The translations under genes were made by a program, and so were the position numbers. DNA of 64,000 nucleotides, from positions 1 to 64,000 of IMG/VR virus record IMGVR_UViG_3300014204_000130. One strand, written 5' to 3'. Each line of letters opens with the position of its first letter. Position 1 is the first letter of the stretch. The stretch is from a virus. Taxonomy: Duplodnaviria; Caudoviricetes. The notes beneath the pieces are model-generated. The model was not told the DNA's origin and made no database searches. It was given only the letters and a program-made list of their open reading frames with translations. Of the stretch, positions 1 through 64,000 are shown piece after piece.

Positions 1-1
1 T

Positions 2-1255
2 GATACGCGTTTGTCCGAATTGTTGACCAAGATCAGTCCATGTAACGCCAAAATCCGTTGATCGCAGTATTTTCCCGTTTGGGTATGTACCAGCGAGTGC
101 AACCCCGTTACCTAAGTATGCCAGAGAATTGATCTGCGTTTGTTCAAATTGTTGACCAAGATCAGTCCATGTAACGCCTATATCATTATACGCGCCGACT
201 AATCCGCCATTATTGGTTGACGCCTCGACATGCAGCACTTCAGGTGCCACGCCTCCAAGAGCCGCTAACGCGGCAGAACTGGCTGTCTTTCCAGTCCCCC
301 CGTTTGCAATAGATACCGGAGTACGAGTGGTCACTGAATCGACAGAAATGGCACCTCCTGTGTAGAGGGTACTGAATGTGGCCGGTCCCGCAACCGTCAG
401 ACTCGCAATCAGCCCGACGCTACCGTCAGAGGCAACCGTGATTTTCTCTTGGTTCGCCTGCCCGATAGCCGCACCAAAAGCGGATGTGGCGATGATGTTG
501 GAGCCGTCTACCCGACATACATTTATGCCGGGCAGTGGCAAAGAAAAATACCCCGGTTTTCCGTCCCCGCTCCAAGAAGTAACGGTGGGATCTCCCGTCC
601 CTCCGATGCTGGCTTTTGCGGCATATCCGCGTATTTCCAAGAGGTCAGTGGTAAGAAATGAAACGTCTGCTATAACGCTAAACGTCACAGCAACCCTGTC
701 GTCAAGCCCATCCAGCGTCATTGCATACGTCGTTGACGTTGCGATTAGTGTAGACACGGAAGCAGAGTTTTTCCATAATTCAGCACATATCAGCGCGTCT
801 TTTCCGCTTGCGCTTTTCGTTTTTATACGGAAGGCGTCGTAAATACCTTTTGAAAGTGTGGATATGTTTGGCTCACCGATTGGCGACAGCCATTGATCCT
901 GAAACACCCAAACTCCGATATCCGTCAGTGGAGCACTCGTAGACGACGCCAATTCCGCGTTATCTTCCGTTGTAAGCGTGTGATACGCCGTATCCGTATG
1001 CGATGCGTTGCCGAAATAATATTTCAGTGTCACTTGAGATACTGCGTCTGTGATAGAGTCCTGCGTTTCTTTTCGTGACATTACCGCATAATCACTTGAT
1101 GACGCCGTTGTTGACGCGAGAATAACAGAACTGAACGTAACGTCATTCCCCGTATACGCGGCCAACGGATCGTGATTTGGATTCGTTTGAGGCTCAATCG
1201 CGAAACACACTACCGGAAGAAAAACGAGAAGTACAAGCTGGATGAATTTTTTCAT
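2..1255 (-). CDS. Signal-peptide protein with BNR/Asp-box-like repeats (fibre/receptor-binding-like); runs off window start
   Basis: Not in ORF track; ATG 1253-1255 overlaps upstream TAA; manual translation MKKFIQLVLLVFLPVVCFA...GVTWTDLGQQF repeated twice, open to window edge. Confidence 0.75.
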   Translation of the reverse strand, partial: MKKFIQLVLLVFLPVVCFAIEPQTNPNHDPLAAYTGNDVTFSSVILASTTASSSDYAVMSRKETQDSITDAVSQVTLKYYFGNASHTDTAYHTLTTEDNAELASSTSAPLTDIGVWVFQDQWLSPIGEPNISTLSKGIYDAFRIKTKSASGKDALICAELWKNSASVSTLIATSTTYAMTLDGLDDRVAVTFSVIADVSFLTTDLLEIRGYAAKASIGGTGDPTVTSWSGDGKPGYFSLPLPGINVCRVDGSNIIATSAFGAAIGQANQEKITVASDGSVGLIASLTVAGPATFSTLYTGGAISVDSVTTRTPVSIANGGTGKTASSAALAALGGVAPEVLHVEASTNNGGLVGAYNDIGVTWTDLGQQFEQTQINSLAYLGNGVALAGTYPNGKILRSTDFGVTWTDLGQQFGQTRI

Positions 1256-2133
1256 TACGGTTGAACCTCCTGGTCGATGGTCAGCGGCACAGTCCCAGTA
1301 GACGCATACGACACGGCAACGTCTGAGCTCCATGGGCGCAGGATCGAAGAACCGGCGAATATCTCGATACCGAACCCGGGAGTGGCCACAAGGCCCACGT
1401 CAACGAATGCAGATTCTGTGGCCGCGTTGTTTTGTACCACTAAAAATAGGCGATTTGCGATATTGCTGACGGTTGCAGACGTTGCGGTGGAATCTACGTT
1501 GGTAATCGTTGGCGTGGCCAGGCCAACGGTATTACTTCCGATTGCGGCCAAAACTTCACTCGTCTGGGTAGCGTCTTGCGCTGCATAATTGTTTGTCGCG
1601 AGAGTTCCAGAAGCCTGAGCAGCAATGATATCCAGTGTTTCTGAAGCCTGTTGGACCTTTAATTCCCCCACTTGCGTAGTGGTAGATGCTTGTGCCGCGA
1701 GGATGTCAATCGTCTCAGTTGCTTGCTGTGCTATGGCTTCCGTAATCTTAGCTGACAATGATGCTTGCAACGCGGTTAAATCCGCTGTAGAGGTTGCAGA
1801 TGAATTGCTAATTTCTGCTGTAACAGAAGCAATCTCATTAAGCAATCCCATGGTATCCGATCCAATATTTACAACAATGCGCCTATTGGCATCTACTAAT
1901 GCCAACGTAGTAGATCCCGATGCATCTGAAAATATTGGAGATGCTGTAAACGTAGACGATCCAATCGTAATTGTTACATTTCCACCAAGTTTAATATTTC
2001 CATAGGCATCAACAAGAACTGGAACAAATGTACCTGAAGGAGTTTTCCCCTTCATAACCTGTCCAACGGATTGTCCGAAGCACGTTGAAATGATGAATAA
2101 AAAAAGTCCAACAAAAGACAAAATCCGTTTCAT
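1255..2133 (-). CDS. Ser/Thr/Ala-rich protein with N-terminal signal peptide, possibly virion-associated
   Basis: ORF 1255-2190; likely start MKRILSFVGLFLFIISTCFG at 2133 after AAAGGGG. Confidence 0.7.
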   Translation of the reverse strand: MKRILSFVGLFLFIISTCFGQSVGQVMKGKTPSGTFVPVLVDAYGNIKLGGNVTITIGSSTFTASPIFSDASGSTTLALVDANRRIVVNIGSDTMGLLNEIASVTAEISNSSATSTADLTALQASLSAKITEAIAQQATETIDILAAQASTTTQVGELKVQQASETLDIIAAQASGTLATNNYAAQDATQTSEVLAAIGSNTVGLATPTITNVDSTATSATVSNIANRLFLVVQNNAATESAFVDVGLVATPGFGIEIFAGSSILRPWSSDVAVSYASTGTVPLTIDQEVQP

Positions 2134-2138
2134 TTCGA

Positions 2139-2570
2139 TTACCCCTTTACTAATACTAACTTTGCAAGATCGGAAACCCGATTCAACCAACCTTTTAGAA
2201 ACTTCTTGGATGTATTTGTTTTCTTCACAACTCTGAAATAATACAACACTCTCCGAGCAAGAAGCAAATCAATTTCAGAATTAGTTTCTTTCAACCATCC
2301 AATCGATGTTCCAACTCCACAATTGACGCTTGCATCAAAAACAATTAAATCCAAAGGTGATTGGAGTTTATCGCAACCAGAAGGAATCCAATATTTATCA
2401 AAATAAATCTTTCCAGCTTGTTCAACTGTAAGATTTTTAATATCTATATTCATATGATCTCTTTTGTTAATACCAAACTTCGTTTCACCTCCGGGATCTT
2501 GTGGATCGTTCGTATATCCACCTTCCCAAGATAATACGAATTTTAATGCTATTTCAAATCTTGTTTTCAT
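2139..2570 (-). CDS. Endolysin, glycoside hydrolase family 108
   Basis: EGGYTNDPQDPGGETKFGI motif, FDASVNCG, C-terminal FLKGWLNRV. Confidence 0.93.
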   Translation of the reverse strand: MKTRFEIALKFVLSWEGGYTNDPQDPGGETKFGINKRDHMNIDIKNLTVEQAGKIYFDKYWIPSGCDKLQSPLDLIVFDASVNCGVGTSIGWLKETNSEIDLLLARRVLYYFRVVKKTNTSKKFLKGWLNRVSDLAKLVLVKG

Positions 2571-2571
2571 A

Positions 2572-3213
2572 TTACTGTCCTTTTGTTGTAGATGCGATTA
2601 TTGGTTTTACATAAAATACATTACCGGCTGCATCTTGTAATCTATAACCTCTCGATTGATATAACTGTGAAAAATGTTGTTTAATCTCAGATTTCTTTTC
2701 AGATTTATCCGGAATGATCCCTAATAACATTCCAGAAAAATCTAATCCAAAAATAGCTGCGATTATTACAACCCCAACTTTTACTACATTTAACATATGT
2801 CCTTTCCAACCTTCGGGAAATGGAATAAATTTCTTTTCAAGATTTCCCGAACAAGTTACTTGATGACGTGTAACTATCTCTTCTGTTCGTTTTGCATTCT
2901 TTTCAACGAATTCATTCATAAAAGTTGGAAATTGAACTTTAAGTTCATTGATATTATCTGCATGTATATCAAGTTTATCATGGAGTTTGTCTAATACCGT
3001 GACAACCTTTTCCAATTTTCCACTCATGGTCGTCAACTCCTTCTCAAGTGAATTTAATCTCCGACCATAATCAAGACTATCGGTCTCCATTCTTCCGATT
3101 CGCGTGTCAAGTAGTCTATTGTATTCATACTGCTTGTCCATGAAATCTTGCATAGGTCGGCTCCTTGATTTTTGACATAGATATCCACACCTAAAGCATA
3201 CATTATTCTCCAT
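2572..3213 (-). CDS. Coiled-coil membrane protein, putative holin/lysis accessory
   Basis: Heptad region plus hydrophobic VVKVGVVIIAAIFGLDFSGMLLGII; directly upstream of endolysin; true start may be downstream of 3213. Confidence 0.5.
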   Translation of the reverse strand: MENNVCFRCGYLCQKSRSRPMQDFMDKQYEYNRLLDTRIGRMETDSLDYGRRLNSLEKELTTMSGKLEKVVTVLDKLHDKLDIHADNINELKVQFPTFMNEFVEKNAKRTEEIVTRHQVTCSGNLEKKFIPFPEGWKGHMLNVVKVGVVIIAAIFGLDFSGMLLGIIPDKSEKKSEIKQHFSQLYQSRGYRLQDAAGNVFYVKPIIASTTKGQ

Positions 3214-3337
3214 TGTATCTCAAATAAAAACTTTGTAAAAGTTGAAGATGATTGTAGAACGAATATTGTCCAATATTAGACAGTTAGAAGTTCGGAAATT
3301 TTTAATAATGTTAGATATTTTAAAATAAAAAGTTTTT

Positions 3338-4483
3338 CTATGGTAGAGGGAGTGGATTAATATCAATACTTGCAGAAATAACATCTCCACCCAATCCAGC
3401 ATCGGATGCACTTATTGAGGATTGAATCTCAAAACTTCCTAAAATATCTGTCGGGGTATAATATCTTATGATGACGATTCCAGATCCTCCGCTAGTATAT
3501 GCACCACTTCCTCCTCCTCCTCCTCCTCCTCCACTATTGGGTTGTCCATTTTCCCCATATGTACCAGGGGAGTATGTATTTCCTCCACCTCCATTACCAC
3601 CCAATCCAGGTACTCCGGATACTGTACCTATTAACGATCCTCCTCCTCCACCACCATAATAAGTTTCTGTGCCCGTTATATCACATTGGATACCATTTCC
3701 TCCATTACCTCCATGATGATCTGATGCATTTACTCCTGCACTTCCCGCTCCACCACCGCCGCCGCCGCTTCTACCAGCACCATCATCATTATAACCGTTT
3801 CCACCAACATATCCATAGAGTGCAGATCCTCCCATTCCACCATACAATCCACAACCTCCACCACCAGATGATCCCGATGACCCGTCGGGCTCATAATTAA
3901 ACCATCCACCTCTACCACCACCAATGGCAGTAATCCCAAGAGCATCTGAGTTATCCCCACTATATCCAGGATATGCAGTTGTCGCAACCACTATCGGATA
4001 TGTGGTTGCGACAACTTCCATGTCTGTAACATAAGCAACGTCGCCGCCGCCGCCGCCGCCGCCAGCATATGCTCCTCCTCCTCCTCCACCACCAACAACC
4101 AATATGTCTACAGTTCTATCTGTGGGAACTATGAAGTCATCAGATTCAATAAACGTGTGGATTGTATAATTGCCGAAAGTTGTAATTGTTCCACCAGTGC
4201 ATGGCTCTTGTGTATTTATTGGAGTAAATTTCAATCCAGCAAGACCTTCAGCAGAAGTTATAAAATCTCCATCAAGTATAGGAGTTATTCCATCGTTTTT
4301 GAACAATGTTCCTTCAGCAATATTTGTGATCTTGTAGAAAATCGTATCATTGACATCGTAAGGACTTTTTGAAATAACCAATCCTTCAGTAGTTTGTACT
4401 CCGGGTGTGCTCTCTGCACTTGTAACCGTTGGAGTATTCGCTATGATTGTTGGATCGATTATCAACGTCATTCGAATTGGCAT
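3338..4483 (-). CDS. Glycine-rich domain tail fibre/virion protein
   Basis: YTIHTF...DILVVGGGGGGG...GGSGIVIIRY glycine-rich domain. Confidence 0.8.
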   Translation of the reverse strand: MPIRMTLIIDPTIIANTPTVTSAESTPGVQTTEGLVISKSPYDVNDTIFYKITNIAEGTLFKNDGITPILDGDFITSAEGLAGLKFTPINTQEPCTGGTITTFGNYTIHTFIESDDFIVPTDRTVDILVVGGGGGGGAYAGGGGGGGDVAYVTDMEVVATTYPIVVATTAYPGYSGDNSDALGITAIGGGRGGWFNYEPDGSSGSSGGGGCGLYGGMGGSALYGYVGGNGYNDDGAGRSGGGGGGAGSAGVNASDHHGGNGGNGIQCDITGTETYYGGGGGGSLIGTVSGVPGLGGNGGGGNTYSPGTYGENGQPNSGGGGGGGGSGAYTSGGSGIVIIRYYTPTDILGSFEIQSSISASDAGLGGDVISASIDINPLPLP

Positions 4484-4514
4484 TTCAAAATTCCTTGTCC
4501 AAGATTAGACAAAT

Positions 4515-5756
4515 TTACCATTCAATCAGAACACAACCATTACCACCATCTTGCCCATTCATAATTGTGAATGATCCATCACCATACCCGATTTTAAATC
4601 CTCCATGGCCACTTGCACCCTTAACAACTGGATTTTGGATTTCCATAGGACTGAATATTGAGTCCTGACCTAGAACTCCAAAATCTGGATAAGCCCCAAA
4701 TGTATCGGTTGCGGCCACTCCCAATGCTCCACCATCCAATATTATTGATAAGTCAGTTCCAATGATCGTTGTATTTCCTCCAGCAGTTCCATTTACTCCA
4801 CCAGCACCAGTTCCGTTTGCTCCACCAGTTCCACCGGAACCAATTACAATGGCATATTCCCTTTCGGCAACTGTAGTTACTTCTTGCCTATATATGGATT
4901 CTCCAATCCTTCCTCCAGATCCCAATCGGACGGGATCTGCGGGATCTCCACCACCACCACCACCACCACCAGCACATGCTGTGATATATATTTTCGTAAC
5001 ACCATATGGAACGGTAAATGTTCCATCTGTTGAAAATATTTCATGTCCATGTGTTCCAATTACTTGAGCAAGTGTATGGGATTCAAGTTGAGTAGCATTA
5101 ACAGAAGTCTGAGCATCGGAAATTACTTGAGCAAGTGTAGAACCCTCAAGAGTTGCAGCATCTCCCTGATATTCTTCAATTCTAATGTTTTGTAATTGGA
5201 ATGTATTGGTAGTTGCAACCGCTTCTGAAAAATATAATTGAGCTGTAACTGCGGTAGTTTCAGGAGTAATGATTGTAGATGTGCTTTGTTGCCAAAATGT
5301 AGCCATTGGAAGTGTCTGAATAACATCATTACTTAAAGTAGATCCATCGTCTGCATATTGCACTAGATGTAATAATAAATTGCTACCAGAATCAGTAGTT
5401 CTGAATGCAGTTTTAATAATATATGTTAAACTTCGATTGATTGGAAATCTATTTGAGGCAATGATTCTATGAGCACCTATTTGAATAGCTGTATTTCCAA
5501 TCCATCCATCTGTAATCGTTTCAATTGTAGCATCCAAAGAAACTCTATTAACATCACCAATCCATGCAGTAATATCTGACGTATTTGGATCTTGATTTAA
5601 GATTTTTCCAGATGGTTTACTCGTTAACATTTGGGTTGTAATGATATCGGGATCAAAAATCCCGTCTTCTTTTATTGCACGAAAATTCTCAGCGATATCT
5701 GCTTGAGAATCACTTAAATAATCACTTGCAGCAGGTTTGGTTGCATCAAATACCAT
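4515..5756 (-). CDS. Tail fibre protein with C-terminal glycine-rich domain
   Basis: GTFTVPYGVTKIYITACAGGGGGG...GGNGCVLIEW; follows tail tip gene. Confidence 0.8.
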   Translation of the reverse strand: MVFDATKPAASDYLSDSQADIAENFRAIKEDGIFDPDIITTQMLTSKPSGKILNQDPNTSDITAWIGDVNRVSLDATIETITDGWIGNTAIQIGAHRIIASNRFPINRSLTYIIKTAFRTTDSGSNLLLHLVQYADDGSTLSNDVIQTLPMATFWQQSTSTIITPETTAVTAQLYFSEAVATTNTFQLQNIRIEEYQGDAATLEGSTLAQVISDAQTSVNATQLESHTLAQVIGTHGHEIFSTDGTFTVPYGVTKIYITACAGGGGGGGGDPADPVRLGSGGRIGESIYRQEVTTVAEREYAIVIGSGGTGGANGTGAGGVNGTAGGNTTIIGTDLSIILDGGALGVAATDTFGAYPDFGVLGQDSIFSPMEIQNPVVKGASGHGGFKIGYGDGSFTIMNGQDGGNGCVLIEW

Positions 5757-5757
5757 T

Positions 5758-8700
5758 TTAATACCCCTTCGCTATGTAATCCACATTTCCCCCGGAGTCA
5801 ACACCACTTTCATTGAATATCTTAACAAAGAATGTTGTTTTTGTTCTTGAGATAACTTCGGTTCTTCTCAATGCACCTACCGCAGATGCTACCACATATG
5901 GAACAATAAAGAAAGATCTTGGGAACGTAATGGTAGATCCACCGACAGCAACTACAGAAGTTCCGGATTGTATTAAATCCGGAACATCGATTGCTGATTT
6001 AAGATTTGTAACATTGGGAATCACAGCAAGATTGTCAGTATGTAAGATTATTTTAAATTGAATTCCTTGAAATCTAATTGCTTCTCCATCTTTAAACAAC
6101 TTCCAATCTTCCCAATTCGTCATATCTTGAGTTGTTCTGACCATTAAAGTGCAAGAAGTATTTAATTCGGAACTGGCTGTACTTTCAATCAGAATATAAA
6201 CGTTACTCAACATATTACTACCAAGGTCTTCGATGGCAGTAATATAATCTCCATCCAAATCAGTTCCATCTAAAGACAAATAGAATTTTGGAAAATCCAT
6301 CCATCTTTTATTAGACAAACTTGCCCAAGTTATTGTTGGAAAGTCTTCCCATGTAGTTAATGCATCTGTGAATGCTGTATGATTATGTGTTCCATCGGCA
6401 TCAGATATAAAATCCAGACTGACTACAATATTAGCCGGTATTAATTTCTCAACTAACAATTCCGATACCGTTGCAGTTGTCGATGAAATTAAGAGTCTAT
6501 TTGTAGCTTTGATCATAAATCTATAGACTCGTTCACTTCCGGGTCTATATGTAAAACTTGTAGTAGGAACTCCACTAGATATAATAAGGCCGGTATCCCA
6601 ATTTGAACCTTCTCTGATTTCATATTGAATAACATCAAGTTCAGGATTAGCATCCCAGATCATATCAACCATATCACCATCTTGATATGTTCTGAAATTA
6701 ACTACTGAAATCGGTGGAGTATTGCTATCTTCAATCAACAATGCAATCTCAGTTGTTGGCGTCAAAACATCGTCTTGTCCGTAATAATAATGCTTATCTC
6801 CATCACCCATATCTATGGCTTTGGATGACATAGTTCCCGTTGGAGAAAGAGAAACTAATCTGAAATTAAATTCTCCATTTCCATGAGGCCATTCTTCTCG
6901 GATTAAATCACTTGTTGATCTTGCAAAATACTTGAAAAGAACATCATCATGTTCTTTGTAATATAAAATAGTTTCAACACAATCATTTACAGGTTTTGTA
7001 ACCGATGCATTTATTACATGAGTTGTAAGTTCTCTTCCAACAATTTCAATTACAGAAAGATCTACAAGTATTGGCTTATCTGGTCTTGGAGTTTGAGGAT
7101 ATTGCTGTTCAACAGAATCGGCAGCAGCATCAAAACTCCATTCATAAACAGCTTCATTGTATTCTTTACATGAAATAGTTATTCCTTTATCACCTCTTGA
7201 AATTTTGATGATTCGGAATTCTTTTTCAGTCCAAGTGTGTTTTACCGATGATATGGAAATTAAACTATTTACATCAAGAGTTGATGGAATATCACTTCCG
7301 ACTGTAATATCTACGGTTTTTAATTGTAAAATATTACGATAGAAGTTGTATTCCGCAATTTTATGTGCAGTTTCATCATCTGAAACGTATTTGTATTCGA
7401 AATTCTCAGTATTCCATTTATTTATCAATGCTTGATGTGTAGCATTTCTTAAATACTGAGAATTCTCAAACAATGGTCCAGTTGGTGGAATTTCTGGAGG
7501 AGTTCCGGGATTCGTATAATCTGTAATCAATGGGGATTCTTCACTACCCGAAGGTTTCTTGTCAAATTTCCCATTCTCAACGTTATACGCATAAGAAAGA
7601 CGAACCCGGTTAATCTGCTTATCATATGCAGGTTCTTTGAAATCTCCAACTATACACTCATATCCAATTGTCCCCGTATCGTCGAAATGTGCTTCTACTG
7701 CTCCAGCAACTTCATCGACCAGTAAAGTCAAAACCCCATCGATTTCCACGAACGTCGCCATGCAATACTTAGCGAATTCATCAAACCATTCAGAAGCTTC
7801 TGATCTCTGAGCGATTACGCCGTCCACGAAAAGACTTTCGTTTGTGCAAAATGTAATTGCGTCGGTAAAATCAATTTTCGCCGTTGGGATACCAAGACCG
7901 AATCCTGCCGGTCCCTTTTCTGTGACGGTATATCTTTCGTTGGACTGACAAGTAATTGGATTCGTTGCCAATTGATACAACAGTGCAGCGGGATTTCTTT
8001 CGGCTTCAGTAGTATGGCCTGTTCGTATACTCAAAATCCCTTTGAGATCTACAAACAATTCAGGAACACTACCATCGGCATTCATTGGAGAAATAGGTTC
8101 TCCATATGTCGTGGGATCTGTTGGATCTGTTGCATCGTAAAACTCTACATATGCAAATCCCGGATAAACTGAAGTAATCGTTCCTTTTGCGGCAATAGGA
8201 TGAGTCTGTTGTTCTTTTGCATCTTCCCAACCCGTTCCACTCCAGATGATAATTCCAATCTTTTTGGATTCGTCTGTTAATTGGAAAATATTTAAACTTG
8301 CATCTCTTGTCTTGTCATACATGACAACTTTATCGAAGTAAACTTTATCGATAGACGCAAGTGGACCAGATCCAATCATGAATCTATGAAATACTTGATC
8401 TACCCAAGGTATCTTTAATCTCTTAACAGTTCCGATACAAATAGGACAAGCATTCCAATTTTCATTGATTCCTGTATCGGAATAATAATCCTGTGCAATT
8501 TGTGCATCTGGGATTGGCTGTTGCATGTAAAGAGATAACTCTTCACTTACAGTAACATCTATTTGCAATCCAAATGAATTGATCTCAGTTATTACACCAT
8601 GAAATGTTTTAACATTCCCAAGTGCATCATCATGTTCAAGAATTACTTTCTTATTCAACAGAGAATAAGCAGCGTGAATACTATTCAATGAATGGTCGCT

Positions 8701-8862
8701 GTTGTCAATAGTTAATTGAACTGTTCTCTTACGCGCTCCGAATTTATCAGATACTTCGAATACACGTTCAATTTCAAATCCTTTAACTAATCTGGGTTGA
8801 TAATATATCCCATTCTTATCAGTGGGTTCGGTTGAATAGAATGCCGCTAATTCATATCCCAT
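5758..8862 (-). CDS. Tail tip/hub (host-specificity J-like) protein with FN3-like domain
   Basis: 1034 aa after Dit; INRVRLSY hub-like segment, WDANPELDVIQYEIR FN3-like segment. Confidence 0.75.
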   Translation of the reverse strand: MGYELAAFYSTEPTDKNGIYYQPRLVKGFEIERVFEVSDKFGARKRTVQLTIDNSDHSLNSIHAAYSLLNKKVILEHDDALGNVKTFHGVITEINSFGLQIDVTVSEELSLYMQQPIPDAQIAQDYYSDTGINENWNACPICIGTVKRLKIPWVDQVFHRFMIGSGPLASIDKVYFDKVVMYDKTRDASLNIFQLTDESKKIGIIIWSGTGWEDAKEQQTHPIAAKGTITSVYPGFAYVEFYDATDPTDPTTYGEPISPMNADGSVPELFVDLKGILSIRTGHTTEAERNPAALLYQLATNPITCQSNERYTVTEKGPAGFGLGIPTAKIDFTDAITFCTNESLFVDGVIAQRSEASEWFDEFAKYCMATFVEIDGVLTLLVDEVAGAVEAHFDDTGTIGYECIVGDFKEPAYDKQINRVRLSYAYNVENGKFDKKPSGSEESPLITDYTNPGTPPEIPPTGPLFENSQYLRNATHQALINKWNTENFEYKYVSDDETAHKIAEYNFYRNILQLKTVDITVGSDIPSTLDVNSLISISSVKHTWTEKEFRIIKISRGDKGITISCKEYNEAVYEWSFDAAADSVEQQYPQTPRPDKPILVDLSVIEIVGRELTTHVINASVTKPVNDCVETILYYKEHDDVLFKYFARSTSDLIREEWPHGNGEFNFRLVSLSPTGTMSSKAIDMGDGDKHYYYGQDDVLTPTTEIALLIEDSNTPPISVVNFRTYQDGDMVDMIWDANPELDVIQYEIREGSNWDTGLIISSGVPTTSFTYRPGSERVYRFMIKATNRLLISSTTATVSELLVEKLIPANIVVSLDFISDADGTHNHTAFTDALTTWEDFPTITWASLSNKRWMDFPKFYLSLDGTDLDGDYITAIEDLGSNMLSNVYILIESTASSELNTSCTLMVRTTQDMTNWEDWKLFKDGEAIRFQGIQFKIILHTDNLAVIPNVTNLKSAIDVPDLIQSGTSVVAVGGSTITFPRSFFIVPYVVASAVGALRRTEVISRTKTTFFVKIFNESGVDSGGNVDYIAKGY

Positions 8863-8874
8863 GTATAATTTCCC

Positions 8875-9642
8875 CTATACAATTTCAACGAATGATAGAG
8901 AATGTGATGTTATTTGTGCAAACTCATATGATCTGGAGATATTTCCAACTGCTTTAACAAGATAACATTTATTTGGATCTCCCTCCCAATCGTTATACAT
9001 AACTATGGGAGATCTTGTTAAACGCAACTTATCATATTCCGCTTTCGCAATTTTATCAAGATTTATAGCAAAAGTTCTCCGGGTTCGTCCAATCTTAGAC
9101 GATTCAGAATAACCACTGTCGAATTCAATGATATTTTCTTTTGGAACGATTTCAATTTGATATCCGGCCTTTGGATTCCAGATTTCTACGAAATTTCCAA
9201 CTAATAGATTACCGATCTTGAAATAAGTTGGTTCGAATAATGGTGTTTGTGTAGGAATTAAAATCCTGAGATATCTGTAATTGAATGCAACAAGTTCTTT
9301 GAAGTAATGCATGTAATTCTCTTCATATACTTCATCCTTGGTGAGTCCAGTAATTACTGAGGAATATGAAGGAGTATCCCAATCTCCAGTAGCTGTCGTT
9401 GCATTCCCTTGAATTGTGAATGCTGCAAAGTTGAATCGATTCAAGAATAATCCAGTTAATGACTTTGCAGATCCAAAATCATACATAATCCAAGATTCGG
9501 TAATTACCTGACTTTTCCAAGATTGGACTGGCTTAATCGTCTTCAGATTCGAAGATGTAAATATTGTATCTTGTGAAGAGTGTGTAATCGCTACGCTTGT
9601 ATCTTCTGAACTTGCAGGAGTGTAATCGTATAATATTTTCAT
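8875..9642 (-). CDS. Putative distal tail protein
   Basis: Immediately after tape measure; YRYLRILI galactose-binding-like fold signature. Confidence 0.6.
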   Translation of the reverse strand: MKILYDYTPASSEDTSVAITHSSQDTIFTSSNLKTIKPVQSWKSQVITESWIMYDFGSAKSLTGLFLNRFNFAAFTIQGNATTATGDWDTPSYSSVITGLTKDEVYEENYMHYFKELVAFNYRYLRILIPTQTPLFEPTYFKIGNLLVGNFVEIWNPKAGYQIEIVPKENIIEFDSGYSESSKIGRTRRTFAINLDKIAKAEYDKLRLTRSPIVMYNDWEGDPNKCYLVKAVGNISRSYEFAQITSHSLSFVEIV

Positions 9643-9643
9643 G

Positions 9644-12600
9644 TTATAGTCCCGCCAATTTACGTTTGAGTTCTTTTACCAATTCTGCCGCTTTTGGATC
9701 TTGGTTCTTAATGGCATTGGAAATTTCTTTCGCCATATCACCAATGCTTCGGATATCCATGAAGATTATATCACCTTTTGAAGTCTTTGCCTCTTCTGCA
9801 ATACGAAGTTTCATTGTATCTCCAATTGCACCAAGCATGTCTTCCAAAGCCTTCATAGAATCTTCAGATTTGGCCTTGAGATGTTCAGATTTCTCCAACA
9901 TCAATTGGAACAGTTCTTCTTGAGCATTGAAGTATGCATCACTTCCCTTGGAAGCCGAAGTGATCTTATTTGTGATAACATCTTTCGTCCAGTCGAAATA
10001 TGCTGTGAATGGATCAACAGAACCGGAAGCGATTGAACTCCAACCACTTCCAAGATCCATAGGTGCTTTGTATTGCACTCCATCAATTACGCTCATGTCA
10101 CCACCGGCATCTTTGAAGTTGGTGAATGCACCTTGAAGATCTTTCCAAGAGTCATAACCCTTCATATCGCCAAGCATTCCGGTCTTATAGGTTGCTTGTC
10201 GAACTTGAGATTGCAATGCTTCGAATGCACCTTGAGAAAGATTTGCAATTGTTTCAACGGTGTTGGAGAGATAACCTGCATCCACCCATGATGAAATCTG
10301 ATTTGCAATTTCAGTGTAGTATTCAGAGATCTTCAGATTTGCATCGGCAATTGCTTGCGCTCCACCGTATTGGAAGTCATTTTCTGTAAACATTCCAATT
10401 GTGCCTTCGATGCGTTTAATTTCATCAAAAGTATCTTTATATTTATCCTTGTCGGTATACAGATTTCGATTGTTGGAAGCAGTATTCAAATTGGTATTTT
10501 CAAGTGTTGCTTTCGCAACAATAGCGGAAGAAATCTGTTCCATTGCCATTTGCACAACTGCATTGCCTTTACTGCCTTCATTAAAGATGGCAAAATTCTG
10601 GAATTCGGGAGTTAAAAACTGTTTCAAATTTCCAAAGATACTTTCCATTGTATCTTTGCCCATTGTTATATTATTGGAGGAATTTGACATTGCTTGAGTT
10701 ATTTGAGTTGCAGCAGCAGATTGTCCAAGATATTTATCTTGATTTTCTACATTTGCAGCACCAAACATGTCATACGTATATTTTCCAAAATTATTAACAG
10801 GAATGAATTTCATGGATGTAAATGCTACTATGTCAGATACCATAGATTTCTTAGCATCTATTGATTTCTGAGTCATAGTTTTATATGCATCGATTGTGGA
10901 TGTTATTAAATCATCTATCGTTGTTTGCATATCCCAAATTTTATCACGAAGTTCATCTTGAACTTTGAAATCTCCAGATGCTCTAGCATCTACAAACATT
11001 GCTTGAATCGTAGCAAGATACTGTTTCCGATAATTAACTTCTTGCTCAATAGCAGCAACTTCATTACTCTTTTTCAACTCATTCAATCTCTTTGTATTAT
11101 TGTATGATTCTTCAGCAGATGTTTTCAGAAGATCATAATATGTTTTCATACTTGCATCGAATGCAGTTGTATCCGCAGCAGAATGATTTTCCTTTGGCCC
11201 TTTGAACCAACCATCTCCAGAAGACCATGTAGAATACGTTGGTGATCCAAAACCAAAATTTCCAATATTAGACGTTCTTCCAGACATCATATACTTTTCA
11301 GCATCGGTATTTCGTCTTGTTAACATTGTTTCCCGAGAAGATGAGGCTGCTTGATATGCAGCTTGTCCGGCCTGAGTATCGTCTTTCGCTCCACCCCACA
11401 ATCGACCGGGTTGGGAAAGAAAGCCAGTTAGGAGTGAGAGGGGGAGAACAGCGGGATTTGCAGAAGTGAATGCCTTTGCGCCAGCCCATGCAGAACTAAG
11501 AGTTCCAAGGATTCCACCCTTTGAACCAGCACCTGTAGTTGCTCCTGCAATTGCATCCTTTACAGAAGCACCGTTGTCGGAATAATACATCATTTCATCG
11601 ATTTGATCTCTGGACATACCAGCCATACTCATGGCTAATTGTGACTGACCGCCAAACAATCCACCGATGATAGAATTAGCGATTCCACCACCCGTGGATG
11701 CTCCCGTATTAAGATCGATTCCAAAAACCATCTTGGTAGCAGATACAGCCATCATCTTGGAAATAATCTGTCCAATGGTAGACAAAATCGATCTACCCAT
11801 ACTTCGGAACATCTCATTCAAGTTGGAAAGTTTCCCTGTCATGAAGTCGAAGAATCCGGTTTCGAATGAGGAAGACAATCCATCGACAATGGTTTTACCG
11901 GCATCGAACATCTGTTCTCGCCAATTTTTTAACGCAACAGCAGAAGCACCCATTCCGAATTGGAGGGCTTCAAGTTCACTGTATTGACCCTGTTCAAGTC
12001 CCTTTTCAATCGCACCATACACTGAAGTCTTTGCTTCCCGAGTAGGAGCACGATTGAGAAGATCTTTCATAACTGAAGGAATTCGGAAATCAGATCCTTT
12101 TAATTCAACATTAAACCGTTCCAAGTCATATTGCCATGATTGGAAGGGTGAAAGTTTCTTTACAGTTCCCATGAACCGCTTGAGTGCGGATTCCATTTCT
12201 TTTAAGTTTTTAAATAAAGTATCGTCTTCAGTTCCATTTGCAAATGCATCATCCAATTCAATTTTGAGTTCTTTCAAACGATTGGTGATTCCGTCTTCAA
12301 TACTTATTCCTGCATTATCTGGAGCAAATGCAATTTTATTGATTTCTCCTGCAAATTTGGTTGCGAGTTCTGGAAATTTAAGATTTTCCAATTTTGAAAA
12401 AGTCTCTGCGAGATTTAATATAACAGAGTCTTCAGCCTCAGATGCATTTAACTTCCCAAATTCACCGATTGCATCGTACAATGGGCGATATGTTTCCATT
12501 CTTATACGTCGTTGTGCTAAGTCGGATTGTGCAGTTTGTTTTGCTGCCATTTCTGGAGTATATTTGACAGATTTATCAACGGCTTGATCCCGGAGTATAT

Positions 12601-15600
12601 TTAAATTGGTTTTACGTCCGAATTCGTACATTGATTGTATTTGAGATTCTACAGTTCCATAACTCCCCACAACACTCTTCACAACATCTTCCATCATCAT
12701 TGATTTCGACAATTCGGAAGTTTTCATGAAATATCCGTCGAAATCTTTGAACATTGTTTCGACGACTCTTAACGTATCTGGAAGTGCTGTTGCTAAGTTA
12801 CTTGAAATTGTTTTTGCCGCAGTTCCAATAGTTGTAAAAACTGATCCAATTGAACTTCCATCGGAACCATTAACTTTACTGAGTAAACTTTGTGGAGAAA
12901 TTGTATTTAATGAATTTGCAAGTTCCGGAGAAGTAATATAACTTTTTTTCTCAGATAAATATTTGACAATTTCATACAACTTCTCTTTAACACCACTCAA
13001 AAAACCGGTCATTACATTTCCGGCATTGTCTTGAATTTTTTGCATGGTTGCTTCATAACCATACTTTTCATTTTCATTGGTTGACAATGTTTTTCTGAAT
13101 GTATCTCCAATATCCAATGGTTGAAGATTGGTTGTGAATGCCTTGAATTGAAGATCTGTAAGTTTTATGAATTGAGCTTTGTCATTTTGAGTTTGGGCGT
13201 ATCCAGAATTTATACCTTTCAAAATTTCATCATAAGTAATCAATGGACGATTACCTACTTTTTTCCTTGCTTCTTCATCGGCTTTTCTTGCCATCTGAGT
13301 AGCATAATCAACCGGTCCCTGTCCTTCTCCATAGAATCCCATGTGGATTGATTTTGGTTTCGTTGGAGCTTCTTTTAAAGATTCGAATCGAATATTATTT
13401 CTTGCCCATTCATTCTTAGATTGTGCATCTTTTAAAGCTTTTGCACTTTCGGTTGTATTCAATCCACTTCCAAGAAGGATTTCTTTAAGTCCCGAATTTC
13501 GTCCGGCGATTGCCAGTTTGATAAATGTTTCTGGATCATTGTAAAATTTTGTATTCGCAGACAAAGCTTGAACATCCAATGCAAGATTCTTTGGATGATC
13601 TCCAGTTTTACTATGGGAAAGATCATTTGCAGAATAAATTGCAGGATCATACACACCTTTGAAAAGTAATTCAAGGTCGTCATTGATCTTTGAAAATGTT
13701 CCAAGAGTATCTTGTGTAAATCCTGAAAGGTTTACCGCAGGCCCGGAAGTTTTGAAACTGCTTGGATCAATATAACCGAGAACGGATTTTATCTTTCCGG
13801 CAATGGCTTCGCCGACGGTATCCCCCATCGGTTTTGCAACTCCCAGAAGTTCTTTTCCAACCCCTACAACATTTCCAACATTGTGAAGTACAGTTGAAGG
13901 ATTGCTAGCTTCTTTTACAACCGCCCAAACATTCTTCATGAAATCTTCAGGAGTTTTCCACGATTCGGGATTTGTTTGAACTCCGGATTTATCACCCTTA
14001 TCTGCTAAATCGGCTAAGTAAGTTTGTCGTAAATTGATTTTCCTTTGATTGTCTGCATATCCTTCAGATGTTATATCTGAAGTTAATTTTTTAAGTCGGT
14101 TAAAGGTGGTAGTTGCCGCATCTAAAGCCATGCCATTAGCTGTGGGGCCTAAATATTCTGGATTTTTATTGAGAATCTGGATTTTTTGTGCGCTGATTTC
14201 AGCCTCAAATGCACGGTGTAGATAATTTTTCTCAGGATTATTCTTGTCGGGATCTTTGGCGATATTCAACAACAATTTTGACATAGATTCGGGAAGCATT
14301 GCATTCCAATGACTTCCTTCACGAATACTGGCATATTCTTTATCTTTCTTTTCAAGTTGATATGTAATTGAAGGAGTTCCAACGCCACCAACATCCTTCA
14401 AATAATCAATTGCCTTACCGAATCCAGTATTCTCGAATAGATCCATATATTCAATTACTTTGCCGAATAGATTGGGAATTAAAACAAACAATGAATAAAT
14501 TCCAAATGCACTTTTACCCATCATTAAAAACGCATTCGTTAATCCAGTTACTAATGATCCACTGGTTAACAATCCCAATGAAGATAACATTTTTGTAAGT
14601 CCACCAACTGCTAAATCTTTATGCAGCCAAGTAAAGATTTCAACGATTGGAACTCGGAATGCAACGATTGATCCAAGAACTCCAAGTAAAGATCTTGCAA
14701 CTGAAATAATATTACCAAACCCAAGAAACCAAACACCAAGAGCTACTTCAACCAAACCAACATCACTTATAAATCCTTTGGTTGAACTTCGAATATAATC
14801 AAATAACGATTTCGCCTTTGAAAGTAGATCTCCTAGAATAGTTCCAATCTTCGGGATAACTACTTTCGCGATTTCGTAAAATTCTCTAACACCATCTGAA
14901 AGATATTGGAATGTATCTTTTAATCCCTTTTGAAATGCAGTTGAAAAAATAAATCCATTGATATATTGGAATATATTAACCAATCCTTCAGATGCACTTT
15001 GAATTGTATCTGTGATCGAAGAAAGATCGATTGAGAAATTTGTTCCGAATAAATTGTTTATTGCAATTGTTGATTTGAGTACAAATTCTTTTACAACTTC
15101 CCAACCATCTTGGAAAGCATTGGACATTCGTTTTGCAAATATAGATGCATTTATTGAACTTGCAAACGTTTCAAATTCAACCTGTACTTTTTTAACATCA
15201 CTTACAAACGAATCATAAAACCCCATATTACCAATTCGGGTTTTAAGGACATCAAATTGCCCTTGAATCTTTTGTAAGACAGGGCCGATTTGTCCAGCAG
15301 TTAATTTCAATGTTTCGGCTGGAACAAGATCTCGTAAATTTCCAGCCAATCCTTTGAGTAATTTCGGAACGTCTTTTTTGATTGAAGAAAGAGATTTCCC
15401 GTCGGTGGTCAACATGACATCGACTGGAATTTCATATCGTCTTTTGATGGACATGAAATCGCCGGAGAGTGTTTCTCGCAATGAATATAATGCTCCCTGA
15501 ATTCCCCACTCTGGTTCAATCTGTGAAAGAGCGATAACGATATCCCAGACATCTTTCATGTTTTCTTCAAGATGGATGGAATCTTTAAACATGGTTTTCA

Positions 15601-17224
15601 ATGGAGAAATTAAGGTCATTGCTTTGGTTCCTGAGATAATCTGTTCGTATCCAATTGGAAGATTCTCAGCAACCTTCATACTTGCGGCCATTACTTGATC
15701 AACGTTGGATTGAGTTTTCAATGTTCCCAACATAGCTATGTTATAACCCCGGAATCGTTCTGTTGTCATGAGGATATCCTGTCCCCAGGATTTCATGACA
15801 TAAGCAGAACCGGCAATTATACCAGTCATGCTCATTACAATTCCAGTTCCCATCTTGAGAACATAGAAAAATTTATCGGCTGCATATGAAGCCATATCCC
15901 AACCAGAAGCAGCTAAATCTTTTAATGAATCATTTAATCCAATAACTGCATCTTTCGTGGCACCCATGATATTCGTTTCTTGAGTTTCTGGAATACCAAA
16001 ACCGGAAGACATGGCGGTAGCCGCACCTCTACCCATCCCACCGGCCATTTGGATTCCACCACCAAGGGCACCAAGAACGCCGACTGCCAATGGTGCAATC
16101 AATCCCATTTGTCCAGCCCTTGGATTCCGAACGGGAACCTTTGGAGTTTTATTGGTTGTCTCCAAATATCCCTTTATCTTTTCTTGAATCGTTTTTGGAT
16201 AAATTGCAAATGGATCTATATCGTTGAATGATTTTGGAAATAATGTATCAAACCATCCACGTTCACCACCGGTTGGAGCCGCGATTATCTGTTTCTTAGC
16301 ATTAAATGCTCTTACTTTTTTAACAATATCGATGGATTTTTGAGTATAAGTCTTGTAAAGTCCAGTTGCTTCAACTTCCATTCGATCTTTCAATGTCTGA
16401 ATTCTATCAGCAGTTAAAGGAATCGTCGCAATGGATAGAGCCTTTGTTTCTTTTCCACCAATTACACCCAATGTTCGTTCTGCTTTTCTAGCCAACTTTT
16501 CCAGATTTCGGTATCCAACTTCTTCATCCAAATACCGTTGTTGTAATGCACTTACAACTTTTCCAGTTTTAGGTTTTGTTTCTTTTCCACCAATTGGACC
16601 TAATGTTCGTTCTGCTTTCTTAGATAATTTCTCCAGATTTCGATATCCAACTTCTTCATCGATGTATCGTTGTTGTAATTGACTTACAACTTTTGTAGAT
16701 TTGGGTTTGTTTAAAAGCTCATTCTTTTGAACAATTGCTGTCTTCACAGTTGAATTTAATTTGGTTGCAAGTTTTGCATTTGCTGCATCTTTTGCAATTG
16801 CCTGATTCAGCCAAAGTTCTTCTTCTTTTTGTTTTCGAAGATAATCCACCCAATATTTTTCAACAAGTTTTCTATCCGTTGTTGTTCCAGTTTGTTTTCT
16901 CATCCAACCGGAAATCTGATCTGGTTCAATTCCTTGTTTTGAAATTGCAAAAGTTCTAACTTGCTTAACCAAAGATTGTGGAAGACTCCTGGTAATCTTG
17001 GTTTTGATCCCGGTTACTTTCTGTTCAAATGCTTTTACAAGTGCATCTGCCATATTCTTTCCAAGATCTGCACCAAGATTCTTGAAAGATAAATTCATTT
17101 GAGTTGACAGCTTTGAAACAGCAGAATTGATACCACCGACTGCTCTTAATAAACTCTTGGCAATCTTATCAAACCCAGTAGTTTTTGCCTCAAATTCCAT
17201 TATAGATTTTTTATTGGTTATCAT
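9644..17224 (-). CDS. Tape measure protein
   Basis: 2526 aa, helical Ala/Gly-rich with hydrophobic stretches; follows frameshifted chaperone pair; GAGGAG RBS. Confidence 0.9.
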   Translation of the reverse strand: MITNKKSIMEFEAKTTGFDKIAKSLLRAVGGINSAVSKLSTQMNLSFKNLGADLGKNMADALVKAFEQKVTGIKTKITRSLPQSLVKQVRTFAISKQGIEPDQISGWMRKQTGTTTDRKLVEKYWVDYLRKQKEEELWLNQAIAKDAANAKLATKLNSTVKTAIVQKNELLNKPKSTKVVSQLQQRYIDEEVGYRNLEKLSKKAERTLGPIGGKETKPKTGKVVSALQQRYLDEEVGYRNLEKLARKAERTLGVIGGKETKALSIATIPLTADRIQTLKDRMEVEATGLYKTYTQKSIDIVKKVRAFNAKKQIIAAPTGGERGWFDTLFPKSFNDIDPFAIYPKTIQEKIKGYLETTNKTPKVPVRNPRAGQMGLIAPLAVGVLGALGGGIQMAGGMGRGAATAMSSGFGIPETQETNIMGATKDAVIGLNDSLKDLAASGWDMASYAADKFFYVLKMGTGIVMSMTGIIAGSAYVMKSWGQDILMTTERFRGYNIAMLGTLKTQSNVDQVMAASMKVAENLPIGYEQIISGTKAMTLISPLKTMFKDSIHLEENMKDVWDIVIALSQIEPEWGIQGALYSLRETLSGDFMSIKRRYEIPVDVMLTTDGKSLSSIKKDVPKLLKGLAGNLRDLVPAETLKLTAGQIGPVLQKIQGQFDVLKTRIGNMGFYDSFVSDVKKVQVEFETFASSINASIFAKRMSNAFQDGWEVVKEFVLKSTIAINNLFGTNFSIDLSSITDTIQSASEGLVNIFQYINGFIFSTAFQKGLKDTFQYLSDGVREFYEIAKVVIPKIGTILGDLLSKAKSLFDYIRSSTKGFISDVGLVEVALGVWFLGFGNIISVARSLLGVLGSIVAFRVPIVEIFTWLHKDLAVGGLTKMLSSLGLLTSGSLVTGLTNAFLMMGKSAFGIYSLFVLIPNLFGKVIEYMDLFENTGFGKAIDYLKDVGGVGTPSITYQLEKKDKEYASIREGSHWNAMLPESMSKLLLNIAKDPDKNNPEKNYLHRAFEAEISAQKIQILNKNPEYLGPTANGMALDAATTTFNRLKKLTSDITSEGYADNQRKINLRQTYLADLADKGDKSGVQTNPESWKTPEDFMKNVWAVVKEASNPSTVLHNVGNVVGVGKELLGVAKPMGDTVGEAIAGKIKSVLGYIDPSSFKTSGPAVNLSGFTQDTLGTFSKINDDLELLFKGVYDPAIYSANDLSHSKTGDHPKNLALDVQALSANTKFYNDPETFIKLAIAGRNSGLKEILLGSGLNTTESAKALKDAQSKNEWARNNIRFESLKEAPTKPKSIHMGFYGEGQGPVDYATQMARKADEEARKKVGNRPLITYDEILKGINSGYAQTQNDKAQFIKLTDLQFKAFTTNLQPLDIGDTFRKTLSTNENEKYGYEATMQKIQDNAGNVMTGFLSGVKEKLYEIVKYLSEKKSYITSPELANSLNTISPQSLLSKVNGSDGSSIGSVFTTIGTAAKTISSNLATALPDTLRVVETMFKDFDGYFMKTSELSKSMMMEDVVKSVVGSYGTVESQIQSMYEFGRKTNLNILRDQAVDKSVKYTPEMAAKQTAQSDLAQRRIRMETYRPLYDAIGEFGKLNASEAEDSVILNLAETFSKLENLKFPELATKFAGEINKIAFAPDNAGISIEDGITNRLKELKIELDDAFANGTEDDTLFKNLKEMESALKRFMGTVKKLSPFQSWQYDLERFNVELKGSDFRIPSVMKDLLNRAPTREAKTSVYGAIEKGLEQGQYSELEALQFGMGASAVALKNWREQMFDAGKTIVDGLSSSFETGFFDFMTGKLSNLNEMFRSMGRSILSTIGQIISKMMAVSATKMVFGIDLNTGASTGGGIANSIIGGLFGGQSQLAMSMAGMSRDQIDEMMYYSDNGASVKDAIAGATTGAGSKGGILGTLSSAWAGAKAFTSANPAVLPLSLLTGFLSQPGRLWGGAKDDTQAGQAAYQAASSSRETMLTRRNTDAEKYMMSGRTSNIGNFGFGSPTYSTWSSGDGWFKGPKENHSAADTTAFDASMKTYYDLLKTSAEESYNNTKRLNELKKSNEVAAIEQEVNYRKQYLATIQAMFVDARASGDFKVQDELRDKIWDMQTTIDDLITSTIDAYKTMTQKSIDAKKSMVSDIVAFTSMKFIPVNNFGKYTYDMFGAANVENQDKYLGQSAAATQITQAMSNSSNNITMGKDTMESIFGNLKQFLTPEFQNFAIFNEGSKGNAVVQMAMEQISSAIVAKATLENTNLNTASNNRNLYTDKDKYKDTFDEIKRIEGTIGMFTENDFQYGGAQAIADANLKISEYYTEIANQISSWVDAGYLSNTVETIANLSQGAFEALQSQVRQATYKTGMLGDMKGYDSWKDLQGAFTNFKDAGGDMSVIDGVQYKAPMDLGSGWSSIASGSVDPFTAYFDWTKDVITNKITSASKGSDAYFNAQEELFQLMLEKSEHLKAKSEDSMKALEDMLGAIGDTMKLRIAEEAKTSKGDIIFMDIRSIGDMAKEISNAIKNQDPKAAELVKELKRKLAGL

Positions 17225-17248
17225 GATCTAATGTCTCCTCAAATGACG

Positions 17249-17280
17249 AATGGAAGGACAGTTTTACGTGTCCTTCCATT
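17249..17280 (-). terminator. 12-bp hairpin between tail chaperone and tape measure genes
   Basis: AATGGAAGGACA-N8-TGTCCTTCCATT. Confidence 0.55.
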
Positions 17281-17284
17281 TCGG

Positions 17285-17674
17285 CTATTTCTTGGACTTT
17301 GCAGCATTTACTTGTTTCTGCATCTGTTGAGATCTTTCTTTACATCGGACAGAATCGACTGCAATTATCTTTTCGAATAAACACTGTCGTTCTATTGGAT
17401 CATATATCTCATACAAGTTGAAGATGAATTCGATTGCCATGAAATTGATGCCTAAGACATCACCCATACCGGCAACAATGACTTGTCCTGAGAGCTTCTG
17501 ATACAATTCCCATGCAAAGAAATTACTGATGAAGAGTTCTGGTTTGCCGAATGAACACACGCCATATATACATGGTAACGGTTTCTTATGAATTTTAGCA
17601 AATGCTATTTCACAAGTTTCACAACTGGCCCGTCCAGGAGTGAATATCCATTCGGCAAACTCAGTTAGTTTTTT
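17285..17674 (-). CDS. Tail assembly chaperone -1 frameshift extension (gpGT-like)
   Basis: -1 frame is open from slippery A AAA AAC (17668-17674) through ORF 17285-17560: KLTEFAEWIF...VCSFGKPEL. Confidence 0.8.
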   Translation of the reverse strand, partial: KKLTEFAEWIFTPGRASCETCEIAFAKIHKKPLPCIYGVCSFGKPELFISNFFAWELYQKLSGQVIVAGMGDVLGINFMAIEFIFNLYEIYDPIERQCLFEKIIAVDSVRCKERSQQMQKQVNAAKSKK

Positions 17675-18093
17675 ATTTCAACTTCTTTCTTTTCTGAGAA
17701 GTTGGAAGCGTCACGGACAGAATCCACAATCCAAGAACCGAACTCGTAACTGTTATCAACGAGGAACATCAAATTTTCATCATTGAAATCGATTTCCGTG
17801 TCCAACGATGGAATTTTGGTTTCGTCGAGAACCACAACCGTTGAAAGATATCGATAGGTGAGTCCCTTCCAACCTTTGACAACTGTTCGTGCCATATCCT
17901 TGGTAAGTTTCTCGCCATCCATCACTTCTTCGAACTTGTGTGATTTCTTGTTCAATTCCATTTTGGTATTGCGATTCATGATCACCTGAACTTCAGAACG
18001 AGGAAGATACAGGAGTTTCACGAGAACATTGTTTTCCTTGTCAAAAACAACATCATTGACAACATCTTTGCGAACGAGATCTTTAAGATTCAT
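17665..18093 (-). CDS. Tail assembly chaperone (gpG-like)
   Basis: Between tube and tape measure; VKGWKGL motif; ends ATA AAA AAC TAA. Confidence 0.85.
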   Translation of the reverse strand: MNLKDLVRKDVVNDVVFDKENNVLVKLLYLPRSEVQVIMNRNTKMELNKKSHKFEEVMDGEKLTKDMARTVVKGWKGLTYRYLSTVVVLDETKIPSLDTEIDFNDENLMFLVDNSYEFGSWIVDSVRDASNFSEKKEVEIKN

Positions 18094-18119
18094 TTGGAGT
18101 ATCCTTTCAAGATATATTA

Positions 18120-18175
18120 AAAATCATGGTATCTAATCCCAGAAAATCAGATCTAGGGAAAGATACCACGATTTT
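18120..18175 (-). terminator. Long hairpin with T-tail downstream of tail tube gene
   Basis: AAAATCATGGTATCT...AGATACCACGATTTT inverted repeat; G-U pair on minus-strand RNA. Confidence 0.55.
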
Positions 18176-18195
18176 ATGAAGAATGCAAACAGGAA

Positions 18196-19257
18196 TTAAA
18201 CTTCCGTTCCTGCTTCAATCGATGCAAGTGTATTGACAATTGTTACGATTACATCCGTCAATGCAGTTTCATCATATTTTGCGTTGAAGGTCAGAGGAAG
18301 ATTCAAACCTTGAAAAGACGCAATTTCTGGAGCCGTTCCAGAAAGTTTGCAACTTGGGAATTTAAAACTTAGTTTCTGACCAAGCCCGTTATTGAACATG
18401 AACTTCACACCGCAAATAGTTCCGGCAGAATACAACTTGTACAGATAGTCATTTTCAAAGAACACCGTGAAGTCGCCTGAACATGCACGTTTACCATATT
18501 GAGCAGAAGCTCTGAATGCCGATCCAAGCACGTAACCGTCGGTTTCGATGTTGTTTGCAATGTTGATGTTACCGGCTGTTACAAATCCCAATGGATGGTA
18601 ATTTGCATCACCATCATCGTCAAGAGTTCCACTGGTATCGATAGTGCCATCTGTGGTTTTCATGGTCGTGGAAATAACACATTGATAACCCGTGAATCCG
18701 CTGATCGTTGAAGCGGCTGGGGTTCCCGTTCCCATTCCATCGGCGTCGGCAATTGCTTCTTCTTTTCCGATAAATCCAAAAGTGATTTCATGCAAACCTT
18801 CCTGAACCAAGGAAATTGCCATGGAATTGACGCGGCAGCCCTTATAAATCAGGAACTTGTCGATGTCGGGGAATTCTTTCTGAATGGTAAGACCTTGGAA
18901 GAAACCCGGAGAACCTTTCAGAACGTGAGTGTAGTTCGGAGCGGAACCACTTGTCACCAAGGTTGGATTAAGACCACCCGTTTTTGGATTCCCGAGAAGA
19001 TGAAGGAAAAACAATTCCAATCCTTCCGGAATCAAATCGGAAACGATATTGCCTTCAACCGCTTTGTTACCATCGCCCAACCCGATGGTGCAACGATAAG
19101 CATTGATCATATCGGATTCGAAGTTATTCTTTGAAGATTTCAAAGATTCATTCTTCAACCCAACAATGCGAATTACTGCATCATCAGCATAGGGAGTTCC
19201 CCATACCTGTTCTTGTTTTACCGTCAATACTGCATTACTACCAGCAGCACGAGTCAT
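18196..19257 (-). CDS. Major tail tube protein
   Basis: 353 aa; YKGCRVNSMAISL, GKRACSGDFTVFF motifs; position before chaperones. Confidence 0.85.
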   Translation of the reverse strand: MTRAAGSNAVLTVKQEQVWGTPYADDAVIRIVGLKNESLKSSKNNFESDMINAYRCTIGLGDGNKAVEGNIVSDLIPEGLELFFLHLLGNPKTGGLNPTLVTSGSAPNYTHVLKGSPGFFQGLTIQKEFPDIDKFLIYKGCRVNSMAISLVQEGLHEITFGFIGKEEAIADADGMGTGTPAASTISGFTGYQCVISTTMKTTDGTIDTSGTLDDDGDANYHPLGFVTAGNINIANNIETDGYVLGSAFRASAQYGKRACSGDFTVFFENDYLYKLYSAGTICGVKFMFNNGLGQKLSFKFPSCKLSGTAPEIASFQGLNLPLTFNAKYDETALTDVIVTIVNTLASIEAGTEV

Positions 19258-19275
19258 ATTGTTATTCTCCTTCTA

Positions 19276-19755
19276 TTACAAGTCGAGTCCCATAAAGTGA
19301 TATGTTACTTCAAAAGAAATGGCAAATCCACCGTGAGGCCAAATCATCTCAGGAACCGTTTCGATTTTGAGCAAAGTAATCCAATCGCACAATCCGGAGA
19401 GGTTGTCATCTGTTAGCATAGCTATAACGAGATCTTTTTGCAAACTATTCATCAATGTATCAAGATTTGGATTGCTTTCGTCAGCGGATATGAATGCAAC
19501 TACATCCAATTGAATGGTATTCTCGAATTTTTTACCCGGAAGAGGTCCAAATATCTCCCCGTTATTATTTAAGATAACCCAAGGTTTTGGATGAGATTCT
19601 ATCATATCAGAATCAAATACAAGATATTGTCGATCAACGTATGAAACTGTGTGTTGATAAACATGTCCAGATTTCACTTCTGTATTTCCAGAAACAATCA
19701 TTGCTAATTTTGCTTCGATTGCATTCAATATTAATTCTTTGCGTGAAGTAGTCAT
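19276..19755 (-). CDS. Tail terminator/completion protein
   Basis: SRKELILNAIEAKL N-terminus, size and position. Confidence 0.6.
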   Translation of the reverse strand: MTTSRKELILNAIEAKLAMIVSGNTEVKSGHVYQHTVSYVDRQYLVFDSDMIESHPKPWVILNNNGEIFGPLPGKKFENTIQLDVVAFISADESNPNLDTLMNSLQKDLVIAMLTDDNLSGLCDWITLLKIETVPEMIWPHGGFAISFEVTYHFMGLDL

Positions 19756-19764
19756 TGATAATCC

Positions 19765-20439
19765 TTATGTTGTTTTAACATCGGCCTTGCTCATGGTTTC
19801 ATACATTCTTGTAAAGATTCTATCTGCCATAGCGATAACTGACTGTTCGGCGGCTTCAGTAAATCTTGAACCTGTACTGAAATCGACTTTGTTCGATTTC
19901 TGTTTCACAATAATGAATCGATTACGACCACCTTTTGGACCCTTCCAATGATACGTAATCCATTGTGAAATCTTACTCCAATAAAACCTCAAAGGAGAAG
20001 AACGTTTAGATTGATTTCCGGCTTTAACTATTTGATATTGCTTACGTCCAGTATCCAGAATCCGATATATCTGTTGCCCGGTGATCTTGAATTCAGGACG
20101 TATTCCTCGTTGATATGTCGGTTGTTTAAGACTACGTGAAAAATATGAATGACTCAACCGAATAACTGAACTTCCTTTATTTTTTGCAACAGTTGAATAA
20201 AACCCATCAATGATATCCTTCGATGCACCTTGAATTCTTATTCTAGCGGATAACATTGCTTTTTTTGCAGCAGCTTGAGCTGTATCTTGAACGGTCGTTG
20301 GATTCAATTGTGAAAGATGTCCATTGAGATTTCTTTGTAAATTGCTAAAGTAATCCAATACCTTTTTGATATCAGTTTTAACATTTGCAATATTAACCTT
20401 GATAGCAATGGACGCACTTTTTGAAGTTGCATCTGCCAT
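19765..20439 (-). CDS. Putative neck/tail completion protein
   Basis: Basic 224 aa in head-tail joining position. Confidence 0.5.
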   Translation of the reverse strand: MADATSKSASIAIKVNIANVKTDIKKVLDYFSNLQRNLNGHLSQLNPTTVQDTAQAAAKKAMLSARIRIQGASKDIIDGFYSTVAKNKGSSVIRLSHSYFSRSLKQPTYQRGIRPEFKITGQQIYRILDTGRKQYQIVKAGNQSKRSSPLRFYWSKISQWITYHWKGPKGGRNRFIIVKQKSNKVDFSTGSRFTEAAEQSVIAMADRIFTRMYETMSKADVKTT

Positions 20440-21107
20440 TACAACACGATCACTTTCGATTTGATACTTTTCACAATACTCTGCAAATCGCTATCCAATG
20501 TTCTCTGAACATCTGCAACACTTCCAGAAGAATCTGCGTTGATATTTCCACGCCTGTCAAATTTATATGGATTGCTTCCTGCACCATTCTGAACATTTGT
20601 TTTCTTGAACTTCTCAGATTCAATATTATGTAGAATCAATGCATAGACATCTTCTTCAAAGATATCTGGAAGTTCTGTGATCTCCCGGACTGCTTTGTAA
20701 TCGTAATACACTGTCTGAACATCGGAAGGTGTTGGAATCAAATCAAATGTATCATGGCCTACAATTTCAGCTCCAGATGGATTCATCACTTCGGAAATTC
20801 CAGCAATGATCATTCCAGTGAATCCCGTCGATGGTCCGAATGTTGAGCCTGTATTTATAACATTCGATCCCGCCGAACTTGTCGTATAATAAACTTCCTT
20901 GATTCCAATCAACCCGGTTTTTGAAACAACATATCGAGTTTGATCTACAACCGTTGACAAATAATCTCGCATGATCTTTGGATAATACTGTGAGATCTTT
21001 TTCAATGCTGAAGAAATATATTCTATCAAAGTTGCATCGGTATACAATGTGATACTTGATAATCCATAATTGGATCGTAGTTTTGCAATAATATCAGACT
21101 GTAACAT
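20439..21107 (-). CDS. Putative head-tail adaptor
   Basis: Position; LIEYISSALKKISQYYP adaptor-like N-terminus. Confidence 0.55.
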   Translation of the reverse strand: MLQSDIIAKLRSNYGLSSITLYTDATLIEYISSALKKISQYYPKIMRDYLSTVVDQTRYVVSKTGLIGIKEVYYTTSSAGSNVINTGSTFGPSTGFTGMIIAGISEVMNPSGAEIVGHDTFDLIPTPSDVQTVYYDYKAVREITELPDIFEEDVYALILHNIESEKFKKTNVQNGAGSNPYKFDRRGNINADSSGSVADVQRTLDSDLQSIVKSIKSKVIVL

Positions 21108-21771
21108 TTTCAGTTTCCTTTTTAATTACTTTGTAACAAAGAAACGCCCAATGATATATCGCCATAAATTCCCATCCGGGAACTCGGGTTTCCATGAGTT
21201 TGTAATAATATGTTCTTGCTCCATCCAACATACCATACTTTGCGGCAATTTCATCCCATTCAAATTTTTGTGACAGATGAATCAATGGGGATTGGCCCTT
21301 CTTGTGAATCCCCATATTCAGGATAACAAAAACGAGAGCATCCGGTTTGCAAATGCGTTTGATTTCTGCGAATACTTGATCTCGTTTATCAACGGGCAAA
21401 TATTCAAACATATACATCGAATGAACGAAATCAATCGAATTATCGGGAATCATTGATAAGTCCCAAGCAGGAGTATTTATCAATTTGATATTTTTGAATG
21501 GTGTTTTCTCCGTTGCAAACTTGGATATATCTACACCGATTACATCTGATCGATAATCTGCAAATGCACTTGGAATAGATCCAAATGCACATCCGAGATC
21601 CAGAATCTTTTTCCCTTTTACTTTGAATATCAAATCCAAATAATATACATACATCTTCTGCCAAGTTCCTTTGGATTTCAAATCAAGATTCTGTTCTTGT
21701 AATTCTTTGAAATATGCTTCTTCGAATGCAGAAGATTCCAACGTTGGACTGACTTCTTTTACTTTAGACAT
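21094..21771 (-). CDS. Class I SAM-dependent methyltransferase
   Basis: ILDLGCAFG, GVDIS, SIDFVHS, EIKRICKP motifs. Confidence 0.9.
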   Translation of the reverse strand: MSKVKEVSPTLESSAFEEAYFKELQEQNLDLKSKGTWQKMYVYYLDLIFKVKGKKILDLGCAFGSIPSAFADYRSDVIGVDISKFATEKTPFKNIKLINTPAWDLSMIPDNSIDFVHSMYMFEYLPVDKRDQVFAEIKRICKPDALVFVILNMGIHKKGQSPLIHLSQKFEWDEIAAKYGMLDGARTYYYKLMETRVPGWEFMAIYHWAFLCYKVIKKETENVTV

Positions 21772-21772
21772 T

Positions 21773-22804
21773 TTATGCTCCTACTATTTCAGATATTTTG
21801 ATTTTTATCGATTCCAAAAGTTTGTTTCTATCAAAATCTTTCATACATCGAATTCTTCCATTGCAATGTGCGCGAGTTTCAAAACATGGAGTGCATCCCA
21901 TCATCTCAGAAATACTGATACTCTTGGCTTTCAATGGATACTGGGGATGTAAGGAAATTCGTTCATGCTCGCGGGTAGGCCCAAGTAGGGTAAGCACTGG
22001 ACAATTTGCTACATGTGCCAACCAGAGGACTCCTGAGTCCATAGTAATACAACAGTCCAATTTCGAAAGAAGTGCAGTTACTTGGATGGGATTGAGTTTA
22101 CCACAAAGATTTACAATATTGGTTCCCTCGAATCCCATATCCGTCGATTGATCTATTAGAACAACTTGATATGTTTTTGAAAGTTCTTTTGCAATTTCTT
22201 TAACATAATCAAATGGAAGAGTTTTCATACAACCAGATCCACGAATTTGCAATCCGATACTTTTGTTTTCTTTCACAAATTCAACTCCGTTCAACCATAA
22301 AGGCACACTTGGATTCCAATCCAATTTGGGATGCTCGGAAATTCCAACGTTGGACAAAAATACGTCTACCCTGTGATTATTTCGCTCATCGTTCGTACAT
22401 GAATGATCCTTTTCAAGCAACCCATTCATATTAAACAAAATATCACATTTGTGATTCTGATTGACAGACATAGAAGTCATGAATTTCAAATCGGGAAACA
22501 ATGCCTTCAAAAGTATCCTATATTCATCTGATGTAAATATTACAACTTCTTTTACATTGTAATACTTTTTGAAATATCTTACAACTGGAATAAGTTGAAT
22601 AAGATCTCCCATTGCAAAATCTCTAATGAATCCTACTCTATTCTTGTTTCTAAATGCACTGACATCGAATGGTTTGAAGAATTCATCCATTACATTCTTC
22701 ATATTGGATGGTTCAAATACCATTCCTGGATAAATAGTAATTGGAAATGAAGAACGATTTACATCTAATACTTGAGGACATTTTGTAACATTATAAAGAA
22801 GCAT
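21773..22804 (-). CDS. Glycosyltransferase family 9 (heptosyltransferase-like)
   Basis: AMGDLIQ, ITMDSGVLWLAH, LLGPT, CTPC...C...CM motifs. Confidence 0.88.
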   Translation of the reverse strand: MLLYNVTKCPQVLDVNRSSFPITIYPGMVFEPSNMKNVMDEFFKPFDVSAFRNKNRVGFIRDFAMGDLIQLIPVVRYFKKYYNVKEVVIFTSDEYRILLKALFPDLKFMTSMSVNQNHKCDILFNMNGLLEKDHSCTNDERNNHRVDVFLSNVGISEHPKLDWNPSVPLWLNGVEFVKENKSIGLQIRGSGCMKTLPFDYVKEIAKELSKTYQVVLIDQSTDMGFEGTNIVNLCGKLNPIQVTALLSKLDCCITMDSGVLWLAHVANCPVLTLLGPTREHERISLHPQYPLKAKSISISEMMGCTPCFETRAHCNGRIRCMKDFDRNKLLESIKIKISEIVGA

Positions 22805-23366
22805 TCAACAATCCCTCAACATATTCATTAGTTTTTGCAGCTATTGGAATTGAGAAGTCATATTTGTCAACATGAATTCCAAAAAACTTTTCATATAATT
22901 GGACTCGATGGATAAGTCGTTCGTGATTAGTTGTAGAATGATCCACTTCTAAACAACCATCAAGCATTACCATTTTATCAACTTTATTTCTATGGAATGA
23001 TTCATTTGATAAAACTTGATCAAATGCATCTGGAAGATTCTTAAAAAAATCTATATGTTGGGATTGGGTAATCAAGACAATTGTATGTTTGTAAACTCTT
23101 TTAATATATCTTGCAACTGGTAACAACATAATTAAATCACCCAATGCACCAAATCTGAATAATCCTAGACGAATTGGAGTTTTAACTTCAGACAGGTTAC
23201 ATATAAAATCTAATTTTGATATAAATCTGAAATCCTGTAATAATTCATCTGCAACGTTGTCTTGAACATTCTTCCATTCATTCCGCTTGAACGTTATGAA
23301 TTGCTTAATACAGCGGATATAGAATCCAGTTTTTTCATAACATCCAGTATATTTTATTGTTTGCAT
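22791..23366 (-). CDS. GT9-like protein, N-terminal Rossmann half only
   Basis: FGALGDLIMLLPV; paralogous to the neighbour (DHS...ER..HRV); likely start MQTIKY at 23366. Confidence 0.7.
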   Translation of the reverse strand: MQTIKYTGCYEKTGFYIRCIKQFITFKRNEWKNVQDNVADELLQDFRFISKLDFICNLSEVKTPIRLGLFRFGALGDLIMLLPVARYIKRVYKHTIVLITQSQHIDFFKNLPDAFDQVLSNESFHRNKVDKMVMLDGCLEVDHSTTNHERLIHRVQLYEKFFGIHVDKYDFSIPIAAKTNEYVEGLLNASL

Positions 23367-23454
23367 TGAATATAAATAACATGAAAAATCTCCAGAATCA
23401 AGATCGATGTCTGGAGATTCGTCTAATATTGGACAGAAAATAAACTTCCTAAAA

Positions 23455-23493
23455 ACAAGAAACCCCCCGTTCCGTCGAAAGAGGGGGGGTTTC
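23455..23493 (-). terminator. GC-rich hairpin terminator after homing endonuclease
   Basis: AAACCCCCC...GGGGGGTTT stem followed by CTTGTTTTT on minus strand. Confidence 0.65.
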
Positions 23494-23578
23494 AAATCAA
23501 TAATGCCCGATGAGGGCGCTTTGTCATTGTGCTAAGGACACTATCGTAAAAATCGATATTAGCACATTGATTATATTT

Positions 23579-24742
23579 CTATCCTTTAAGAAAGTCAAGA
23601 TACTCTTGGATCTTTTTCGCCGGGTCTTCGGTGTATTTGATTATTAGAAGATTTATCTGGTTTTCTTCGCACCATTTGAGTTTTATTTCGTCCCTGAAAA
23701 TTCCGTCTTTGGATATAAATCGATCATTGGGAAATATTTTTCTGCATTCTTCTGGATAATGTTGAATTCCTTGAAATTCTATCAATGTGTTGTAATCCGG
23801 AAGATAAAAATCAAATCTTAATGTTGATATATATTTGCAAGTTGGAAATTTCTTTTCTTCTTCAAATTTAATTCCTTGTAAATCTAAATAATTGTGAATT
23901 GCGACTTCTCCGGTTGAATTCATACATGTTGGACAACCACGACCACAAAGATGACTTCCCATTGTTTGTAAAAAATCACCATGTAGCTTACACACAATTG
24001 GAATTTTTACATCCCATCCTTCAAGTTTTGTTATTTTTGAATAATCATATAATCCACAATGAACTGTGGTTGCTCTCGAAATAAATTCATCTATGGATAA
24101 TCTAAGATTTAAATTTATTTCTTGGTTTGCACATAATTGACATCCCAACCCGTTAAGATGAGAAGTTGCTCTTTGTAAAAATTCTCCATGTTTTGGACAA
24201 ATGATTATTAGTTTCAGTTGAGAATTCTTATAAATAGCTTTTGAATAATCATATTTTCCATTGTGAAGTTTTGTTGCGCGTTCAATAAATATTTCAGTTG
24301 TTAATCTTTGAGATGCACCACTTATTTCGTTTCTACAAATAGGACATCCTCTTCCATATTGATGAGATGCTGGAGTTTGTTCAAATACTCCATGTCCTTC
24401 CTTTGGACAAATGATCTTCACTTTAACATGAGTAGTTTTGTATTCTACTAATGAATAATCATATTTATCACCATGTTTTAATTTTGAGAGTTCTATGAAT
24501 TTTTCAAGATTTGATCGTTTTAAAGAACCTACGTAAATCATGGCACAATTTGGACATTTTTGTCCTTTTGTATGTTTTTGTATTTTTTGTTGAAACTCTC
24601 CATGTATTGGACAGATGATAGTTACTTTATCATTTGAAGTTCGAAAAGTTACTTTCGAATAATCATATTTATCACCATGAATCTCCTTGGCGTCATGAAT
24701 AAATTTTTCAATGGTCCATTTAACGATTGGTCCTGCTGGCAT
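23579..24742 (-). CDS. Free-standing homing endonuclease-like protein (DUF723-type Zn repeats + PD-(D/E)XK domain)
   Basis: Four HGDKYDYS..ICPxHGxF..H..GxGCPxC repeats; C-terminal FDFYLP..LIEFQGIQHY. Confidence 0.85.
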   Translation of the reverse strand: MPAGPIVKWTIEKFIHDAKEIHGDKYDYSKVTFRTSNDKVTIICPIHGEFQQKIQKHTKGQKCPNCAMIYVGSLKRSNLEKFIELSKLKHGDKYDYSLVEYKTTHVKVKIICPKEGHGVFEQTPASHQYGRGCPICRNEISGASQRLTTEIFIERATKLHNGKYDYSKAIYKNSQLKLIIICPKHGEFLQRATSHLNGLGCQLCANQEINLNLRLSIDEFISRATTVHCGLYDYSKITKLEGWDVKIPIVCKLHGDFLQTMGSHLCGRGCPTCMNSTGEVAIHNYLDLQGIKFEEEKKFPTCKYISTLRFDFYLPDYNTLIEFQGIQHYPEECRKIFPNDRFISKDGIFRDEIKLKWCEENQINLLIIKYTEDPAKKIQEYLDFLKG

Positions 24743-24773
24743 AATTAACTCCTTTTAATTGTTACTTTCCCTA

Positions 24774-24818
24774 ATTATGCCATAGAAAATCCCGGAAGTC
24801 AATTGACTTCCGGGATTT
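24774..24818 (-). promoter_or_regulatory. Perfect palindrome after MCP containing the -35 of a promoter for the endonuclease gene
   Basis: AAATCCCGGAAGTCAATTGACTTCCGGGATTT; minus strand TTGACT-N17-CATAAT, then AAAAGGAG and ATG. Confidence 0.65.
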
Positions 24819-24853
24819 GTTACTTTACCGTGAAACCCGCTCTACATGCAGGT

Positions 24854-26002
24854 CTACGAGCCGCTCACCGTGACCAACCCCAATAAATCAGGTCTTACCA
24901 GCTTGCTAGCTGCTCGCGACATGATAGCACGAACGCTTTCGAAGGTGGTCGGATTTGTAAATGATTGCGTCATAAAAGCTAGCACGTAGGGCGCCCATAC
25001 CATACATGTATCCAACCAACTTGCACCATTGTATCCCATGAGAATTTTGTTAACGGGGAAGAATGGATCGATGTACACGGTCCAACGCTTATTTAAAACT
25101 CCCGTCAAATAGCGTCCCCCGGAATTTATGATCTGTAGTTCAGCCGAAACAGGATCGGGAACAAACATGAGCATCTTTTCAAGGAATGCGCCGATTTCCG
25201 GAGATGTGACGATCCAATTGGTTTTCCGATAGGTCTTGCGGAAAATCTGGACATCAACGTCGATGATTGCGGCAAGAAGTTCTTCACGCCAAACTTTCAT
25301 GTCGGTGTAGGAGATACCGGAAGGAATGGTTTGATCAAATGTTTTTGCACCACCCGTTGCACCTTGATACATTGTTTCGAGAATGCATCGATCCCATTCG
25401 GTAGTGATTTCCGTTCCGAGTGCATTGGAAAGTTCGGTTTCAATGTTTACAGAATGGTAAGCTTCAAAATCTTGGGATGCCTCAATCGACCAATTTGCTT
25501 TCAATTTCTTTTCAATTGCAGTAATTGAAGTCCCTGTGATTTTTGCCCGAAGAGACTTGATTGCTGTGGGATTGTTCGGATCATATTCAACATTGTCGCC
25601 GTACGTGCGCTGAGTGTGAACATCGTCGGCAATCGAAGAATCATCATCACGAACGATATCGTAATAGTGAATCTTCATATCCGGCTGAGACATCGGCTGA
25701 ATGGATACGAGATTGCGAACAATCGAATTCATGAAGACTTTGCGAACCAAAGGAAGTTGTGTTTTGACGAAAATAACGGCATCGGCAGAAGTATTCATTG
25801 CTTCTTTAACGGTTGCCAATGAATCTCCCTGTAATCGATGACTATGACAGAACTGTTTGACGGAGTTATCCATCAAAACTTCCAATTTGTTCTCTTCAAG
25901 CTGATTCAACATCGGATCATTCGACCGATGTTTGACACCTTCGATGAGATGCCCGAACTGAGCATGAATCTGGTCGTTTCGTTCAGTGAAACTGGTTTTC
26001 AT
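24854..26002 (-). CDS. Major capsid protein (T4 gp23-like)
   Basis: LPLVRKVF..LVSIQPMSQP, KLKANWSIEASQD, EITTEWDR, VYIDPF, WAPYV. Confidence 0.93.
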   Translation of the reverse strand: MKTSFTERNDQIHAQFGHLIEGVKHRSNDPMLNQLEENKLEVLMDNSVKQFCHSHRLQGDSLATVKEAMNTSADAVIFVKTQLPLVRKVFMNSIVRNLVSIQPMSQPDMKIHYYDIVRDDDSSIADDVHTQRTYGDNVEYDPNNPTAIKSLRAKITGTSITAIEKKLKANWSIEASQDFEAYHSVNIETELSNALGTEITTEWDRCILETMYQGATGGAKTFDQTIPSGISYTDMKVWREELLAAIIDVDVQIFRKTYRKTNWIVTSPEIGAFLEKMLMFVPDPVSAELQIINSGGRYLTGVLNKRWTVYIDPFFPVNKILMGYNGASWLDTCMVWAPYVLAFMTQSFTNPTTFESVRAIMSRAASKLVRPDLLGLVTVSGS

Positions 26003-26033
26003 GGTGATTTTCTCCTATTTCAATTCAAAAATG

Positions 26034-27233
26034 TTATTTCTTCAGGGACTTCAGATAGGACTCGGTTGTAAGTGCAACAAGGCCATTTGCCCGACGATCT
26101 TCGTTCTTGGACTTGAGATCTTTGGCTTGCGCCTCATCCAATTCCTGATCTGCATTCGCCAAAGTCTGGGTCTTCGGTTTCCGAACTTCCCCACCAATGG
26201 TCGATTTGACATCATTGAGAAGTGCTTTGTTACTTTCGTAAACTTTCTGCACTTCATCGGAATTCACACAGGACTCAAACTTGGCAACCAGAGAAGGAAC
26301 CTTGAAGAATTCGACATCCGAGGCCCGAAGGGATTCGATTTTCTTTTCTTTCTCGATCTTGACCGAATTGGCTTCCACGGATTCAATTTTGGTCTTCAGT
26401 CCAACAATGGACGATTCCAAAGTTTCAACGTTGGTGGTAAGCGTCTTGATTTCGGCTTCTTTGTTTGCAACAATTTCGGATTCCGGAATCGTAACGAACA
26501 GTTCGGGTTTGACGGTCTTCAAGAGATCGGCGATCTTGTTGAAATTCTCAGTGGTGCTACCAACCTGAGCAACAAGGGATTCAATCTTGTCGGTGAGGAT
26601 TTTCTTTTCGTCGGCAATCGATTTGTCGAAAGCCTCGAAAGTCTCGGGATTTTCTTTGCGAAGATCTTCAATCGTTTTCATGCGGGATTCGCTCCTTTTC
26701 AAACTTTCCAGAGTAATATCATCCATTGTTTCTTTTACAGAAGGGGTATCAACAAAATCTGCGGTTTCCAGTTCGAACCCTTCACGAATCACGGTGAATT
26801 TGCCTGACAACCCCGGCCATTCTTGATCGTAAAGAGCTTCCCCATAACCACGAGTAGAAACACCAATTACCGCACCTGCATCCAACATTGCTTTCAGATC
26901 TTTACCCTTTCGAGTATCCATGATCTGAGCTTTGTAATATGCTTTCTTATCGGGCATGATATCAGAGATCTCAATCATCAATGCCGCTGCATCAGATAAT
27001 CTTCCTTCACCAACCGGATGATCCAAAGACATCCGAATTTGCTTTTTTGCAACTTTACATTTCAATTTCTCAAGAGTTGCTTGCATTACAGGTGATGGAT
27101 ATATTCGATTGTTATCATTCGGAGTGTCCGTAATGGTCATCGGACCCGACATGATATATTGCTTTGCTCCATTGAAATCAACTTCTTCGATTTTTGCAGC
27201 TTCGAAAATTGTTTCAATAATTAACTTTTTCAT
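26034..27233 (-). CDS. Prohead protease (T4 gp21-like) fused to coiled-coil scaffold
   Basis: NDNNRIYP, LDHP, IGVSTRGYG, DFVDTPS; start ATG 27233 after GAGG. Confidence 0.9.
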   Translation of the reverse strand: MKKLIIETIFEAAKIEEVDFNGAKQYIMSGPMTITDTPNDNNRIYPSPVMQATLEKLKCKVAKKQIRMSLDHPVGEGRLSDAAALMIEISDIMPDKKAYYKAQIMDTRKGKDLKAMLDAGAVIGVSTRGYGEALYDQEWPGLSGKFTVIREGFELETADFVDTPSVKETMDDITLESLKRSESRMKTIEDLRKENPETFEAFDKSIADEKKILTDKIESLVAQVGSTTENFNKIADLLKTVKPELFVTIPESEIVANKEAEIKTLTTNVETLESSIVGLKTKIESVEANSVKIEKEKKIESLRASDVEFFKVPSLVAKFESCVNSDEVQKVYESNKALLNDVKSTIGGEVRKPKTQTLANADQELDEAQAKDLKSKNEDRRANGLVALTTESYLKSLKK

Positions 27234-27262
27234 AAGTTCCTCAGTTTGCAAATTGCATTACA

Positions 27263-27297
27263 CGATCATCGTATCGTTTGTTAGTATCGAATGTCAA
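27263..27297 (-). promoter_or_regulatory. Putative sigma70 promoter for protease/MCP
   Basis: Minus strand TTGACA-N18-TACGAT. Confidence 0.45.
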
Positions 27298-27434
27298 ATA
27301 CTTAACTTAGCCATTGCATAGTAATAAGGATATGGAATCTTATTATCATTGGCATAGTTATAATAATTGACAAATTTATCGATTTCCTTTTGAGAGAATC
27401 CATTTGCAACTAAACCATCTTTAATCGTTGTCAT
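27294..27434 (-). CDS. Small hypothetical protein (46 aa)
   Basis: Manual: MTTIKDGLVANGFSQKEIDKF...; fills gap in operon. Confidence 0.5.
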   Translation of the reverse strand: MTTIKDGLVANGFSQKEIDKFVNYYNYANDNKIPYPYYYAMAKLSI

Positions 27435-27435
27435 A

Positions 27436-27858
27436 TTATCTATATCTCAATATTCCTTTCTTTCGGAGTGCATTCAGATGTGCGGAAGCATTAGGACCTC
27501 GCAATTTACTTTTGTATCCATAAATTTTATGCTTTTTCAAATTTATACCAAGTTTAAACACCGTTCCCTCTCTATTTGAAATAGTTGCCAATTGATATCC
27601 CCAAGACATGGTTTTCAATTTCATCTTACCGCCACCATATCTGACGTTGATCTTATTGATGAATGCCTGATGTTTTTTAATAAATCTAGTCAATGCTCTA
27701 TACTTGGTTCTGGCGAGTTTATTGATTGCATCTGTTGGATATACATATGTATAATTCCCCGGACTTCCAGATCTACTCATATACTTTGTTCCAATACCAG
27801 AAGTTCCGGTTGTATATTCCAAAAGATTGGCAAATTCATTCAAAGATTCTGCAAGCAT
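27436..27858 (-). CDS. Basic putative internal head protein
   Basis: KYMSRSGSPGNYTYVYP motif; Glu-containing N-terminus MLAESLNEFANLLE; GGAGG RBS. Confidence 0.55.
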   Translation of the reverse strand: MLAESLNEFANLLEYTTGTSGIGTKYMSRSGSPGNYTYVYPTDAINKLARTKYRALTRFIKKHQAFINKINVRYGGGKMKLKTMSWGYQLATISNREGTVFKLGINLKKHKIYGYKSKLRGPNASAHLNALRKKGILRYR

Positions 27859-29000
27859 TAGATAACCTCCTTGAACAATACATGAGATGAAGAATCAATA
27901 AGATATTCAATGCCTTCCAAAGTTTTCATTCGTGCTTGTGTTCCCAACATTTCAACGACTTTTCCATATATCTGTCGATTGCCTTGGAAGAACGATGTAA
28001 AATCTCCAGATTTCAAAGTGTTATAATCTGAAATGAAAGCGAATTTCGAATTATTTGAGAACTCTTTCAAATCCACCAATGACTGTTGAACATTGAAATA
28101 TACCGGAAAGTATACGTTGTTCTTGGATTTGTACTCCGTGAATTCTGCAAGACTATTATTATAACCTTGTTTGTATTTATCTTCTTTTGTCAATTGAAAC
28201 ATATATCGGTTGTAATAATATTCATCGCGACGATCCATGAGATATTTATAATCATATTCGGATGGAATCTTTCTATTTCCAGTGTTTGCGAATTGCTTGT
28301 CAAGAATAAAATGATCGTATTCTCCACCCAATTGTTTATTATTGTTTATATAATTTAAAAAGCAACGACAGTTGTTCAAACAACGACTCGCGCCAGATTT
28401 CGGAAATCCCGGAAGAGTTTTCTTTGTATATGGATTCTTGGCCGCGAAAGACAGACAATCCAAACAGTGCTTGTCTGTCACCCCAAGAGTCCAGATGATT
28501 CTTGTCTCTTCTGGGAGGTATACCAGTCTCCCAAAGCCAAACATAGAATCCAGACTTCCGGAGTACATTTCTATACGTTTCGTGTAATCCATGACTCCGG
28601 AATTGTTTTGTAGGTCATTGGCGAAGTTTGACATGAATTGCATTTCTTTGGTGGTCTGTTGGACAATGAATCGTCGCTCATTGTCATCCAATTGAGTCTG
28701 ACCGATTCCAAACTCTTTTCCCAAAGCATAGGCGTCTTTGAAGGCTTTCGAGATTGCCGATTTTTGAGATTTCAGATATCCGTCCAACGTTAGACGACCC
28801 TTTTTAAATGACTCCATGTTTTTCTTAAGGGTTGAATCGTATTCGTATTTAACGTCGATATATTTTTGAACCAATTTAGTTTTTTTGGATTTCGCAATGT
28901 TTGGAAGTATATCTACCCCCTTATTGCGCTTTAACATGCGTTTGGAAAACTTCTCCAATACACTGGAGAACTTAAATAATGCTTTGCAATTACTGCACAT
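27858..29000 (-). CDS. Head morphogenesis/minor capsid protein (gpF-like)
   Basis: After portal; W.LG...HCLDC...P..P...CLNNCRC motif. Confidence 0.7.
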   Translation of the reverse strand: MCSNCKALFKFSSVLEKFSKRMLKRNKGVDILPNIAKSKKTKLVQKYIDVKYEYDSTLKKNMESFKKGRLTLDGYLKSQKSAISKAFKDAYALGKEFGIGQTQLDDNERRFIVQQTTKEMQFMSNFANDLQNNSGVMDYTKRIEMYSGSLDSMFGFGRLVYLPEETRIIWTLGVTDKHCLDCLSFAAKNPYTKKTLPGFPKSGASRCLNNCRCFLNYINNNKQLGGEYDHFILDKQFANTGNRKIPSEYDYKYLMDRRDEYYYNRYMFQLTKEDKYKQGYNNSLAEFTEYKSKNNVYFPVYFNVQQSLVDLKEFSNNSKFAFISDYNTLKSGDFTSFFQGNRQIYGKVVEMLGTQARMKTLEGIEYLIDSSSHVLFKEVI

Positions 29001-29002
29001 GG

Positions 29003-30697
29003 TTATTCTCCAAGTTGTGCATTAGTTAATGAAATGTATTCTCCAACAAGTTTTTTAACTTCGGGATTCGATTTTAAGAATCCAGCAATTTTTTCAAATC
29101 CGAAATATGATTCCTTGTCAAGATTCTTTTTGAACTGTTCCATTACCAGTGCTTCGGTTGTTTCTTTGGAAGAATCCGGGTTGGATTTCTTGGTAGGAGT
29201 TCCGGGAGTGGATGTAGATGTTGTATCTGGTTCTTCATCCGCTTGGGTTGCATCAATAGTCCCTTCATCCTCGGGAGGATTGGTAATTGCAGCATCTACT
29301 TCGGCAGAAATCTTGGCCTCTGTTTCATCCATACGAGTTGTGAGTTCAACGATCTCTTCATCACTCATACCCATGAAATTCTTATACATGAAATAATCAT
29401 CGATAAGAGATTTATCACATAGAGAAATTCCAATGTTTGTTTTGACTTGTTCAATTCGCATTCGACGTTCTTCATCAATCGTATTGGTTACAGGCCAATA
29501 GATATACAAATCCGGAGCATCGATTCCACGACTTAACAATGCCATTTTGTAAAATCTTAAAATTTCAGGTTCAAGCAATGTTTGTATCCGTCGAATTGTT
29601 CGGAGAAAACAAACATATTGCGTTTCAGTTGTAGATTTGGAATTGATATCTTCTTCTTTACCGATGAGCAATTTGGGTACTCCGGTAGAATAAATCAATT
29701 TATTCTGGAAGTAGTTGATATCGTCGATGTTCTTGGAGCCCTCTGAGTTATTCAGGGATTGTATTCCAGCTCCCGAGCCTGCGCGTATGGGCACGTAGAT
29801 GTCTTCGATAATAGATAGTGGATTGTATTTAAAAGACATTCGCCCGGTAAGAGGATCAACATACTTCTTGCGGGTAATCCGACGTTTGTATTTGTCAATG
29901 AAATCCAGAGCTTCATCACCTACGAGATCTCCAACATCCACCATGATTCCATAGCTTTGATTGGATCTCGAAAGGCGATTGATCATCACACCTTCTTCCA
30001 TCAATCGAAGTTGTCTGTAAATCAGACGGGATTTTTCAATCCGAGAAACACCTTTCCCATACTTGGCATATCGATTTCTATCAGTGTTCAAAGACAGATG
30101 CATCATTTCATCATATGCAAGTTCTGCAAGGATATCTTGGTTTGCACCCACCTGTCTGAAACTAATACTCTTATCCATGACACCATTGATCATATTAACC
30201 ATCATGGAAGAAACTGGAGCATTTCGAAATCCTACGATGATATCTGATTTCTTTTCGAATAACAGTTCTTCGTAATCATCTCCATATTTACATGCTTCTC
30301 GGGCCATGCTATGTAATTCAGAATGGAAATTTGTTGCAATATCAATCTCATCAATGTATTTGTTGATATTCTTTTTCTTCGACATGACTTTGAAAATCTT
30401 TGTTTTATTGACATTATCTGGATAAACAACAAAATCAGCCATAACATCTAATGCCGCTGAAACTTCAGGAATTTCACTGTCCATCAAATCATAATCAGAA
30501 TATTTGGATTTGTCGGAAGCATTCCGTTGCATTGCATCATCTAAAAATACTTTCCAATTAGATACATCTGCATTTGCTAATTGTGCATCATCTGCATAGC
30601 CTGTAGTTTTTGTAGGTTGTGGATCAGACGTAAAAAGATTTTTAAGAATGTTCTTATTACGTTCAATCACTTTGGAAAGTCTTTCCATCAATGACAT
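29003..30697 (-). CDS. Portal protein (T4 gp20-like)
   Basis: YDLMDSEIPEVSAALD, RQLRLMEEGVMINRLSR, VDVGDL, EDIYVP, DDINYFQNKL. Confidence 0.92.
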   Translation of the reverse strand: MSLMERLSKVIERNKNILKNLFTSDPQPTKTTGYADDAQLANADVSNWKVFLDDAMQRNASDKSKYSDYDLMDSEIPEVSAALDVMADFVVYPDNVNKTKIFKVMSKKKNINKYIDEIDIATNFHSELHSMAREACKYGDDYEELLFEKKSDIIVGFRNAPVSSMMVNMINGVMDKSISFRQVGANQDILAELAYDEMMHLSLNTDRNRYAKYGKGVSRIEKSRLIYRQLRLMEEGVMINRLSRSNQSYGIMVDVGDLVGDEALDFIDKYKRRITRKKYVDPLTGRMSFKYNPLSIIEDIYVPIRAGSGAGIQSLNNSEGSKNIDDINYFQNKLIYSTGVPKLLIGKEEDINSKSTTETQYVCFLRTIRRIQTLLEPEILRFYKMALLSRGIDAPDLYIYWPVTNTIDEERRMRIEQVKTNIGISLCDKSLIDDYFMYKNFMGMSDEEIVELTTRMDETEAKISAEVDAAITNPPEDEGTIDATQADEEPDTTSTSTPGTPTKKSNPDSSKETTEALVMEQFKKNLDKESYFGFEKIAGFLKSNPEVKKLVGEYISLTNAQLGE

Positions 30698-30706
30698 ATT
30701 ATTCTC

Positions 30707-32653
30707 CTATTCGCCCCGAACTAATTTATTAAAATTCTCAATTATTTGATCGTATTCATCAAGACTTGTTGATGTATCACTTACAGTTGTAGAACCCATC
30801 AATGACTCATCAAAGAAATGCATATTGATATGACAATTATATACTAATTGTCCAACTGCATCGGCTAGATCTTTGGTACTTCGCTTATTATGATTTACTT
30901 TATTGTTTACATAGTCCTTTTCAAGACGAATCAATTCCTCTTCAAGTCTTGCATTATATGGACATTTAACTCGTCCATCGTAAACAGCAGATCTGAATAC
31001 TTCATATGGTTCAGTTGTTCTATCCATTGAAATATATTCATTTTGGATTCCATTCCTCTTATAGATCTGTTGCATATGTGCTGATTGGAATCCATCGGCA
31101 GACGAATATCTGATTTTATATCCATATTTTTTCAAAGAATATACTAATTTAATCAAATTCTGAATTTCTACTTCTCCAAATTCATCTTCTTTCTTAACCG
31201 ATAACAACATATCAATGGTAACAACCGGAAGTTTCTCTTTTATAATCTCTATCTCTCCGGATAAATCATTACAAATCTCACGTTCTACAATTCTAATTTC
31301 AGATATATGCCCGAGTGCAAAACCTAACAAATCCTTCTTCAAACCGATATCTGTTGCGATATATCGAGTTTGTAATTTATTCAAGATTTCATGTTTCAAG
31401 ATTCTTTCACTCATTACGAATTCACGTTTTGGTGAAAGTGTCGCCAATTCAACACTGAATATTTTTGGAAGAGATTCGTCGAACATATCATGAACTTTTG
31501 CACGATCCCCAAAGAATGGTTGGACAGAATACAGTGCAATTCCCGCGATATTTCGAAGAGAGTTGTCGAGATCCTTTTCGAATGCATGTTTAAGATCCAT
31601 TGGGACTTTAATAACTTCACCCGTTACATCTTCTTCATATCCCCGGAGGATTCTATTTGATTTATTCAATCCACCAAGTTCAATAGTGAATTCTTCAGGG
31701 CCATACTTTTCACGGCAAACATTCCACTGGTTGTAATTCATAACATATGTTGATTTTGATCCTGAATCACTCGCAGCCTTACTTCTCTTTTCCGTGAAAT
31801 CATCCGGATACACATTGGATGAGCCGAGATAAAGAACTCCGGGCTTTAACCCCTGTTTTAAAAATCGAGATTCCTGTCGTCCAAGAATGGAATAGTAAAG
31901 AGTCATCGCTTCATCGAATTCTCCACTGGATTCCCTTGCACGTTTGGATTGCTGGATGACTTTGAAAAAGTTTGCTTCGTCGAGAGCGGCAGAATAAATA
32001 TTCAGTCCAATGGTGGACGATTCCGTAGAAGTTCCAGAGAATAATTCTATATTGTTTGGGAAGATTAAAGAATCGGCGGCACGTTTTGGATCGAACATGA
32101 AATTTTCTTGAAAATATGGAATTGCTTTTACCATTTCTTTACAGTTTGAATACATATTCTTCTTGGCTTGTTTCTCTGTAATTGAAATGATCATAATTGC
32201 AATCTTTGATTCGGCAGATAACTTGAAATACAACTGTGGTTGTTTCAAACATGATAAAATGTATGCATTCCAAATCAATCCAAGTGACATAAAGAATGAT
32301 TTGCCCCAGCCGATGCTACCCTTGAGTATTGTTTCTCTTATTTCAGATTTAAGATCATGAACTGCACAAAAATCATTTTTAAGCGTTACATACATTGTTT
32401 GTGCAACACCAATTCCAGTTGATTGATTTTTTCCACAATAATAAGGATCTTCTAGGAATTGCAATGGAGTAACTGGATCATATTTAAAAGGATTCAGCGT
32501 TTCCAACAGATCATCATAAATGTCACTAAACACTTCCGTCAATAATTCTTGATTATTTTGATGTAAAGTAAATATCTTTTTGATTTGTTCATTCTGGTTA
32601 TTCTTTAAGAAGTCGTTGAACTTCTGTGTTATTTCTGCTTTCGTTAAAAACAT
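30707..32653 (-). CDS. terL: Terminase large subunit
   Basis: Walker A GSIGWGKS, Walker B AALDE, nuclease DIG..D, DGFQS, KDLADA. Confidence 0.92.
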   Translation of the reverse strand: MFLTKAEITQKFNDFLKNNQNEQIKKIFTLHQNNQELLTEVFSDIYDDLLETLNPFKYDPVTPLQFLEDPYYCGKNQSTGIGVAQTMYVTLKNDFCAVHDLKSEIRETILKGSIGWGKSFFMSLGLIWNAYILSCLKQPQLYFKLSAESKIAIMIISITEKQAKKNMYSNCKEMVKAIPYFQENFMFDPKRAADSLIFPNNIELFSGTSTESSTIGLNIYSAALDEANFFKVIQQSKRARESSGEFDEAMTLYYSILGRQESRFLKQGLKPGVLYLGSSNVYPDDFTEKRSKAASDSGSKSTYVMNYNQWNVCREKYGPEEFTIELGGLNKSNRILRGYEEDVTGEVIKVPMDLKHAFEKDLDNSLRNIAGIALYSVQPFFGDRAKVHDMFDESLPKIFSVELATLSPKREFVMSERILKHEILNKLQTRYIATDIGLKKDLLGFALGHISEIRIVEREICNDLSGEIEIIKEKLPVVTIDMLLSVKKEDEFGEVEIQNLIKLVYSLKKYGYKIRYSSADGFQSAHMQQIYKRNGIQNEYISMDRTTEPYEVFRSAVYDGRVKCPYNARLEEELIRLEKDYVNNKVNHNKRSTKDLADAVGQLVYNCHINMHFFDESLMGSTTVSDTSTSLDEYDQIIENFNKLVRGE

Positions 32654-32694
32654 AGAATTTCATTCCCCGTTGAAAAAATAAATTTTAAAAACTA

Positions 32695-32723
32695 TTGACT
32701 ATCATCTAGCAACAGAGTATACT
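32695..32723 (+). promoter_or_regulatory. sigma70 promoter of the rightward arm
   Basis: TTGACT-N17-TATACT at the divergence point. Confidence 0.7.
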
Positions 32724-32795
32724 ATTGGTCCCGTTGAAATTTAATCAACGTTTGATGATTTGTAATCAGAATAACACATTGGAGGTTAATTTGAA

Positions 32796-33263
32796 ATGGA
32801 TGAAGTTTTAGATGTAATTGATTCAACTTTGAAAGATACAAATCCTAAACAATTTTTTGCGGATTCAAAACTACCACTCCACCTTTGGCCGGAAACTGCA
32901 ACAATTCTCGGAGCATTGGGATTGCTTGATGGTGCTAACAAATATGGTCGGGCAAATTTCCGGGCTGTGGGTGCCAGAGCTTCAACCTATGTCGATGCTT
33001 GTAAACGACATTTGAATGCATGGTTTGAAGGCGAAGATCACGACCCCGATTCAGGACTTCCACATTTCGCACATGCATTGGCATGTCTCGCAATCTTGGT
33101 TGATTCTCAAGTAAAGGGCAATCTCACAGATGACCGAATGTATAAAACCAATTACCGAGAATTCATCAACAAGATGACACCACATGTCAAACGTTTGAAA
33201 GAACTTCACAAGGATAAAAATCCAAAACATTACACGATTAAGGATTCCAACAATGGAAATTAA
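32796..33263 (+). CDS. dATP/dGTP diphosphohydrolase domain protein (DUF5664-like)
   Basis: NPK...K.PLHL.P, GANKYGRANFR, RHL.AW.EGED.DPDSGLPH.AHA. Confidence 0.88.
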   Translation: MDEVLDVIDSTLKDTNPKQFFADSKLPLHLWPETATILGALGLLDGANKYGRANFRAVGARASTYVDACKRHLNAWFEGEDHDPDSGLPHFAHALACLAILVDSQVKGNLTDDRMYKTNYREFINKMTPHVKRLKELHKDKNPKHYTIKDSNNGN

Positions 33264-33741
33264 AGTTGAGAAAATGACAACAAAGTATCTCTTGGATGAA
33301 GCATGTTCATTCACAGCCAATAAAGAAGTGCATCCAAACTTATTGAAAATGTATCGCGCAGAACATTCAGTCATTCGAACACAATTGTTTCTCGTGCGCA
33401 TGTATGACATCAAGACATTTGTTTCTGTGCATTTGGTTCGCCATACCCAAGGGATAAGCCATTTTGTCAAATCCAATAGGGAAGATCGTCCGGGACACAC
33501 AGGGGATCTTGGTAGAGATCAACCCGTGAACCATCTGATGTTTCTCAATGCACAGTCATTGATCAACTTGGCTCGAAAACGTTTATGTAATAAAGCCCAC
33601 AAAGAAACCATCGAAGTCATGAAACGTATAGTCGAAGAAGTTCGCAAGGTTGATCAAGATCTTGCAGTTTGTATGGTTCCGGATTGCATATATCGTGGGA
33701 AGTGCAATGAACCTGTAAGTTGCGGAGGATATTCAAAATGA
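33253..33741 (+). CDS. thyX: FAD-dependent thymidylate synthase-like protein
   Basis: EHS, SVHLVRH...SNR, NAQSLIN..RKRLC, VPDCIYRG.C.E. Confidence 0.75.
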   Translation: MEIKVEKMTTKYLLDEACSFTANKEVHPNLLKMYRAEHSVIRTQLFLVRMYDIKTFVSVHLVRHTQGISHFVKSNREDRPGHTGDLGRDQPVNHLMFLNAQSLINLARKRLCNKAHKETIEVMKRIVEEVRKVDQDLAVCMVPDCIYRGKCNEPVSCGGYSK

Positions 33742-34274
33742 AATGTGATCCACTTATCGACATTGTAAATCAAATCAACAATGAAAAGATTCGGAACTTC
33801 ACAATTGCAGTTTTGAATGCGGTACCTGATGATTTCTGGACTATGAAAACCAGCACATCTGGAAAGTATCATCCTCCCGAATGCAATGAAGTTGGTGGAC
33901 TTATAATCCACATCCAAAGAGCTTGTTACTTTGGAAGTTTGTTTATAAATGCAAATGGATGGGATAGTCTGAATATTCGCGGAGACATTCTATTATCTGC
34001 ACTTCTATTACATGACATTGGAAAAAGAGAGAAATATGATAAGTATTGGGATTATGTAAATCATCCAATTTCGGGATCAAAAATGTTATATCCATACAAA
34101 CATATGCTCCCGGAAAAAGTATTTGTTATGATTTCCAATTGTGTTTTGCATCACATGAATCGCTTTGGGCCAAAGACAATCCAGAAGCCAGACAACAAAT
34201 ATAATATTTTGGAATTATATACATATCAGGCCGATTATCTTGCATCTCAGAAATCTCTCAAAATTGGCAATTGA
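33738..34274 (+). CDS. HD-domain phosphohydrolase
   Basis: SGKYHP..GGL..H, LLHDIGK, HH, ADY. Confidence 0.85.
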   Translation: MKCDPLIDIVNQINNEKIRNFTIAVLNAVPDDFWTMKTSTSGKYHPPECNEVGGLIIHIQRACYFGSLFINANGWDSLNIRGDILLSALLLHDIGKREKYDKYWDYVNHPISGSKMLYPYKHMLPEKVFVMISNCVLHHMNRFGPKTIQKPDNKYNILELYTYQADYLASQKSLKIGN

Positions 34275-34513
34275 TTATGGGAAGAAATTCTGATTTAAGT
34301 TGGTTTGCATCTGAATTAAGAGCAAAATTTGGAACTAGAATGTTTACAACTATTGAAGTCCAAATTAAATTCTACTTGGCTCCACATATGACATGTGGAA
34401 GAATGCAAACATTACTTGAAAAAGGATATGTTGTTTTGGTACAATCTGGAGAACCAAAAAAATTTCATATCTGGAGAATGAAAACATGGTCCTTGAAACT
34501 CTCGATCCCATAG
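34271..34513 (+). CDS. Small hypothetical protein, possibly winged-helix
   Basis: Coupled ORF; TLLEKGYV segment. Confidence 0.5.
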   Translation: MIMGRNSDLSWFASELRAKFGTRMFTTIEVQIKFYLAPHMTCGRMQTLLEKGYVVLVQSGEPKKFHIWRMKTWSLKLSIP

Positions 34514-34764
34514 ACGATGAAACATATATTCGTTCTTGGGAAAAAATGTATCGCGATATCTTTGGAAATCTAATCGATAAGCAGGAGTCTACAATGATTT
34601 GTCCAAGTTGTTTAAGTAATACAACCGATCCAAAATTTGAACACATGAAAATGAAAACCATTACGAATACTGGAAAGTATGTTTGTAGTCTTTGCAACAA
34701 AGTTATCTTGGTTGTGAAAGATTCAGATGGTAAATTTGTTCAGAAAGAACGCATTACAGAATAG
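34486..34764 (+). CDS. Zn-ribbon protein
   Basis: CPSC...CSLC. Confidence 0.6.
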   Translation: MVLETLDPIDDETYIRSWEKMYRDIFGNLIDKQESTMICPSCLSNTTDPKFEHMKMKTITNTGKYVCSLCNKVILVVKDSDGKFVQKERITE

Positions 34765-34775
34765 AGGAGTTTGAG

Positions 34776-35216
34776 ATGTTTTGTGAACTTACGGATTCAG
34801 AATTGGTTATTGAAAAAATTCACGATTACATTAAAGATCCATCATATGCAACCGATGGAAGTGTTGGTATTGATATCTATTGTCCGAAAACCGTTGTGTT
34901 TCTACCCGGAAGAACAACCATTGTTCCATTGGGAATCAAATGTAAATTTCCCAAAACACTTTGGGGAAAACTGGAAGCCAAAAGTGGATTGGCCGTAAAA
35001 AACGGATTGGATTTCTACGCCGGAGTCATTGACAGTGACTATCGACATGAGATTTGCGCGGTTCTTATATCACATGGGGAACAGCCATTCACGATAGAGA
35101 AGGGTCAGAAGATCATTCAGATGGTGATGATGCCAGTTATCAAGCCTCGTCTAACAATTGGACAAATCGACGACCCGACTACAAGGTTTGGAGGATTTGG
35201 TAGCACCGGGAAATAA
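34776..35216 (+). CDS. dut: Trimeric dUTPase
   Basis: GSVGIDI, KSGLA, GVIDSDYR, RFGGFGSTG. Confidence 0.95.
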   Translation: MFCELTDSELVIEKIHDYIKDPSYATDGSVGIDIYCPKTVVFLPGRTTIVPLGIKCKFPKTLWGKLEAKSGLAVKNGLDFYAGVIDSDYRHEICAVLISHGEQPFTIEKGQKIIQMVMMPVIKPRLTIGQIDDPTTRFGGFGSTGK

Positions 35217-35235
35217 AATATTTTTCAAAAGCTAG

Positions 35236-35272
35236 AAAATCGCTTGACATCCTCAAGCGATTTTGCTATTTT
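35236..35272 (+). promoter_or_regulatory. 12-bp hairpin overlapping a sigma70 promoter
   Basis: AAAATCGCTTGA-catcc-TCAAGCGATTTT; TTGACA(35244)-N17-TATTTT. Confidence 0.6.
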
Positions 35273-35309
35273 AAGAGTAACTTAATGATTCCTTAAAGGA
35301 GATACATAT

Positions 35310-35510
35310 ATGCAAATCACTGTGCGTCCTCTGTTTATCCGGCTCACTCCCGAGGAACGGGAAGCGTTCGATCTCTGTTGTAGAGATCTGGGTGTAAATT
35401 ATTCCATCGTTGGACGGGCAATGGTTAAACATTGCCTAAAGGCAATCAGTAAAGGTAAGAAACTCAATTTGATGGCCGGTATGGTAAAATTCGATCCAAG
35501 TAAATCATAA
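35310..35510 (+). CDS. Putative ribbon-helix-helix regulator
   Basis: LFIRLTPEEREAFDLCCRDLGVNYSIVGR; AAGGAG RBS. Confidence 0.55.
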   Translation: MQITVRPLFIRLTPEEREAFDLCCRDLGVNYSIVGRAMVKHCLKAISKGKKLNLMAGMVKFDPSKS

Positions 35511-35523
35511 AGGAGAAAAATCA

Positions 35524-37698
35524 ATGAAATTTTATCGAAATGAAATTAAACTCGGGAAAGAAAAGAAAGTTCTCATCACTTGCAATCACCATGAAAACAA
35601 TGAAGCAAAGATTGTAAAAGAAATTGGGAATTTCCATCACATCCATGTCATCGACCGTTCCGGCAGTATGCAAGGTTCTATTGCCGAACTCATTGAAGAT
35701 GTAATTGCAACATTTTCATTGATGGGACCAAATGATATTGTATCTGTCCTTTGGTTTTCATCCGAAAATCAACAGGGTGTTATTTTGAAAGGTGCGAAGA
35801 ATGATCCATCCTTGAAAGAAGTTCTTCGCAAATATAAATCCACCGTTGGAATGACCTGCTTTTCACAACCGATGGAAATGGTGAAATCCATCATTGATGA
35901 ACTCTCTCCAATGTGTTCGAATATCGTGGTAAATTTCTTCACGGATGGTATGCCTGTAGTTTCTTGGGGATCAACCGAAGAATTCAAACGGACACACGCT
36001 ATTGTCGAATCGTTTTCCCACAAGATCATATCCATGAATACCATCGGATATGGCCAATACTATTCTCAGCAATTCTTACGGGATCTGGCCGGATTGACGC
36101 AGTATGGACAATTTGTACATGCTTCGAATATCCGGGATTATCAGAAAATTTTCGATACGAACTACCAGATTGTCAAAGAAAACATTCTGGACAAAGTTGA
36201 AATTGAAGCACCAGGAATTATAATTTATCTTAATCGGAAAACAACCAAATGTTCTGGAGCTACTGCCAAACTTGAATTGACTTCATTGGATAACAACAAG
36301 AATCAATTCTTCATCCTAATGAATATGGATACAACGTGTCTTATCAACGGTGAAAAGATCGAATCCAGTTCCATTTTAAACAAAGCTTCAGATGCAACCA
36401 TCCAGAACTTCTATTATGCCCTTGCTTATAATATGTATTATGATGGTACTCGTTCTGAAGCTCTGGAAGTTATTGTGAAAAATATCGGAAATGGATATCT
36501 TGCAGATCGACAACTTTCTGCCTGGACATTCGATGAAGTTTCCGATTATGAATCGATCTTGTTCCAAAGAACAATCAATCCAGAATCTCGGAAGAATGAC
36601 ACTCCATGCAAATCAAATTATCTTCCGAAAGACAATGCCTTTTGTTTCATGGATATGATGCTCTTACTTTCCAGAGATGGAGCATTATATCTTCCATATC
36701 ATTCAGAATCGGAAGATTACGAACGAATCGGAAAGAAAGCAGAATATGTTGAATTTGGATTCCATCGGGACAATTCCAAAATTCCAAGTGCCTCTTTCTC
36801 CAATGTTGTATTCACCAAAGATCGTTGCAATATCGGATTGAAATTTCAGATCGCTGGATATGTTGATATCAAACCCGAACATTCCAAAAACATTTCCAAA
36901 ATTGATTGCTCTATCTTCCGAACACATAATCTGATTCTCGACGGATATCCAAATTTGAAATCCATTGTTGTTTGTATGTCTTCCAAACTTTACAACAAAC
37001 TTCTCACCAAGAAAGTCGATGTTGTATATCTGGAAGATGGAGACGGTGAAGATACTTCGGTGATTTGCAAAATCAATCTTTGTTCTATTCCGGTTATCAA
37101 CAAGAAAATGTCCGAAGGAAATACCGGAAGTTCGATTTTACATCTAATCGAAGAACAAATTGAACATGAAACAAATATCAAAGTTATCGGTTCTCTGATT
37201 GAACAACTTGGAAAATCAAAAGCCAAGAAGTTTTCGGAATATACGACCGAGGAAAGTCTTTTGTTGGACAGATATGGAATCGACAAGTCGGGCGTATATC
37301 GTGGTATCGGATTGAGTCAAAAGAAAAATGATGCATGTGACTACTACATCTCAAAGAACGTGGAATTCTCCTTACAGGGATTCAAAAAGATTCCGTCTGT
37401 CAATGAATATCTCAAACGAGTCGCGGCCAAGAAAGATATGAAAGGATGTATCACACTCATTCATGAGGCGTATGAAAAATTCATCAAACTTCCTTTGGCA
37501 CAACTTGAAACTCAATTGATCAATGAGCAAGATCTTCTCCGGGATGTAAAGTATGAATTGTCGATCATCAAAATGTCATTGATTCTTACTGGATCTTGGA
37601 TTCCAGATTTCAAGAAGAATGACAATGGTGAATTCATTTATACCGATTCATTACACACCGCTGAAATGTGTATCTCGGAAGAAAAACAATACTTCTAA
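35524..37698 (+). CDS. vWA-domain protein
   Basis: MIDAS DRSGS, T, FFTDG; IGYG. Confidence 0.85.
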   Translation: MKFYRNEIKLGKEKKVLITCNHHENNEAKIVKEIGNFHHIHVIDRSGSMQGSIAELIEDVIATFSLMGPNDIVSVLWFSSENQQGVILKGAKNDPSLKEVLRKYKSTVGMTCFSQPMEMVKSIIDELSPMCSNIVVNFFTDGMPVVSWGSTEEFKRTHAIVESFSHKIISMNTIGYGQYYSQQFLRDLAGLTQYGQFVHASNIRDYQKIFDTNYQIVKENILDKVEIEAPGIIIYLNRKTTKCSGATAKLELTSLDNNKNQFFILMNMDTTCLINGEKIESSSILNKASDATIQNFYYALAYNMYYDGTRSEALEVIVKNIGNGYLADRQLSAWTFDEVSDYESILFQRTINPESRKNDTPCKSNYLPKDNAFCFMDMMLLLSRDGALYLPYHSESEDYERIGKKAEYVEFGFHRDNSKIPSASFSNVVFTKDRCNIGLKFQIAGYVDIKPEHSKNISKIDCSIFRTHNLILDGYPNLKSIVVCMSSKLYNKLLTKKVDVVYLEDGDGEDTSVICKINLCSIPVINKKMSEGNTGSSILHLIEEQIEHETNIKVIGSLIEQLGKSKAKKFSEYTTEESLLLDRYGIDKSGVYRGIGLSQKKNDACDYYISKNVEFSLQGFKKIPSVNEYLKRVAAKKDMKGCITLIHEAYEKFIKLPLAQLETQLINEQDLLRDVKYELSIIKMSLILTGSWIPDFKKNDNGEFIYTDSLHTAEMCISEEKQYF

Positions 37699-37708
37699 TC
37701 TGATAAAT

Positions 37709-37738
37709 ATACTTGGGAGGGTTATTCCTCCCAAGTAT
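37709..37738 (+). terminator. 12-bp hairpin after vWA gene
   Basis: ATACTTGGGAGG-N6-CCTCCCAAGTAT; no U-tract. Confidence 0.5.
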
Positions 37739-37756
37739 TCGAAAGGAGTTATTAAA

Positions 37757-38017
37757 ATGATTTGGGATATACAAAATAAATACACCAGACATATTTGTAT
37801 CTGTAAAGATTGTAAATCTGAATTCTTTGCACCTACAACAACTTCAAAATATTGTCCCAATTGTAAAAAGAATGCTGCTCTAAGCAAACTTAAATGTAAC
37901 AATTCAAACCTTGATTTTTTTAAACATGAAATCTTCCCGAAATCGAAATGTAAAATTTGTCGTGGAACTGGATATTCTATTAAAAATCAAAAACCGTGTT
38001 GGGAATGCAGTAAATGA
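37757..38017 (+). CDS. Cys-rich Zn-finger protein
   Basis: AAGGAG RBS; four CxxC. Confidence 0.6.
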   Translation: MIWDIQNKYTRHICICKDCKSEFFAPTTTSKYCPNCKKNAALSKLKCNNSNLDFFKHEIFPKSKCKICRGTGYSIKNQKPCWECSK

Positions 38018-38799
38018 AACGTCTTTGTGAAATCTGTGGCTGTGAATTGAAAGAAGTTGGACTTGGAATGGATGCACCGATAAGGGAATGTATGAAACTT
38101 GTTTGTCCATCAAATACAAAACATGGACCGTTTTGGAAAAATCATATGGAATTGGAAAATAATTTTGAATATCAACGTCGAATTGGACAGGAAGCTATGG
38201 AGTATAAATTGTAATGGAAGAATCTGGAACATATATTTCAGAACTACCTGGAGAAATTGATTGGAAAGAACGAGCATTGAATTCCGAAGATTTACTTCGG
38301 GAAGTTACAAATACATTCTCAGTGTTTGGGTTATCTCCATGCGATCAACGATTGATTCTTATTGATAAAATCAATCAGTATCTATTACAAAAATAAAGGA
38401 TAAGAATATGTTAAATTATATTTACATTGTTGCATATATACCAAATGACGATACCGAAAAAACATTATCATTTCTTCATTATTTCATCACGGCTGCAAAT
38501 GATGAAGATGCATATGGTATTGGGATGGAAACTCACGATGATTCTATTCCAGGAAAATTGGTTAATAATTATGTAATCCCAATTCCACAAATATATCCTA
38601 TGGGAATTCCATCATGAAACATCCAATTTCAATTTTCAAACTCAAATGTTTTATATTCGGACATGGATTTATAAGAATTTCCTTTTATGAACAATCAGGA
38701 GCCATAATCTTTGGATTTAAATGCAAACATTGTGGATTGATAATAGATGAATTGGAACATGAACAATCAGCAGTAATTGGAATTAAAGAAATTGCATAA
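38014..38799 (+). other. Four small hypothetical ORFs (38014-38214, 38214-38396, 38408-38617, 38614-38799)
   Basis: Stop/start coupling and GGAG/AAGGA RBSs. Confidence 0.55.
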
Positions 38800-38805
38800 T
38801 TCTTT

Positions 38806-39189
38806 TTGGAGGATAGAATGAAACAAATCTATTTAAATTGGATTTCATCAAATTATGGAATCCGAGAAAAATGTTATAGGAAATGCGTAGAAGCAACTAC
38901 GGAAATGTGTTTAAAATTTCCAGAACTTTCCCGCGTGCGTGGGCATGTTCGAGAATGGATTGGTGATTCAAAACCACAACCACATTGGTGGTGTGTTGAT
39001 AAAGAGGGTGAAATAATTGATCCAACCAATAAACAATTTTTCGGGCCATTGGATTATATTCCTTGGAATGAAGGAACCCCAGAACCAACTGGAAAATGTC
39101 CAAATTGTTCTGGATATTCTTACAATTATTCCGTATGTTGCTCTGACAAATGCTCGGAAGAATATAAAAATTACATTCTAGGAAAATAA
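38806..39189 (+). CDS. Hypothetical protein with Cys/His/Asp motif and Zn finger
   Basis: C..RVRGH..PHWWC..IIDPT..QF; likely ATG 38818 after GGAGG. Confidence 0.65.
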   Translation: MEDRMKQIYLNWISSNYGIREKCYRKCVEATTEMCLKFPELSRVRGHVREWIGDSKPQPHWWCVDKEGEIIDPTNKQFFGPLDYIPWNEGTPEPTGKCPNCSGYSYNYSVCCSDKCSEEYKNYILGK

Positions 39190-39192
39190 ATC

Positions 39193-39693
39193 ATGCGCTT
39201 ACAACGTATAAGAGATACACATACAAAACTTATGGTAAAGAAAGATAAAGAACTTCCACCTCGTCCAGATAATCCTATTTGGAAAGATGATTACTGCCGA
39301 GGATGTGGGATTGAATTTAATCCAATGAATCCCGGCGCAACAAAGTATTATCATTCCAAAGAATGCAAAGCCATACATAGAGATGTTTCAACCATGCATG
39401 TTGTAAGCATGAAATTTGAAGAACATGTTGAAATGTTTCTTGCAATCGATATCTCTAGAATTAAATATCTTTTAAAATCTGGCAAAAGTAGTTGGACAAC
39501 ACGGGAAGTATCAAATTTAATCAAACATTTGTCTTTAAAATCTACTTTAAAGTGGTTGAAAGACATGGAAGAAATGAATGGAGTAATCCGAAGAAATACT
39601 GATGGAAGTAGAACAAAGTTAAGATATGTTTGGATATTAAACATGAAAAATAGGGAAATTCTAAAAATCTTAGAGAAAATGAAGAAATCGTAA
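39193..39693 (+). CDS. Zn-finger plus winged-helix-like protein
   Basis: CRGC..HSKEC; WTTREVS..TLKWLKDMEE. Confidence 0.55.
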   Translation: MRLQRIRDTHTKLMVKKDKELPPRPDNPIWKDDYCRGCGIEFNPMNPGATKYYHSKECKAIHRDVSTMHVVSMKFEEHVEMFLAIDISRIKYLLKSGKSSWTTREVSNLIKHLSLKSTLKWLKDMEEMNGVIRRNTDGSRTKLRYVWILNMKNREILKILEKMKKS

Positions 39694-39699
39694 TTTTTG

Positions 39700-39728
39700 T
39701 TGACAAAGTGCTAGTAAAGTGCTATTAT
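39700..39728 (+). promoter_or_regulatory. sigma70 promoter with tandem AAGTGCTA boxes
   Basis: TTGACA-N17-TATTAT. Confidence 0.7.
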
Positions 39729-39780
39729 TAGGTATTGGAGGCTTAAAACACAAATTTATCAAGAAAATGTGAGGTTTTAA

Positions 39781-40008
39781 ATGATTTGTCCCGTTTGTGA
39801 GCAAGAAATGAAACAAAGTATGTCGGAATTAACACATTTTTATTGTATAAATCATAATTGTGTTATGAATTTAATATATTTTCATAAATTCGAAACAAAA
39901 GTATTAAAAACTGCAATAAAATCATCGAAAACTGTCGAAAGATTGGAAGAAACGATATATAATTTGCAAAAAGAATTGAATGAGGAGAAACTACAATCGA
40001 AAGAATAG
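39781..40008 (+). CDS. Zn-ribbon hypothetical protein
   Basis: CPVC...C...C; GAGG RBS. Confidence 0.55.
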   Translation: MICPVCEQEMKQSMSELTHFYCINHNCVMNLIYFHKFETKVLKTAIKSSKTVERLEETIYNLQKELNEEKLQSKE

Positions 40009-40017
40009 GAGGATTAT

Positions 40018-40212
40018 ATGATTAAATATGAATTTCACGAGGAGAATCAAGAACGTGAAGGTCTGATTAAAGAACTTGTATGGTTATCAATTGCAATAAC
40101 AATCATAATATCTATCATCGTTTATGGTTATCTTGAGGATGATTCATATTATCGGGAAAATGGATTTCAATACACAAATGGAATTTGGCATAAACCGGCT
40201 GAATTAAAATAA
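40018..40212 (+). CDS. Small membrane protein
   Basis: One TM helix; AGGAGG RBS. Confidence 0.6.
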   Translation: MIKYEFHEENQEREGLIKELVWLSIAITIIISIIVYGYLEDDSYYRENGFQYTNGIWHKPAELK

Positions 40213-40223
40213 GGAGAAATATC

Positions 40224-41783
40224 ATGAGTAAAAAGAAACGACATGTACAAATTGGACAGGTTTGGAAGCATTGTGCAACATCCAACATGTATTTGATCGA
40301 GAAATTTACAAGCGATTCCAGTAGTGAAAAGACAATGGTGATATACAAATCGCTGAAAGACAATCGGCATTGGAATCGTCTTTTGGAAGAATTCCTTTCT
40401 CCGGGAAGATTTGAATATTATGGAGAGTATACGACAGATGCCAGTCGCATTGAAAAAGAACTTGGAATTTCTTTGGAAGAACAAAAGATATTGAAACTTC
40501 ACGCCGAAAACAAAGATTTACATGAACGTCTTCAAAAATCTAGTAAACTTAGTGTTGATCAATACAAACTAAATCTTGAATTGCGGAATCAAATTCAAAA
40601 ACTTGAGCACCCATTGAACTCGGAGAAGTTAGTTCCGGAACCAATTTGGGGAGAAATCCCGACTCCAAAATTCGATTCTTCCGTGTTATCTCCGGGAGAA
40701 CCTGAAAAAGTTAAGGACGAAGAAATTCAAAGATGGAAAGTTGAAAATACCAGATTAAATACCCGGCTTGAACATTTTAAAAAGGCATATCGAGAGAAAC
40801 ATGAACATTTAAAAATGTTATATGGTGAACGAAATAATCTTGAAGAGTCCAACAAAAGACTCTCCGATGAAGTTCGGAAATTGCGAGAAGAATGCAAAAA
40901 CAAAGCAAGTGTGATACATTTGGAGAAAACTTCCAAACAAGTTGCAATGGATAATTCAATTGCATTCGATGCCGTATTGAATGCAAAGATTACAAAGTTG
41001 GAAAAGGAATTGCAAGATGTAAATTGTAAACTGGATAATTCCAAAATAATGTTACATGATGAACGCGATAAAGTTCTGGGATTTCAGAAAGAATGTAGGA
41101 TCAAAGAGAATCTCATAAGCATTAAAGATGTAAAATTCCAAGAATTGGAAGCTAAGTACAAAGAACTTGAATCCTCTGCAAATCTGACAATTGCCGCTTT
41201 GAACCATACCGTCGATGAATTGAAACGCGAGAATTTCGAATGGATTCGAAACCATGACGGATATTTGGAACATACTCTCATTAAGGATAATAAAATTGCA
41301 GAGTTGGAAAAGGAATTGCAGAAAGTTACATCGGAAAAAGTAACTGCTGAAAAAGATTGCCAGTCGTTGCAGTTGAAAATGAGTAAATTGTGTGAAGAAA
41401 ATGGTATTTTGAAAACTCAAATTCTTCGACAAGAATCCTGTTCTAACAAAATGAATAATGAACAGACATCGACAATCGGAAAACAACGTGAACAAATTCA
41501 TGCATTGCAAATGAAAATAAATTCGTTGGAAAATGTTAAGAACTCTGACCTGATCAAACATCTTGATAACAGCATTGCAAAGTTGCAGATTGAGGTTGAA
41601 CGGCAAGAGAAAGAAGTCGAACGTTTGAAAACTGAAATCTCTCTGTTGCAAGCATACAAGTTCGGAAAGAAATTGCCGAAAGAAATCGAATTCAAAATAC
41701 AATCTCTGGAAGGAACCATCGACCGATTGAATTCTCGGATAAAAGGCATTCAAAATTTTGTAGGTCAAAGTAAGGAAGAATAA
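40224..41783 (+). CDS. DUF1653-like N-terminal domain plus long coiled coil
   Basis: GQVWKH...MVIYKSL...W.R..EEF..GRF then heptads. Confidence 0.7.
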   Translation: MSKKKRHVQIGQVWKHCATSNMYLIEKFTSDSSSEKTMVIYKSLKDNRHWNRLLEEFLSPGRFEYYGEYTTDASRIEKELGISLEEQKILKLHAENKDLHERLQKSSKLSVDQYKLNLELRNQIQKLEHPLNSEKLVPEPIWGEIPTPKFDSSVLSPGEPEKVKDEEIQRWKVENTRLNTRLEHFKKAYREKHEHLKMLYGERNNLEESNKRLSDEVRKLREECKNKASVIHLEKTSKQVAMDNSIAFDAVLNAKITKLEKELQDVNCKLDNSKIMLHDERDKVLGFQKECRIKENLISIKDVKFQELEAKYKELESSANLTIAALNHTVDELKRENFEWIRNHDGYLEHTLIKDNKIAELEKELQKVTSEKVTAEKDCQSLQLKMSKLCEENGILKTQILRQESCSNKMNNEQTSTIGKQREQIHALQMKINSLENVKNSDLIKHLDNSIAKLQIEVERQEKEVERLKTEISLLQAYKFGKKLPKEIEFKIQSLEGTIDRLNSRIKGIQNFVGQSKEE

Positions 41784-41784
41784 C

Positions 41785-41976
41785 ATGAGAAAGGTAATTC
41801 TTGCAGATGATGGATGTGAATTTTCCGATGTCGAAACGTGTCAATTCTATGAAGAGAATGAAATGCCACATCGGGCCATCATTAATAAGATCTTACAGAT
41901 GGATCACTCCGGAGAAAGTCGGGAAGAGATTTATCAAGCGATTCGATATGCATTTAAAATACAAATCGTAAAATGA
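41785..41976 (+). CDS. Hypothetical protein
   Basis: ADDGCEF..C..YE; coupled ORF. Confidence 0.55.
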   Translation: MRKVILADDGCEFSDVETCQFYEENEMPHRAIINKILQMDHSGESREEIYQAIRYAFKIQIVK

Positions 41977-41993
41977 AGTAAGGAGGTAAGCAT

Positions 41994-42143
41994 ATGGCTA
42001 ATTGGGGTGGATTTTCTTGGAAGAGGTTTTTCGGTATCTCCGGTGCGAAGGCCAAGATCGGTCGGACTCTTGGTATCCCCACGACAAAGGGTGGTCGTCA
42101 ACGTAAGGTAGGTGGTTTGCTTTACTGGTTGTTTGGGTGGTAG
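41994..42143 (+). CDS. Small basic protein (49 aa)
   Basis: Not in ORF track; AAGGAGG RBS; MANWGGFSWKRFFGISGAKAKIGRTLGIPTTKGGRQRKVGG... Confidence 0.75.
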   Translation: MANWGGFSWKRFFGISGAKAKIGRTLGIPTTKGGRQRKVGGLLYWLFGW

Positions 42144-42230
42144 ATTTCTTGCCTCGCGCACGCGGGCCTGCGTATGCGTATGCGCGTGCGCGAGGCGTTT
42201 AAAAATTTTGTCCAAGATTGGAATTTCATT

Positions 42231-42780
42231 ATGAGCGTAAGAACTGTTGGTGACATGCAGAGAATCGTAGATCGAAAAGATCAAATGATTACAAAACTTG
42301 AAAAACGAATACTGGAGAAGAACAAAGAGATAACACAATTGATTAAAACGGCAACATCTTATGAACATTGCATTAAGAAGTTGGAATTGAAGATGCTTTC
42401 CGTTGAGAAAAAAAAGAATTCGACAAATTTGGAGACTGATAATGAAAGACATAATTGTAAAGATTAAACATGCACTTGACAAGAAATATGTATTCGATCA
42501 ACCAGGAGAAGTAACACGAGATCCATTGAAAGATATTAAAATTCTTTTACAAGAAATAAATACAATTCAAATTCGGGAAGCTCTTGTTGCAAAACATCGG
42601 GATGAGATTCAGAAATTATTTGATGAGAATTGTAAACATTCCGACAGACAATATAAAAGAATAATAGAATTGTATGAGAAGATACTGGAATGGAAATGTA
42701 GAATGGGGTCTACAGATTTTTATAGTAGCAAAGACATTGTGAAAGAAATGACATCTTTGTTGGAAGAAATTAAGAAATGA
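42231..42780 (+). other. Two coiled-coil hypothetical ORFs (42231-42467, 42442-42780)
   Basis: ORF track with refined starts. Confidence 0.5.
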
Positions 42781-43250
42781 ATAACACCGAAGTAATAAAG
42801 ATTTTAAAAGATTTTGCAAATGGAGAAAAGATTGTAGCTGAACATGTTCCATTTGGAATAACTTTGTCTGGACTTCGGGAAGCGTTGAACATTGCATTTT
42901 CAACAGGAATGATAAATACAATATTATGCAGACCTCCCGTTGAAGGATACCATCCTCCTCCGGTTGAAAAAGTACAACCCCCCATTCCAACTCCATCACC
43001 GGGAACTATGAAACCGAAAGAATGTTTGCATGAAAATACAAAAGAACTTCCACATCATATTCATAAAGTTAAAACGATTTGTGCTGATTGTGGAAAGTTT
43101 ATAAAGTGGGGAAGTATAAACATAACTCCGACAGAATACTTGAAGAGTATGATACGTATTGCTGAGATGCGAAAACTATCGAAAGGTTGGGTTTGTGGAA
43201 AGTTTAAAAATAAATTTAAAAGAGAACCGACAGTAGATGAAATGGAATAA
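42777..43250 (+). CDS. Hypothetical protein with Zn ribbon and helicase-C-terminal-like motif
   Basis: C.H...CADCGKFIKW; SKGWVCGKFKNKFKREP. Confidence 0.55.
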   Translation: MNNTEVIKILKDFANGEKIVAEHVPFGITLSGLREALNIAFSTGMINTILCRPPVEGYHPPPVEKVQPPIPTPSPGTMKPKECLHENTKELPHHIHKVKTICADCGKFIKWGSINITPTEYLKSMIRIAEMRKLSKGWVCGKFKNKFKREPTVDEME

Positions 43251-43252
43251 CA

Positions 43253-43531
43253 ATGAATAAATTTGAATTTCTAGTAATCGTTGGATGGTTGTTAATTATT
43301 TTTGTACTATGGAATCCCATTTCACACCAAGAAAAATATTACAAATTGACAATGCAACAACCCGATGGAACTCAGAAAATATTTATTGGTAGGTCTGCAC
43401 AGTCTAATCGTGGAAGTGCTTCTTGGATATCGAAAGATATGAAGTATCATGTATTCACAGGCCCGCATTGGTTGGATGAAGTATCTTCCGATACGTTTAA
43501 CAATTTTAAATTGAAAGGTGAAAAAGAATGA
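43253..43531 (+). CDS. Small membrane-anchored protein
   Basis: N-terminal TM segment. Confidence 0.55.
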   Translation: MNKFEFLVIVGWLLIIFVLWNPISHQEKYYKLTMQQPDGTQKIFIGRSAQSNRGSASWISKDMKYHVFTGPHWLDEVSSDTFNNFKLKGEKE

Positions 43532-43791
43532 GCTTCGCAATTTATAAATATCCGATTAACAATGAAAGTTATCAACAAATTAATATGCCCAAAGATGCAA
43601 AGATTCTATCAGTACAATTGCAGAACAATATGCCATGCATTTGGGCCATGGTAAATCTTGACAATCCAATGGAAATTCGAAAATTCTATTGGTTCTTTAC
43701 GGGAGAACAAATGGATGATCCCGATGCATATACATACATTGCAACTTTCCAATTGGGTTGGATGGTTTGTCATTTGTTTGAGGAGAAGTAA
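43528..43791 (+). CDS. Conserved-looking phage hypothetical protein
   Basis: IYKYP...MPKDAKILSVQLQ...CIWAMV...TG...YIATFQ...HLFE. Confidence 0.7.
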   Translation: MSFAIYKYPINNESYQQINMPKDAKILSVQLQNNMPCIWAMVNLDNPMEIRKFYWFFTGEQMDDPDAYTYIATFQLGWMVCHLFEEK

Positions 43792-43792
43792 T

Positions 43793-43999
43793 ATGGAAGA
43801 ATTTTCAACAAGTTGGATGTGCCCTAAATGCTTACGTCATCATGGAAGTCAGGATGCCTATTACAGTGAACCAGTTCCAATGAAGCTTATACAGATTATA
43901 GGACCGATGTATACATTGATCGTCACCTGTCGGGCATGTGGGTATCAGACGACCATGAAGACTGCCGACTACCCAAAATTAACGGAGATAGTTGATTGA
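43793..43999 (+). CDS. Zn-ribbon protein
   Basis: GAGGAG RBS; CPKC...CRACGY. Confidence 0.6.
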   Translation: MEEFSTSWMCPKCLRHHGSQDAYYSEPVPMKLIQIIGPMYTLIVTCRACGYQTTMKTADYPKLTEIVD

Positions 44000-44025
44000 C
44001 AAAAGTGCTATCTCTGTGATAGTAT
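43996..44025 (+). promoter_or_regulatory. sigma70 promoter with AAGTGCTA box
   Basis: TTGACA-N18-TAGTAT. Confidence 0.6.
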
Positions 44026-44042
44026 TATGTATGGAGGTGCCT

Positions 44043-44360
44043 ATGATAACTGAAGAAGAAAATCCCTTTCCTCCGGATGACCCTGGAGAACCGATTGTCC
44101 AGCAAAAGACGGAAACTCCTTCGAAAGAATTTCCTACGGAGTGCATGTATCGGTTGAAAGCCTTGGCAAAAGAGAAGGGATACAAGTCGGGATATGTCGC
44201 CGTGAATTTCCGGAAGATCTTTAATCGATGGCCGACATATGCCGAAGGTGGGAATCCTCCTCGGAGGCAGAGATCTTGGATGAATTACGTTTGGGGAAAT
44301 GAAGATTCCGATGATGATCCCATGGGATTCGGACATCCCGACGATTTTGGAGATAATTGA
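44043..44360 (+). CDS. Hypothetical protein with helicase-C-terminal-like motif
   Basis: GGAGG RBS; AKEKGYKSGYV...FRKIFNRWP. Confidence 0.6.
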   Translation: MITEEENPFPPDDPGEPIVQQKTETPSKEFPTECMYRLKALAKEKGYKSGYVAVNFRKIFNRWPTYAEGGNPPRRQRSWMNYVWGNEDSDDDPMGFGHPDDFGDN

Positions 44361-44458
44361 ATGTTGATTCTTCCCGTGATAGAAAAGATGGCGATTGAAT
44401 TGGGAATGCTCGTACTGATCTTGACGACGTTGGGATTCATACATCCGGGAGATATAGA

Positions 44459-45517
44459 ATGATTGAAATGGAAACCAAAATAAATAAAAATTGTGGGATG
44501 CGGAAACCACATAATCTAAAAGGATGCATCGAAAGAACTGGTTTAAGTTTTAAAGAATTTGCCATTAAACTTGGAATTCAAACATCCTATTTAATGTCTC
44601 TGTTAAATCGGGTTGTTTCAATGCCGAAAAGTACCAAGAAACGAGCATATGCAATTATACGTGAAATTGAAAGTAATTGCCCTTTGCCAAGTAATGAAAT
44701 TGTAAGGAGTGAGATCATGAAGGATTTGAACATTGAAAATAAACCCGATTTGACAATTGAGGAGATTTCCAAATATCCTAGCAATGTTACCACTGAAAAT
44801 GTACATCCTTTGAAAATAGAAATAATGAAAACTGGAATTTCATTTTCAAAGATAGCCAGAGAAATTGGTATTGGCGTTGGAAAATTATCCAACATGTTAA
44901 ATTTATCTGGAACTAGTCGAATGACTCCTGAATATGAAAATCTAATTCGTGAATTTTTGGAGTTGTCCAAATCAGTTAAAGTAATCACCATAGAAAGTCC
45001 TATAATTAAAAAAATTACATTCGAACCAAGTCCTTTGAAAACAGCATTGGTAAATTTGATCAAAGAATGTAAACAAGAGCGAGATCAAATGAAAAATCTG
45101 AAGAATTCAAATCAGAATACTTCTTTGGAGATTGATAATTTACATATTCAAATTGAGAAATTAAATGATGAATTAAATTGTAATATTGAGAAATTAAATG
45201 ATTCCGATTTGGATAGATTAAATTTGTTGAATGTAATTAATAATATGGTTGGAAAATGTCCAGTTTGTGGAGGTTCGCTGGCATGTAATTCGACAGGTGA
45301 TAGTTTTACTTGTCTTGAACCCGAATGTTTCTTTGCCGAACGAACTTTAACTTGGAAGCAATTATGTATTATCCGACAATACGAATTAGAAGAGTTCCCA
45401 GATTCATTTGACGATGAGTTGGATCTTTCGGATGTCGTTGACAATATCGATCCTCCATATGAGAGTTTGTTATTCGGGATCGATGGAAATATCTTGAACC
45501 CTCGTAAACCCGCATGA
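44459..45517 (+). CDS. Tandem XRE-type HTH regulator with coiled coil and Zn ribbon
   Basis: TGLSFKEFAIKLGIQTSYL and TGISFSKIAREIGIGVGKLSNMLN; CPVCGG...C...C. Confidence 0.7.
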   Translation: MIEMETKINKNCGMRKPHNLKGCIERTGLSFKEFAIKLGIQTSYLMSLLNRVVSMPKSTKKRAYAIIREIESNCPLPSNEIVRSEIMKDLNIENKPDLTIEEISKYPSNVTTENVHPLKIEIMKTGISFSKIAREIGIGVGKLSNMLNLSGTSRMTPEYENLIREFLELSKSVKVITIESPIIKKITFEPSPLKTALVNLIKECKQERDQMKNLKNSNQNTSLEIDNLHIQIEKLNDELNCNIEKLNDSDLDRLNLLNVINNMVGKCPVCGGSLACNSTGDSFTCLEPECFFAERTLTWKQLCIIRQYELEEFPDSFDDELDLSDVVDNIDPPYESLLFGIDGNILNPRKPA

Positions 45518-45687
45518 ATAAAGCATCCTCCCGCGTGTGCGCGTAGGAATTGCACGCGGGAGGATGGGAGGGGGGGGGTAACACCCTGTCAGAAAATATT
45601 TTGAAATTCCAATGAACTCCTGAGTGGTACGTATGGAAAATTACTTTACGTATAAATTAAATCTTTTGTTAGACGAAGGAATTGTAA

Positions 45688-46806
45688 ATGATATTCGTAA
45701 TAAATGGAAACTCTGGCGTAATAATGGGACAATTGACAGAAGTGAAATTTGAAAATGAAGATATTGCTTTCCAAATTCCAATAACTGAAGAACGTAAATT
45801 TGTTGAGAATGTCATTTATCATATGAATATTGGAAATGTTCGACATGTTGTTCTTGAAGATGGAAAATTTATTCTCCCGAAAGGAATGTTGAAAAATGTA
45901 TATTTCTGGGGAAAGGAATATGAATAAAGAGGAAATTTCAATTCTACTGTATATAATTGCAATAATGAACTGGTCGAAATATCAGATGAAAGAACTTGGG
46001 AAAGTACAACGGATAGACAGTCTTTTGTTGGACAGTTTGTGAAAAAATTACAATGAATGGTATTGAAGATGGATCACATATAGATATTACAACTTTGGAC
46101 GTATATATCTGTCCCAAATGTGGAACTATGAAATCAGGGAAGGAGAAGTAGAAAAATATGAACTGTTGTCGATGTAATTTCCGAGAAGCAGAAGAACATG
46201 CGCCATATTGTCATATCTGCGATAAATTTTACAGTAAGGAAGAAGTGAATCGTATTCTGAAATACGTGGAGGACAATAAATACACAAATTGTAAAATGGT
46301 ACAGCAAGGAGACTTACAGGTAAAACTGTCTCTCGCCAAAAGTTATAAGGAGTTGGAAGAACATGATCGAGAATTAGAAAGAACTGCCAGTTTAACCTTC
46401 CGAAGATTGCCGGGAGATAAACGATTAATTTTCATGATAGTGAAGAATGATAACCGGGAAACCGTCGAATAATTTCGTCCAACAAAAGACAGTTTGTGAA
46501 AAAATCACAATGTATAAGGAATCTGACATGATAACCCTGAAACCCCTCCCGTATAAATTGGCAAAAAGAATATTCCTTTCAGACCCCGGAGGAATGTTCC
46601 ATCAGAGAGGAGTAAGATTGAACTTCGGTATAAAATATGGAATACAAGGAACGGACATATCGATCATCAATATTCTAAGAGATGTGAATTACGACCATTA
46701 CAAATTTGCATTCTATTGGTATCCGGGAAAGGAAATTAATTTCCGGGATATTATGCTTAGAAATAAATTGGAGACGCTGATAAATGGAGGAGTAGAATTT
46801 TCGTAA
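45688..46806 (+). other. Small hypothetical ORFs (45688-45927, 46158-46472, 46528-46806)
   Basis: AAGGA/GGAG RBSs. Confidence 0.5.
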
Positions 46807-47546
46807 TATTTTTTGACAGTCTTTTAAAAGACGGAATTTCCCAGTAGGACCGTAAACTGTGAATTTGGAATTCCGTCTTTTGTTGGACAGAATTTTGAAA
46901 GTTGAGAATTTAACATGTCACTTTGTCCAAGATGTAAAGTAAATGAGAAACAAATATTTAAGACAGGTAAAGTCGGTGCATATTGTAGAGAATGCCAGAA
47001 ACATTACCATGATAGGTATTATTATGGTGAAGGTGGTAAACCTGTGAAGATTCCGAAACCCCCGAAACTTCCAAGAATCCCGAAAACAATTTGTCCAAGA
47101 TGTAAAGTAAATGAGAAACATAAATTTCCAAATTGCATGGCTGCTTATTGTTTGGTATGCGTCCGAGAAGTGGATAAGGAAACACATAAACGAAGAATGT
47201 TGGAAGATCCCGTCGAGATAAAACGAAAACATCACTTGGCCGTTCAAAGATATCAGAGGAAGACAGATCCTGAAAGATTTCGTCGATATAGAAAGATGGG
47301 TATGAAGGAAATAGACACTTCATTGACATTGGCATTCGTAATGGATTGGTTTAATGGTGAATGTCAGGAATGCTTTAATATCTGTGAATTCGGAGGAGAG
47401 TATAAACCAACAATTGATTATATAGTTCCGTTGAAGTCTGGAGGACAACATGTGAAGGAAAACGTAAGGCTGTTGTGTAGAAGTTGTATGCAAATAAAAT
47501 GGAGAAATTCTATTTCATAATATTTTTGGACAGTCTTTTAAAAGAC
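46804..47546. repeat. 29-bp direct repeats (46804-46832, 47518-47546) flanking HNH-like gene
   Basis: TAATATTTTT(T/G)GACAGTCTTTTAAAAGAC, one mismatch. Confidence 0.85.
46915..47520 (+). CDS. Zn-finger HNH-fold protein, catalytically degenerate
   Basis: Two CPRCKVNEK repeats; CQEC...IDYIVPLKSGG.H..ENVRLLCRSCMQIK. Confidence 0.75.
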   Translation: MSLCPRCKVNEKQIFKTGKVGAYCRECQKHYHDRYYYGEGGKPVKIPKPPKLPRIPKTICPRCKVNEKHKFPNCMAAYCLVCVREVDKETHKRRMLEDPVEIKRKHHLAVQRYQRKTDPERFRRYRKMGMKEIDTSLTLAFVMDWFNGECQECFNICEFGGEYKPTIDYIVPLKSGGQHVKENVRLLCRSCMQIKWRNSIS

Positions 47547-47550
47547 ACCT

Positions 47551-47587
47551 ACCCCTCTTGTCTGTATGGAAAGAGGGGTTTCTTTTT
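47551..47587 (+). terminator. Rho-independent terminator ending the middle arm
   Basis: ACCCCTCTT-N11-AAGAGGGGT then TTCTTTTT. Confidence 0.75.
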
Positions 47588-48301
47588 GTCCAACGTTGGA
47601 ATTTGAGAGCCGAAGGCTTCCTGTTGAGATGGGGTTGTCTAAGATTGGACAGTTATAAATTCGTTGCTTGTCTAAGATTGGACTCCTGTTGAGATGGGTA
47701 GAGAATTGGGAGGAAAAAGAATGGGTTACGGATGATATGGAAAAGTTGGTTATGCATCCATATACCACATGAAGTACTGCCGTACCCTCCGCATTTTCCG
47801 GAAATGCTCGCATTATTTTATTCCACCGTACAACCCGCATCAACACACGTTCTCCACAGTCGTACATATAGCACCGTACTAGCTGTACCGTACTCTCATA
47901 CCTTGCAAACGCTGATCAATACTCATTTTCCACGAATCAATGATATGCACGCCGAAAGTACAAGTCGATATGGTTGGTGCATTATGCACGGCAATGAAAA
48001 GTGGAAAACTCGTAGGAATGGCTTAAAATGGAAAAAGGTAGAATTGCCTGGGAATGGTCGGAAAAAACTTGTCCAGCAAAAGACTGGGAAAAACTGATAC
48101 TCCTGAGTATCAAAATTTTAAAATGCGGTTTTGTAACCAGTCCGTGAAATATTGCAGTCTTTTAAAAGATTTTTCGGAATGGCCATTCCTATTGTATTGG
48201 CGATTCAAAAATTCTCTCCTCTTCTCCATGGGGAAGTATAGAGTAGGGGGAAGGGTAAGATTCTATATTGAAAAAATAGTTATCGAGAATGAAGAAAACA
48301 T

Positions 48302-48330
48302 TTGACAAGTGCTAGCACTCGGAGTAACGT
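48302..48330 (+). promoter_or_regulatory. sigma70 promoter with palindromic operator AGTGCTAGCACT
   Basis: TTGACA-N17-TAACGT. Confidence 0.65.
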
Positions 48331-48336
48331 ATTTCT

Positions 48337-48848
48337 TGTAAGTGCATTTTAAAACTTACTCCCTTCTTGGAAGGGGATTGCCCAAAAATTTGAAAAGTGA
48401 ATCGGCAAGAGTAGACGAAAGGCCAAAAATCTCTCCCCCGCCGGAAACGGCGAAAAACCTAGCTTCAGGGGAGGTAAAGTTTATCAGGATACAACGCCTT
48501 AGCATCCGTCTACTATCCAAAACGTGATTAAAGTGTCACGTGTCGGAACGGCGCAAGGATACGGCGATATCTCGAAAGTCTCCCGAAGTAGAAAATCAGA
48601 GATGAGTAGAATACCGTAAGCGTATTAAATGGCAAGAGGTAAGATACCCGGCCACCCGCAAGGGTAAAAGTGAACCGATATACAAGTGATATCACGGGCA
48701 ATGGTATAACCTACCCTCTCCCCCTACTCTCTCGTGAGAATGTCGGAAGGACGAAAGTATACCAAAGTGAATGCGGATAGCTAGAAAAATGCGTGTTGTA
48801 GTAAGCTTGGTAACTGTTTTTCGTCATGCGATACCCTTACCGATTCAC
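48337..48848 (+). ncRNA. Large structured non-coding RNA candidate, family not recognised
   Basis: Promoter directly upstream, no credible ORF, closing stem 48397-48405/48840-48848, many nested stems, GNRA hairpins, possible pseudoknots. Confidence 0.65.
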
Positions 48849-48857
48849 AACGTTCTT

Positions 48858-49224
48858 TGAAAAGTGCATCGGGAAAACCCCTTTCTACTCAGTAGTAAAA
48901 ATCATTCCCGTTTCAGGGAATGATAAATTAATTTAAAAGGAGTCAATATGAAAAACAATATCATTCTCCCTGAAATTTTCGGCAAGCTTACTTCCGACAA
49001 CGCCGTGGTTCAGAATACCAATGAGGCATACAAGCGCGGTATTGCCATGCAAAAAGCAGTAAAGGAAGCTGAAAAAACGGTAAAGTTGGCTAGCGATTCC
49101 TTTCAAGCCGAACTCATTGCGCGTGCTTCTGACTTACACGTGGTCATTCTGACCATGAAAGCATCTACCATTACCAAGTAAGCACTTGTGACCTGACTTC
49201 CGGTTTTTCCCGATGCACTTTTCA
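48858..49224. repeat. Perfect 20-bp inverted repeat (48858-48877/49205-49224) enclosing a small gene
   Basis: TGAAAAGTGCATCGGGAAAA / TTTTCCCGATGCACTTTTCA. Confidence 0.9.
48948..49181 (+). CDS. Small helical hypothetical protein (77 aa)
   Basis: AAAAGGAG RBS. Confidence 0.75.
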   Translation: MKNNIILPEIFGKLTSDNAVVQNTNEAYKRGIAMQKAVKEAEKTVKLASDSFQAELIARASDLHVVILTMKASTITK

Positions 49225-49375
49225 TCCCGGCTCATGTTGCTTGTATGCGTTCGGCTTACTGGTTCTTCAGTTTGCGCGTGCTGCATGTTTTCATGAGCCG
49301 GTTGTCCTGTTCTCTTCTGTTTCTCGTATCGGATTTTTTTCCGGACAACATTTTTTCCGAAAGGAGATTGCCAAA

Positions 49376-49774
49376 ATGAATACACTTGTAGAATTGAAAA
49401 AATCAATTCAGGCTTGCAAGGAAGTTATCTCACTTTGCAAGTCGAGTAATGGGGAATATTGTCTCTTGGCAATCTCTCCGAGAAAAACGGGATTTGCCCG
49501 GAGTATGTTTTTCCGGGCGATTCAAAACAATGTCCGTTCCATTCTACCCAAAGGGGTATATGGAACATTCATGGAAGATGGGGAACATGTTACGGTGGAA
49601 GTATCGCCGGAACATGTTCCTTGTCTGGTAGAAAGAATGGAAAAGAAATACATTGTTTCCATTCTGTCTGATTCAAGGATTGACGAGAGACAATCCTTAT
49701 CACCACGTGAAACACAGTGCAAGAAAACAAGACGAGTTACCGCTTGCACTTCCTCTACTCGGACAAATAAGTAG
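49376..49774 (+). CDS. Hypothetical protein
   Basis: AAAGGAG RBS; start MNTLVELKK. Confidence 0.65.
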   Translation: MNTLVELKKSIQACKEVISLCKSSNGEYCLLAISPRKTGFARSMFFRAIQNNVRSILPKGVYGTFMEDGEHVTVEVSPEHVPCLVERMEKKYIVSILSDSRIDERQSLSPRETQCKKTRRVTACTSSTRTNK

Positions 49775-49831
49775 GGAGAAATTCCCTACCATGTTTTCCC
49801 GGTTTAAAAATTCATTCTCAAAATAGGTTTT

Positions 49832-49927
49832 TGTATCTTTTCCAGATCTTTGGAGGGATACAAAAACCTTGTTGTCGTTCCCGGAATAATCTGTATCTTT
49901 TCCAGATCTTTGGAGGGATACAAAAAC
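49832..49927. repeat. Two identical 36-nt hairpin repeats with a 24-nt spacer (CRISPR-like mini-array)
   Basis: TGTATCTTTTCCAGATCTTTGGAGGGATACAAAAAC at 49832-49867 and 49892-49927; repeat is certain, CRISPR identity is not. Confidence 0.8.
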
Positions 49928-50126
49928 ATTGCATTTTGCAATGTCCACCAAAAGATGCACAACGGTTTATCATTTCCGTTGTCATCTTGCATCTTTCTTC
50001 AGTTAAAAATGATAAAGATCATTTGCAGGCCGTTTCAACGACGGTGACTGCAACGGCTTCAATGCCGTGAAATGATATGTATCCGGTTCGTTTCAGAACT
50101 GGAAAATTCGTAAAGGAGGTGTCATC

Positions 50127-51530
50127 ATGACATCTCAAAACAACGTCGCCAACTTAATCGGAAGTCTTCCGGCTTCCGTAAAAAATATTGCGACCGCCGT
50201 TTCGAAAGTCGGCGGTCGATCGTTTCTGATCGGGGGAGCCGTTCGCGACTTCTTCCGGAACGGCTCCGACCCTAAAGATTTCGACCTTGAAATCCATGGG
50301 TTGCAACTGGAAACCCTGAAAGGGGTTCTCGACGGTCTTGGAATGGAAACCAAGACCGTCGGAGAATCCTTCGGGGTTCTCAAGGTTCGCGACGAGGAAG
50401 GGAACGACCTTGACATCTCCCTTCCTCGTCGAGACAACAAATGTGGCGTCGGCCACAAGGGGTTCACCGTCGAAGTGGACCCCAACATGACTATTCGGGA
50501 AGCTTGTTCCCGTAGGGATTTCACCATCAACACAATGATGGTGGATATCCTCACAGGGTCTATCGAAGACCCATTCGGAGGATTGGAAGACCTCCAAAAG
50601 GGAATCCTTCACCATACCTCGGAGCAATTCTCCGAAGACCCATTACGGGTTCTCCGGGGAATGCAATTCCTTTCCCGGATGGGATTCCGGGCTTCCCAGG
50701 AATTGGAGGAAACCTGTTCAAAATTGGTTTCCTCCTTCTCCGAACTTCCCAAGGAAAGAGTTTGGGAAGAGTGGAAGAAGTGGGCTGCAAAAGCCCAATC
50801 TCCTTCGAAGGGATTGGAATTTCTCCGGAATTCCGGATGGGTTTCCAACTTTCCGGAGTTGGAGGCACTCATCGATCTCAAACAAGAACCCTCCCATCAT
50901 CCCGAAGGGGATGTGTGGGAACACACGCTGCATACGGTCGATGCAGCGTGTAAGATTGCCGGGAGGGAAAATCTCCCGAGTGACCGGAAAGTTGCCCTTA
51001 TGTTAGGGGCACTTTGCCACGATTTCGGTAAGGTAACAACCACCGAAGTTATCGATGGGGTTATCACATCCAGGAAACACAACGTAGCCGGGGAAGAACC
51101 AACCCGGTCATTCATGGCGCGGATAGGTGCGCCAAAAGACCTCACCGAAGAGGTCGTCCATCTGGTCCGTGAACATATGATTCACGTCTTCGGTGAACTG
51201 ACGGACAGCGTTGTTAAAAAGCTGTCCTCCCGGATCAACGGGAAAACCACCGTAATAATGGTTTCACATGTGATCGAGGCTGATCACGGTGGCCGACCTC
51301 CATTCGCCGCCGTTCATCCTTGTCCCCAAATCCTGGAAATGGCAGCGAGATTGAATGTTCTCGCCGCACAACCGAAACCTTTCCTGACCGGACGACATCT
51401 CATCTCGCTCGGGTTCAAACCCGGTCAGGAAATGGGAAAGGTTCTCAAGGAGCTTTTCGACCTTCAACTGGAGGGAAAGATTGCCTCGGAGGAGGAGGCA
51501 ATCACATTCGCGAAAACAACTCGGGATTAA
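50127..51530 (+). CDS. cca: CCA tRNA nucleotidyltransferase/poly(A) polymerase family with HD domain
   Basis: GGAVRD, DFDLE, RRDFTINTM, EDPLRVLR, ERVWEE; HD: HHPEGDVWEHT, LCHDFGK. Confidence 0.92.
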   Translation: MTSQNNVANLIGSLPASVKNIATAVSKVGGRSFLIGGAVRDFFRNGSDPKDFDLEIHGLQLETLKGVLDGLGMETKTVGESFGVLKVRDEEGNDLDISLPRRDNKCGVGHKGFTVEVDPNMTIREACSRRDFTINTMMVDILTGSIEDPFGGLEDLQKGILHHTSEQFSEDPLRVLRGMQFLSRMGFRASQELEETCSKLVSSFSELPKERVWEEWKKWAAKAQSPSKGLEFLRNSGWVSNFPELEALIDLKQEPSHHPEGDVWEHTLHTVDAACKIAGRENLPSDRKVALMLGALCHDFGKVTTTEVIDGVITSRKHNVAGEEPTRSFMARIGAPKDLTEEVVHLVREHMIHVFGELTDSVVKKLSSRINGKTTVIMVSHVIEADHGGRPPFAAVHPCPQILEMAARLNVLAAQPKPFLTGRHLISLGFKPGQEMGKVLKELFDLQLEGKIASEEEAITFAKTTRD

Positions 51531-51645
51531 TCCTCTCCCATGCATCCACGATCTTGTGGAAGGAATGCATTCACGTCGAGTCGTGACATGGGAATTGCAA
51601 ATTCTGTCTTTTGTTGGACAGAAAATTAAACGTAGGAGAATCTAT

Positions 51646-51840
51646 ATGGAAAATTTTGACATTCATTTCAACGGTTCTGTTCGGCCTACAATTTCCGACT
51701 TCGAATGGAAGCGGAAAAAACAGGAACGGGAATTCAACTTCAAAACCAAACGGAATGACGACAAGAGGAACAAGCCTCTCCGGAACGTCGGATTCCGTGC
51801 TCTCTTCACGTATGCAACGGAGGAATCCGACAATGAATAA
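51646..51840 (+). CDS. Small basic hypothetical protein
   Basis: AGGAG RBS; MENFDIH... Confidence 0.6.
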   Translation: MENFDIHFNGSVRPTISDFEWKRKKQEREFNFKTKRNDDKRNKPLRNVGFRALFTYATEESDNE

Positions 51841-52486
51841 TCATAAAATTCTTCAAAAACTCCATGCGTGTTCGGAAGCCGTAAAATGGGCTTCACAGTT
51901 TCCCACGTTACAAGAGGCATGGAAATCATGTCCTCGCGGGGATTGGATGTTGTGGGTAGCGTCCAAATTAAAAATTGACCAACGAGCACTATTCCTCGCA
52001 AGAGGACAATGTGCAAACACTGTCCGGCATCTCATGAAAGATGCCAGAAATATCGCGGCGGTGGATGCAACCATCGCCTTCGGCAAAGGGGAAATCCCAG
52101 AGATTCCAAAAGATGTCATTGCAGCAGCATATGCTGCTGCTGCTGATGATGCTTCTGCTTATGCTTCTGCTTATGCTTCTGCTGCTGCTTATGCTGCTGC
52201 TGTTGCTGCTGATGATGCTTCTGCTTATGCTTATGCTTCTGCTGCTGCTGATGCTGCTGCTTATGCTGCTGCTTATGCTGCTTCTGCTTATGCTTCTGCT
52301 TATGCTTCTGCTGCTGCTTATGCTGCTGCTGTTGCTGCTGATGATGCTGCTGATGCTGATGCTGCTTATGCTGCTGCTTATGCTGCAAGAAGCGAAAATA
52401 GACAGAAAACCGCAAATATCTGTCGGGAAATTCTAACCGATGAGGTATTCTCAAAGTTGAAAAAATTGGAGGATTCCGACGAATGA
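51833..52486 (+). CDS. Phage protein with Ala/Tyr low-complexity tract
   Basis: GGAGG RBS; ACSEA..W...AW..CPRGDWMLW; AAAYAAA repeats. Confidence 0.75.
   Translation: MNNHKILQKLHACSEAVKWASQFPTLQEAWKSCPRGDWMLWVASKLKIDQRALFLARGQCANTVRHLMKDARNIAAVDATIAFGKGEIPEIPKDVIAAAYAAAADDASAYASAYASAAAYAAAVAADDASAYAYASAAADAAAYAAAYAASAYASAYASAAAYAAAVAADDAADADAAYAAAYAARSENRQKTANICREILTDEVFSKLKKLEDSDE
52121..52388 (+). repeat. GCT/TAT/GAT low-complexity coding repeat
   Basis: Direct reading. Confidence 0.9.
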
Positions 52487-52653
52487 CTAAGGAATACCTC
52501 GGCGATTCGGTCTACATCGAGTTCTGTGACCATGAACAAATGGTCACAATCACGACGGAAAATGGATTGATTTCTCCAAGCAACACCATTTTCATGGACA
52601 TGGAGACGCTTGCAAAGTTGGTTAAATTTGCAATTGATAACAAGTTGGTTTGA
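52483..52653 (+). CDS. Small hypothetical protein (56 aa)
   Basis: Not in ORF track; MTKEYLGDSVYIEF...TTENG; ATGA coupling. Confidence 0.65.
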   Translation: MTKEYLGDSVYIEFCDHEQMVTITTENGLISPSNTIFMDMETLAKLVKFAIDNKLV

Positions 52654-52656
52654 GGA

Positions 52657-52887
52657 TTGAACATGCAATTGGAAAAAGAAGTCGATCAAACATTCAAAGT
52701 GGGCGATTACAACCCCACCATGGAACAACGGATTGCACTTCGAAAGAAGTTCGACCAGAACAATTCCGGATTCCATACATTCCACGAATTTGCATCATCT
52801 TCTCAGGTGATGTATGGATCTACTCTGGCTGTAAGATGGGGAAAAATGGTTCTAGTAATTGAACCAGATGGTCACTGTCATTCATAA
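52657..52887 (+). CDS. Hypothetical protein
   Basis: GAGG RBS; C-terminal IEPDGHCHS. Confidence 0.6.
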   Translation: MNMQLEKEVDQTFKVGDYNPTMEQRIALRKKFDQNNSGFHTFHEFASSSQVMYGSTLAVRWGKMVLVIEPDGHCHS

Positions 52888-52898
52888 AATCATTTCAA

Positions 52899-52927
52899 TT
52901 GACAATGGGACTTGCATAGTTTAATAT
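52899..52927 (+). promoter_or_regulatory. sigma70 promoter
   Basis: TTGACA-N17-TAATAT. Confidence 0.65.
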
Positions 52928-52969
52928 CTGATGTCCTGTTGCAATAAAATCAAATCAAAGGAGTTATGT

Positions 52970-53215
52970 ATGATTATCAAACTCTGGGCGGTTAATCCGC
53001 CAATTTCTGAAAAGAAAGAGCGTTCTCTCATGATGAAATGTATTCGGGAGAAGAAAATCCCGACCAATCCACATCCCACAAAGAAACGTTCTCTGGGATA
53101 TGGAGATTTAACGATTAACCTCGACAAAAACACAATGAAACTCAACCATCTCGGGATTGTGGATGGATTTGTTCTACAATATTCCCGGAAGGTTGGGGAA
53201 TTCATCGCCGCTTAA
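52970..53215 (+). CDS. Hypothetical protein
   Basis: AAGGAG RBS. Confidence 0.6.
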   Translation: MIIKLWAVNPPISEKKERSLMMKCIREKKIPTNPHPTKKRSLGYGDLTINLDKNTMKLNHLGIVDGFVLQYSRKVGEFIAA

Positions 53216-53279
53216 ATTTCTGAAACTCTGTCCAGAAATGGACAAAAATTAATGCCGAAAGGCAGAAAGGTTACACAAT

Positions 53280-53885
53280 ATGACTACTCCAGTTGCTAAG
53301 AAGACCATTGGATCTAAGGTTGCTGCTCCCGCCAAGACCGTTGTTGCTCCAGTTGCAATGGCATCTGCTACTAAGCAATGCCCTCCGAATCCTCCACTTA
53401 ACGCAACCCCGGTGAAGCCCGTTCTTCAAGCGGCAACCGTTCTTTCCTCCGTTCTTGAAAAGAAGCGCGGTGGTGGGTTGACCAAGGAAGCCAAAGCCAA
53501 GAAGGAAGCCGAAAAGACGGCCAAGCTCAAGATCATTCGGGGAAAACTGGTCGCCTCACTCCTTGCCGATTCCACTCTTCTGGCTGACCCGTCGGAAATG
53601 GCAGCCGCAATGATCTCACTAGAGGATAAGGTTGTCCTCCAATACGACCTCGAAAACCCTTCCGGTCGTGTCAAATCCGACGGCCATGATGGACGCGGCT
53701 ATACCCCACAAGAAGTGGCTCAGGTTGCCGTCTTTTCTTGGACGCAGAAGTATGGTAAGAACATGACAGAGGAACAGGTAATGGATGCTTGGAAATTCGC
53801 CATGTGTAACCCGAAGGCTCCTCGTGCAAAGACCAAGAGCGTGAAGCCTACGACTCCCCCGGCGATTGCTGAAATTCCAGAATAA
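53280..53885 (+). CDS. Lys/Ala/Pro-rich protein, possibly nucleic-acid binding
   Basis: Histone-H1-like composition; own leader and terminator. Confidence 0.7.
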   Translation: MTTPVAKKTIGSKVAAPAKTVVAPVAMASATKQCPPNPPLNATPVKPVLQAATVLSSVLEKKRGGGLTKEAKAKKEAEKTAKLKIIRGKLVASLLADSTLLADPSEMAAAMISLEDKVVLQYDLENPSGRVKSDGHDGRGYTPQEVAQVAVFSWTQKYGKNMTEEQVMDAWKFAMCNPKAPRAKTKSVKPTTPPAIAEIPE

Positions 53886-53904
53886 ATATTCAATTTGGTT
53901 TCAC

Positions 53905-53942
53905 ACGGGCATTGTGCTTACATAGACAATGCCCGTTCTTTT
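53905..53942 (+). terminator. Rho-independent terminator
   Basis: ACGGGCATTGT-N10-ACAATGCCCGT then TCTTTT. Confidence 0.75.
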
Positions 53943-53958
53943 ACAACGGAGAAATATT

Positions 53959-54849
53959 ATGTATATTGGAATGCATCCAGATAGTGAGCAGTTTATCAGA
54001 TTGCAAAACAAGAACAGATTTAATATTGAAAAACTTCAAGAGGTTGATCTTGAAGAACTTGGACATGTTAAAGTCCAGATACTTTTGGACATCGTAGAGG
54101 ATGAATATGAATGTCCGAAGTGCGAACGGCATGACAAAGATCTTGAGAATTGGAAGGAACAGATTCACGAGATGATTTCAGAGATGTATGCCCTCGTGAA
54201 CTCTGTCCGGGAAAACATGACAGATGATATTACTCCCGAAGAACGCAAAAAGTATTTCGAAGAACATTGCAAGAAATTACAAAAAGCATACTCCGATTGC
54301 ACATTCATCGGAGACGATTTCAATTTCGCAGAATAATCTGTCCAATATTGGACAGAAATTAAATACAGGAGCATTCATTATGCGACAAGCACAATTCGAT
54401 TCAACCGACTTCGACCTTCTTTCAGAACTCGTGAAGCCTCAACACTTCACGAACATCCCACCAATCATCCTTCACCGGTGGGTTGTGTGTTCTCAGTGTA
54501 AGCGAGACATCGACCGTTCCAAGGATACGGTCATCGTAACTGGTGGCAAAACTATCTGCCACAATTGCTATTTGTAAAAAAGGAATTGAATATGAAACCT
54601 CAAACAATCATTCTTCCAATCTTCGAGATAGTCGTTGAAATATTTCCCGGAGGATGTGCAACCATCACTTCCAATTTGAAGAAGGGATATGGTTCAAAGT
54701 CGAACTACGATCCTCCAATCAATGTTGCAATTGATGTAGTTGAAAGTTTGATTCTTGCCCATGCATGTGCTGGAATTGATATCACAGATCGAAGGTATCA
54801 AGAAGGAATCAAAACAACGGTTGAGAAGATTGTAAACGTTTATTCTTAA
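53959..54849 (+). other. Three hypothetical ORFs (53959-54336, 54380-54577, 54592-54849)
   Basis: GGAG/AAGGA RBSs; CxxC in first two. Confidence 0.6.
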
Positions 54850-54899
54850 ACAACTTCGTCTTTTTAATAGACGAAAATTAAACCATAGGAGATTTCCAA

Positions 54900-56039
54900 A
54901 TGAGCATTCAACAAAAGTTTTCTGACAATGTGAAACAACATCGCGGTATTCTCAAACATCTTCTCATCGAACGGGAAGAGATCATAGACGCATTACATAT
55001 CGCACTTCTTTCCCGAAAGAACGTATATCTCATCGGTCCCGGTGGTGAAGGCAAAACAAAAATTGCAAAAGACTTTTCCAAGTTGTGTTCCATGAAATTC
55101 TTTGATCAGCAATTCCATTCATTCACGAAGGTGGACGATTGGGAAGGAATCGTTGATCTTAATGAATTCAAACAAGGAAGACTCATTCGTAAAGTTGCCA
55201 ATTTCGCTCCCGGTGCGGATATCCTTCTTGCCGATGAAATTGGACGTGGTGGAGCTGTCCTATCTTGCATGTATCGATTGCTTAATGAAGGCACTTACAT
55301 GGAAGATGGAGTAATGAAACAAGCTCCAGTTGAATTGGTATTCGCCGGTTCCAATTCCATGTTACCGACTGAGCATGATGCACTGTTCGATAGGTTTCCA
55401 TTCTTCTTCGAATGCAAAAAGGTTTCCAATGAAAACTTATTGGAAATCTTGATGGATGATGATAAAGAAGTCATCCTTCCAGAGAATGAAAAGATTACAA
55501 AGGTAATGGTGCATGAAGCACGATTGGAAATGTTGAAGGTAAAACTTTCAAAAGACATTGCAATGATGATTGTGGATATCAATGCAAAATTGGAAGAAGA
55601 AGGTATCCACATCTCCACTCGACTCAATCGTTGGAGTCGAACCATCCTCCAGTCTTCTGCATATTGCGAAGGAAGACAAGAAGTAATCGATGAAGATGTA
55701 TGGGTTCTTCGCAACGTATACGCCAGAACACTCAAACAGAAACCCATTGTCGCAAAGATATTGAGATCGATATGCAATCAGGAACTCGACTTGATGTTGC
55801 TCACCTTCGACCAGTTGGATGCGTATTTCAACAAATGGGAACAGAATGCATGTCCTAGAATGTTGGATGGTGGTGATTGCGCAGAGAGCGCGAAGGAATT
55901 GCTGAAGGCGATTGAATCGGTAAAGCCGAAGGATATCAACAAGGCAGAACATTCAAGGCTTGTCCTGCAAGGGAAGGCCAAGGTTGCCGCGATCTCCGCA
56001 TCGGCATTGGCGAAACGTCGGCAGGGCGTGAAGGAATAG
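54900..56039 (+). CDS. MoxR/RavA-family AAA+ ATPase
   Basis: GPGGEGKT, LLADEI, LLNE, GSN, ALFDRF. Confidence 0.9.
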   Translation: MSIQQKFSDNVKQHRGILKHLLIEREEIIDALHIALLSRKNVYLIGPGGEGKTKIAKDFSKLCSMKFFDQQFHSFTKVDDWEGIVDLNEFKQGRLIRKVANFAPGADILLADEIGRGGAVLSCMYRLLNEGTYMEDGVMKQAPVELVFAGSNSMLPTEHDALFDRFPFFFECKKVSNENLLEILMDDDKEVILPENEKITKVMVHEARLEMLKVKLSKDIAMMIVDINAKLEEEGIHISTRLNRWSRTILQSSAYCEGRQEVIDEDVWVLRNVYARTLKQKPIVAKILRSICNQELDLMLLTFDQLDAYFNKWEQNACPRMLDGGDCAESAKELLKAIESVKPKDINKAEHSRLVLQGKAKVAAISASALAKRRQGVKE

Positions 56040-56137
56040 CCACTCGCGCCGCCAGACAAAGGGGAACACACATCGGGAACCCGGCGTCCAATATTGGACG
56101 CCAAATTAACATCCCTTAAATGGGAAGGAGTATTACC

Positions 56138-57082
56138 ATGAAGAAACTCAATCCAGTTGAACGGCCTAACCGAACCGTATTCTCTGCAACCAACAAGGCC
56201 GGGAAGTCCTTTGATATCATCGCATATCAAATCGTATTCGGGTTCTCAATCAAGTCGCTCGACATGCAAGTCCTTCACGATGAATGGACGCGGCTTGGAT
56301 TTGATCCCAAATATATGGGAAAAGTTACGAAGGATGGTGTAATCAAACGCGCCATTGCCGAAACTGTACAGGATCTCCGGAATTCCAATTACACATACAA
56401 AAAGATTGGAGATGAGAATTCCGATGTTGTTGTCTACAAAATCTTCAAGATGGAGTGTGAATCCATCAATGGAAAACTTGATGGTGAGATGAAACCATAT
56501 GCTCACATCACATATCGAAAACAATCGGAGATGATTGAAATCGATAATCCAGAAATCGAATCCATGTTGAATACACATTACAAATTCTTCACCTTGAACT
56601 ACATGAATCTCGATTACACACGTTATACCAAGACCATGATTGAACGGGAATCTGTATGTCTTTCACTTCGGCCTCAAGGTGGCGTCTACATTGTCCCGGC
56701 GAAGGACAAAGACATGGTTTACAAACTCAAAGAATTGTTCAATCGGGTTGATCCTGATGGTGACTTTCATATCACCGAAATTCCAGATCTCGATGGTGCC
56801 AAGGAGTCCATTGCATCGGCATATCAACCGGTGATGCAAGACATGTGTGCAAAACTGGAAGAGAAGATCACGGAATTGGAATCCAAGGGAAAGCAACTTT
56901 CGTCCAAGAAGCGGCAAGAGTTGTTCGACGAGGTTTGTTTCCTTGGAAAAGATATCGAACTCATGATGGACGTGTCCGAATACGATTTATCCAGCGGTAA
57001 GGATATGTTGATCAAGGTGAACGAACATATCATGAACTTTACTCCAATTGCAAAGGATGAAACTGAAAACAAGGAGGACTAA
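56138..57082 (+). CDS. Conserved protein between MoxR and vWA genes (DUF6744-like)
   Basis: LRPQGGVYIVP motif; context. Confidence 0.6.
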   Translation: MKKLNPVERPNRTVFSATNKAGKSFDIIAYQIVFGFSIKSLDMQVLHDEWTRLGFDPKYMGKVTKDGVIKRAIAETVQDLRNSNYTYKKIGDENSDVVVYKIFKMECESINGKLDGEMKPYAHITYRKQSEMIEIDNPEIESMLNTHYKFFTLNYMNLDYTRYTKTMIERESVCLSLRPQGGVYIVPAKDKDMVYKLKELFNRVDPDGDFHITEIPDLDGAKESIASAYQPVMQDMCAKLEEKITELESKGKQLSSKKRQELFDEVCFLGKDIELMMDVSEYDLSSGKDMLIKVNEHIMNFTPIAKDETENKED

Positions 57083-57083
57083 C

Positions 57084-58328
57084 ATGTCCATCGTCGAAAA
57101 GAATCCATACGCTGACTTTAAGTATGGGCAGTGTGTCCGTAATGATCGTCCATTCCAAGACAAGATCATGTGGGAGGAGAAATATGATAAAGGTTTCTCC
57201 GAAGACTGCAATGATCTGTTCCAAAGTTTGTATCAGAAAGACGTGAAATTTAATGGAGAAGGAAGAATTAAAACTCTTCTGGATTCCATTAAAGACAGCA
57301 ACGACTTCAAGCAATTGAAGGAACGCACAAAAGGGAATCATGTCCTTGCATATATCGCCATGAAGGACATGATTCCCCAACTGCAACAGATTGCAAAGGA
57401 ACTTCCGAAGGACAACAAACCGCAAGACCAAAAGTCCAAGGATCGTATCCGACAGGGTATGCGGCTTGCAGTTCAAGAAGCCGCAGATACCGTAGAGGAA
57501 GCCGAGGGTATGATCGATGTTCTCGGTATCGGTAAAGAGGGTGGAATTACTACCGATGAAGACGTTGGATCTGCAATTGAATCAGCCAATCGTTTCGCCA
57601 ACGATGAAGTGTTCAAAAGAATCATGGAAATGGCGGGACGGTTCGAACGTCAGGCAGATAGCCAGATTAAAACCAATTGCAGTCACGGACTGGACGAATT
57701 GGTAGGAATCGATAGTTCAGACGACATCGCAAATGTTCTCCCGGAAGAATTGGCCGATGACGATCTATTCAATTTGAACTTTGTCGAATCCAAGTTGCAA
57801 GTGAATAAGTTCCGGGGTAAAGAACCCAAAGAGAAAGGAGCCAAGATTGTTTGTATTGATCGATCCGGAAGTATGGATGGATGGAGATATGAATTCTCCA
57901 GTGCAATCTTGTTTGCAATGTATCTGGTTGCCAAACAAGATGAACTTCCAATGTTCGTGAATCTCTTCGATGTAAATGTTATCTCTCGTGAAATCAAATC
58001 CACGAAGGATATCATGTGGATCATGGGGAAATATATGGGTGGTGGAACCGACTTCAATCTTCCACTCACCCGGTCATTCGAACAAATAGAATCCAATCCC
58101 GAATTCGAGAAAGCCGATATCGTATTCATCACAGATGGATTCGATACACTTTCCGAAGATGTTATGAACAAAATTCAATCAACGAAGAAACGAATTTCAT
58201 TGAAGATCATTTCATTGTTGATTGGACGTGGAAGCACAGAAACATTGAAAGGATTCTCCGACAAAGTATTCCAATGTTGGAACGAAGCAAGCAGTAAAGA
58301 ATTTTGCGAGGAGGTATTCACGGTATGA
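57084..58328 (+). CDS. vWA-domain protein (ViaA/CoxE-like)
   Basis: CIDRSGSM, GGGTDF, ADIVFITDG; AGGAGG RBS. Confidence 0.9.
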   Translation: MSIVEKNPYADFKYGQCVRNDRPFQDKIMWEEKYDKGFSEDCNDLFQSLYQKDVKFNGEGRIKTLLDSIKDSNDFKQLKERTKGNHVLAYIAMKDMIPQLQQIAKELPKDNKPQDQKSKDRIRQGMRLAVQEAADTVEEAEGMIDVLGIGKEGGITTDEDVGSAIESANRFANDEVFKRIMEMAGRFERQADSQIKTNCSHGLDELVGIDSSDDIANVLPEELADDDLFNLNFVESKLQVNKFRGKEPKEKGAKIVCIDRSGSMDGWRYEFSSAILFAMYLVAKQDELPMFVNLFDVNVISREIKSTKDIMWIMGKYMGGGTDFNLPLTRSFEQIESNPEFEKADIVFITDGFDTLSEDVMNKIQSTKKRISLKIISLLIGRGSTETLKGFSDKVFQCWNEASSKEFCEEVFTV

Positions 58329-60000
58329 GATTTGTATTTCGAGGAACTAATAAACAAGATGGTTTCATTGTTGGGTGTGTTGCAACTGCCGAATTGGAAA
58401 AGTTCAAATCCAATACGGTCTATGAAATGGTATTGGTAATGGATACATGGGTTCTAAAAGAACTCGGACCTTCTCATATTCCAATGACCAAGAAAGACAT
58501 TACACCAGAAACATCCGAAGTAGCATGGTCAAATGGTGCGGCAATGGTTGTTAAATGCAATTTCGCAGATGTAGTTCTTACCAAGGAAGAATACAACAAA
58601 TTTCAAAAGGAGAATGCCAATGGATAACAAACCGATGACAAGTAAAGAGATGGCAACCAAATATCAAATCAATATGGGAGACTGTCCATTGTGTGGTTCG
58701 GAAGATGGTATCGTTGTTGAAGATAGAGATTATGCACATTGTATTGTATATGAGAACTGTCACTGTTCTTATTGCAGAAAACAATTCACATTCAAATATG
58801 AACTGACAGAGATCATCAATGAAGATACGGAGGTTTCAAATGGGTAGAGGAAATACATTACCAAACATTCCACGGGATGCAAATGGCGAATTCGTCCTAA
58901 AGTATGAGATGTTCTACGTCAACCCTTCATACAATGAAGAAGGTGAGATTACTGATGATGACGATGAACAATTCCATTCCGATCTGGATTCCATTCTTCC
59001 TAAGTCATTCGATAAGCCATCCACTCGATTATATAATCCCGGTGGATATGGACAGGATGAATTGATATACGCTTACAATACAATGGTTCAAGTATGCTTC
59101 AAGGACAATGAGCGTTCTCTCGCCGTTATCATTCGGGAAATCCAAGACAACGATAGACCCGAAAGAAACTTTGCACCAAAATATATCGGATATCTATACA
59201 AGAAACTCGCACTTGGTCTTCTTGATATGGGATATGAACTGTCCGTTCGTGATGGTGCATGGTGTTCGAAGAAACTTACAAAGGAGATGCTCTAATGTAT
59301 AAATACTATTACAAATACATTCCCGGAGTTGAAAAGGGATTTGAGAATCAATCATATGGAAGACAACTTGATTCTTTGAAAGCAATTCAATACTATAAAA
59401 CGACCGCCATTAGTATATGGATCTCATGCAAACGAAGATCATTCAATACAGCTCTCAAAGAATTCAAAGATCTGTATCGTCCAACAAGTTATTTCGTTAA
59501 ATATAGAATTCCAGATGAATTCTATTCCGATGATTGCGTTGAAGTATTTTATAAAAAAGGAGATTAAATATGGCTGAGAAAGTATTTACATCAGAACAGA
59601 GGGCCGTTAAATATCGAACTAACATGGGTGACTGTCCGGAGTGCGGGTCTTCCGCTGGATTGGAAGATCTCAAGTGCATGTTTGGATTTGTAATCACGTA
59701 TCGCAAGATGAAATGTAATGCTTGCGGTAAGATCTTCCGGATGCAGTATTTCCTGGAATCTATGGCAGCTTACGATAAGGATGATAATGAATTATGAATA
59801 TTCGAACGTTTCGCATTATTGGACCATCTGGCAAATCTTTCATTAGACATGGAGTGAGTGTGGTTGATGTATTGGCGAAGACATACACAGCATACAATCC
59901 ATTATTGTTCTGTCGTATGTCGAGTCCGGGAAGATACTTGTTCCGAGGATTGAAAGGCCATAAAATCTACAACTTCTACGTTCAAGTTATTTCAAATTAA
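58325..60000 (+). other. Six small ORFs (58325-58627, 58614-58847, 58840-59295, 59295-59567, 59570-59797, 59794-60000)
   Basis: Coupled stops/starts and GGAG RBSs; two are Zn-ribbon paralogues. Confidence 0.65.
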
Positions 60001-60030
60001 ATCAATGGTGAGCGCAAACGAAAATTCTTA

Positions 60031-60059
60031 TTGACATTCTTAAAATTCTCTGGTAATAT
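60031..60059 (+). promoter_or_regulatory. sigma70 promoter
   Basis: TTGACA-N17-TAATAT. Confidence 0.7.
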
Positions 60060-60117
60060 CTACACGTAAGCTATCTCTACCATTACGGTTGAGAAATTAA
60101 ATCAATGGAGATCACAT

Positions 60118-60740
60118 ATGAAAATTTCAACAGCAGTAAATCATCAGCGTCGATTCATCCAGCGGGTTCGTGATGTCTACTCTCATGCAAACATCTGTAT
60201 GTGGAGTCATGAAGAATTGATCAAACACACACTCGAAATCAAGACATCCCCAGAATTCAAACGATGTCCTCGACATGTCACAGAATATGTCCGGGGATAT
60301 GAGATGGCATTGTATGATCAGCTTTGGAATAAGATGGTTTCCTGTTTCATATCATTGGAAAGCGGAACCATCTACTTCGGGAAGTATCCTGAAAGTCCGT
60401 CCAAGATTACATTCCTTGGACATGCATGGCCGGGATTGAAATCCCCCGATCTCAAATTCTATACCAAACGTCCCGATGATGAAATTACACAAGAAAGATT
60501 AGACAGAGGAAAATTCAAATGAATATTAAACGTCCAAATTTATTACGTGACGCTCTACATAATACACATACGATGTCTGGTGCTTCCATCGACTATGGGA
60601 GAGGATGTGTAGTATCTGCGGTTGCAACTCTTATGTCGATTGGTGAAACATTCGACAATGCATGGAAGACAGTTCAATCATGTCTACCCGTTGGATATCG
60701 AATTGAATGCATTCCAGAAACATGGAAGATTGAGAAATGA
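60118..60740 (+). other. Two hypothetical ORFs (60118-60522, 60519-60740)
   Basis: GGAG RBS; ATGA coupling. Confidence 0.6.
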
Positions 60741-60835
60741 GACACGTTTACAATTCAAAATGGGAACGACAATCGTAACGCGCATTAAAATCTGTCCAAT
60801 CTTGGACAAAAATTAAAATACAAGGAGAATTACAA

Positions 60836-61201
60836 ATGGACTTTTCAAAATTGAGTGAAACTCGTGGAATCATTCTTTCTCGGCTTGAACTGATCGATGA
60901 TCTGATTACTGTTCCGTCAGGATTTACACAGAGTATCCGAATCGGATATACCAAGGATGATCAACCGACATTCATATCTCTTTCAGCCAAACACGGTCTT
61001 GCATATGCAATCGATGAAGGATATGAAAATAAATATCTTCAATTGAATGAAATACCGAAACATCTTCGCCGTCTTGCACTTAATGAAACAATCAATCTTT
61101 TGAAGTCTCTTGAAATTTGGATTTCAAAAGAAACAGACTTGAATATGCAATCAATCCTCAATGCCGACGAATACATTAAATCTTTGAAGAAAGGACAATA
61201 A
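60836..61201 (+). CDS. Hypothetical protein, paralogue A
   Basis: AAGGAG RBS; similar to next ORF. Confidence 0.75.
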   Translation: MDFSKLSETRGIILSRLELIDDLITVPSGFTQSIRIGYTKDDQPTFISLSAKHGLAYAIDEGYENKYLQLNEIPKHLRRLALNETINLLKSLEIWISKETDLNMQSILNADEYIKSLKKGQ

Positions 61202-61264
61202 GAACACACGTCGGAACCAAAGGTCCAATATTGGACAAATATTAAAAATATAAGGAGAATTTAT

Positions 61265-61639
61265 ATGGACTTTTCAAACTTGCATAAAACTCGTGGAACT
61301 ATTCTTTCTCGTCTTGAACTCATTGATCAATTTCTTACGGTTCCAACTGGATTTTCAAAACATATCAAACTTGGATATGTCAATGAAGATGGATGGGATA
61401 TGTTTATCTCCGTGACATCCAAATATGGACTTGCTTTGGCTATTGACAATCAATCTGATACATATGAATATCAAAAATTAAAATATATTCCAATGCATAT
61501 CAGAAGAATTGCTCTTGAGAAAACCCTCGAAATTCTCAAAGATCTCGAAAAGTGGTATACGACACAAACCGAATTGAATGTTAAAAGTATTCTCGATGCA
61601 GATGAATACATTAAATCCTTACTGAAGAAAGGAAATTAA
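61265..61639 (+). CDS. Hypothetical protein, paralogue B
   Basis: MDFS.L..TRG.ILSRLELID...ADEYIKSL shared. Confidence 0.75.
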   Translation: MDFSNLHKTRGTILSRLELIDQFLTVPTGFSKHIKLGYVNEDGWDMFISVTSKYGLALAIDNQSDTYEYQKLKYIPMHIRRIALEKTLEILKDLEKWYTTQTELNVKSILDADEYIKSLLKKGN

Positions 61640-61641
61640 AT

Positions 61642-62283
61642 ATGAAATTCAAACTTACGGAAAATTTTAAAATTGTTAATGGTATTAAGTTTTTCCAAAT
61701 TCAGGCTTTGAAATCTTTTGAACGTATAATCTCTGGTGAGCTTGGAGGTTGGATTGAAAAAGACTCCAATCTTTCACAAGAATTAAATGCTTGGGTATAT
61801 GGGGATGCTCGGGTATATGGGGATGCTCGGGTATATGGGGATGCTTGGGTATCTGGGAATGCTCAGGTATATGGGAATGCTCAGGTATCTGGGAATGCTC
61901 GGGTATATGGGGATGCTCGGGTATATGGGGATGCTTGGGTATCTGGGAATGCTCAGGTATATGGGAATGCTCAGGTATCTGGGAATGCTCAGGTATATGG
62001 GAATGCTCAGGTATCTGGGAATGCTCAGGTATATGGGAATGCTCAGGTATTTCATGTAGAACATATTAATGTAGTAAAATGTTTACAACTATCGATCCAT
62101 CATATAACAATCGATGGAGAATTTTTAAACATCGGATGTTGTTCTTTTAAAATCGAGCATTGGTTGAAAAACTATAAAGTAATTGGAATTAAAAACAACT
62201 ATTCTGAAAGTCAGATAGAAGAATATGGAAACGCTATCCGATTTATAAAAAGAACTTATTTCAAGAAGGAGAAATCTAAATGA
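61642..62283 (+). CDS. Hexapeptide-repeat (left-handed beta-helix) phage protein
   Basis: GELGGWIEK..NLS then (V-Y/S-G-N/D-A-x)n; 18-bp tandem repeats at 61788-62050. Confidence 0.85.
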   Translation: MKFKLTENFKIVNGIKFFQIQALKSFERIISGELGGWIEKDSNLSQELNAWVYGDARVYGDARVYGDAWVSGNAQVYGNAQVSGNARVYGDARVYGDAWVSGNAQVYGNAQVSGNAQVYGNAQVSGNAQVYGNAQVFHVEHINVVKCLQLSIHHITIDGEFLNIGCCSFKIEHWLKNYKVIGIKNNYSESQIEEYGNAIRFIKRTYFKKEKSK

Positions 62284-62456
62284 AATATTGTATTGTTTTC
62301 AACATCAATGGAAATGATGTAAAATCAATCGGATCATTTGAAAATGAATCCGATGCAATTAACTTTGGATTAACAAATTTAAAAGTTACTTTTTGGACAA
62401 CAACAGTCATTACTCCAGAAGGATATATTTTATTAAACAAGGAGAAATCTAAATGA
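62280..62456 (+). CDS. Small hypothetical protein (58 aa)
   Basis: Not in ORF track; AAGGAG RBS; MKYCIVFNING...KEKSK. Confidence 0.6.
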   Translation: MKYCIVFNINGNDVKSIGSFENESDAINFGLTNLKVTFWTTTVITPEGYILLNKEKSK

Positions 62457-63919
62457 AAATTCCAGAATTCACAATGCCCGAACCCATCACAGAACAAACA
62501 CAGATTCAAATGCTTGAATCTCGTATCAAGGAACTTGAATATCAACTCAATTCTCTCAACAAGTTCGAAGGGAAACCCTTCTATCATAAGGCCGATTTGG
62601 TTCATGTATCGATGGGATTGAACGATGAACAATTCCACGATCTTTCTAAGATTGTAAGATATTGGTTGAACAAATACGTTGGTTCTGGAGAACCTTCCAG
62701 AATCTTTCAGGAGATCGAAGAAGCCCCTCTATCTCTCCGTGAGAAGATCTATCTCACATATAAAATATCTGCCAACTTGGTTGGTGGCCCCGGAGGTGGA
62801 GGATGTGGCCCAAGCATCAAAGTTGGATCATTGGAGGATTTCATGAAGATGATCCAAGCAGGTTTACCAAAATGAAGATAATTGACAAGATTAGAATTCG
62901 CGATACAAAAAATATTTCAAATTATGGACATAAACTTACAAAATTTAAACATCTTGTTATCTATGATGTAACTGATAAACTTCTAAGGATTTTGGCACAG
63001 TGTAAAGTCTGTCATGGAGGTATCATGATTACATTTAACACACGTTATAAAACTATTAACCGAACTGGAAACTTAATTGGTAGTCATCTGATATGTAATT
63101 GTGAAAAATGACACGAGAACAAAAAAGATTAATAGCCTTCAATGTTGCATCGATCATATCTACATCGTCGGATGTTAAATCTGACATGATAGATATGATC
63201 GATAGACTTGCAATTGTGTTTGATATAGATCCAAATTATGTCAGGGAAGAATCATTCTATCATTCAACCATAATTGCTTCAATGCTTGAACATTACAATA
63301 TCAATCAAACAACAATGGTTAGTTAATTAACCATTTACTTAATCTAAGGAGAATAAAAATGTTTCGTAACTTCAATAATATTAAGATCACAAAGGATTCA
63401 ATCTTGTTCGTGATGGAAACAACTTTGGAAGAAGTATCGATTAAATATGATTTGAATATCGATTGGATGTCCGAAGTTGTAAAAACTTTGCATGGAACCG
63501 AAGGAGAATCCATGTTCCTTGGTGGTAGTTGGTTGATTATTCGTAAAAATAAAATCGAATATAAAGTCTACATGCATCCAGTTATCAGATATTACATCAA
63601 CAAATCATTGAATGGTACTGGAGAATTCGATCTCAACTATCGGAAACAATTGCGCGGCCAATTCTCCAGAAAGCATATGGATGTGTTCTTTATGGATGCC
63701 ATTGATCAAGAATATGTGGGAGATGAAATCTTTCAAGAGGCTATTAATAATATAAAATTATTGGCCGAAGAATTCTCATTTGGTATTGAATCCAAACCAA
63801 CCATTATATTTGCTCCTGCACTTACATATTTAATTGATGATCAACAGGGTAATGAAGATCCAATGTTCTCATACATCATCATCAAGAATTCCAAGGTGGT
63901 AAATGAAGGAGTTCGCTGA
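62453..63919 (+). other. Four hypothetical ORFs (62453-62875, 62872-63111, 63108-63326, 63359-63919)
   Basis: RBSs and ATGA coupling. Confidence 0.6.
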
Positions 63920-64000
63920 TGATTGAATTAATTGAAATCGTTGGATTAATATTTCTGTTTATAATTCGGATTACTGCATTGTTCTTGTATGTATATGTAG

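Follow-up and report, generated by a model that had tools for sequence, protein, structure and literature searches.

Dispersed copies of a 14-bp palindrome in an uncultured phage: a putative cis-acting site for a two-fold symmetric DNA-binding protein

Introduction

Cro/CI operators of the 434/P22 type are 14 bp long, with outer bases conserved one turn apart and a variable, A/T-rich center, and are found at few positions per genome, only at promoters. More widely scattered are the 13- to 14-bp palindromes OB of KorB (RK2) and NBS of Noc (Bacillus subtilis); KorB has 12 such dispersed sites and Noc about 70, some lying within genes or far from promoters, and their centers are fixed. The stoperators of Cluster A mycobacteriophages (L5 gp71) comprise tens of short sites spread genome-wide, intercistronic and in some genes. 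Stoperators are asymmetric, oriented with transcription, and tied to a temperate life cycle (PMC4351075). By analogy, the closest published counterpart of the sequence described here is the 17-bp dyad repeat TGTTCGG-N3-CCGAACA of Cluster O mycobacteriophages (Corndog), non-temperate siphophages; this repeat is itself unexplained, and its authors predict a dimeric DNA-binding protein (PMC4351075).

Here we describe GTCYW-N4-WRGAC, a 14-bp palindrome in an uncultured phage. The window, meaning the whole stretch of DNA that was analyzed, is 64,000 nucleotides long and belongs to a virus record of 108,145 bp. Like the Cluster O repeats, the motif has dyad symmetry, is present in more than 30 copies genome-wide, both between and within genes, and shows no orientation bias; its phage likewise encodes a ParB-domain protein and is not evidently temperate. 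The Cluster O repeats have a 7-N3-7 layout with invariant arms. This motif differs in sequence and geometry, draws on two to three half-site types that can replace one another, includes a stereotyped leader subclass, and has a core that recurs in unrelated phages. It resembles Cro/CI operators in length, fixed outer bases, and variable center but is dispersed, and it resembles OB and NBS in size and dispersal but has no fixed center. The analogy to stoperators drawn in a preliminary description of this DNA had to be abandoned, despite the similar number and placement of sites, since the motif is symmetric and unoriented and no tyrosine integrase (PF00589) was matched in the 88%-complete record. 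HTH_3 and sigma-70 region 2 likewise had no match there, and the phage did not show the immunity repressor with integrase or partition functions of a temperate phage of the stoperator type.

Results and Discussion

Copy number and sequence form

A total of 31 exact copies were found in the window, where dinucleotide shuffles gave 0.70 on average and never more than 4. In the whole record there were 42, against none for a reversed-reading control pattern, and the motif is about 40-fold over-represented in this phage. The preliminary description had proposed a genome-wide, multi-copy palindrome; all 26 positions that it listed were exact matches, its N9 variant at 54858 and six named one-mismatch copies were present, and the increase to 31 came from copies at 7822, 15439, 30914, 53730, and 57148. 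With a cutoff of 10 bits, a position-weight scan, which takes in one-mismatch copies, returned 56 sites, compared to 3.8 in Markov-3 simulations. The outline GTC-N8-GAC was observed 48 times versus 7.2 expected, and other GTC/GAC spacings near N8 were at background except N9 (17 versus 7.6). Only the convergent arrangement was enriched; direct and divergent arrangements in the same genome were not. Other short palindromes are strongly avoided (CTGCAG, 0 versus 11 expected; GTCGAC, 0 versus 12; GAC-N3-GTC, 0 versus 8), so enrichment of a 14-bp palindrome opposes the trend of the genome. Approximately 16 to 20 of the 42 copies fall in the noncoding 8% of the genome.

All 14 of the best one-mismatch sites deviate solely at the outermost base. 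For example, an outer G is replaced by T at 9515-9528, 21736-21749, and 22342-22355. Other one-mismatch copies lie at 31879-31892 in TerL, at 42210-42223, and at 47588-47601, immediately past a terminator, and the best of them, TTCCATCGTTGGAC (35402-35415), lies in a ribbon-helix-helix (RHH)-like gene. A weak near-copy occurs at 45661-45674, the left edge of a site cluster, and another near-copy at 48157-48170 (GTCTTTTAAAAGAT). An N9 variant, GTCTAACAATTGGAC, was found at 35149-35163 and lies 160 nt ahead of the RHH-like gene.

One form, GTCCAATATTGGAC, occurs three times in the window and four times in the genome. Positions 5 and 6 are fixed only as W, positions 7 and 8 vary (TA, CG, TG, CA, or GA), and the center is thus not conserved as it is in ParB/parS-type sites. 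The asymmetric form GTCTTTTGTTGGAC was read forward seven times and in reverse eight times relative to transcription in our tally of sites, showing no orientation bias. Half-sites combine randomly, with no excess self-complementarity at positions 4 to 7, and this independence favors a two-fold symmetric DNA-binding protein over a hairpin. Each 7-bp half-site would be GTCCAAY, GTCTTTT, or GTCTAAK.

Copies within genes

Coding sequence contains 26 copies, compared to a mean of 1.37 and a maximum of 5 in 200 synonymous-codon shuffles, the control that the preliminary description had suggested. These copies occur in all three frames, encode different peptides, and arose through point substitutions rather than insertions. 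The motif is absent from relatives with TerL proteins 47 to 57% identical, and at the TerL copy at 32005 a relative (G002) encodes the same peptide, SSTIGL, with six synonymous differences that abolish the motif. REP/BIME-like extragenic palindromes were rejected as a candidate class, given 26 coding copies and halves that do not covary.

The claim that copies lie inside essential genes was borne out by family matches for TerL, which carries 30914-30927 and 32005-32018, and for the head maturation protease, which carries 26399-26412. A family match also backs the tail J-like protein (5758-8862, minus strand) with the copy at 7822-7835. The same claim did not gain such backing for the genes labeled Dit (8875-9642, minus strand; copy at 9087-9100) and tape measure (9644-17224, minus strand, 2,526 amino acids; copies at 11770-11783 and 15439-15452), which had no family match and owe their labels to size and position. 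Other coding copies were found at 28782-28795 (gene 27858-29000, minus strand), 37256-37269 (vWA-protein gene 35524-37698, plus strand), 40847-40860 (gene 40224-41783, plus strand), and 53730-53743 (gene 53280-53885), with a weaker one at 57148-57161 (gene 57057-58328).

Copies between genes

Intergenic copies in the left part of the window include GTCCAACAAAAGAC at 2106-2119, 20 nt past the stop of gene 2139-2570 (minus strand); 3268-3281, with tail-fiber-like genes on either side; and 23421-23434, between genes 23579-24742 and 22791-23366 (both minus strand). At 4497-4510 the motif occupies a 31-nt intercistronic spacer read on the minus strand as stop, 4 nt, motif, ribosome binding site, and ATG. 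The copy at 44097-44110 is approximately 350 nt upstream of a helix-turn-helix (HTH) gene at 44459.

The leader-type copies, on the plus strand, have flanks with an orientation and stand at a constant distance from the start codon, and five of seven are able to form a 5-bp hairpin, so this subclass may act at the RNA level. The copy at 51606-51619 shows the order motif, AG, AAAATTAAA, AGGAG, and ATG, and at 54340-54353 the perfect palindrome reaches 20 bp (TCTGTCC..GGACAGA). Copies at 53230-53243, 56086-56099, 60794-60807, and 61223-61236 precede genes 53280-53885, 56120-57082, 60836-61201, and 61265-61639, respectively, and the N9 variant at 54858-54872 (plus strand) has the same context ahead of a MoxR-like gene at 54900.

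The cluster of eight copies reported at 46.0 to 48.1 kb is real. Its placement next to a putative terminus was not upheld, as the window is part of a genome and GC skew tracks gene orientation. The copies at 46020-46033 and 46477-46490 have 19 of 20 nt of right flank in common, with the 14-mer itself inverted, and the second lies 4 nt past the stop of gene 46158-46472. Those at 46819-46832 (GTCTTTTAAAAGAC) and 47533-47546 are in the left and right arms of a 34-bp direct repeat flanking a dead-HNH gene, with an intrinsic terminator following the right arm, and 46875-46888 is 26 nt upstream of the ATG of that gene. A noncoding control region contains 47637-47650 and, 33 nt from it, 47670-47683, and the last copy, 48071-48084, is about 230 nt upstream of a TTGACA-N17-TAACGT promoter-like site.

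Candidate readers and occurrence in other genomes

Three candidate readers are encoded in the window, all on the plus strand. An orphan 352-amino-acid protein (44459-45517), with an HTH at approximately residues 119 to 182 and a heptad-rich stretch, is encoded directly upstream of the site cluster. A 66-amino-acid protein (35310-35510), RHH-like by eye and with no family match, follows a TTGACA-N17-TATTTT promoter-like site. The HNH-fold protein (46915-47520) has two zinc ribbons and is considered dead, since DY stands in place of the catalytic DH and CM in place of CH.

The fourth candidate, a 595-amino-acid ParB/Noc/KorB-type protein with a ParB N-domain (PF02195), is encoded outside the window at genome positions 98561-100348. 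In Foldseek searches, residues 269 to 500 of its AlphaFold model matched Noc, ParB, and KorB over approximately 210 to 226 columns (E value, 2e-9; TMt 0.65 for KorB 8qa9), and a C-terminal coiled coil follows. We read the matched columns as the N-domain plus the adjoining helical HTH DNA-binding domain, which would make this a ParB-CTPase-fold protein by its predicted structure. The arginine patch is GFGRYDA, not GERRxRA. Within its gene lie an 18-bp perfect palindrome at 99320, the longest one, and a near-copy at 99223. A homologue, 29 to 31% identical, is a core gene of three relatives (G001 to G003).

The core GTCCA-N4-TGGAC is also multi-copy in unrelated phages, namely, a complete 44-kb phage and many HMO-2011-type marine podoviruses, among them the cultured Roseobacter phages CRP-1 and CRP-345, between which site positions are kept, also that of a copy within the integrase gene. 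The 44-kb phage, with dispersed copies, encodes a ParB-domain protein fused to a DNA methyltransferase. Neither tblastn, tblastx, and phmmer searches nor 61 profile hidden Markov models of site-adjacent proteins revealed a protein family that this phage shares with the other lineages carrying the motif. The motif was not enriched chromosome-wide in three bacterial genomes examined, so a host reader is unsupported too. Finding the same palindrome in unrelated marine phages changes the question of which protein reads the site.

Preferred reading and alternatives

Enrichment, fixed geometry, selection within genes, halves that combine independently, and recurrence of the core in phages that are not related are observations; protein binding, the identity of the reader, and the effect of binding we infer. 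The roughly 50 copies under selection, about half of them inside genes, are most likely docking sites of a two-part DNA-binding protein. We consider it probable that the palindrome is a cis-acting double-stranded DNA site of a two-fold symmetric, sequence-specific protein, used in two settings in this phage. The proposal of a dimeric protein acting along the chromosome is the best-supported reading of the site, as a putative one, given fixed spacing, independent halves, lack of orientation bias, and synonymous-site selection. The reader could be dimeric or could have two modules spaced by one helical turn. In one setting, the site would be an operator-like element 3 to 15 nt past a stop codon and about 26 to 29 nt ahead of the next start in early operons, and also at transcription-unit ends. 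In the other, docking sites would be written into coding sequence every few kilobases genome-wide. Binding would most likely serve to control read-through or silencing, or to load a protein that then spreads along DNA.

A special case of this reading, possible though distinctly less probable, makes the sites parS/NBS/OB-like loading sites for the partner-less 595-amino-acid protein, which once loaded would slide or spread from there and act as a silencer, activator, or organizer of the whole chromosome. The parS/Noc/KorB analogy of the preliminary description gains from the ParB N-domain and modeled Noc/ParB/KorB fold of this protein, from the ParB-domain protein of the 44-kb phage, and from the dispersed, partly genic palindromes of KorB and Noc. 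The palindromes inside the protein's own gene recall B. subtilis, whose spo0J gene contains parS, but two sites in a 1.8-kb gene are unremarkable (about 24% by our Poisson estimate for 56 sites). The 16-bp form TGTCCAACGTTGGACA has 10 of 16 positions in common with canonical parS, yet the variable center departs from the fixed centers of parS, NBS, and OB, and the arginine patch is atypical. Comparative data do not support the analogy: in G001 to G003 the homologue is present without any dispersed or recurrent palindrome, in HMO-2011-type phages the palindrome is present without a detectable ParB-like gene, and protein and sites do not co-occur across related elements. About as probable as this special case is the broader idea that GTCCAA-YR-TTGGAC is a second, widely traveling parS-like "address" of mobile elements, which here would load an orphan ParB/Noc/KorB-type clamp that coats or silences a lytic-phage chromosome, and which unrelated marine phages and prophage-like islands would have adopted via nonhomologous readers or a shared, unrecognized one.

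An RNA-level element, with the transcript forming a leader or intercistronic hairpin that governs processing, stability, or translation, would account for the many intercistronic copies 3 to 15 nt past a stop and 20 to 34 nt before a start, for their oriented flanks (placement and flanks alike recurring in HMO-2011-type phages), for some perfect copies that lengthen to 8-bp stems, and for the spacing and hairpins of the leader subclass. We regard it as unlikely, because half-sites pair independently, 15 of 42 copies are limited to 3 or 4 pairs, genes contain over half of the copies, in all frames, neither a strand nor an orientation is preferred, and a role as a hairpin would not keep one sequence the same across unrelated phages. 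The suggestion of a recombination site, whether a nicking or homing target of an endonuclease or a cassette boundary, fits locally, in that motif-containing direct repeats bracket both HNH-type genes, one at 46915-47520 and the other just past the window at 65477-65965, and 46020 and 46477 have their common flank and inverted 14-mer. It finds no wider support and seems improbable: flanking sequence is common to no more than 3 of the roughly 860 site pairs, the first HNH protein lacks both catalytic histidines, 42 self-targets in essential genes would impose a cost, and point substitutions account for the coding copies. Least probable, and very much so, is that the motif is recognized by an enzyme of restriction-modification or DNA modification. 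The bipartite GTC-N8-GAC outline is like that of Type I/IIB sites, the phage encodes a PAPS-reductase-like protein and a generic SAM methyltransferase, and the 44-kb phage has its ParB-methyltransferase fusion, but family searches of this phage gave no DNA methyltransferase, and restriction targets are avoided in its genome, with 6-bp palindromes absent and the motif in large excess. Positions 4 to 6 and 9 to 11 of the motif are constrained in addition to the outer bases.

Enrichment and geometry of the palindrome

The 14-bp palindrome GTCYW-N4-WRGAC occurs 31 times in the window, compared to 0.70 on average and never more than 4 in 100 dinucleotide-preserving shuffles, with forms that include GTCCAATATTGGAC, GTCCAACAAAAGAC, and GTCTTTTAAAAGAC. 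All motif positions listed in the preliminary description were exact on rescanning, 5 additional copies had been overlooked, and the excess it had estimated held up against both dinucleotide and synonymous-codon controls. Across the entire 108,145-bp IMG/VR virus record, which is rated 88% complete and has the window as its first 64 kb, there were 42 copies, while the same pattern read backwards as a control was absent.

Spacing between the outer triplets was constrained. GTC-N8-GAC was found 48 times (7.2 expected) and GTC-N9-GAC 17 times (7.6 expected), the remaining spacings were at background, and a single geometry is enriched among the spacings compared. Direct and divergent arrangements of the GTC/GAC triplets showed no enrichment. 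Pooling both strands extended the symmetry by two bases per side, to YY-GTC...GAC-RR, and a weight-matrix scan recovered 56 sites scoring at least 10 bits versus 3.8 in Markov-3 simulations. All 14 of the best one-mismatch sites deviated solely at the outermost G or C. Chance or base composition as the source of the motif was excluded by the dinucleotide shuffles, the Markov-3 simulations, and the synonymous shuffles. Even spacing of copies along the genome was not significant (coefficient of variation, 0.84) and is not relied on here, because significance (0.69; P of about 0.01) appeared only when the cluster at 46 to 48 kb was collapsed post hoc.

Other palindromes of the restriction type are strongly avoided across the record. 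CTGCAG, CGGCCG, GACGTC, and GTCGAC are absent (7 to 12 expected for each), as are AGGCCT, CAGCTG, CCGCGG, and CTCGAG (4 to 12 expected per palindrome over all eight absent ones), and GTAC is at 0.31 of expectation. GAC-N3-GTC is also missing (8 expected), and GAC-N0/3/4/5-GTC as a group is nearly absent.

Copies within genes and their genomic context

Our own ORF calls place 92% of the genome in coding sequence, and roughly 16 to 20 of the 42 copies lie in the noncoding remainder. ORFs of at least 80 amino acids contain 26 copies, compared to 1.37 (maximum, 5) in 200 synonymous-codon shuffles. Coding copies are spread over all three frames, and the peptides they specify are unrelated, which rules out a repeat acting at the peptide level. 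For example, the copy at 32005 in the large terminase gene (terL) encodes SSTIGL, and a relative, G002, has the same peptide, but the motif exists only in this phage, via six synonymous differences. Small mobile insertions were likewise ruled out, as the reading frame is intact at coding copies and flanking sequence is common to only three pairs of sites genome-wide. Separate tandem repeats occur inside two genes: an 18-nt unit at 61780 to 62070 within a bactofilin/beta-solenoid-like gene (61642 to 62283), and a GCA/GCATAA-rich tract at 52150 to 52400 within the gene at 51755 to 52486.

Several groups of copies occupy stereotyped positions. Seven copies located at 51.6 to 61.3 kb open a leader consisting of a stop codon, 3 to 50 nt, the motif, A(G/A), AAATTAAA, AGGAG, and ATG. 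Copies at 47533, 65354, 65968, and 103005 lie at the ends of transcription units, directly ahead of intrinsic terminators. The densest cluster, at 45.66 to 48.17 kb, has eight exact and three near copies and is located immediately downstream of an orphan helix-turn-helix (HTH) gene, around a gene for an HNH protein lacking its catalytic histidines, and upstream of a strong promoter-like site. Both HNH-type genes lie between direct repeats, and these repeats contain the motif.

Evidence for a site read on duplex DNA

Half-sites fall into a few types, with GTCCAAC or GTCCAAT making up 44% and GTCTTTT 21%, followed by GTCCAT and GTCTAA. These half-sites pair randomly: self-complementarity at positions 4 to 7 is at the level predicted by half-site frequencies (permutation P = 0.86). 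The commonest exact 14-mer, GTCTTTTGTTGGAC (n = 9), could form a hairpin of at most 3 to 4 base pairs, and by our own tally its orientation relative to transcription was unbiased (7 forward, 8 reverse). Such features fit duplex DNA bound by a 2-fold symmetric protein that recognizes outer bases separated by one helical turn and tolerates variation in an A/T-rich center. The site is real, under selection, and acts at the level of DNA, and a symmetric protein probably binds it.

Three other kinds of element (one acting in RNA, a recombination site, and a modification target) each explain only a subset of these facts. An element acting in RNA would suit the copies in leaders, and is to be set against the short hairpins and the random pairing of half-sites. 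In an Rfam search, nothing reached the gathering score. A recombination site would suit the direct repeats around the HNH-type genes, to be weighed with the scarcity of shared flanks elsewhere. Reading TTGGAC as the −35 element of a sigma-70 promoter was rejected because the corresponding −10 element, 17 nt farther downstream, would land on the Shine-Dalgarno sequence or ATG, and a Bacteroidota-type promoter was discarded on inspection.

Candidate binding proteins

The phage is siphophage-like, with a structural arm encoding TerL, portal, protease, major capsid, and tail proteins, and replication genes for a family-B DNA polymerase, RFC-like clamp loader, RecA, ligase, primase, and SbcCD-like proteins. 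The 88%-complete record yielded no integrase, HTH_3 domain, or sigma factor. ARAGORN called a single tRNA-like gene, on the minus strand (80538 to 80633; L001:16538-16633), with a four-base anticodon (gtaa) and no amino acid assigned, and it detected no ordinary tRNA in the whole record. A nucleotide metabolism block at 32796 to 35216 encodes a MazZ-like dATP/dGTP diphosphohydrolase domain (PF18909), a ThyX fragment, an HD protein, and a dUTPase. The MazZ-like and HD proteins raised the prospect of a Z-genome, which is unsupported because PurZ was not found in the record; some other manipulation of the nucleotide pool is possible.

Four proteins were considered as readers of the motif that would bind it on duplex DNA. 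One, a 595-amino-acid protein encoded outside the window (98561 to 100348; L002:14561-16348), has a modeled region at residues 269 to 500 matching Noc, ParB, and KorB across about 210 to 226 columns, which may represent the N-terminal domain together with the helical DNA-binding domain. It also has a disordered N-terminal region of approximately 265 residues, a C-terminal coiled coil, and an altered arginine patch (GFGRYDA). This fold is structurally apt, and the 16-bp form of the motif resembles parS. However, the distribution of the gene across relatives does not track the motif, and for that reason we regard a ParB/Noc/KorB-type reader as rather unlikely.

The remaining candidates are a 352-amino-acid orphan protein at 44459 that combines an HTH and a heptad-rich segment and for which the only leads are weak Cro/C1-like ones; a 66-amino-acid protein at 35310, ribbon-helix-helix (RHH)-like by eye, which follows a promoter-like site and contains the best near-copy within its own gene; and the HNH protein at 46915 to 47520, which has other residues in place of its two catalytic histidines (DY and CM). 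The latter has a duplicated zinc ribbon, visible in the DNA as a 41-nt repeat (46919 and 47087), and on either side of its gene lie the arms of a 34-bp direct repeat, which takes in the gene's own stop codon. These three fit the lineage-specific appearance of the motif and leave its recurrence in other phages unexplained. About 30 other early ORFs matched no DNA-binding family.

Relatives and unrelated phages

The three long relatives compared (>100 kb, TerL 47 to 57% identical) carry the motif at control level only; the closest kin by TerL are 69 to 75% identical. Their repeats are their own and form exclusively local arrays. All three have a homologue of the ParB-like gene yet no recurrent palindrome in or near it, which weakens the ParB reading. 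In the 123-kb relative G001, a 16-bp palindrome, GATTGATTAATCAATC, recurs at 68 to 77 kb in at least 13 complete copies plus partial ones, which are paired ahead of small early genes in a local array and are unlike this phage's motif in sequence. Five TerL homologues (P0004, P0005, P0016, P0018, and P0021) are approximately 400 residues longer, with intein and LAGLIDADG domains (PF14890 and PF14528) that are lacking in this phage's TerL.

Apart from one unrelated paralogue family, scanning with the exact 14-mer GTCCAACAAAAGAC gave nothing beyond single copies attributable to chance. A scan of IMG/VR for TGTCCAAYRTTGGACA matched at least 118 stretches, and among the matches listed, 48 of 118 contained GTCCA-N4-TGGAC three to eight times. 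Nearly all of these 48 were HMO-2011-type podoviruses of marine Alphaproteobacteria, with portal proteins approximately 75% identical to those of CRP-1 and HMO-2011. Their core copies are concentrated in the early region, mostly 20 to 34 nt before start codons and with oriented flanks. The cultured phages CRP-1 and CRP-345 have 5 and 6 copies, respectively, at matching positions, one of them within the integrase gene, and HMO-2011 itself has none. A complete 44.2-kb phage of unrelated lineage with terminal repeats, G013, carries nine dispersed copies, one per 4 to 5 kb. A ParB N-domain fused to a beta-class DNA methyltransferase is encoded just downstream of one of these (10414 to 11646; L318). 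Searches by tblastn, tblastx, phmmer, and 61 profile HMMs detected no protein common to this phage and the other core-bearing phages, and the same searches gave no reader shared across lineages.

In the literature searched, no paper contained the exact motif. Among published cases, the nearest is the 17-bp dyad repeat of Cluster O mycobacteriophages, similar in copy number and in its mix of intergenic and coding locations, whose function is not known (PMC4351075). Genome-wide dyad repeats in lytic phages have already been reported, so far without explanation, and ParB-domain proteins are common in phages. What this case adds is clean evidence of sites written into conserved genes via synonymous codons, a site grammar of interchangeable half-sites, a soft outermost base, and strict one-turn spacing, and an identical core recurring in unrelated phages. 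Because two of these, the roseophages CRP-1 and CRP-345, are in culture, a phage-host pair is available for experiments to look for the reader.

The core in bacterial genomes

In bacterial genomes, the core is present only singly, as expected by chance, or in small arrays resembling islands (Pseudoalteromonas, Mariprofundus, and a Rhodobacteraceae genome); confinement to local clusters in the three genomes examined argues against a host-chromosome regulon. Five copies of GTCCA-N4-TGGAC at 40-nt spacing lie within a longer tandem repeat in Mariprofundus sp. KV (contig L352, 1425 to 1602), an arrangement resembling an iteron or centromere array. In Pseudoalteromonas sp. 0303 (contig L396, 3253 to 3391), three copies of GTGTCCAACGTTGGACA occur in tandem, 61 to 62 nt apart, in the spacer after a 150-amino-acid gene that is CI repressor-like by eye, with a PAPS reductase-like gene nearby. 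This CI-like HTH gene has no relative in this phage, and the array offers a simple system where the reader of the palindrome might be identified.

Follow-up and report, generated by a model that had tools for sequence, protein, structure and literature searches.

The analysed window covers the initial 64 kb of a 108,145-nt IMG/VR virus record of an uncultured phage, the identical sequence of which was assembled from a landfill sample and was also found in a groundwater run. Structural genes (terminase, portal and major head protein) occupy the minus strand up to 32.6 kb, and no close relative of the phage is present in the collections searched, relatives of the capsid protein exhibiting at most 36% identity. 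The stretch of interest (48337-48848), public copies of which are identical to the window, is located on the 3' side of an HNH gene and upstream of ORF77, ORF132 and cca (Table 1). As plus-strand genes already start at 32.8 kb, the stretch does not represent the head of the early region, as had been claimed in a first-pass annotation of the sequence; its position upstream of an RNA-repair enzyme was confirmed, with a CCA-adding enzyme containing an HD domain being encoded downstream.

Table 1. Features at and around the stretch (positions in the window)
Feature	Position	Strand	Remarks
GTCTTTT/GAC-type hairpins	46020, 46477, 46826-46888, 47534, 48157, 51602
HNH gene	46915-47520
Intrinsic terminator	47551-47588	+	3' of the HNH gene; 9-bp G+C-rich stem and U run
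S0, 5' arm	48240-48257	+	Upstream of the promoter; 12+6 bp, one bulge, all pairs standard
Predicted promoter	48302-48330	+	TTGACA (48302-48307), 17 nt, TAACGT
Putative untranslated leader	48337-48947	+	About 610 nt; A-rich; G+C 0.44-0.49 (flanks 0.36)
AAAGTG boxes, mostly AAAGTGAA	48394, 48530, 48667, 48764, 48861		Spacing 136, 137, 97 and 97
S1/rod, 5' strand	48397-48423	+	9+3+3+10 bp, predicted to pair with 48816-48848
Rod pairs	48397-405/48840-848, 48414-423/48816-825, 48490-497/48793-800		Predicted
Rod pairs (inner)	48513-518/48775-780, 48604-609/48724-729		Predicted
Hairpin with GAAA loop	48433-48473	+	6-bp C-rich/G-rich stem and 5-bp stem; probability 0.96-0.99 in four contexts
7-bp hairpin	48522-48541	+	Probability 0.94-0.99 in all contexts
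4-bp hairpin with GCAA loop	48654-48665	+
S0, 3' arm	48712-48730	+	Holds the second CTCTCCCCC
S1/rod, 3' strand	48816-48848	+
boxA-like dodecamer GTTCTTTGAAAA	48852-48863	+	Extends into the start of the S2 5' arm
S2, 5' arm	48858-48877	+	Predicted to pair with 49205-49224
GUUUCA-loop hairpin	48901-48924	+	9 bp, followed by AAAUU and the ORF77 Shine-Dalgarno sequence
ORF77	48948-49181	+	Orphan small protein; strong ribosome site
S2, 3' arm	49205-49224	+
Island of extreme local folding	49225-51530	+	Covers ORF132, an array of intergenic hairpins and all of the cca ORF
ORF132	49376-49774	+	Shine-Dalgarno sequence inside a 12-bp helix
40-nt direct repeats	49825-49931	+	Upstream of cca; two copies with 98% identity and a period of 60, both forming a 13-bp hairpin
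GUUUCA-loop hairpin	50082-50103	+	8 bp, followed by AAAUU and the cca Shine-Dalgarno sequence
cca	50127-51530	+	Class II CCA-adding tRNA nucleotidyltransferase, HD domain

The terminator behind the HNH gene, the area of which (47550-47699) exhibits a local folding z of -4.6, is expected to stop upstream transcription, so that the unit below would require a promoter of its own. The ~700 nt beyond this terminator contain a single doubtful ORF ('ORF121', 47732-48097, 121 aa), which is without a ribosome site, has an odd translation, was left uncalled in the public records and yielded no candidate in a homologue search, while substitutions across it in a 95% identical relative are without third-position bias. 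'ORF121' is probably spurious by these sequence features, and the gene-poor stretch may consequently span 47521-48947. The folding of the spacer between the terminator and the stretch (47590-48336) equals that of shuffled sequences (z ~0; 0.05 and 0.14). A small palindromic hairpin (GTCTTTT, 4 nt, GAC-type) was observed to recur at the edges of genes, among others on either side of the HNH gene.

The first-pass annotation had described about 600 nt without a credible ORF directly after TTGACA-N17-TAACGT, and this was borne out: the promoter sequence is present, no frame in 48331-48947 exceeds 61 aa, and the gene callers of the two public records called nothing there. The ORFs flanking the stretch each possess their own stop codon and ribosome site. 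No trace of a decayed protein was detected when six-frame pieces were compared with PHROGs (E≥0.04) or by tblastn (E≥5), and a decayed gene was rejected on these grounds. Between the stretch and ORF77, no plus-strand terminator was found.

Comparison with Rfam by cmscan returned no match at gathering thresholds for the whole window or for the remainder of the phage record, and 48000-49300 yielded only chance snoRNA-type matches at E≤10 with lax filters. The stretch is thus without a known RNA family, in agreement with the earlier reading that it lacks hallmarks of RNase P and tmRNA (no covariance-model match and no ARAGORN detection) or of group I/II introns (no Rfam intron match); ARAGORN and Rfam likewise revealed no tRNA within it. 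The proposed membership of a GOLLD- or ROOL-like class was not upheld, as both covariance models were without a match even when E≤10 was allowed, and a literature search retrieved no description of such an RNA. In the remainder of the genome, ARAGORN called an odd tRNA-like gene with a four-base anticodon (genome 80538-80633, minus strand), which is the sole tRNA-like element of this phage with its own CCA-adding enzyme.

To place the stretch among related sequences, several collections were searched. No homologue of the leader was found by blastn against GenBank phages and PLSDB plasmids. Exact-pattern scans gave no match in IMG/VR and one chance match without further similarity in JGI metagenomes (L038), and stop-free frames of at least 48 aa, searched as pseudo-proteins by scanning six degenerate 24-nt patterns at once, matched nothing in IMG/VR or GTDB genomes; as these searches other than blastn relied on exact patterns or words, diverged relatives would escape them. 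Contigs carrying relatives of the CCA enzyme (L003 and L035-L037) hold nothing similar upstream. One of these, L036, is a phage contig of 213 kb on which 1.76 kb of gene-free G/T-rich repeats (340-2104) lie upstream of the related CCA-enzyme gene; these repeats are unrelated in sequence to the present leader.

Two partial relatives were identified in sequencing runs. A wastewater relative (run X8, labelled RNA-Seq and flagged as probably DNA) matches 48651-48800 and 48811-48884 apart from three differences over 224 nt (98-99% identity), and the one listed difference, A>G at 48843, changes a U-A pair of helix S1 to U-G and keeps the pair. Directly after 48884 its contig is unlike the window, the next 30 letters retaining the GUUUCA loop with a differing 5' half of the stem. 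The other relative (run X3) exhibits ~95% identity up to 48094 and then diverges. The borders at 48094 and 48884 imply that ~48095-48884 behaves as a sharp-edged module, which could reflect either constraint or recent exchange by recombination. The runs listed as containing the sequence include no RNA run.

The promoter at 48302 was compared with the other promoters of the phage. Its extended motif, TTGACA(A)AAGTGCTA, is common to two intergenic plus-strand promoters at 39700 and 43996, which have better -10 boxes and are followed by a ribosome site and gene within 12-45 nt. This match to gene-adjoining promoters supports a promoter at 48302, and the genes directly behind 39700 and 43996 make the 610-nt leader peculiar to the 48302 promoter. 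Its -10 hexamer is poor (3/6), and a generic promoter scan did not list it. The spacer carries a perfect 12-nt palindrome, AGTGCTAGCACT, which is unique in the record and is likely an operator. Two members of the promoter family were seen to contain a second GTGCTA-like copy 11 nt further along, and the third the palindrome. These elements suggest a shared regulator of the family and, since the 48302 promoter belongs to this three-member phage family, RNA is probably transcribed from the gene-free stretch.

Three long helices, designated S0, S1 (part of a longer rod) and S2, were predicted within and around the stretch. When folding was started at 48338, the Boltzmann ensemble placed a probability of 0.95-1.0 on a long interrupted rod, of which S1 (25 bp, with two mismatches and one bulge) was predicted at 0.98-1.0. 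The closing stem 48397/48840 of the first-pass annotation is therefore recovered with this start, although its 9 bp taken alone are at chance level. The other proposed stems fared less well: all nested stems are fully complementary at the positions given, yet most of them pair with a probability of ~0 from this start (48410/48507, 48702/48758, 48791/48825 and the GATATC pair at 0.00-0.02), and both suggested pseudoknots, likewise complementary, reach 0.00-0.02. The sequence CTCTCCCCC does occur twice in the stretch, as noted earlier, and nowhere else in the 108-kb record.

This predicted fold depends on the assumed 5' end. When upstream RNA from 48100 is included, the rod is lost (S1 probability 0.00) and the 48410/48507 domain appears, while folding of 48100-49260 gives the 18-bp helix S0, with a 12-bp perfect core, a probability of 0.98-0.99. 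S0 and S1 thus represent mutually exclusive global folds that are swapped wholesale, and only three small hairpins (48433-48473, 48522-48541 and 48654-48665) were robust across contexts.

Helix S2, with 20 perfect base pairs around ORF77 and its ribosome site, was predicted with a probability of 0.92, and no longer perfect inverted repeat within 700 nt exists in the record. Furthermore, the 5' arm of S1 is a 90% copy of the 5' arm of S2 (score 30, compared with a shuffle maximum of 24), so that the 3' arm of S2 can pair with either; 18 nt of it are pairable with the S1 5' arm (89%). Helix arms excepted, an internal duplication of the RNA was rejected. DNA inversion at the repeats was also discarded, as the record contains no resolvase or integrase family and three public assemblies display a single orientation.

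To assess whether this folding exceeds chance, the stretch was compared with dinucleotide shuffles and with the genome. The z-scores were -3.5 for the plus strand (564 nt), -3.9 for the minus strand and -4.5 for 48389-48856; these are moderately low compared with shuffles and lie within the genome background, as three of 28 arbitrary 468-nt genome windows reached z≤-4.6, one of them within a 2,526-aa ORF (two of the low windows, re-checked with 100 shuffles, gave -3.85 and -4.2). Local z in 150-nt windows ranged from +0.9 to -2.3 in the leader, compared with a genome mean of -0.8 (sd 1.5). Complementary 6-mers numbered 45 (27±6.6 in shuffles), the excess of complementary 6- and 7-mers placing the leader at the 33rd-38th percentile among genome windows, and at k=9 a single complementary pair was observed versus 0.33 in shuffles (p 0.24).

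Two GNRA hairpins with stems of at least 4 bp are indeed present on the plus strand of the leader and none on its minus strand, but this count is reached by 4.6% of genome windows. Local z, self-complementarity, GNRA hairpins and the AAAGUG cluster all place the leader only within the top 5-35% of the genome, and no plus-strand folding preference was detected, the minus strand folding equally well. Nothing indicated that the leader folds better than ordinary parts of the genome, and the large, ornately folded RNA that had been envisaged is not supported by the energy model, by this background-level stability or by a strand preference. The elements that are clearly beyond chance, namely S0, S2 and the duplicated arm, extend outside 48337-48848; in 48200-49260, ten complementary 12-mers were observed compared with 0.04 in shuffles.

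The leader also contains five AAAGTG boxes, which form the densest cluster of this hexamer in the record (p 0.004 versus shuffles); some hexamer occurs at least five times in 9% of genome windows. The four modules delimited by AAAGUG were rejected as separate folded units (z -1.6 to +0.8). Elsewhere in the genome, a divergent intergenic region (97342-97982) has a z of -6.6 and contains the same AAAGTG core as the promoters and the leader boxes, together with two copies, 330 nt apart, of a 27-nt palindromic element starting with AAAGTGTTC and two copies of a 17-nt repeat.

The genes downstream of the leader were also analysed. On sequence grounds, ORF132 and cca are real genes: the former has one homologue, P0126, which is encoded on a Logan contig of 18.9 kb and exhibits 47% identity over 119 aa, and the product of the latter contains PolyA_pol head and HD domains, with thousands of homologues at up to 53% identity. 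Compared with 5.8 billion proteins, ORF77 matched itself only; no relatives of ORF77 or ORF177 were found in IMG/VR, and the ESM Atlas was uninformative on ORF77 and ORF132. The G+C content of cca is 0.52, compared with 0.37 for the genome.

The Shine-Dalgarno sites of all three ORFs are inside predicted helices, that of ORF77 being predicted to pair with 49194-49200, and the start codon of cca lies inside a further 9-bp hairpin (50116-50136). In addition, the hairpins preceding ORF77 and cca have different stems with an identical GUUUCA loop and 3' flank, and are positioned 10-12 nt before the Shine-Dalgarno sequence; the chance expectation is ~0.05-0.1 per genome, as estimated from 217 hairpins with 6-nt loops. 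These GUUUCA hairpins are candidate translational operators or processing signals.

Extreme local folding over an extended region was found at a single place in the 108 kb, the island 49225-51530, for which a span-limited fold predicted ~45 consecutive hairpins with stems of up to 31 bp. Its first part (49225-49830) has a z of -9.6 on the plus strand and -7.9 on the minus strand. The cca gene exhibits a mean local MFE of -60 kcal/mol per 150 nt compared with -44 for synonymous shuffles (z -13 to -18), whereas the next most extreme of 74 ORFs reaches -6.4 and homologous cca genes of four other phages range from -0.2 to -2.2. A MoxR/VWA cluster (57048-58328 and 54900-57082), with z -5 to -9 versus synonymous shuffles, is second to cca in this respect. 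The plus strand of the island is 3-7% more stable than the minus strand, a difference too small to decide between RNA-level and DNA-level selection. Within the island, the 40-nt repeats upstream of cca, which have no Rfam match, are reminiscent in layout of the short tandem repeats that make up antitoxin RNAs in type III toxin-antitoxin systems, or of phage mimics of such RNAs. The operon as a whole, and above all its hyper-structured cca, is more unusual than the leader.

We tentatively favour the reading, with a probability of roughly 0.45, that 48337-48947 is a cis-acting untranslated leader of ~610 nt of the ORF77-ORF132-cca unit, which would be processed and translationally gated by long helices. 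Transcription would start at the operator-bearing promoter at 48302 and run through ORF77, ORF132 and cca; S1/rod and S2 may then act as double-stranded targets for an RNase III-type enzyme and may switch the exposure of downstream ribosome sites, and S0 would also form in read-through transcripts. Pairing is predicted at each of the unit's ribosome sites, and a GUUUCA-loop hairpin lies in front of two of the three. This reading is suggested by the ORF-free stretch, the promoter family, the upstream terminator and the absence of a terminator before ORF77, which makes a leader the simpler reading. It is further suggested by S2 and the duplicated arm, the mutually exclusive S0 and S1 folds, the paired Shine-Dalgarno sites and the GUUUCA hairpins, as well as by the conservation of 48651-48884 in the wastewater relative, the pair-keeping change and the z of ~0 in 47590-48336. 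Against it stand the background-level folding, the dependence of the fold on the 5' end, the poor -10 hexamer, the failure of the searches to find a homologue and the possible recombination border.

A stand-alone or excised trans-acting RNA of ~450 nt (48397-48848), cut at S1 in the way that rRNAs are released from their processing stalks and serving, as envisaged in the first-pass annotation, as a scaffold, decoy or ribozyme, appears unlikely. S1/rod would join its 5' and 3' ends with a probability of ~1.0, its region (48389-48856) has the z of -4.5, it is A-rich with a G+C content above that of the flanks, and its GNRA hairpins are confined to the plus strand; the missing Rfam match would make it new, and a relative that differs further downstream retains its 3' half at 98-99% identity. 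However, such an RNA would not be more stable than the genome background, its four segments and most of its sub-domains fold no better than shuffles, the minus strand folds as well, S1 alone is a chance-level repeat and no terminator of its own is present; several collections, searched with limited sensitivity, hold no homologues. Equally unlikely is a non-functional mosaic spacer of decayed genes or recombination joints, in which the structure would be due to chance and a genome-wide excess of self-complementarity: no structure statistic at 48337-48848 is more extreme than the top 5-35% of the genome, synteny with two relatives is lost at the borders 48094 and 48884, and the neighbouring 'ORF121' looks spurious. 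Conversely, it is rare for 600 nt of junk to be retained behind a promoter in a phage genome, S0, S2 and the duplicated arm are far beyond chance (ten 12-mers versus 0.04), the neighbouring sequence is unstructured (z 0, compared with -3.5 to -4.5 here) and no decayed protein left a trace.

Less probable again is a function at the DNA level, with the AAAGTG boxes, related to the AAGTGCTA operator, forming an array for a phage DNA-binding protein and the inverted repeats arising as a by-product of how the sites are oriented. The density of the five boxes (p 0.004) is consistent with such an array, as are the occurrence of their core both at three promoters and within a pair of palindromes at 97.4-97.8 kb, an inverted copy at 49210-49225, an operator-like copy at 49182-49188 and the equal folding of both strands; yet 9% of genome windows hold some hexamer at least five times, no candidate emerged for the binding protein, a spacing of 97 nt does not correspond to integral helical turns and, with no recombinase, the repeats are not inversion sites. 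More speculative than any of these, and improbable, is an 'armoured' RNA-repair operon comprising the 3.2-kb unit from 48302 to the end of cca, in which the duplicated-arm leader, ribosome sites locked in hairpins and in two cases placed behind GUUUCA-loop operators, and ~45 synonymous-site-selected hairpins in the coding sequences would allow a tRNA-repair mRNA to survive and be switched on under attack by a host abortive-infection RNase that degrades single-stranded RNA, and in which the S1-closed 450-nt piece could be released as a stable RNA of a new kind.

As a leader, the stretch may be compared with known systems. RNase III processing helices are found in rRNA operons, in the early mRNAs of phage T7 and in the lambda N leader. 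Here, too, distant arms bracket units (S1 a 450-nt RNA, S2 ORF77) in what would be a polycistronic early or middle transcript, and both S2 (20 bp) and S1/rod (25 bp) reach the ~20 bp or more of helices around such units; in contrast, cleavage is putative here, one bracketed unit is a small ORF, and the duplicated 5' arms provide alternative partners. The boxA-like dodecamer GTTCTTTGAAAA, which we take to resemble the rrn boxA of Bacillota and which has one other exact copy in the record (18452, minus strand), is followed by a conserved-loop hairpin (48901-48924) before the genes, an arrangement that may be compared with rrn antitermination leaders and with lambdoid nut sites, which combine a NusB/NusE-bound boxA with a boxB hairpin. 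It differs from nut sites in its spacing of ~37 nt with a helix arm in between, in a GUUUCA loop rather than a GNRA-like pentaloop, and in that the second GUUUCA hairpin lacks a boxA; a literature search for a boxA with this sequence returned nothing usable.

The GUUUCA hairpins also recall translational operators and 5' stabiliser stem-loops known from Bacillus and phage mRNAs, as a stable hairpin with an A/U-rich 3' flank lies a short distance upstream of the ribosome site before two genes; to our knowledge, the GUUUCA loop matches no known operator. With ROOL and GOLLD, which are large ornate Rfam RNAs from phages and prophages, the stretch shares a length of several hundred nucleotides, a non-coding and phage-borne nature and proximity to a tRNA-related gene (here the CCA-adding enzyme), but it has no model match, no conserved family and no exceptional folding, and would belong to an mRNA leader instead of forming a gene of its own.

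If the leader reading is true, the stretch would be a regulatory leader that is unusual in its length but otherwise fairly ordinary for an uncultured phage, and its value is modest, as no family stands behind it. The cca gene and the preceding 900 nt contain far more RNA (or single-strand DNA) structure than is found elsewhere in the genome, and we know of no description of such synonymous-site selection in a gene of a double-stranded DNA phage. The structured cca could bear on the expression of counter-defence genes during RNase-based abortive infection.

Follow-up and report, generated by a model that had tools for sequence, protein, structure and literature searches.

A locus of an uncultured phage is probably a single phage transcription unit laid out on the plan of a Bacillota rRNA (rrn) operon, that is, an rRNA-operon mimic. 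Two consecutive units, a structured non-coding RNA (ncRNA) of ~450 nt and a small mRNA for a 77-aa protein, are each preceded by a box of the boxA type and closed by a long-range helix. If this reading is right, a complete rrn design is used here for two non-ribosomal products; one is an unclassified phage RNA of 450 nt, the other, which is more unusual, a protein-coding message. An earlier note on this DNA had taken the stems for RNase III-like processing stems, as in rRNA operons or phage T7 early RNA. The rRNA-operon comparison has held: the repeated box matches the boxA of Bacillota rrn operons, it occupies the 5' foot of both helices, as it does there, and the first stem has been kept by compensatory change in a second phage.

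Setting and layout of the locus

The phage genome record, assembled from a landfill metagenome, has 108,145 bp and is 88% complete according to CheckV; the window, by which we mean the whole stretch of DNA analyzed, is its first 64 kb. A groundwater run contains a near-identical copy, and a wastewater run (X3), which may be RNA or DNA, yields a close relative, of which it spans only positions 48651-48884. Structural genes (T4-type portal, major head protein and terminase) occupy the − strand up to ~32.6 kb. The nearest cultured relatives of the portal are phages of Rhodothermus, Flavobacterium, cyanobacteria and proteobacteria, at just 25-28% identity, and for the major head protein relatives were found only at 36% identity or less. 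Beyond ~32.6 kb the genes are on the + strand, and the locus sits in a gene-poor part of this + strand block, 0.9 kb upstream of the start of a gene for a CCA-adding enzyme (50127-51530). ARAGORN found no tRNA in the window, and the phage encodes no RNase III gene of its own.

The only relative of the locus that was found is L129, a 962-nt contig that is syntenic with the window and carries P0124, a homolog of the 77-aa protein. On the + strand of the window, the locus opens with a conserved non-coding element (48228-48301) that is G-rich at first and then A/T-rich, UP-like beside the −35. This element is unique in the genome and is 81% identical to positions 1-70 of L129, compared with 43-53% for the remaining locus; a 2-nt indel within it shifts the frame, so its conservation is not at the protein level. 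The adjoining promoter candidate (48302-48330, +; TTGACA-17 nt-TAACGT, with a palindrome in the spacer) was read from the sequence, and its −10 is too weak for a consensus scan. L129 has a promoter-like TTGCTT-17-TATATT at the aligned place, where the spacer is palindromic too. A leader (48338-48375, +), in which local folding predicts two hairpins (48338-48360 and 48361-48375), precedes the first box, and L129 likewise has hairpins between promoter and box.

Next on the + strand comes the first boxA-like element (AAAAAUUUGAAAAGUG, 48384-48399), which is degenerate and whose L129 ortholog has the exact core GAUUCUUUGAAAACUA. It is followed by the ncRNA body (48414-48831, +), which has no ORF longer than 61 aa, and by the second boxA element (GUUCUUUGAAAAGUG, 48852-48866, +), which contains the exact Bacillota core UUCUUUGAAAA. 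A 9-bp hairpin (48901-48924, +) with the hexaloop GUUUCA ends 12 nt upstream of a Shine-Dalgarno sequence (SD; AAAGGAG, 48936-48942), which serves the 77-aa ORF (48948-49181), the two together occupying 48936-49181 on the + strand. Right after the second helix there is a further stem-loop (49227-49301, +), with a 10-bp base CCGGCTCATG/CATGAGCCGG and then a T-rich tract, which is possibly the end of the unit. In L129 the order is the same: upstream element, promoter, leader hairpins, box, a 439-nt non-coding unit and its 3' partner, then a diverged second box, the GUUUCA hairpin, an SD and the 77-aa homolog. The contig ends 13 nt past the stop codon, short of the place expected for the 3' arm of the second stem.

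Including its stems, the first unit measures 452 nt in the window and 439 nt in L129. The ncRNA interiors are ~43% identical in a sequence alignment, while length and strong predicted structure are kept, with minimum free energy (MFE) z-scores of −3.8 for the window and −6.5 for L129. Hairpins capped by GNRA loops are confined to the + strand, and the two RNAs have in common a 17-nt apical motif, UCCCGRAGUNNAAAAUC, at a similar distance from the stem. The covariance models of Rfam 15 gave no match at gathering score in the 64 kb; at E values up to 10 there was no relevant match in 48100-49400 or in L129, ROOL and GOLLD included. The ncRNA has no significant internal duplication, and no likeness was found between the interiors of the two units.

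The 77-aa protein is as isolated as the RNA that precedes it. When ~1.8 billion representatives were searched exhaustively with HMMER, its sole homolog was P0124 (77 aa, 42% identical from end to end); among 5.8 billion proteins, a word-indexed search returned only the protein itself and P0124, and neither it nor a 132-aa protein has relatives in IMG/VR. It is predicted to be all-helical, with two helices, one of them long. No family, fold or atlas match was found for it; its model had no Foldseek match in the PDB, and the atlas rows are generic helical proteins. The gene follows the RNA in both phages, and this conserved adjacency is the only link between the protein and the ncRNA.

Searches for further examples of the locus were negative. 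A blastn comparison with phage records gave no relatives of it. Box patterns had 28 matches in viral contigs and 87 in metagenome contigs, all of them single chance matches without further similarity, and viral contigs contained no match to the box of L129 or to the conserved element upstream. Five phages (L037-L041) whose CCA-adding enzyme is ~50% identical have no similar RNA. A 1.8-kb gene-free stretch of one of them, L038, is unrelated to the locus.

The two helices and their covariation

The earlier note had pointed to two related sequences that open the units. They are TTTGAAAAGTGAATCGG at 48389-48405 and TTTGAAAAGTGCATCGG at 48856-48872, which differ at one base; neither the window nor the entire 108-kb genome has any other + strand copy. 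A partial copy of the box also lies at 48666-48677. The 3' partners claimed for both boxes were found where the note had placed them. Helix 1, the leader-trailer helix of the ncRNA, joins 48397-48413 to 48832-48848 on the + strand; it comprises nine perfect pairs (GTGAATCGG/CCGATTCAC) and then 3+3 pairs across two mismatches, 15 of 17 in total, across 418 nt. Helix 2 joins 48858-48879, which starts within the second boxA element, to 49202-49224, likewise on the + strand. Its perfect 20-bp core, 48858-48877 with 49205-49224, is entirely Watson-Crick, as the note had said; past it, a 1-nt bulge at T49204 is followed by the pairs C48878-G49203 and C48879-G49202. Within the interior of 321-327 nt there is nothing but the SD and the 77-aa ORF.

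Both stems are real and beyond chance. At 20 bp, stem 2 is the longest long-range perfect inverted repeat in the 108,145-bp genome, where the runner-up has 14 bp; in 10 shuffled genomes, which set the chance level of such repeats, the maxima were 13-15 bp. The stems are also related to each other. Co-variation between them, A48400-T48845 in stem 1 against C48867-G49215 in stem 2, is present as described in the earlier note, and with the stems in register three further pairs differ in a compensatory manner. For the 5' box of unit 1, the 3' arm of unit 2 is an alternative partner, complementary at 16 of 18 positions; the single-base difference between the boxes favors the cognate pairings over this one. 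MFE folds contain both stems if the RNA starts at ~48300-48389. When 48230-48300 is included, stem 1 is displaced in the MFE fold by another pairing.

Evidence that helix 1 is maintained came from the comparison with L129. There, stem 1 has 19 of 19 perfect pairs, formed by 180-198 with 600-618 across 401 nt without an ORF. In an in-register alignment that starts at TTTG, window and L129 share 13 pairs; 7 of these differ, all of them by two-sided changes, and none is broken. Six more double changes separate window stem 2 from L129 stem 1, and the five pairs of the UNNAUCG core are invariant. Judged by these compensatory changes, helix 1 is under selection. The hairpin in front of the SD has a similar history: its GUUUCA loop is the same in the window, in L129 and in the X3 relative, and 4 of its 9 stem pairs have changed in a compensatory manner between window and L129. 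In the X3 relative, the substitution A48843>G turns U-A into U-G on the + strand and would give A-C on the − strand. By this sequence comparison, the changes in the stem and in the pre-SD hairpin are the marks of selected helices that are read on the + strand.

Pairing at the RNA level has to be weighed against two explanations at the level of DNA, given that stem 2 contains no G-U pair at all and that an inverted repeat in DNA would look alike. One is that the repeats are operators or other binding sites, with GAAAAGTG(A/C)ATCGG present three or four times, in direct and in inverted orientation, as the site at which a phage or host regulator loops or represses the early region. The copies do occur in both orientations within 850 bp, beside an early promoter, with an extra partial copy at 48666-48677, and the perfect inverted repeat lacks a G-U signature. 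Protein sites, however, need no complementarity over 19-22 bp, and the L129 arms have changed at seven positions and stayed mutually complementary, not tied to a fixed consensus. Moreover, the copies fall exactly at the unit boundaries, and no conserved gene for a DNA-binding protein lies alongside. We therefore consider binding sites a very unlikely explanation.

The other, raised as an alternative in the earlier note, is an invertible DNA segment: an invertible or MITE-like mobile element at 48858-49224, and perhaps also at 48397-48848, would switch the 77-aa gene on or off. A 20-bp perfect inverted repeat around a small gene with its own SD is what such an element might look like. Yet the record, at 88% completeness, lacks both Resolvase (PF00239) and Phage_integrase (PF00589) domains, and so has no serine or tyrosine recombinase; the box is confined to the locus within the genome, as a dispersed element would not be; stem 1 of the window is imperfect; and the arrangement has been kept in a phage whose protein is just 42% identical. 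The identity of the box as RNA of the + strand, taken up below, speaks against inversion as well. No inverted joints were found in the contigs of two DNA runs (X1 and X2), which show one orientation, as far as contigs, which hide rare variants, can tell. Inversion has a very low probability in our judgment, and the alternative offered in the note has no support.

Identity of the repeated box

The sequence at the foot of the helices resembles the boxA of Bacillota rrn operons. The boxA consensus of Bacillus subtilis rrn leaders is AUGAUCUUUGAAA, which was bound by BsNusB in NMR experiments, and a hairpin lies immediately before boxA in these leaders (2026 study, PMC13753749). The core UUCUUUGAAAA occurs exactly at 48853-48863, in the second box of the window, and at 174-184 of L129, whose first box is TTTGAAAACTACATCG. 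The first box of the window is degenerate, with one core mismatch (AUUUGAAAA, without the C), and the second box of L129, whose 5' arm is UUGAUAAUUCAAUACGGGAAAC, has two. Because the exact 11-mer UUCUUUGAAAA is found twice elsewhere in the genome, inside late genes, the motif by itself is weak, and the case is based on position and conservation.

Conservation extends to UUCUUU, the 5' half of the box, which is not part of the helix. Pairing alone therefore does not explain the box. With respect to position, the boxes precede both unit 1 and unit 2 and, as read from the sequence, lie downstream of promoter candidates whose place is conserved in both phages, and the phage helices begin at the UGAAAA or GAAAA of boxA.

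Additional evidence came from bacterial genomes. The commonest named groups among genome matches to GTTCTTTGAAAACTA are Bacillaceae, Paenibacillus, lactobacilli and mycoplasmas. A standard primer for the detection of mycoplasmas targets the 16S-23S spacer. Its conserved portion is GTTCTTTGAAAACT, and GTTCTTTGAAAACTA belongs to the classic primer set for mycoplasmas (PMC3019172). In two Neobacillus genomes, GTTCTTTGAAAACTA occurs twice per rrn operon, 83-108 nt before the 16S and 86-104 nt before the 23S gene; in one of these, G002, every rrn operon has both copies, ~1753 nt apart. In these Neobacillus operons, pairing with the 3' flank starts at the very first base of boxA, in the 16S helix as well as in the 23S helix. 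As boxA opens both helices, a real rrn operon of this kind consists of two consecutive units closed by related long-range stems. Of 401 genomes that belong to the phylum of Kineothrix alysoides (G001, locus L151), Bacillota, 11 contain the 15-mer of the second phage box, GTTCTTTGAAAAGTG, versus one control match. In one of these 11, G168, it is the boxA of the 16S-23S spacer, 43 nt before the 23S gene, and the identity to the phage extends over 18 nt (48852-48869).

The boxA type, together with the strong SDs, suggests a Bacillota-like host, and strong SDs fit a host with SD-dependent initiation. Two promoter readings of the box were considered and rejected. As a sigma-70 promoter it would offer a fair −35 in TTGAAA, but none of the four copies is followed by a −10 at a distance of 16-18 nt. 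The reading as a Bacteroidota −33/−7 promoter fails on the same ground, and also because of the strong SDs.

A further explanation accepts the pairing and denies the rest. The stems would be closing helices only, for protection from exonucleases or nucleation of folding, as in 6S RNA, tmRNA and RNase P RNA; the box would stem from an old stem duplication, its likeness to boxA would be a coincidence in an A/T-rich genome, and neither Nus recruitment nor processing would take place. In its favor, covariation proves pairing and not cleavage or Nus binding, the boxA 11-mer arises in a chance-like manner elsewhere in the genome, and two of the four boxes are degenerate. Against it stand the conservation of the unpaired UUCUUU outside the helix, the 18-nt identity to a genuine spacer boxA in G168 and a position of box relative to helix that is the same as in rrn operons; a helix around a whole mRNA would also be an unusual folding device. 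We regard closing helices without boxA function as unlikely, with a probability that is nonetheless appreciable.

Proposed working and comparison with known systems

BoxA and leader-trailer helices are textbook features of rRNA operons, and boxA is also part of lambda nut sites. BoxA RNA recruits NusB-S10, and with NusA and NusG (in E. coli also SuhB and S4) a termination-resistant complex is formed (PMC8632103). The rrn antitermination complex holds the leader at the RNA exit, and it has been proposed to hand the leader to the downstream complement, forming an RNase III site (PMC8632103). The leader-trailer helices are essential in E. coli, where they are needed for 30S formation (PMC10250234).

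If the locus is an rRNA-operon mimic, Nus binding, antitermination and RNase III cleavage would be expected to occur there, and by analogy with these operons we infer the following course of events. The promoter at 48302-48330 would drive a leader with hairpins and then two units, each made of boxA and helix; the 3' half of each boxA would continue into the 5' strand of a helix whose partner follows immediately after the unit. The first unit would be the ~450-nt structured ncRNA, which belongs to no cataloged family, and the second a small mRNA with hairpin, SD and the 77-aa helical protein. As boxA emerges, it would bind host NusB-S10, and with NusA and NusG the polymerase would be converted to an rrn-type antitermination complex, which could cross 450 nt of untranslated RNA without termination driven by Rho or by hairpins. 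The 5' strand would stay fastened close to the RNA exit until its 3' partner has been transcribed, yielding the long-range helix and not misfolds. The second boxA would re-arm the polymerase, and helix 2 would then close the small mRNA. From their length, the helices (15-22 bp in the window, 19 bp in L129) may be substrates of the host double-strand RNase that acts on pre-rRNA, namely RNase III or possibly Mini-III. Cleavage would free the ncRNA and the small mRNA separately, the 5' and 3' ends of each being paired and protected.

A wider proposal is more tentative, and we would not put it forward as the expected outcome: the phage may hijack the whole rRNA line of the host, comprising an rrn-type promoter, the Nus complex, leader-trailer helices and pre-rRNA nucleases, early in infection, to make a new class of large ncRNA and a small helical protein that works with it. 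Helix 2 would then be an undescribed way to an end-paired, protected mRNA. In our literature searches, we found no case in which leader-trailer helices with an rrn-type boxA surround a phage ncRNA and an mRNA, and a search on boxA in phage T7 gave nothing usable.

The rRNA-operon mimic, if true, would explain how a phage expresses long untranslated RNAs without early termination or misfolding. It would also supply a signature, a host-type boxA continuous with a long-range helix, by which new phage RNAs could be found and the host clade of an uncultured phage guessed, as well as a natural module for end-protected RNAs in Bacillota. The layout makes the RNA boundaries and the host factors needed directly testable.

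Among known systems, the T7 early region invoked in the earlier note is a looser fit. The likeness is that double-stranded RNA elements would split one early transcript and leave stable ends; the T7 RNase III sites, in contrast, are local hairpins with an internal loop, placed between genes, whereas here the ends of a unit are joined by helices across 320-420 nt. ROOL (RF03087) and GOLLD (RF01183) are also structured, GNRA-rich phage RNAs of several hundred nucleotides near RNA-repair or tRNA-related genes, the counterpart of which here is the CCA-adding enzyme. Unlike them, the RNA of window and L129 is smaller, has no covariance-model match at E≤10 and is known from two or three examples only. 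Use of boxA outside rrn operons has precedents: in CRISPR arrays and in the suhB leader, boxA keeps RNA polymerase moving along untranslated RNA (as cited in PMC13753749 and PMC5725501). Those cases are gammaproteobacterial and, unlike the phage locus, come without a leader-trailer helix.

Lambda nut sites, with boxA-boxB, the N protein and an N leader processed by RNase III, are closer in that a phage uses host boxA on an early transcript, and the order in unit 2 of the present phage, boxA, a hairpin with a conserved loop and a small early gene, is alike. The differences are that no N-like arginine-rich protein was recognized in this phage, the 77-aa protein being without a family, and that its boxA is of the Bacillota type and coupled to helices that close whole units.

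The Bacillota rrn operon differs from the phage locus first in what it encloses, rRNAs, where the phage has a 450-nt RNA without a known family and an mRNA for a protein. Its whole boxA is paired, with G-U wobbles, whereas the phage pairs the 3' half only, and its helices are long, irregular and rich in G-U, whereas the phages have shorter helices of 19-22 bp that are perfect, stem 1 of the window excepted. The parallels concern the plan as a whole. In both, a boxA with the same core is present in one copy before each of two consecutive units, and this boxA leads into the 5' strand of a helix closed at long range by the 3' flank of the unit. In both, too, a hairpin stands before the first boxA, in the position of boxB, and the two helices are related in sequence.

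A conserved element 5' of the promoter

By comparison with L129, a 962-nt metagenome contig that has the same layout, conservation within the locus is highest in an element 5' of the promoter, at 48228-48301. This element is 81% identical to L129 positions 1-70, as against 43-53% for the other parts of the locus, and is non-coding, because a 2-nt indel relative to L129 shifts the reading frame. The G-rich part of the element is complementary to a C/U-rich segment of the ncRNA (48698-48736), with 12 perfect pairs (AGAGTAGGGGGA/TCCCCCTACTCT) and a predicted duplex energy of -37.5 kcal/mol, compared with -23.9 +/- 3 for shuffled sequences. The corresponding L129 segments (1-70 and 500-514) pair more weakly, at -25.7, with shuffles at -21.1 +/- 2.8. 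One possibility is that the upstream element acts as an UP or activator region; another is that it forms the actual 5' portion of a longer RNA.

Palindromes in and around the locus

The promoter candidates at 48302-48330 in the window and 74-102 in L129 each contain a palindrome within the 17-nt spacer (AGTGCTAGCACT and GATAGCTTATC, respectively). Since the two spacers differ in sequence and both are symmetric, the palindrome is possibly an operator. A hairpin with a GUUUCA hexaloop and a 9-bp stem, is found 12 nt 5' of the Shine-Dalgarno sequence of the 77-aa gene (48901-48924; about 670-692 in L129). The loop is invariant between the window and L129 while the stem covaries, and the loop is also present in a close relative of the phage from wastewater. 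The hairpin may be bound by a protein, in the manner of boxB, or may control translation.

Elsewhere in the window, 14-nt GTC-N8-GAC palindromes (GTCTTTTAAAAGAC, GTCCAACAAAAGAC and variants) occur at 46020, 46477, 46819, 46875, 47533 and 48157; they sit in the gaps separating the small early genes and flank a gene for an HNH endonuclease (46915-47520). A palindromic repeat of roughly 36 nt is present in two copies at 49825-49930, 3' of a 132-aa ORF, and contigs from the source landfill run break exactly there, as they do at repeats.

Other features of the window and record

Two further exact copies of the boxA core, TTCTTTGAAAA, are located at 18452 and 31129 (minus strand), in the sense orientation of late genes; these are probably a coding coincidence of Phe-Phe-Glu-Lys-type codons. 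The 291-aa ORF at 51611-52486 has a long repeat region of Ala/Tyr/Asp/Ser (AYASAYASAAAYAAA...), and a search for a family match to this ORF returned none. ARAGORN found no tRNA genes in the 64-kb window, and only one tRNA-like gene in the whole record, an odd one at 80538-80633 with its anticodon loop read as 'gtaa'. Even so, the phage has a gene (50127-51530) for a complete CCA-adding enzyme that includes an HD domain. The nearest relatives of this enzyme, about 50% identical, are from other large phages, and one of their genes adjoins a Thg1-like gene and TnpB.
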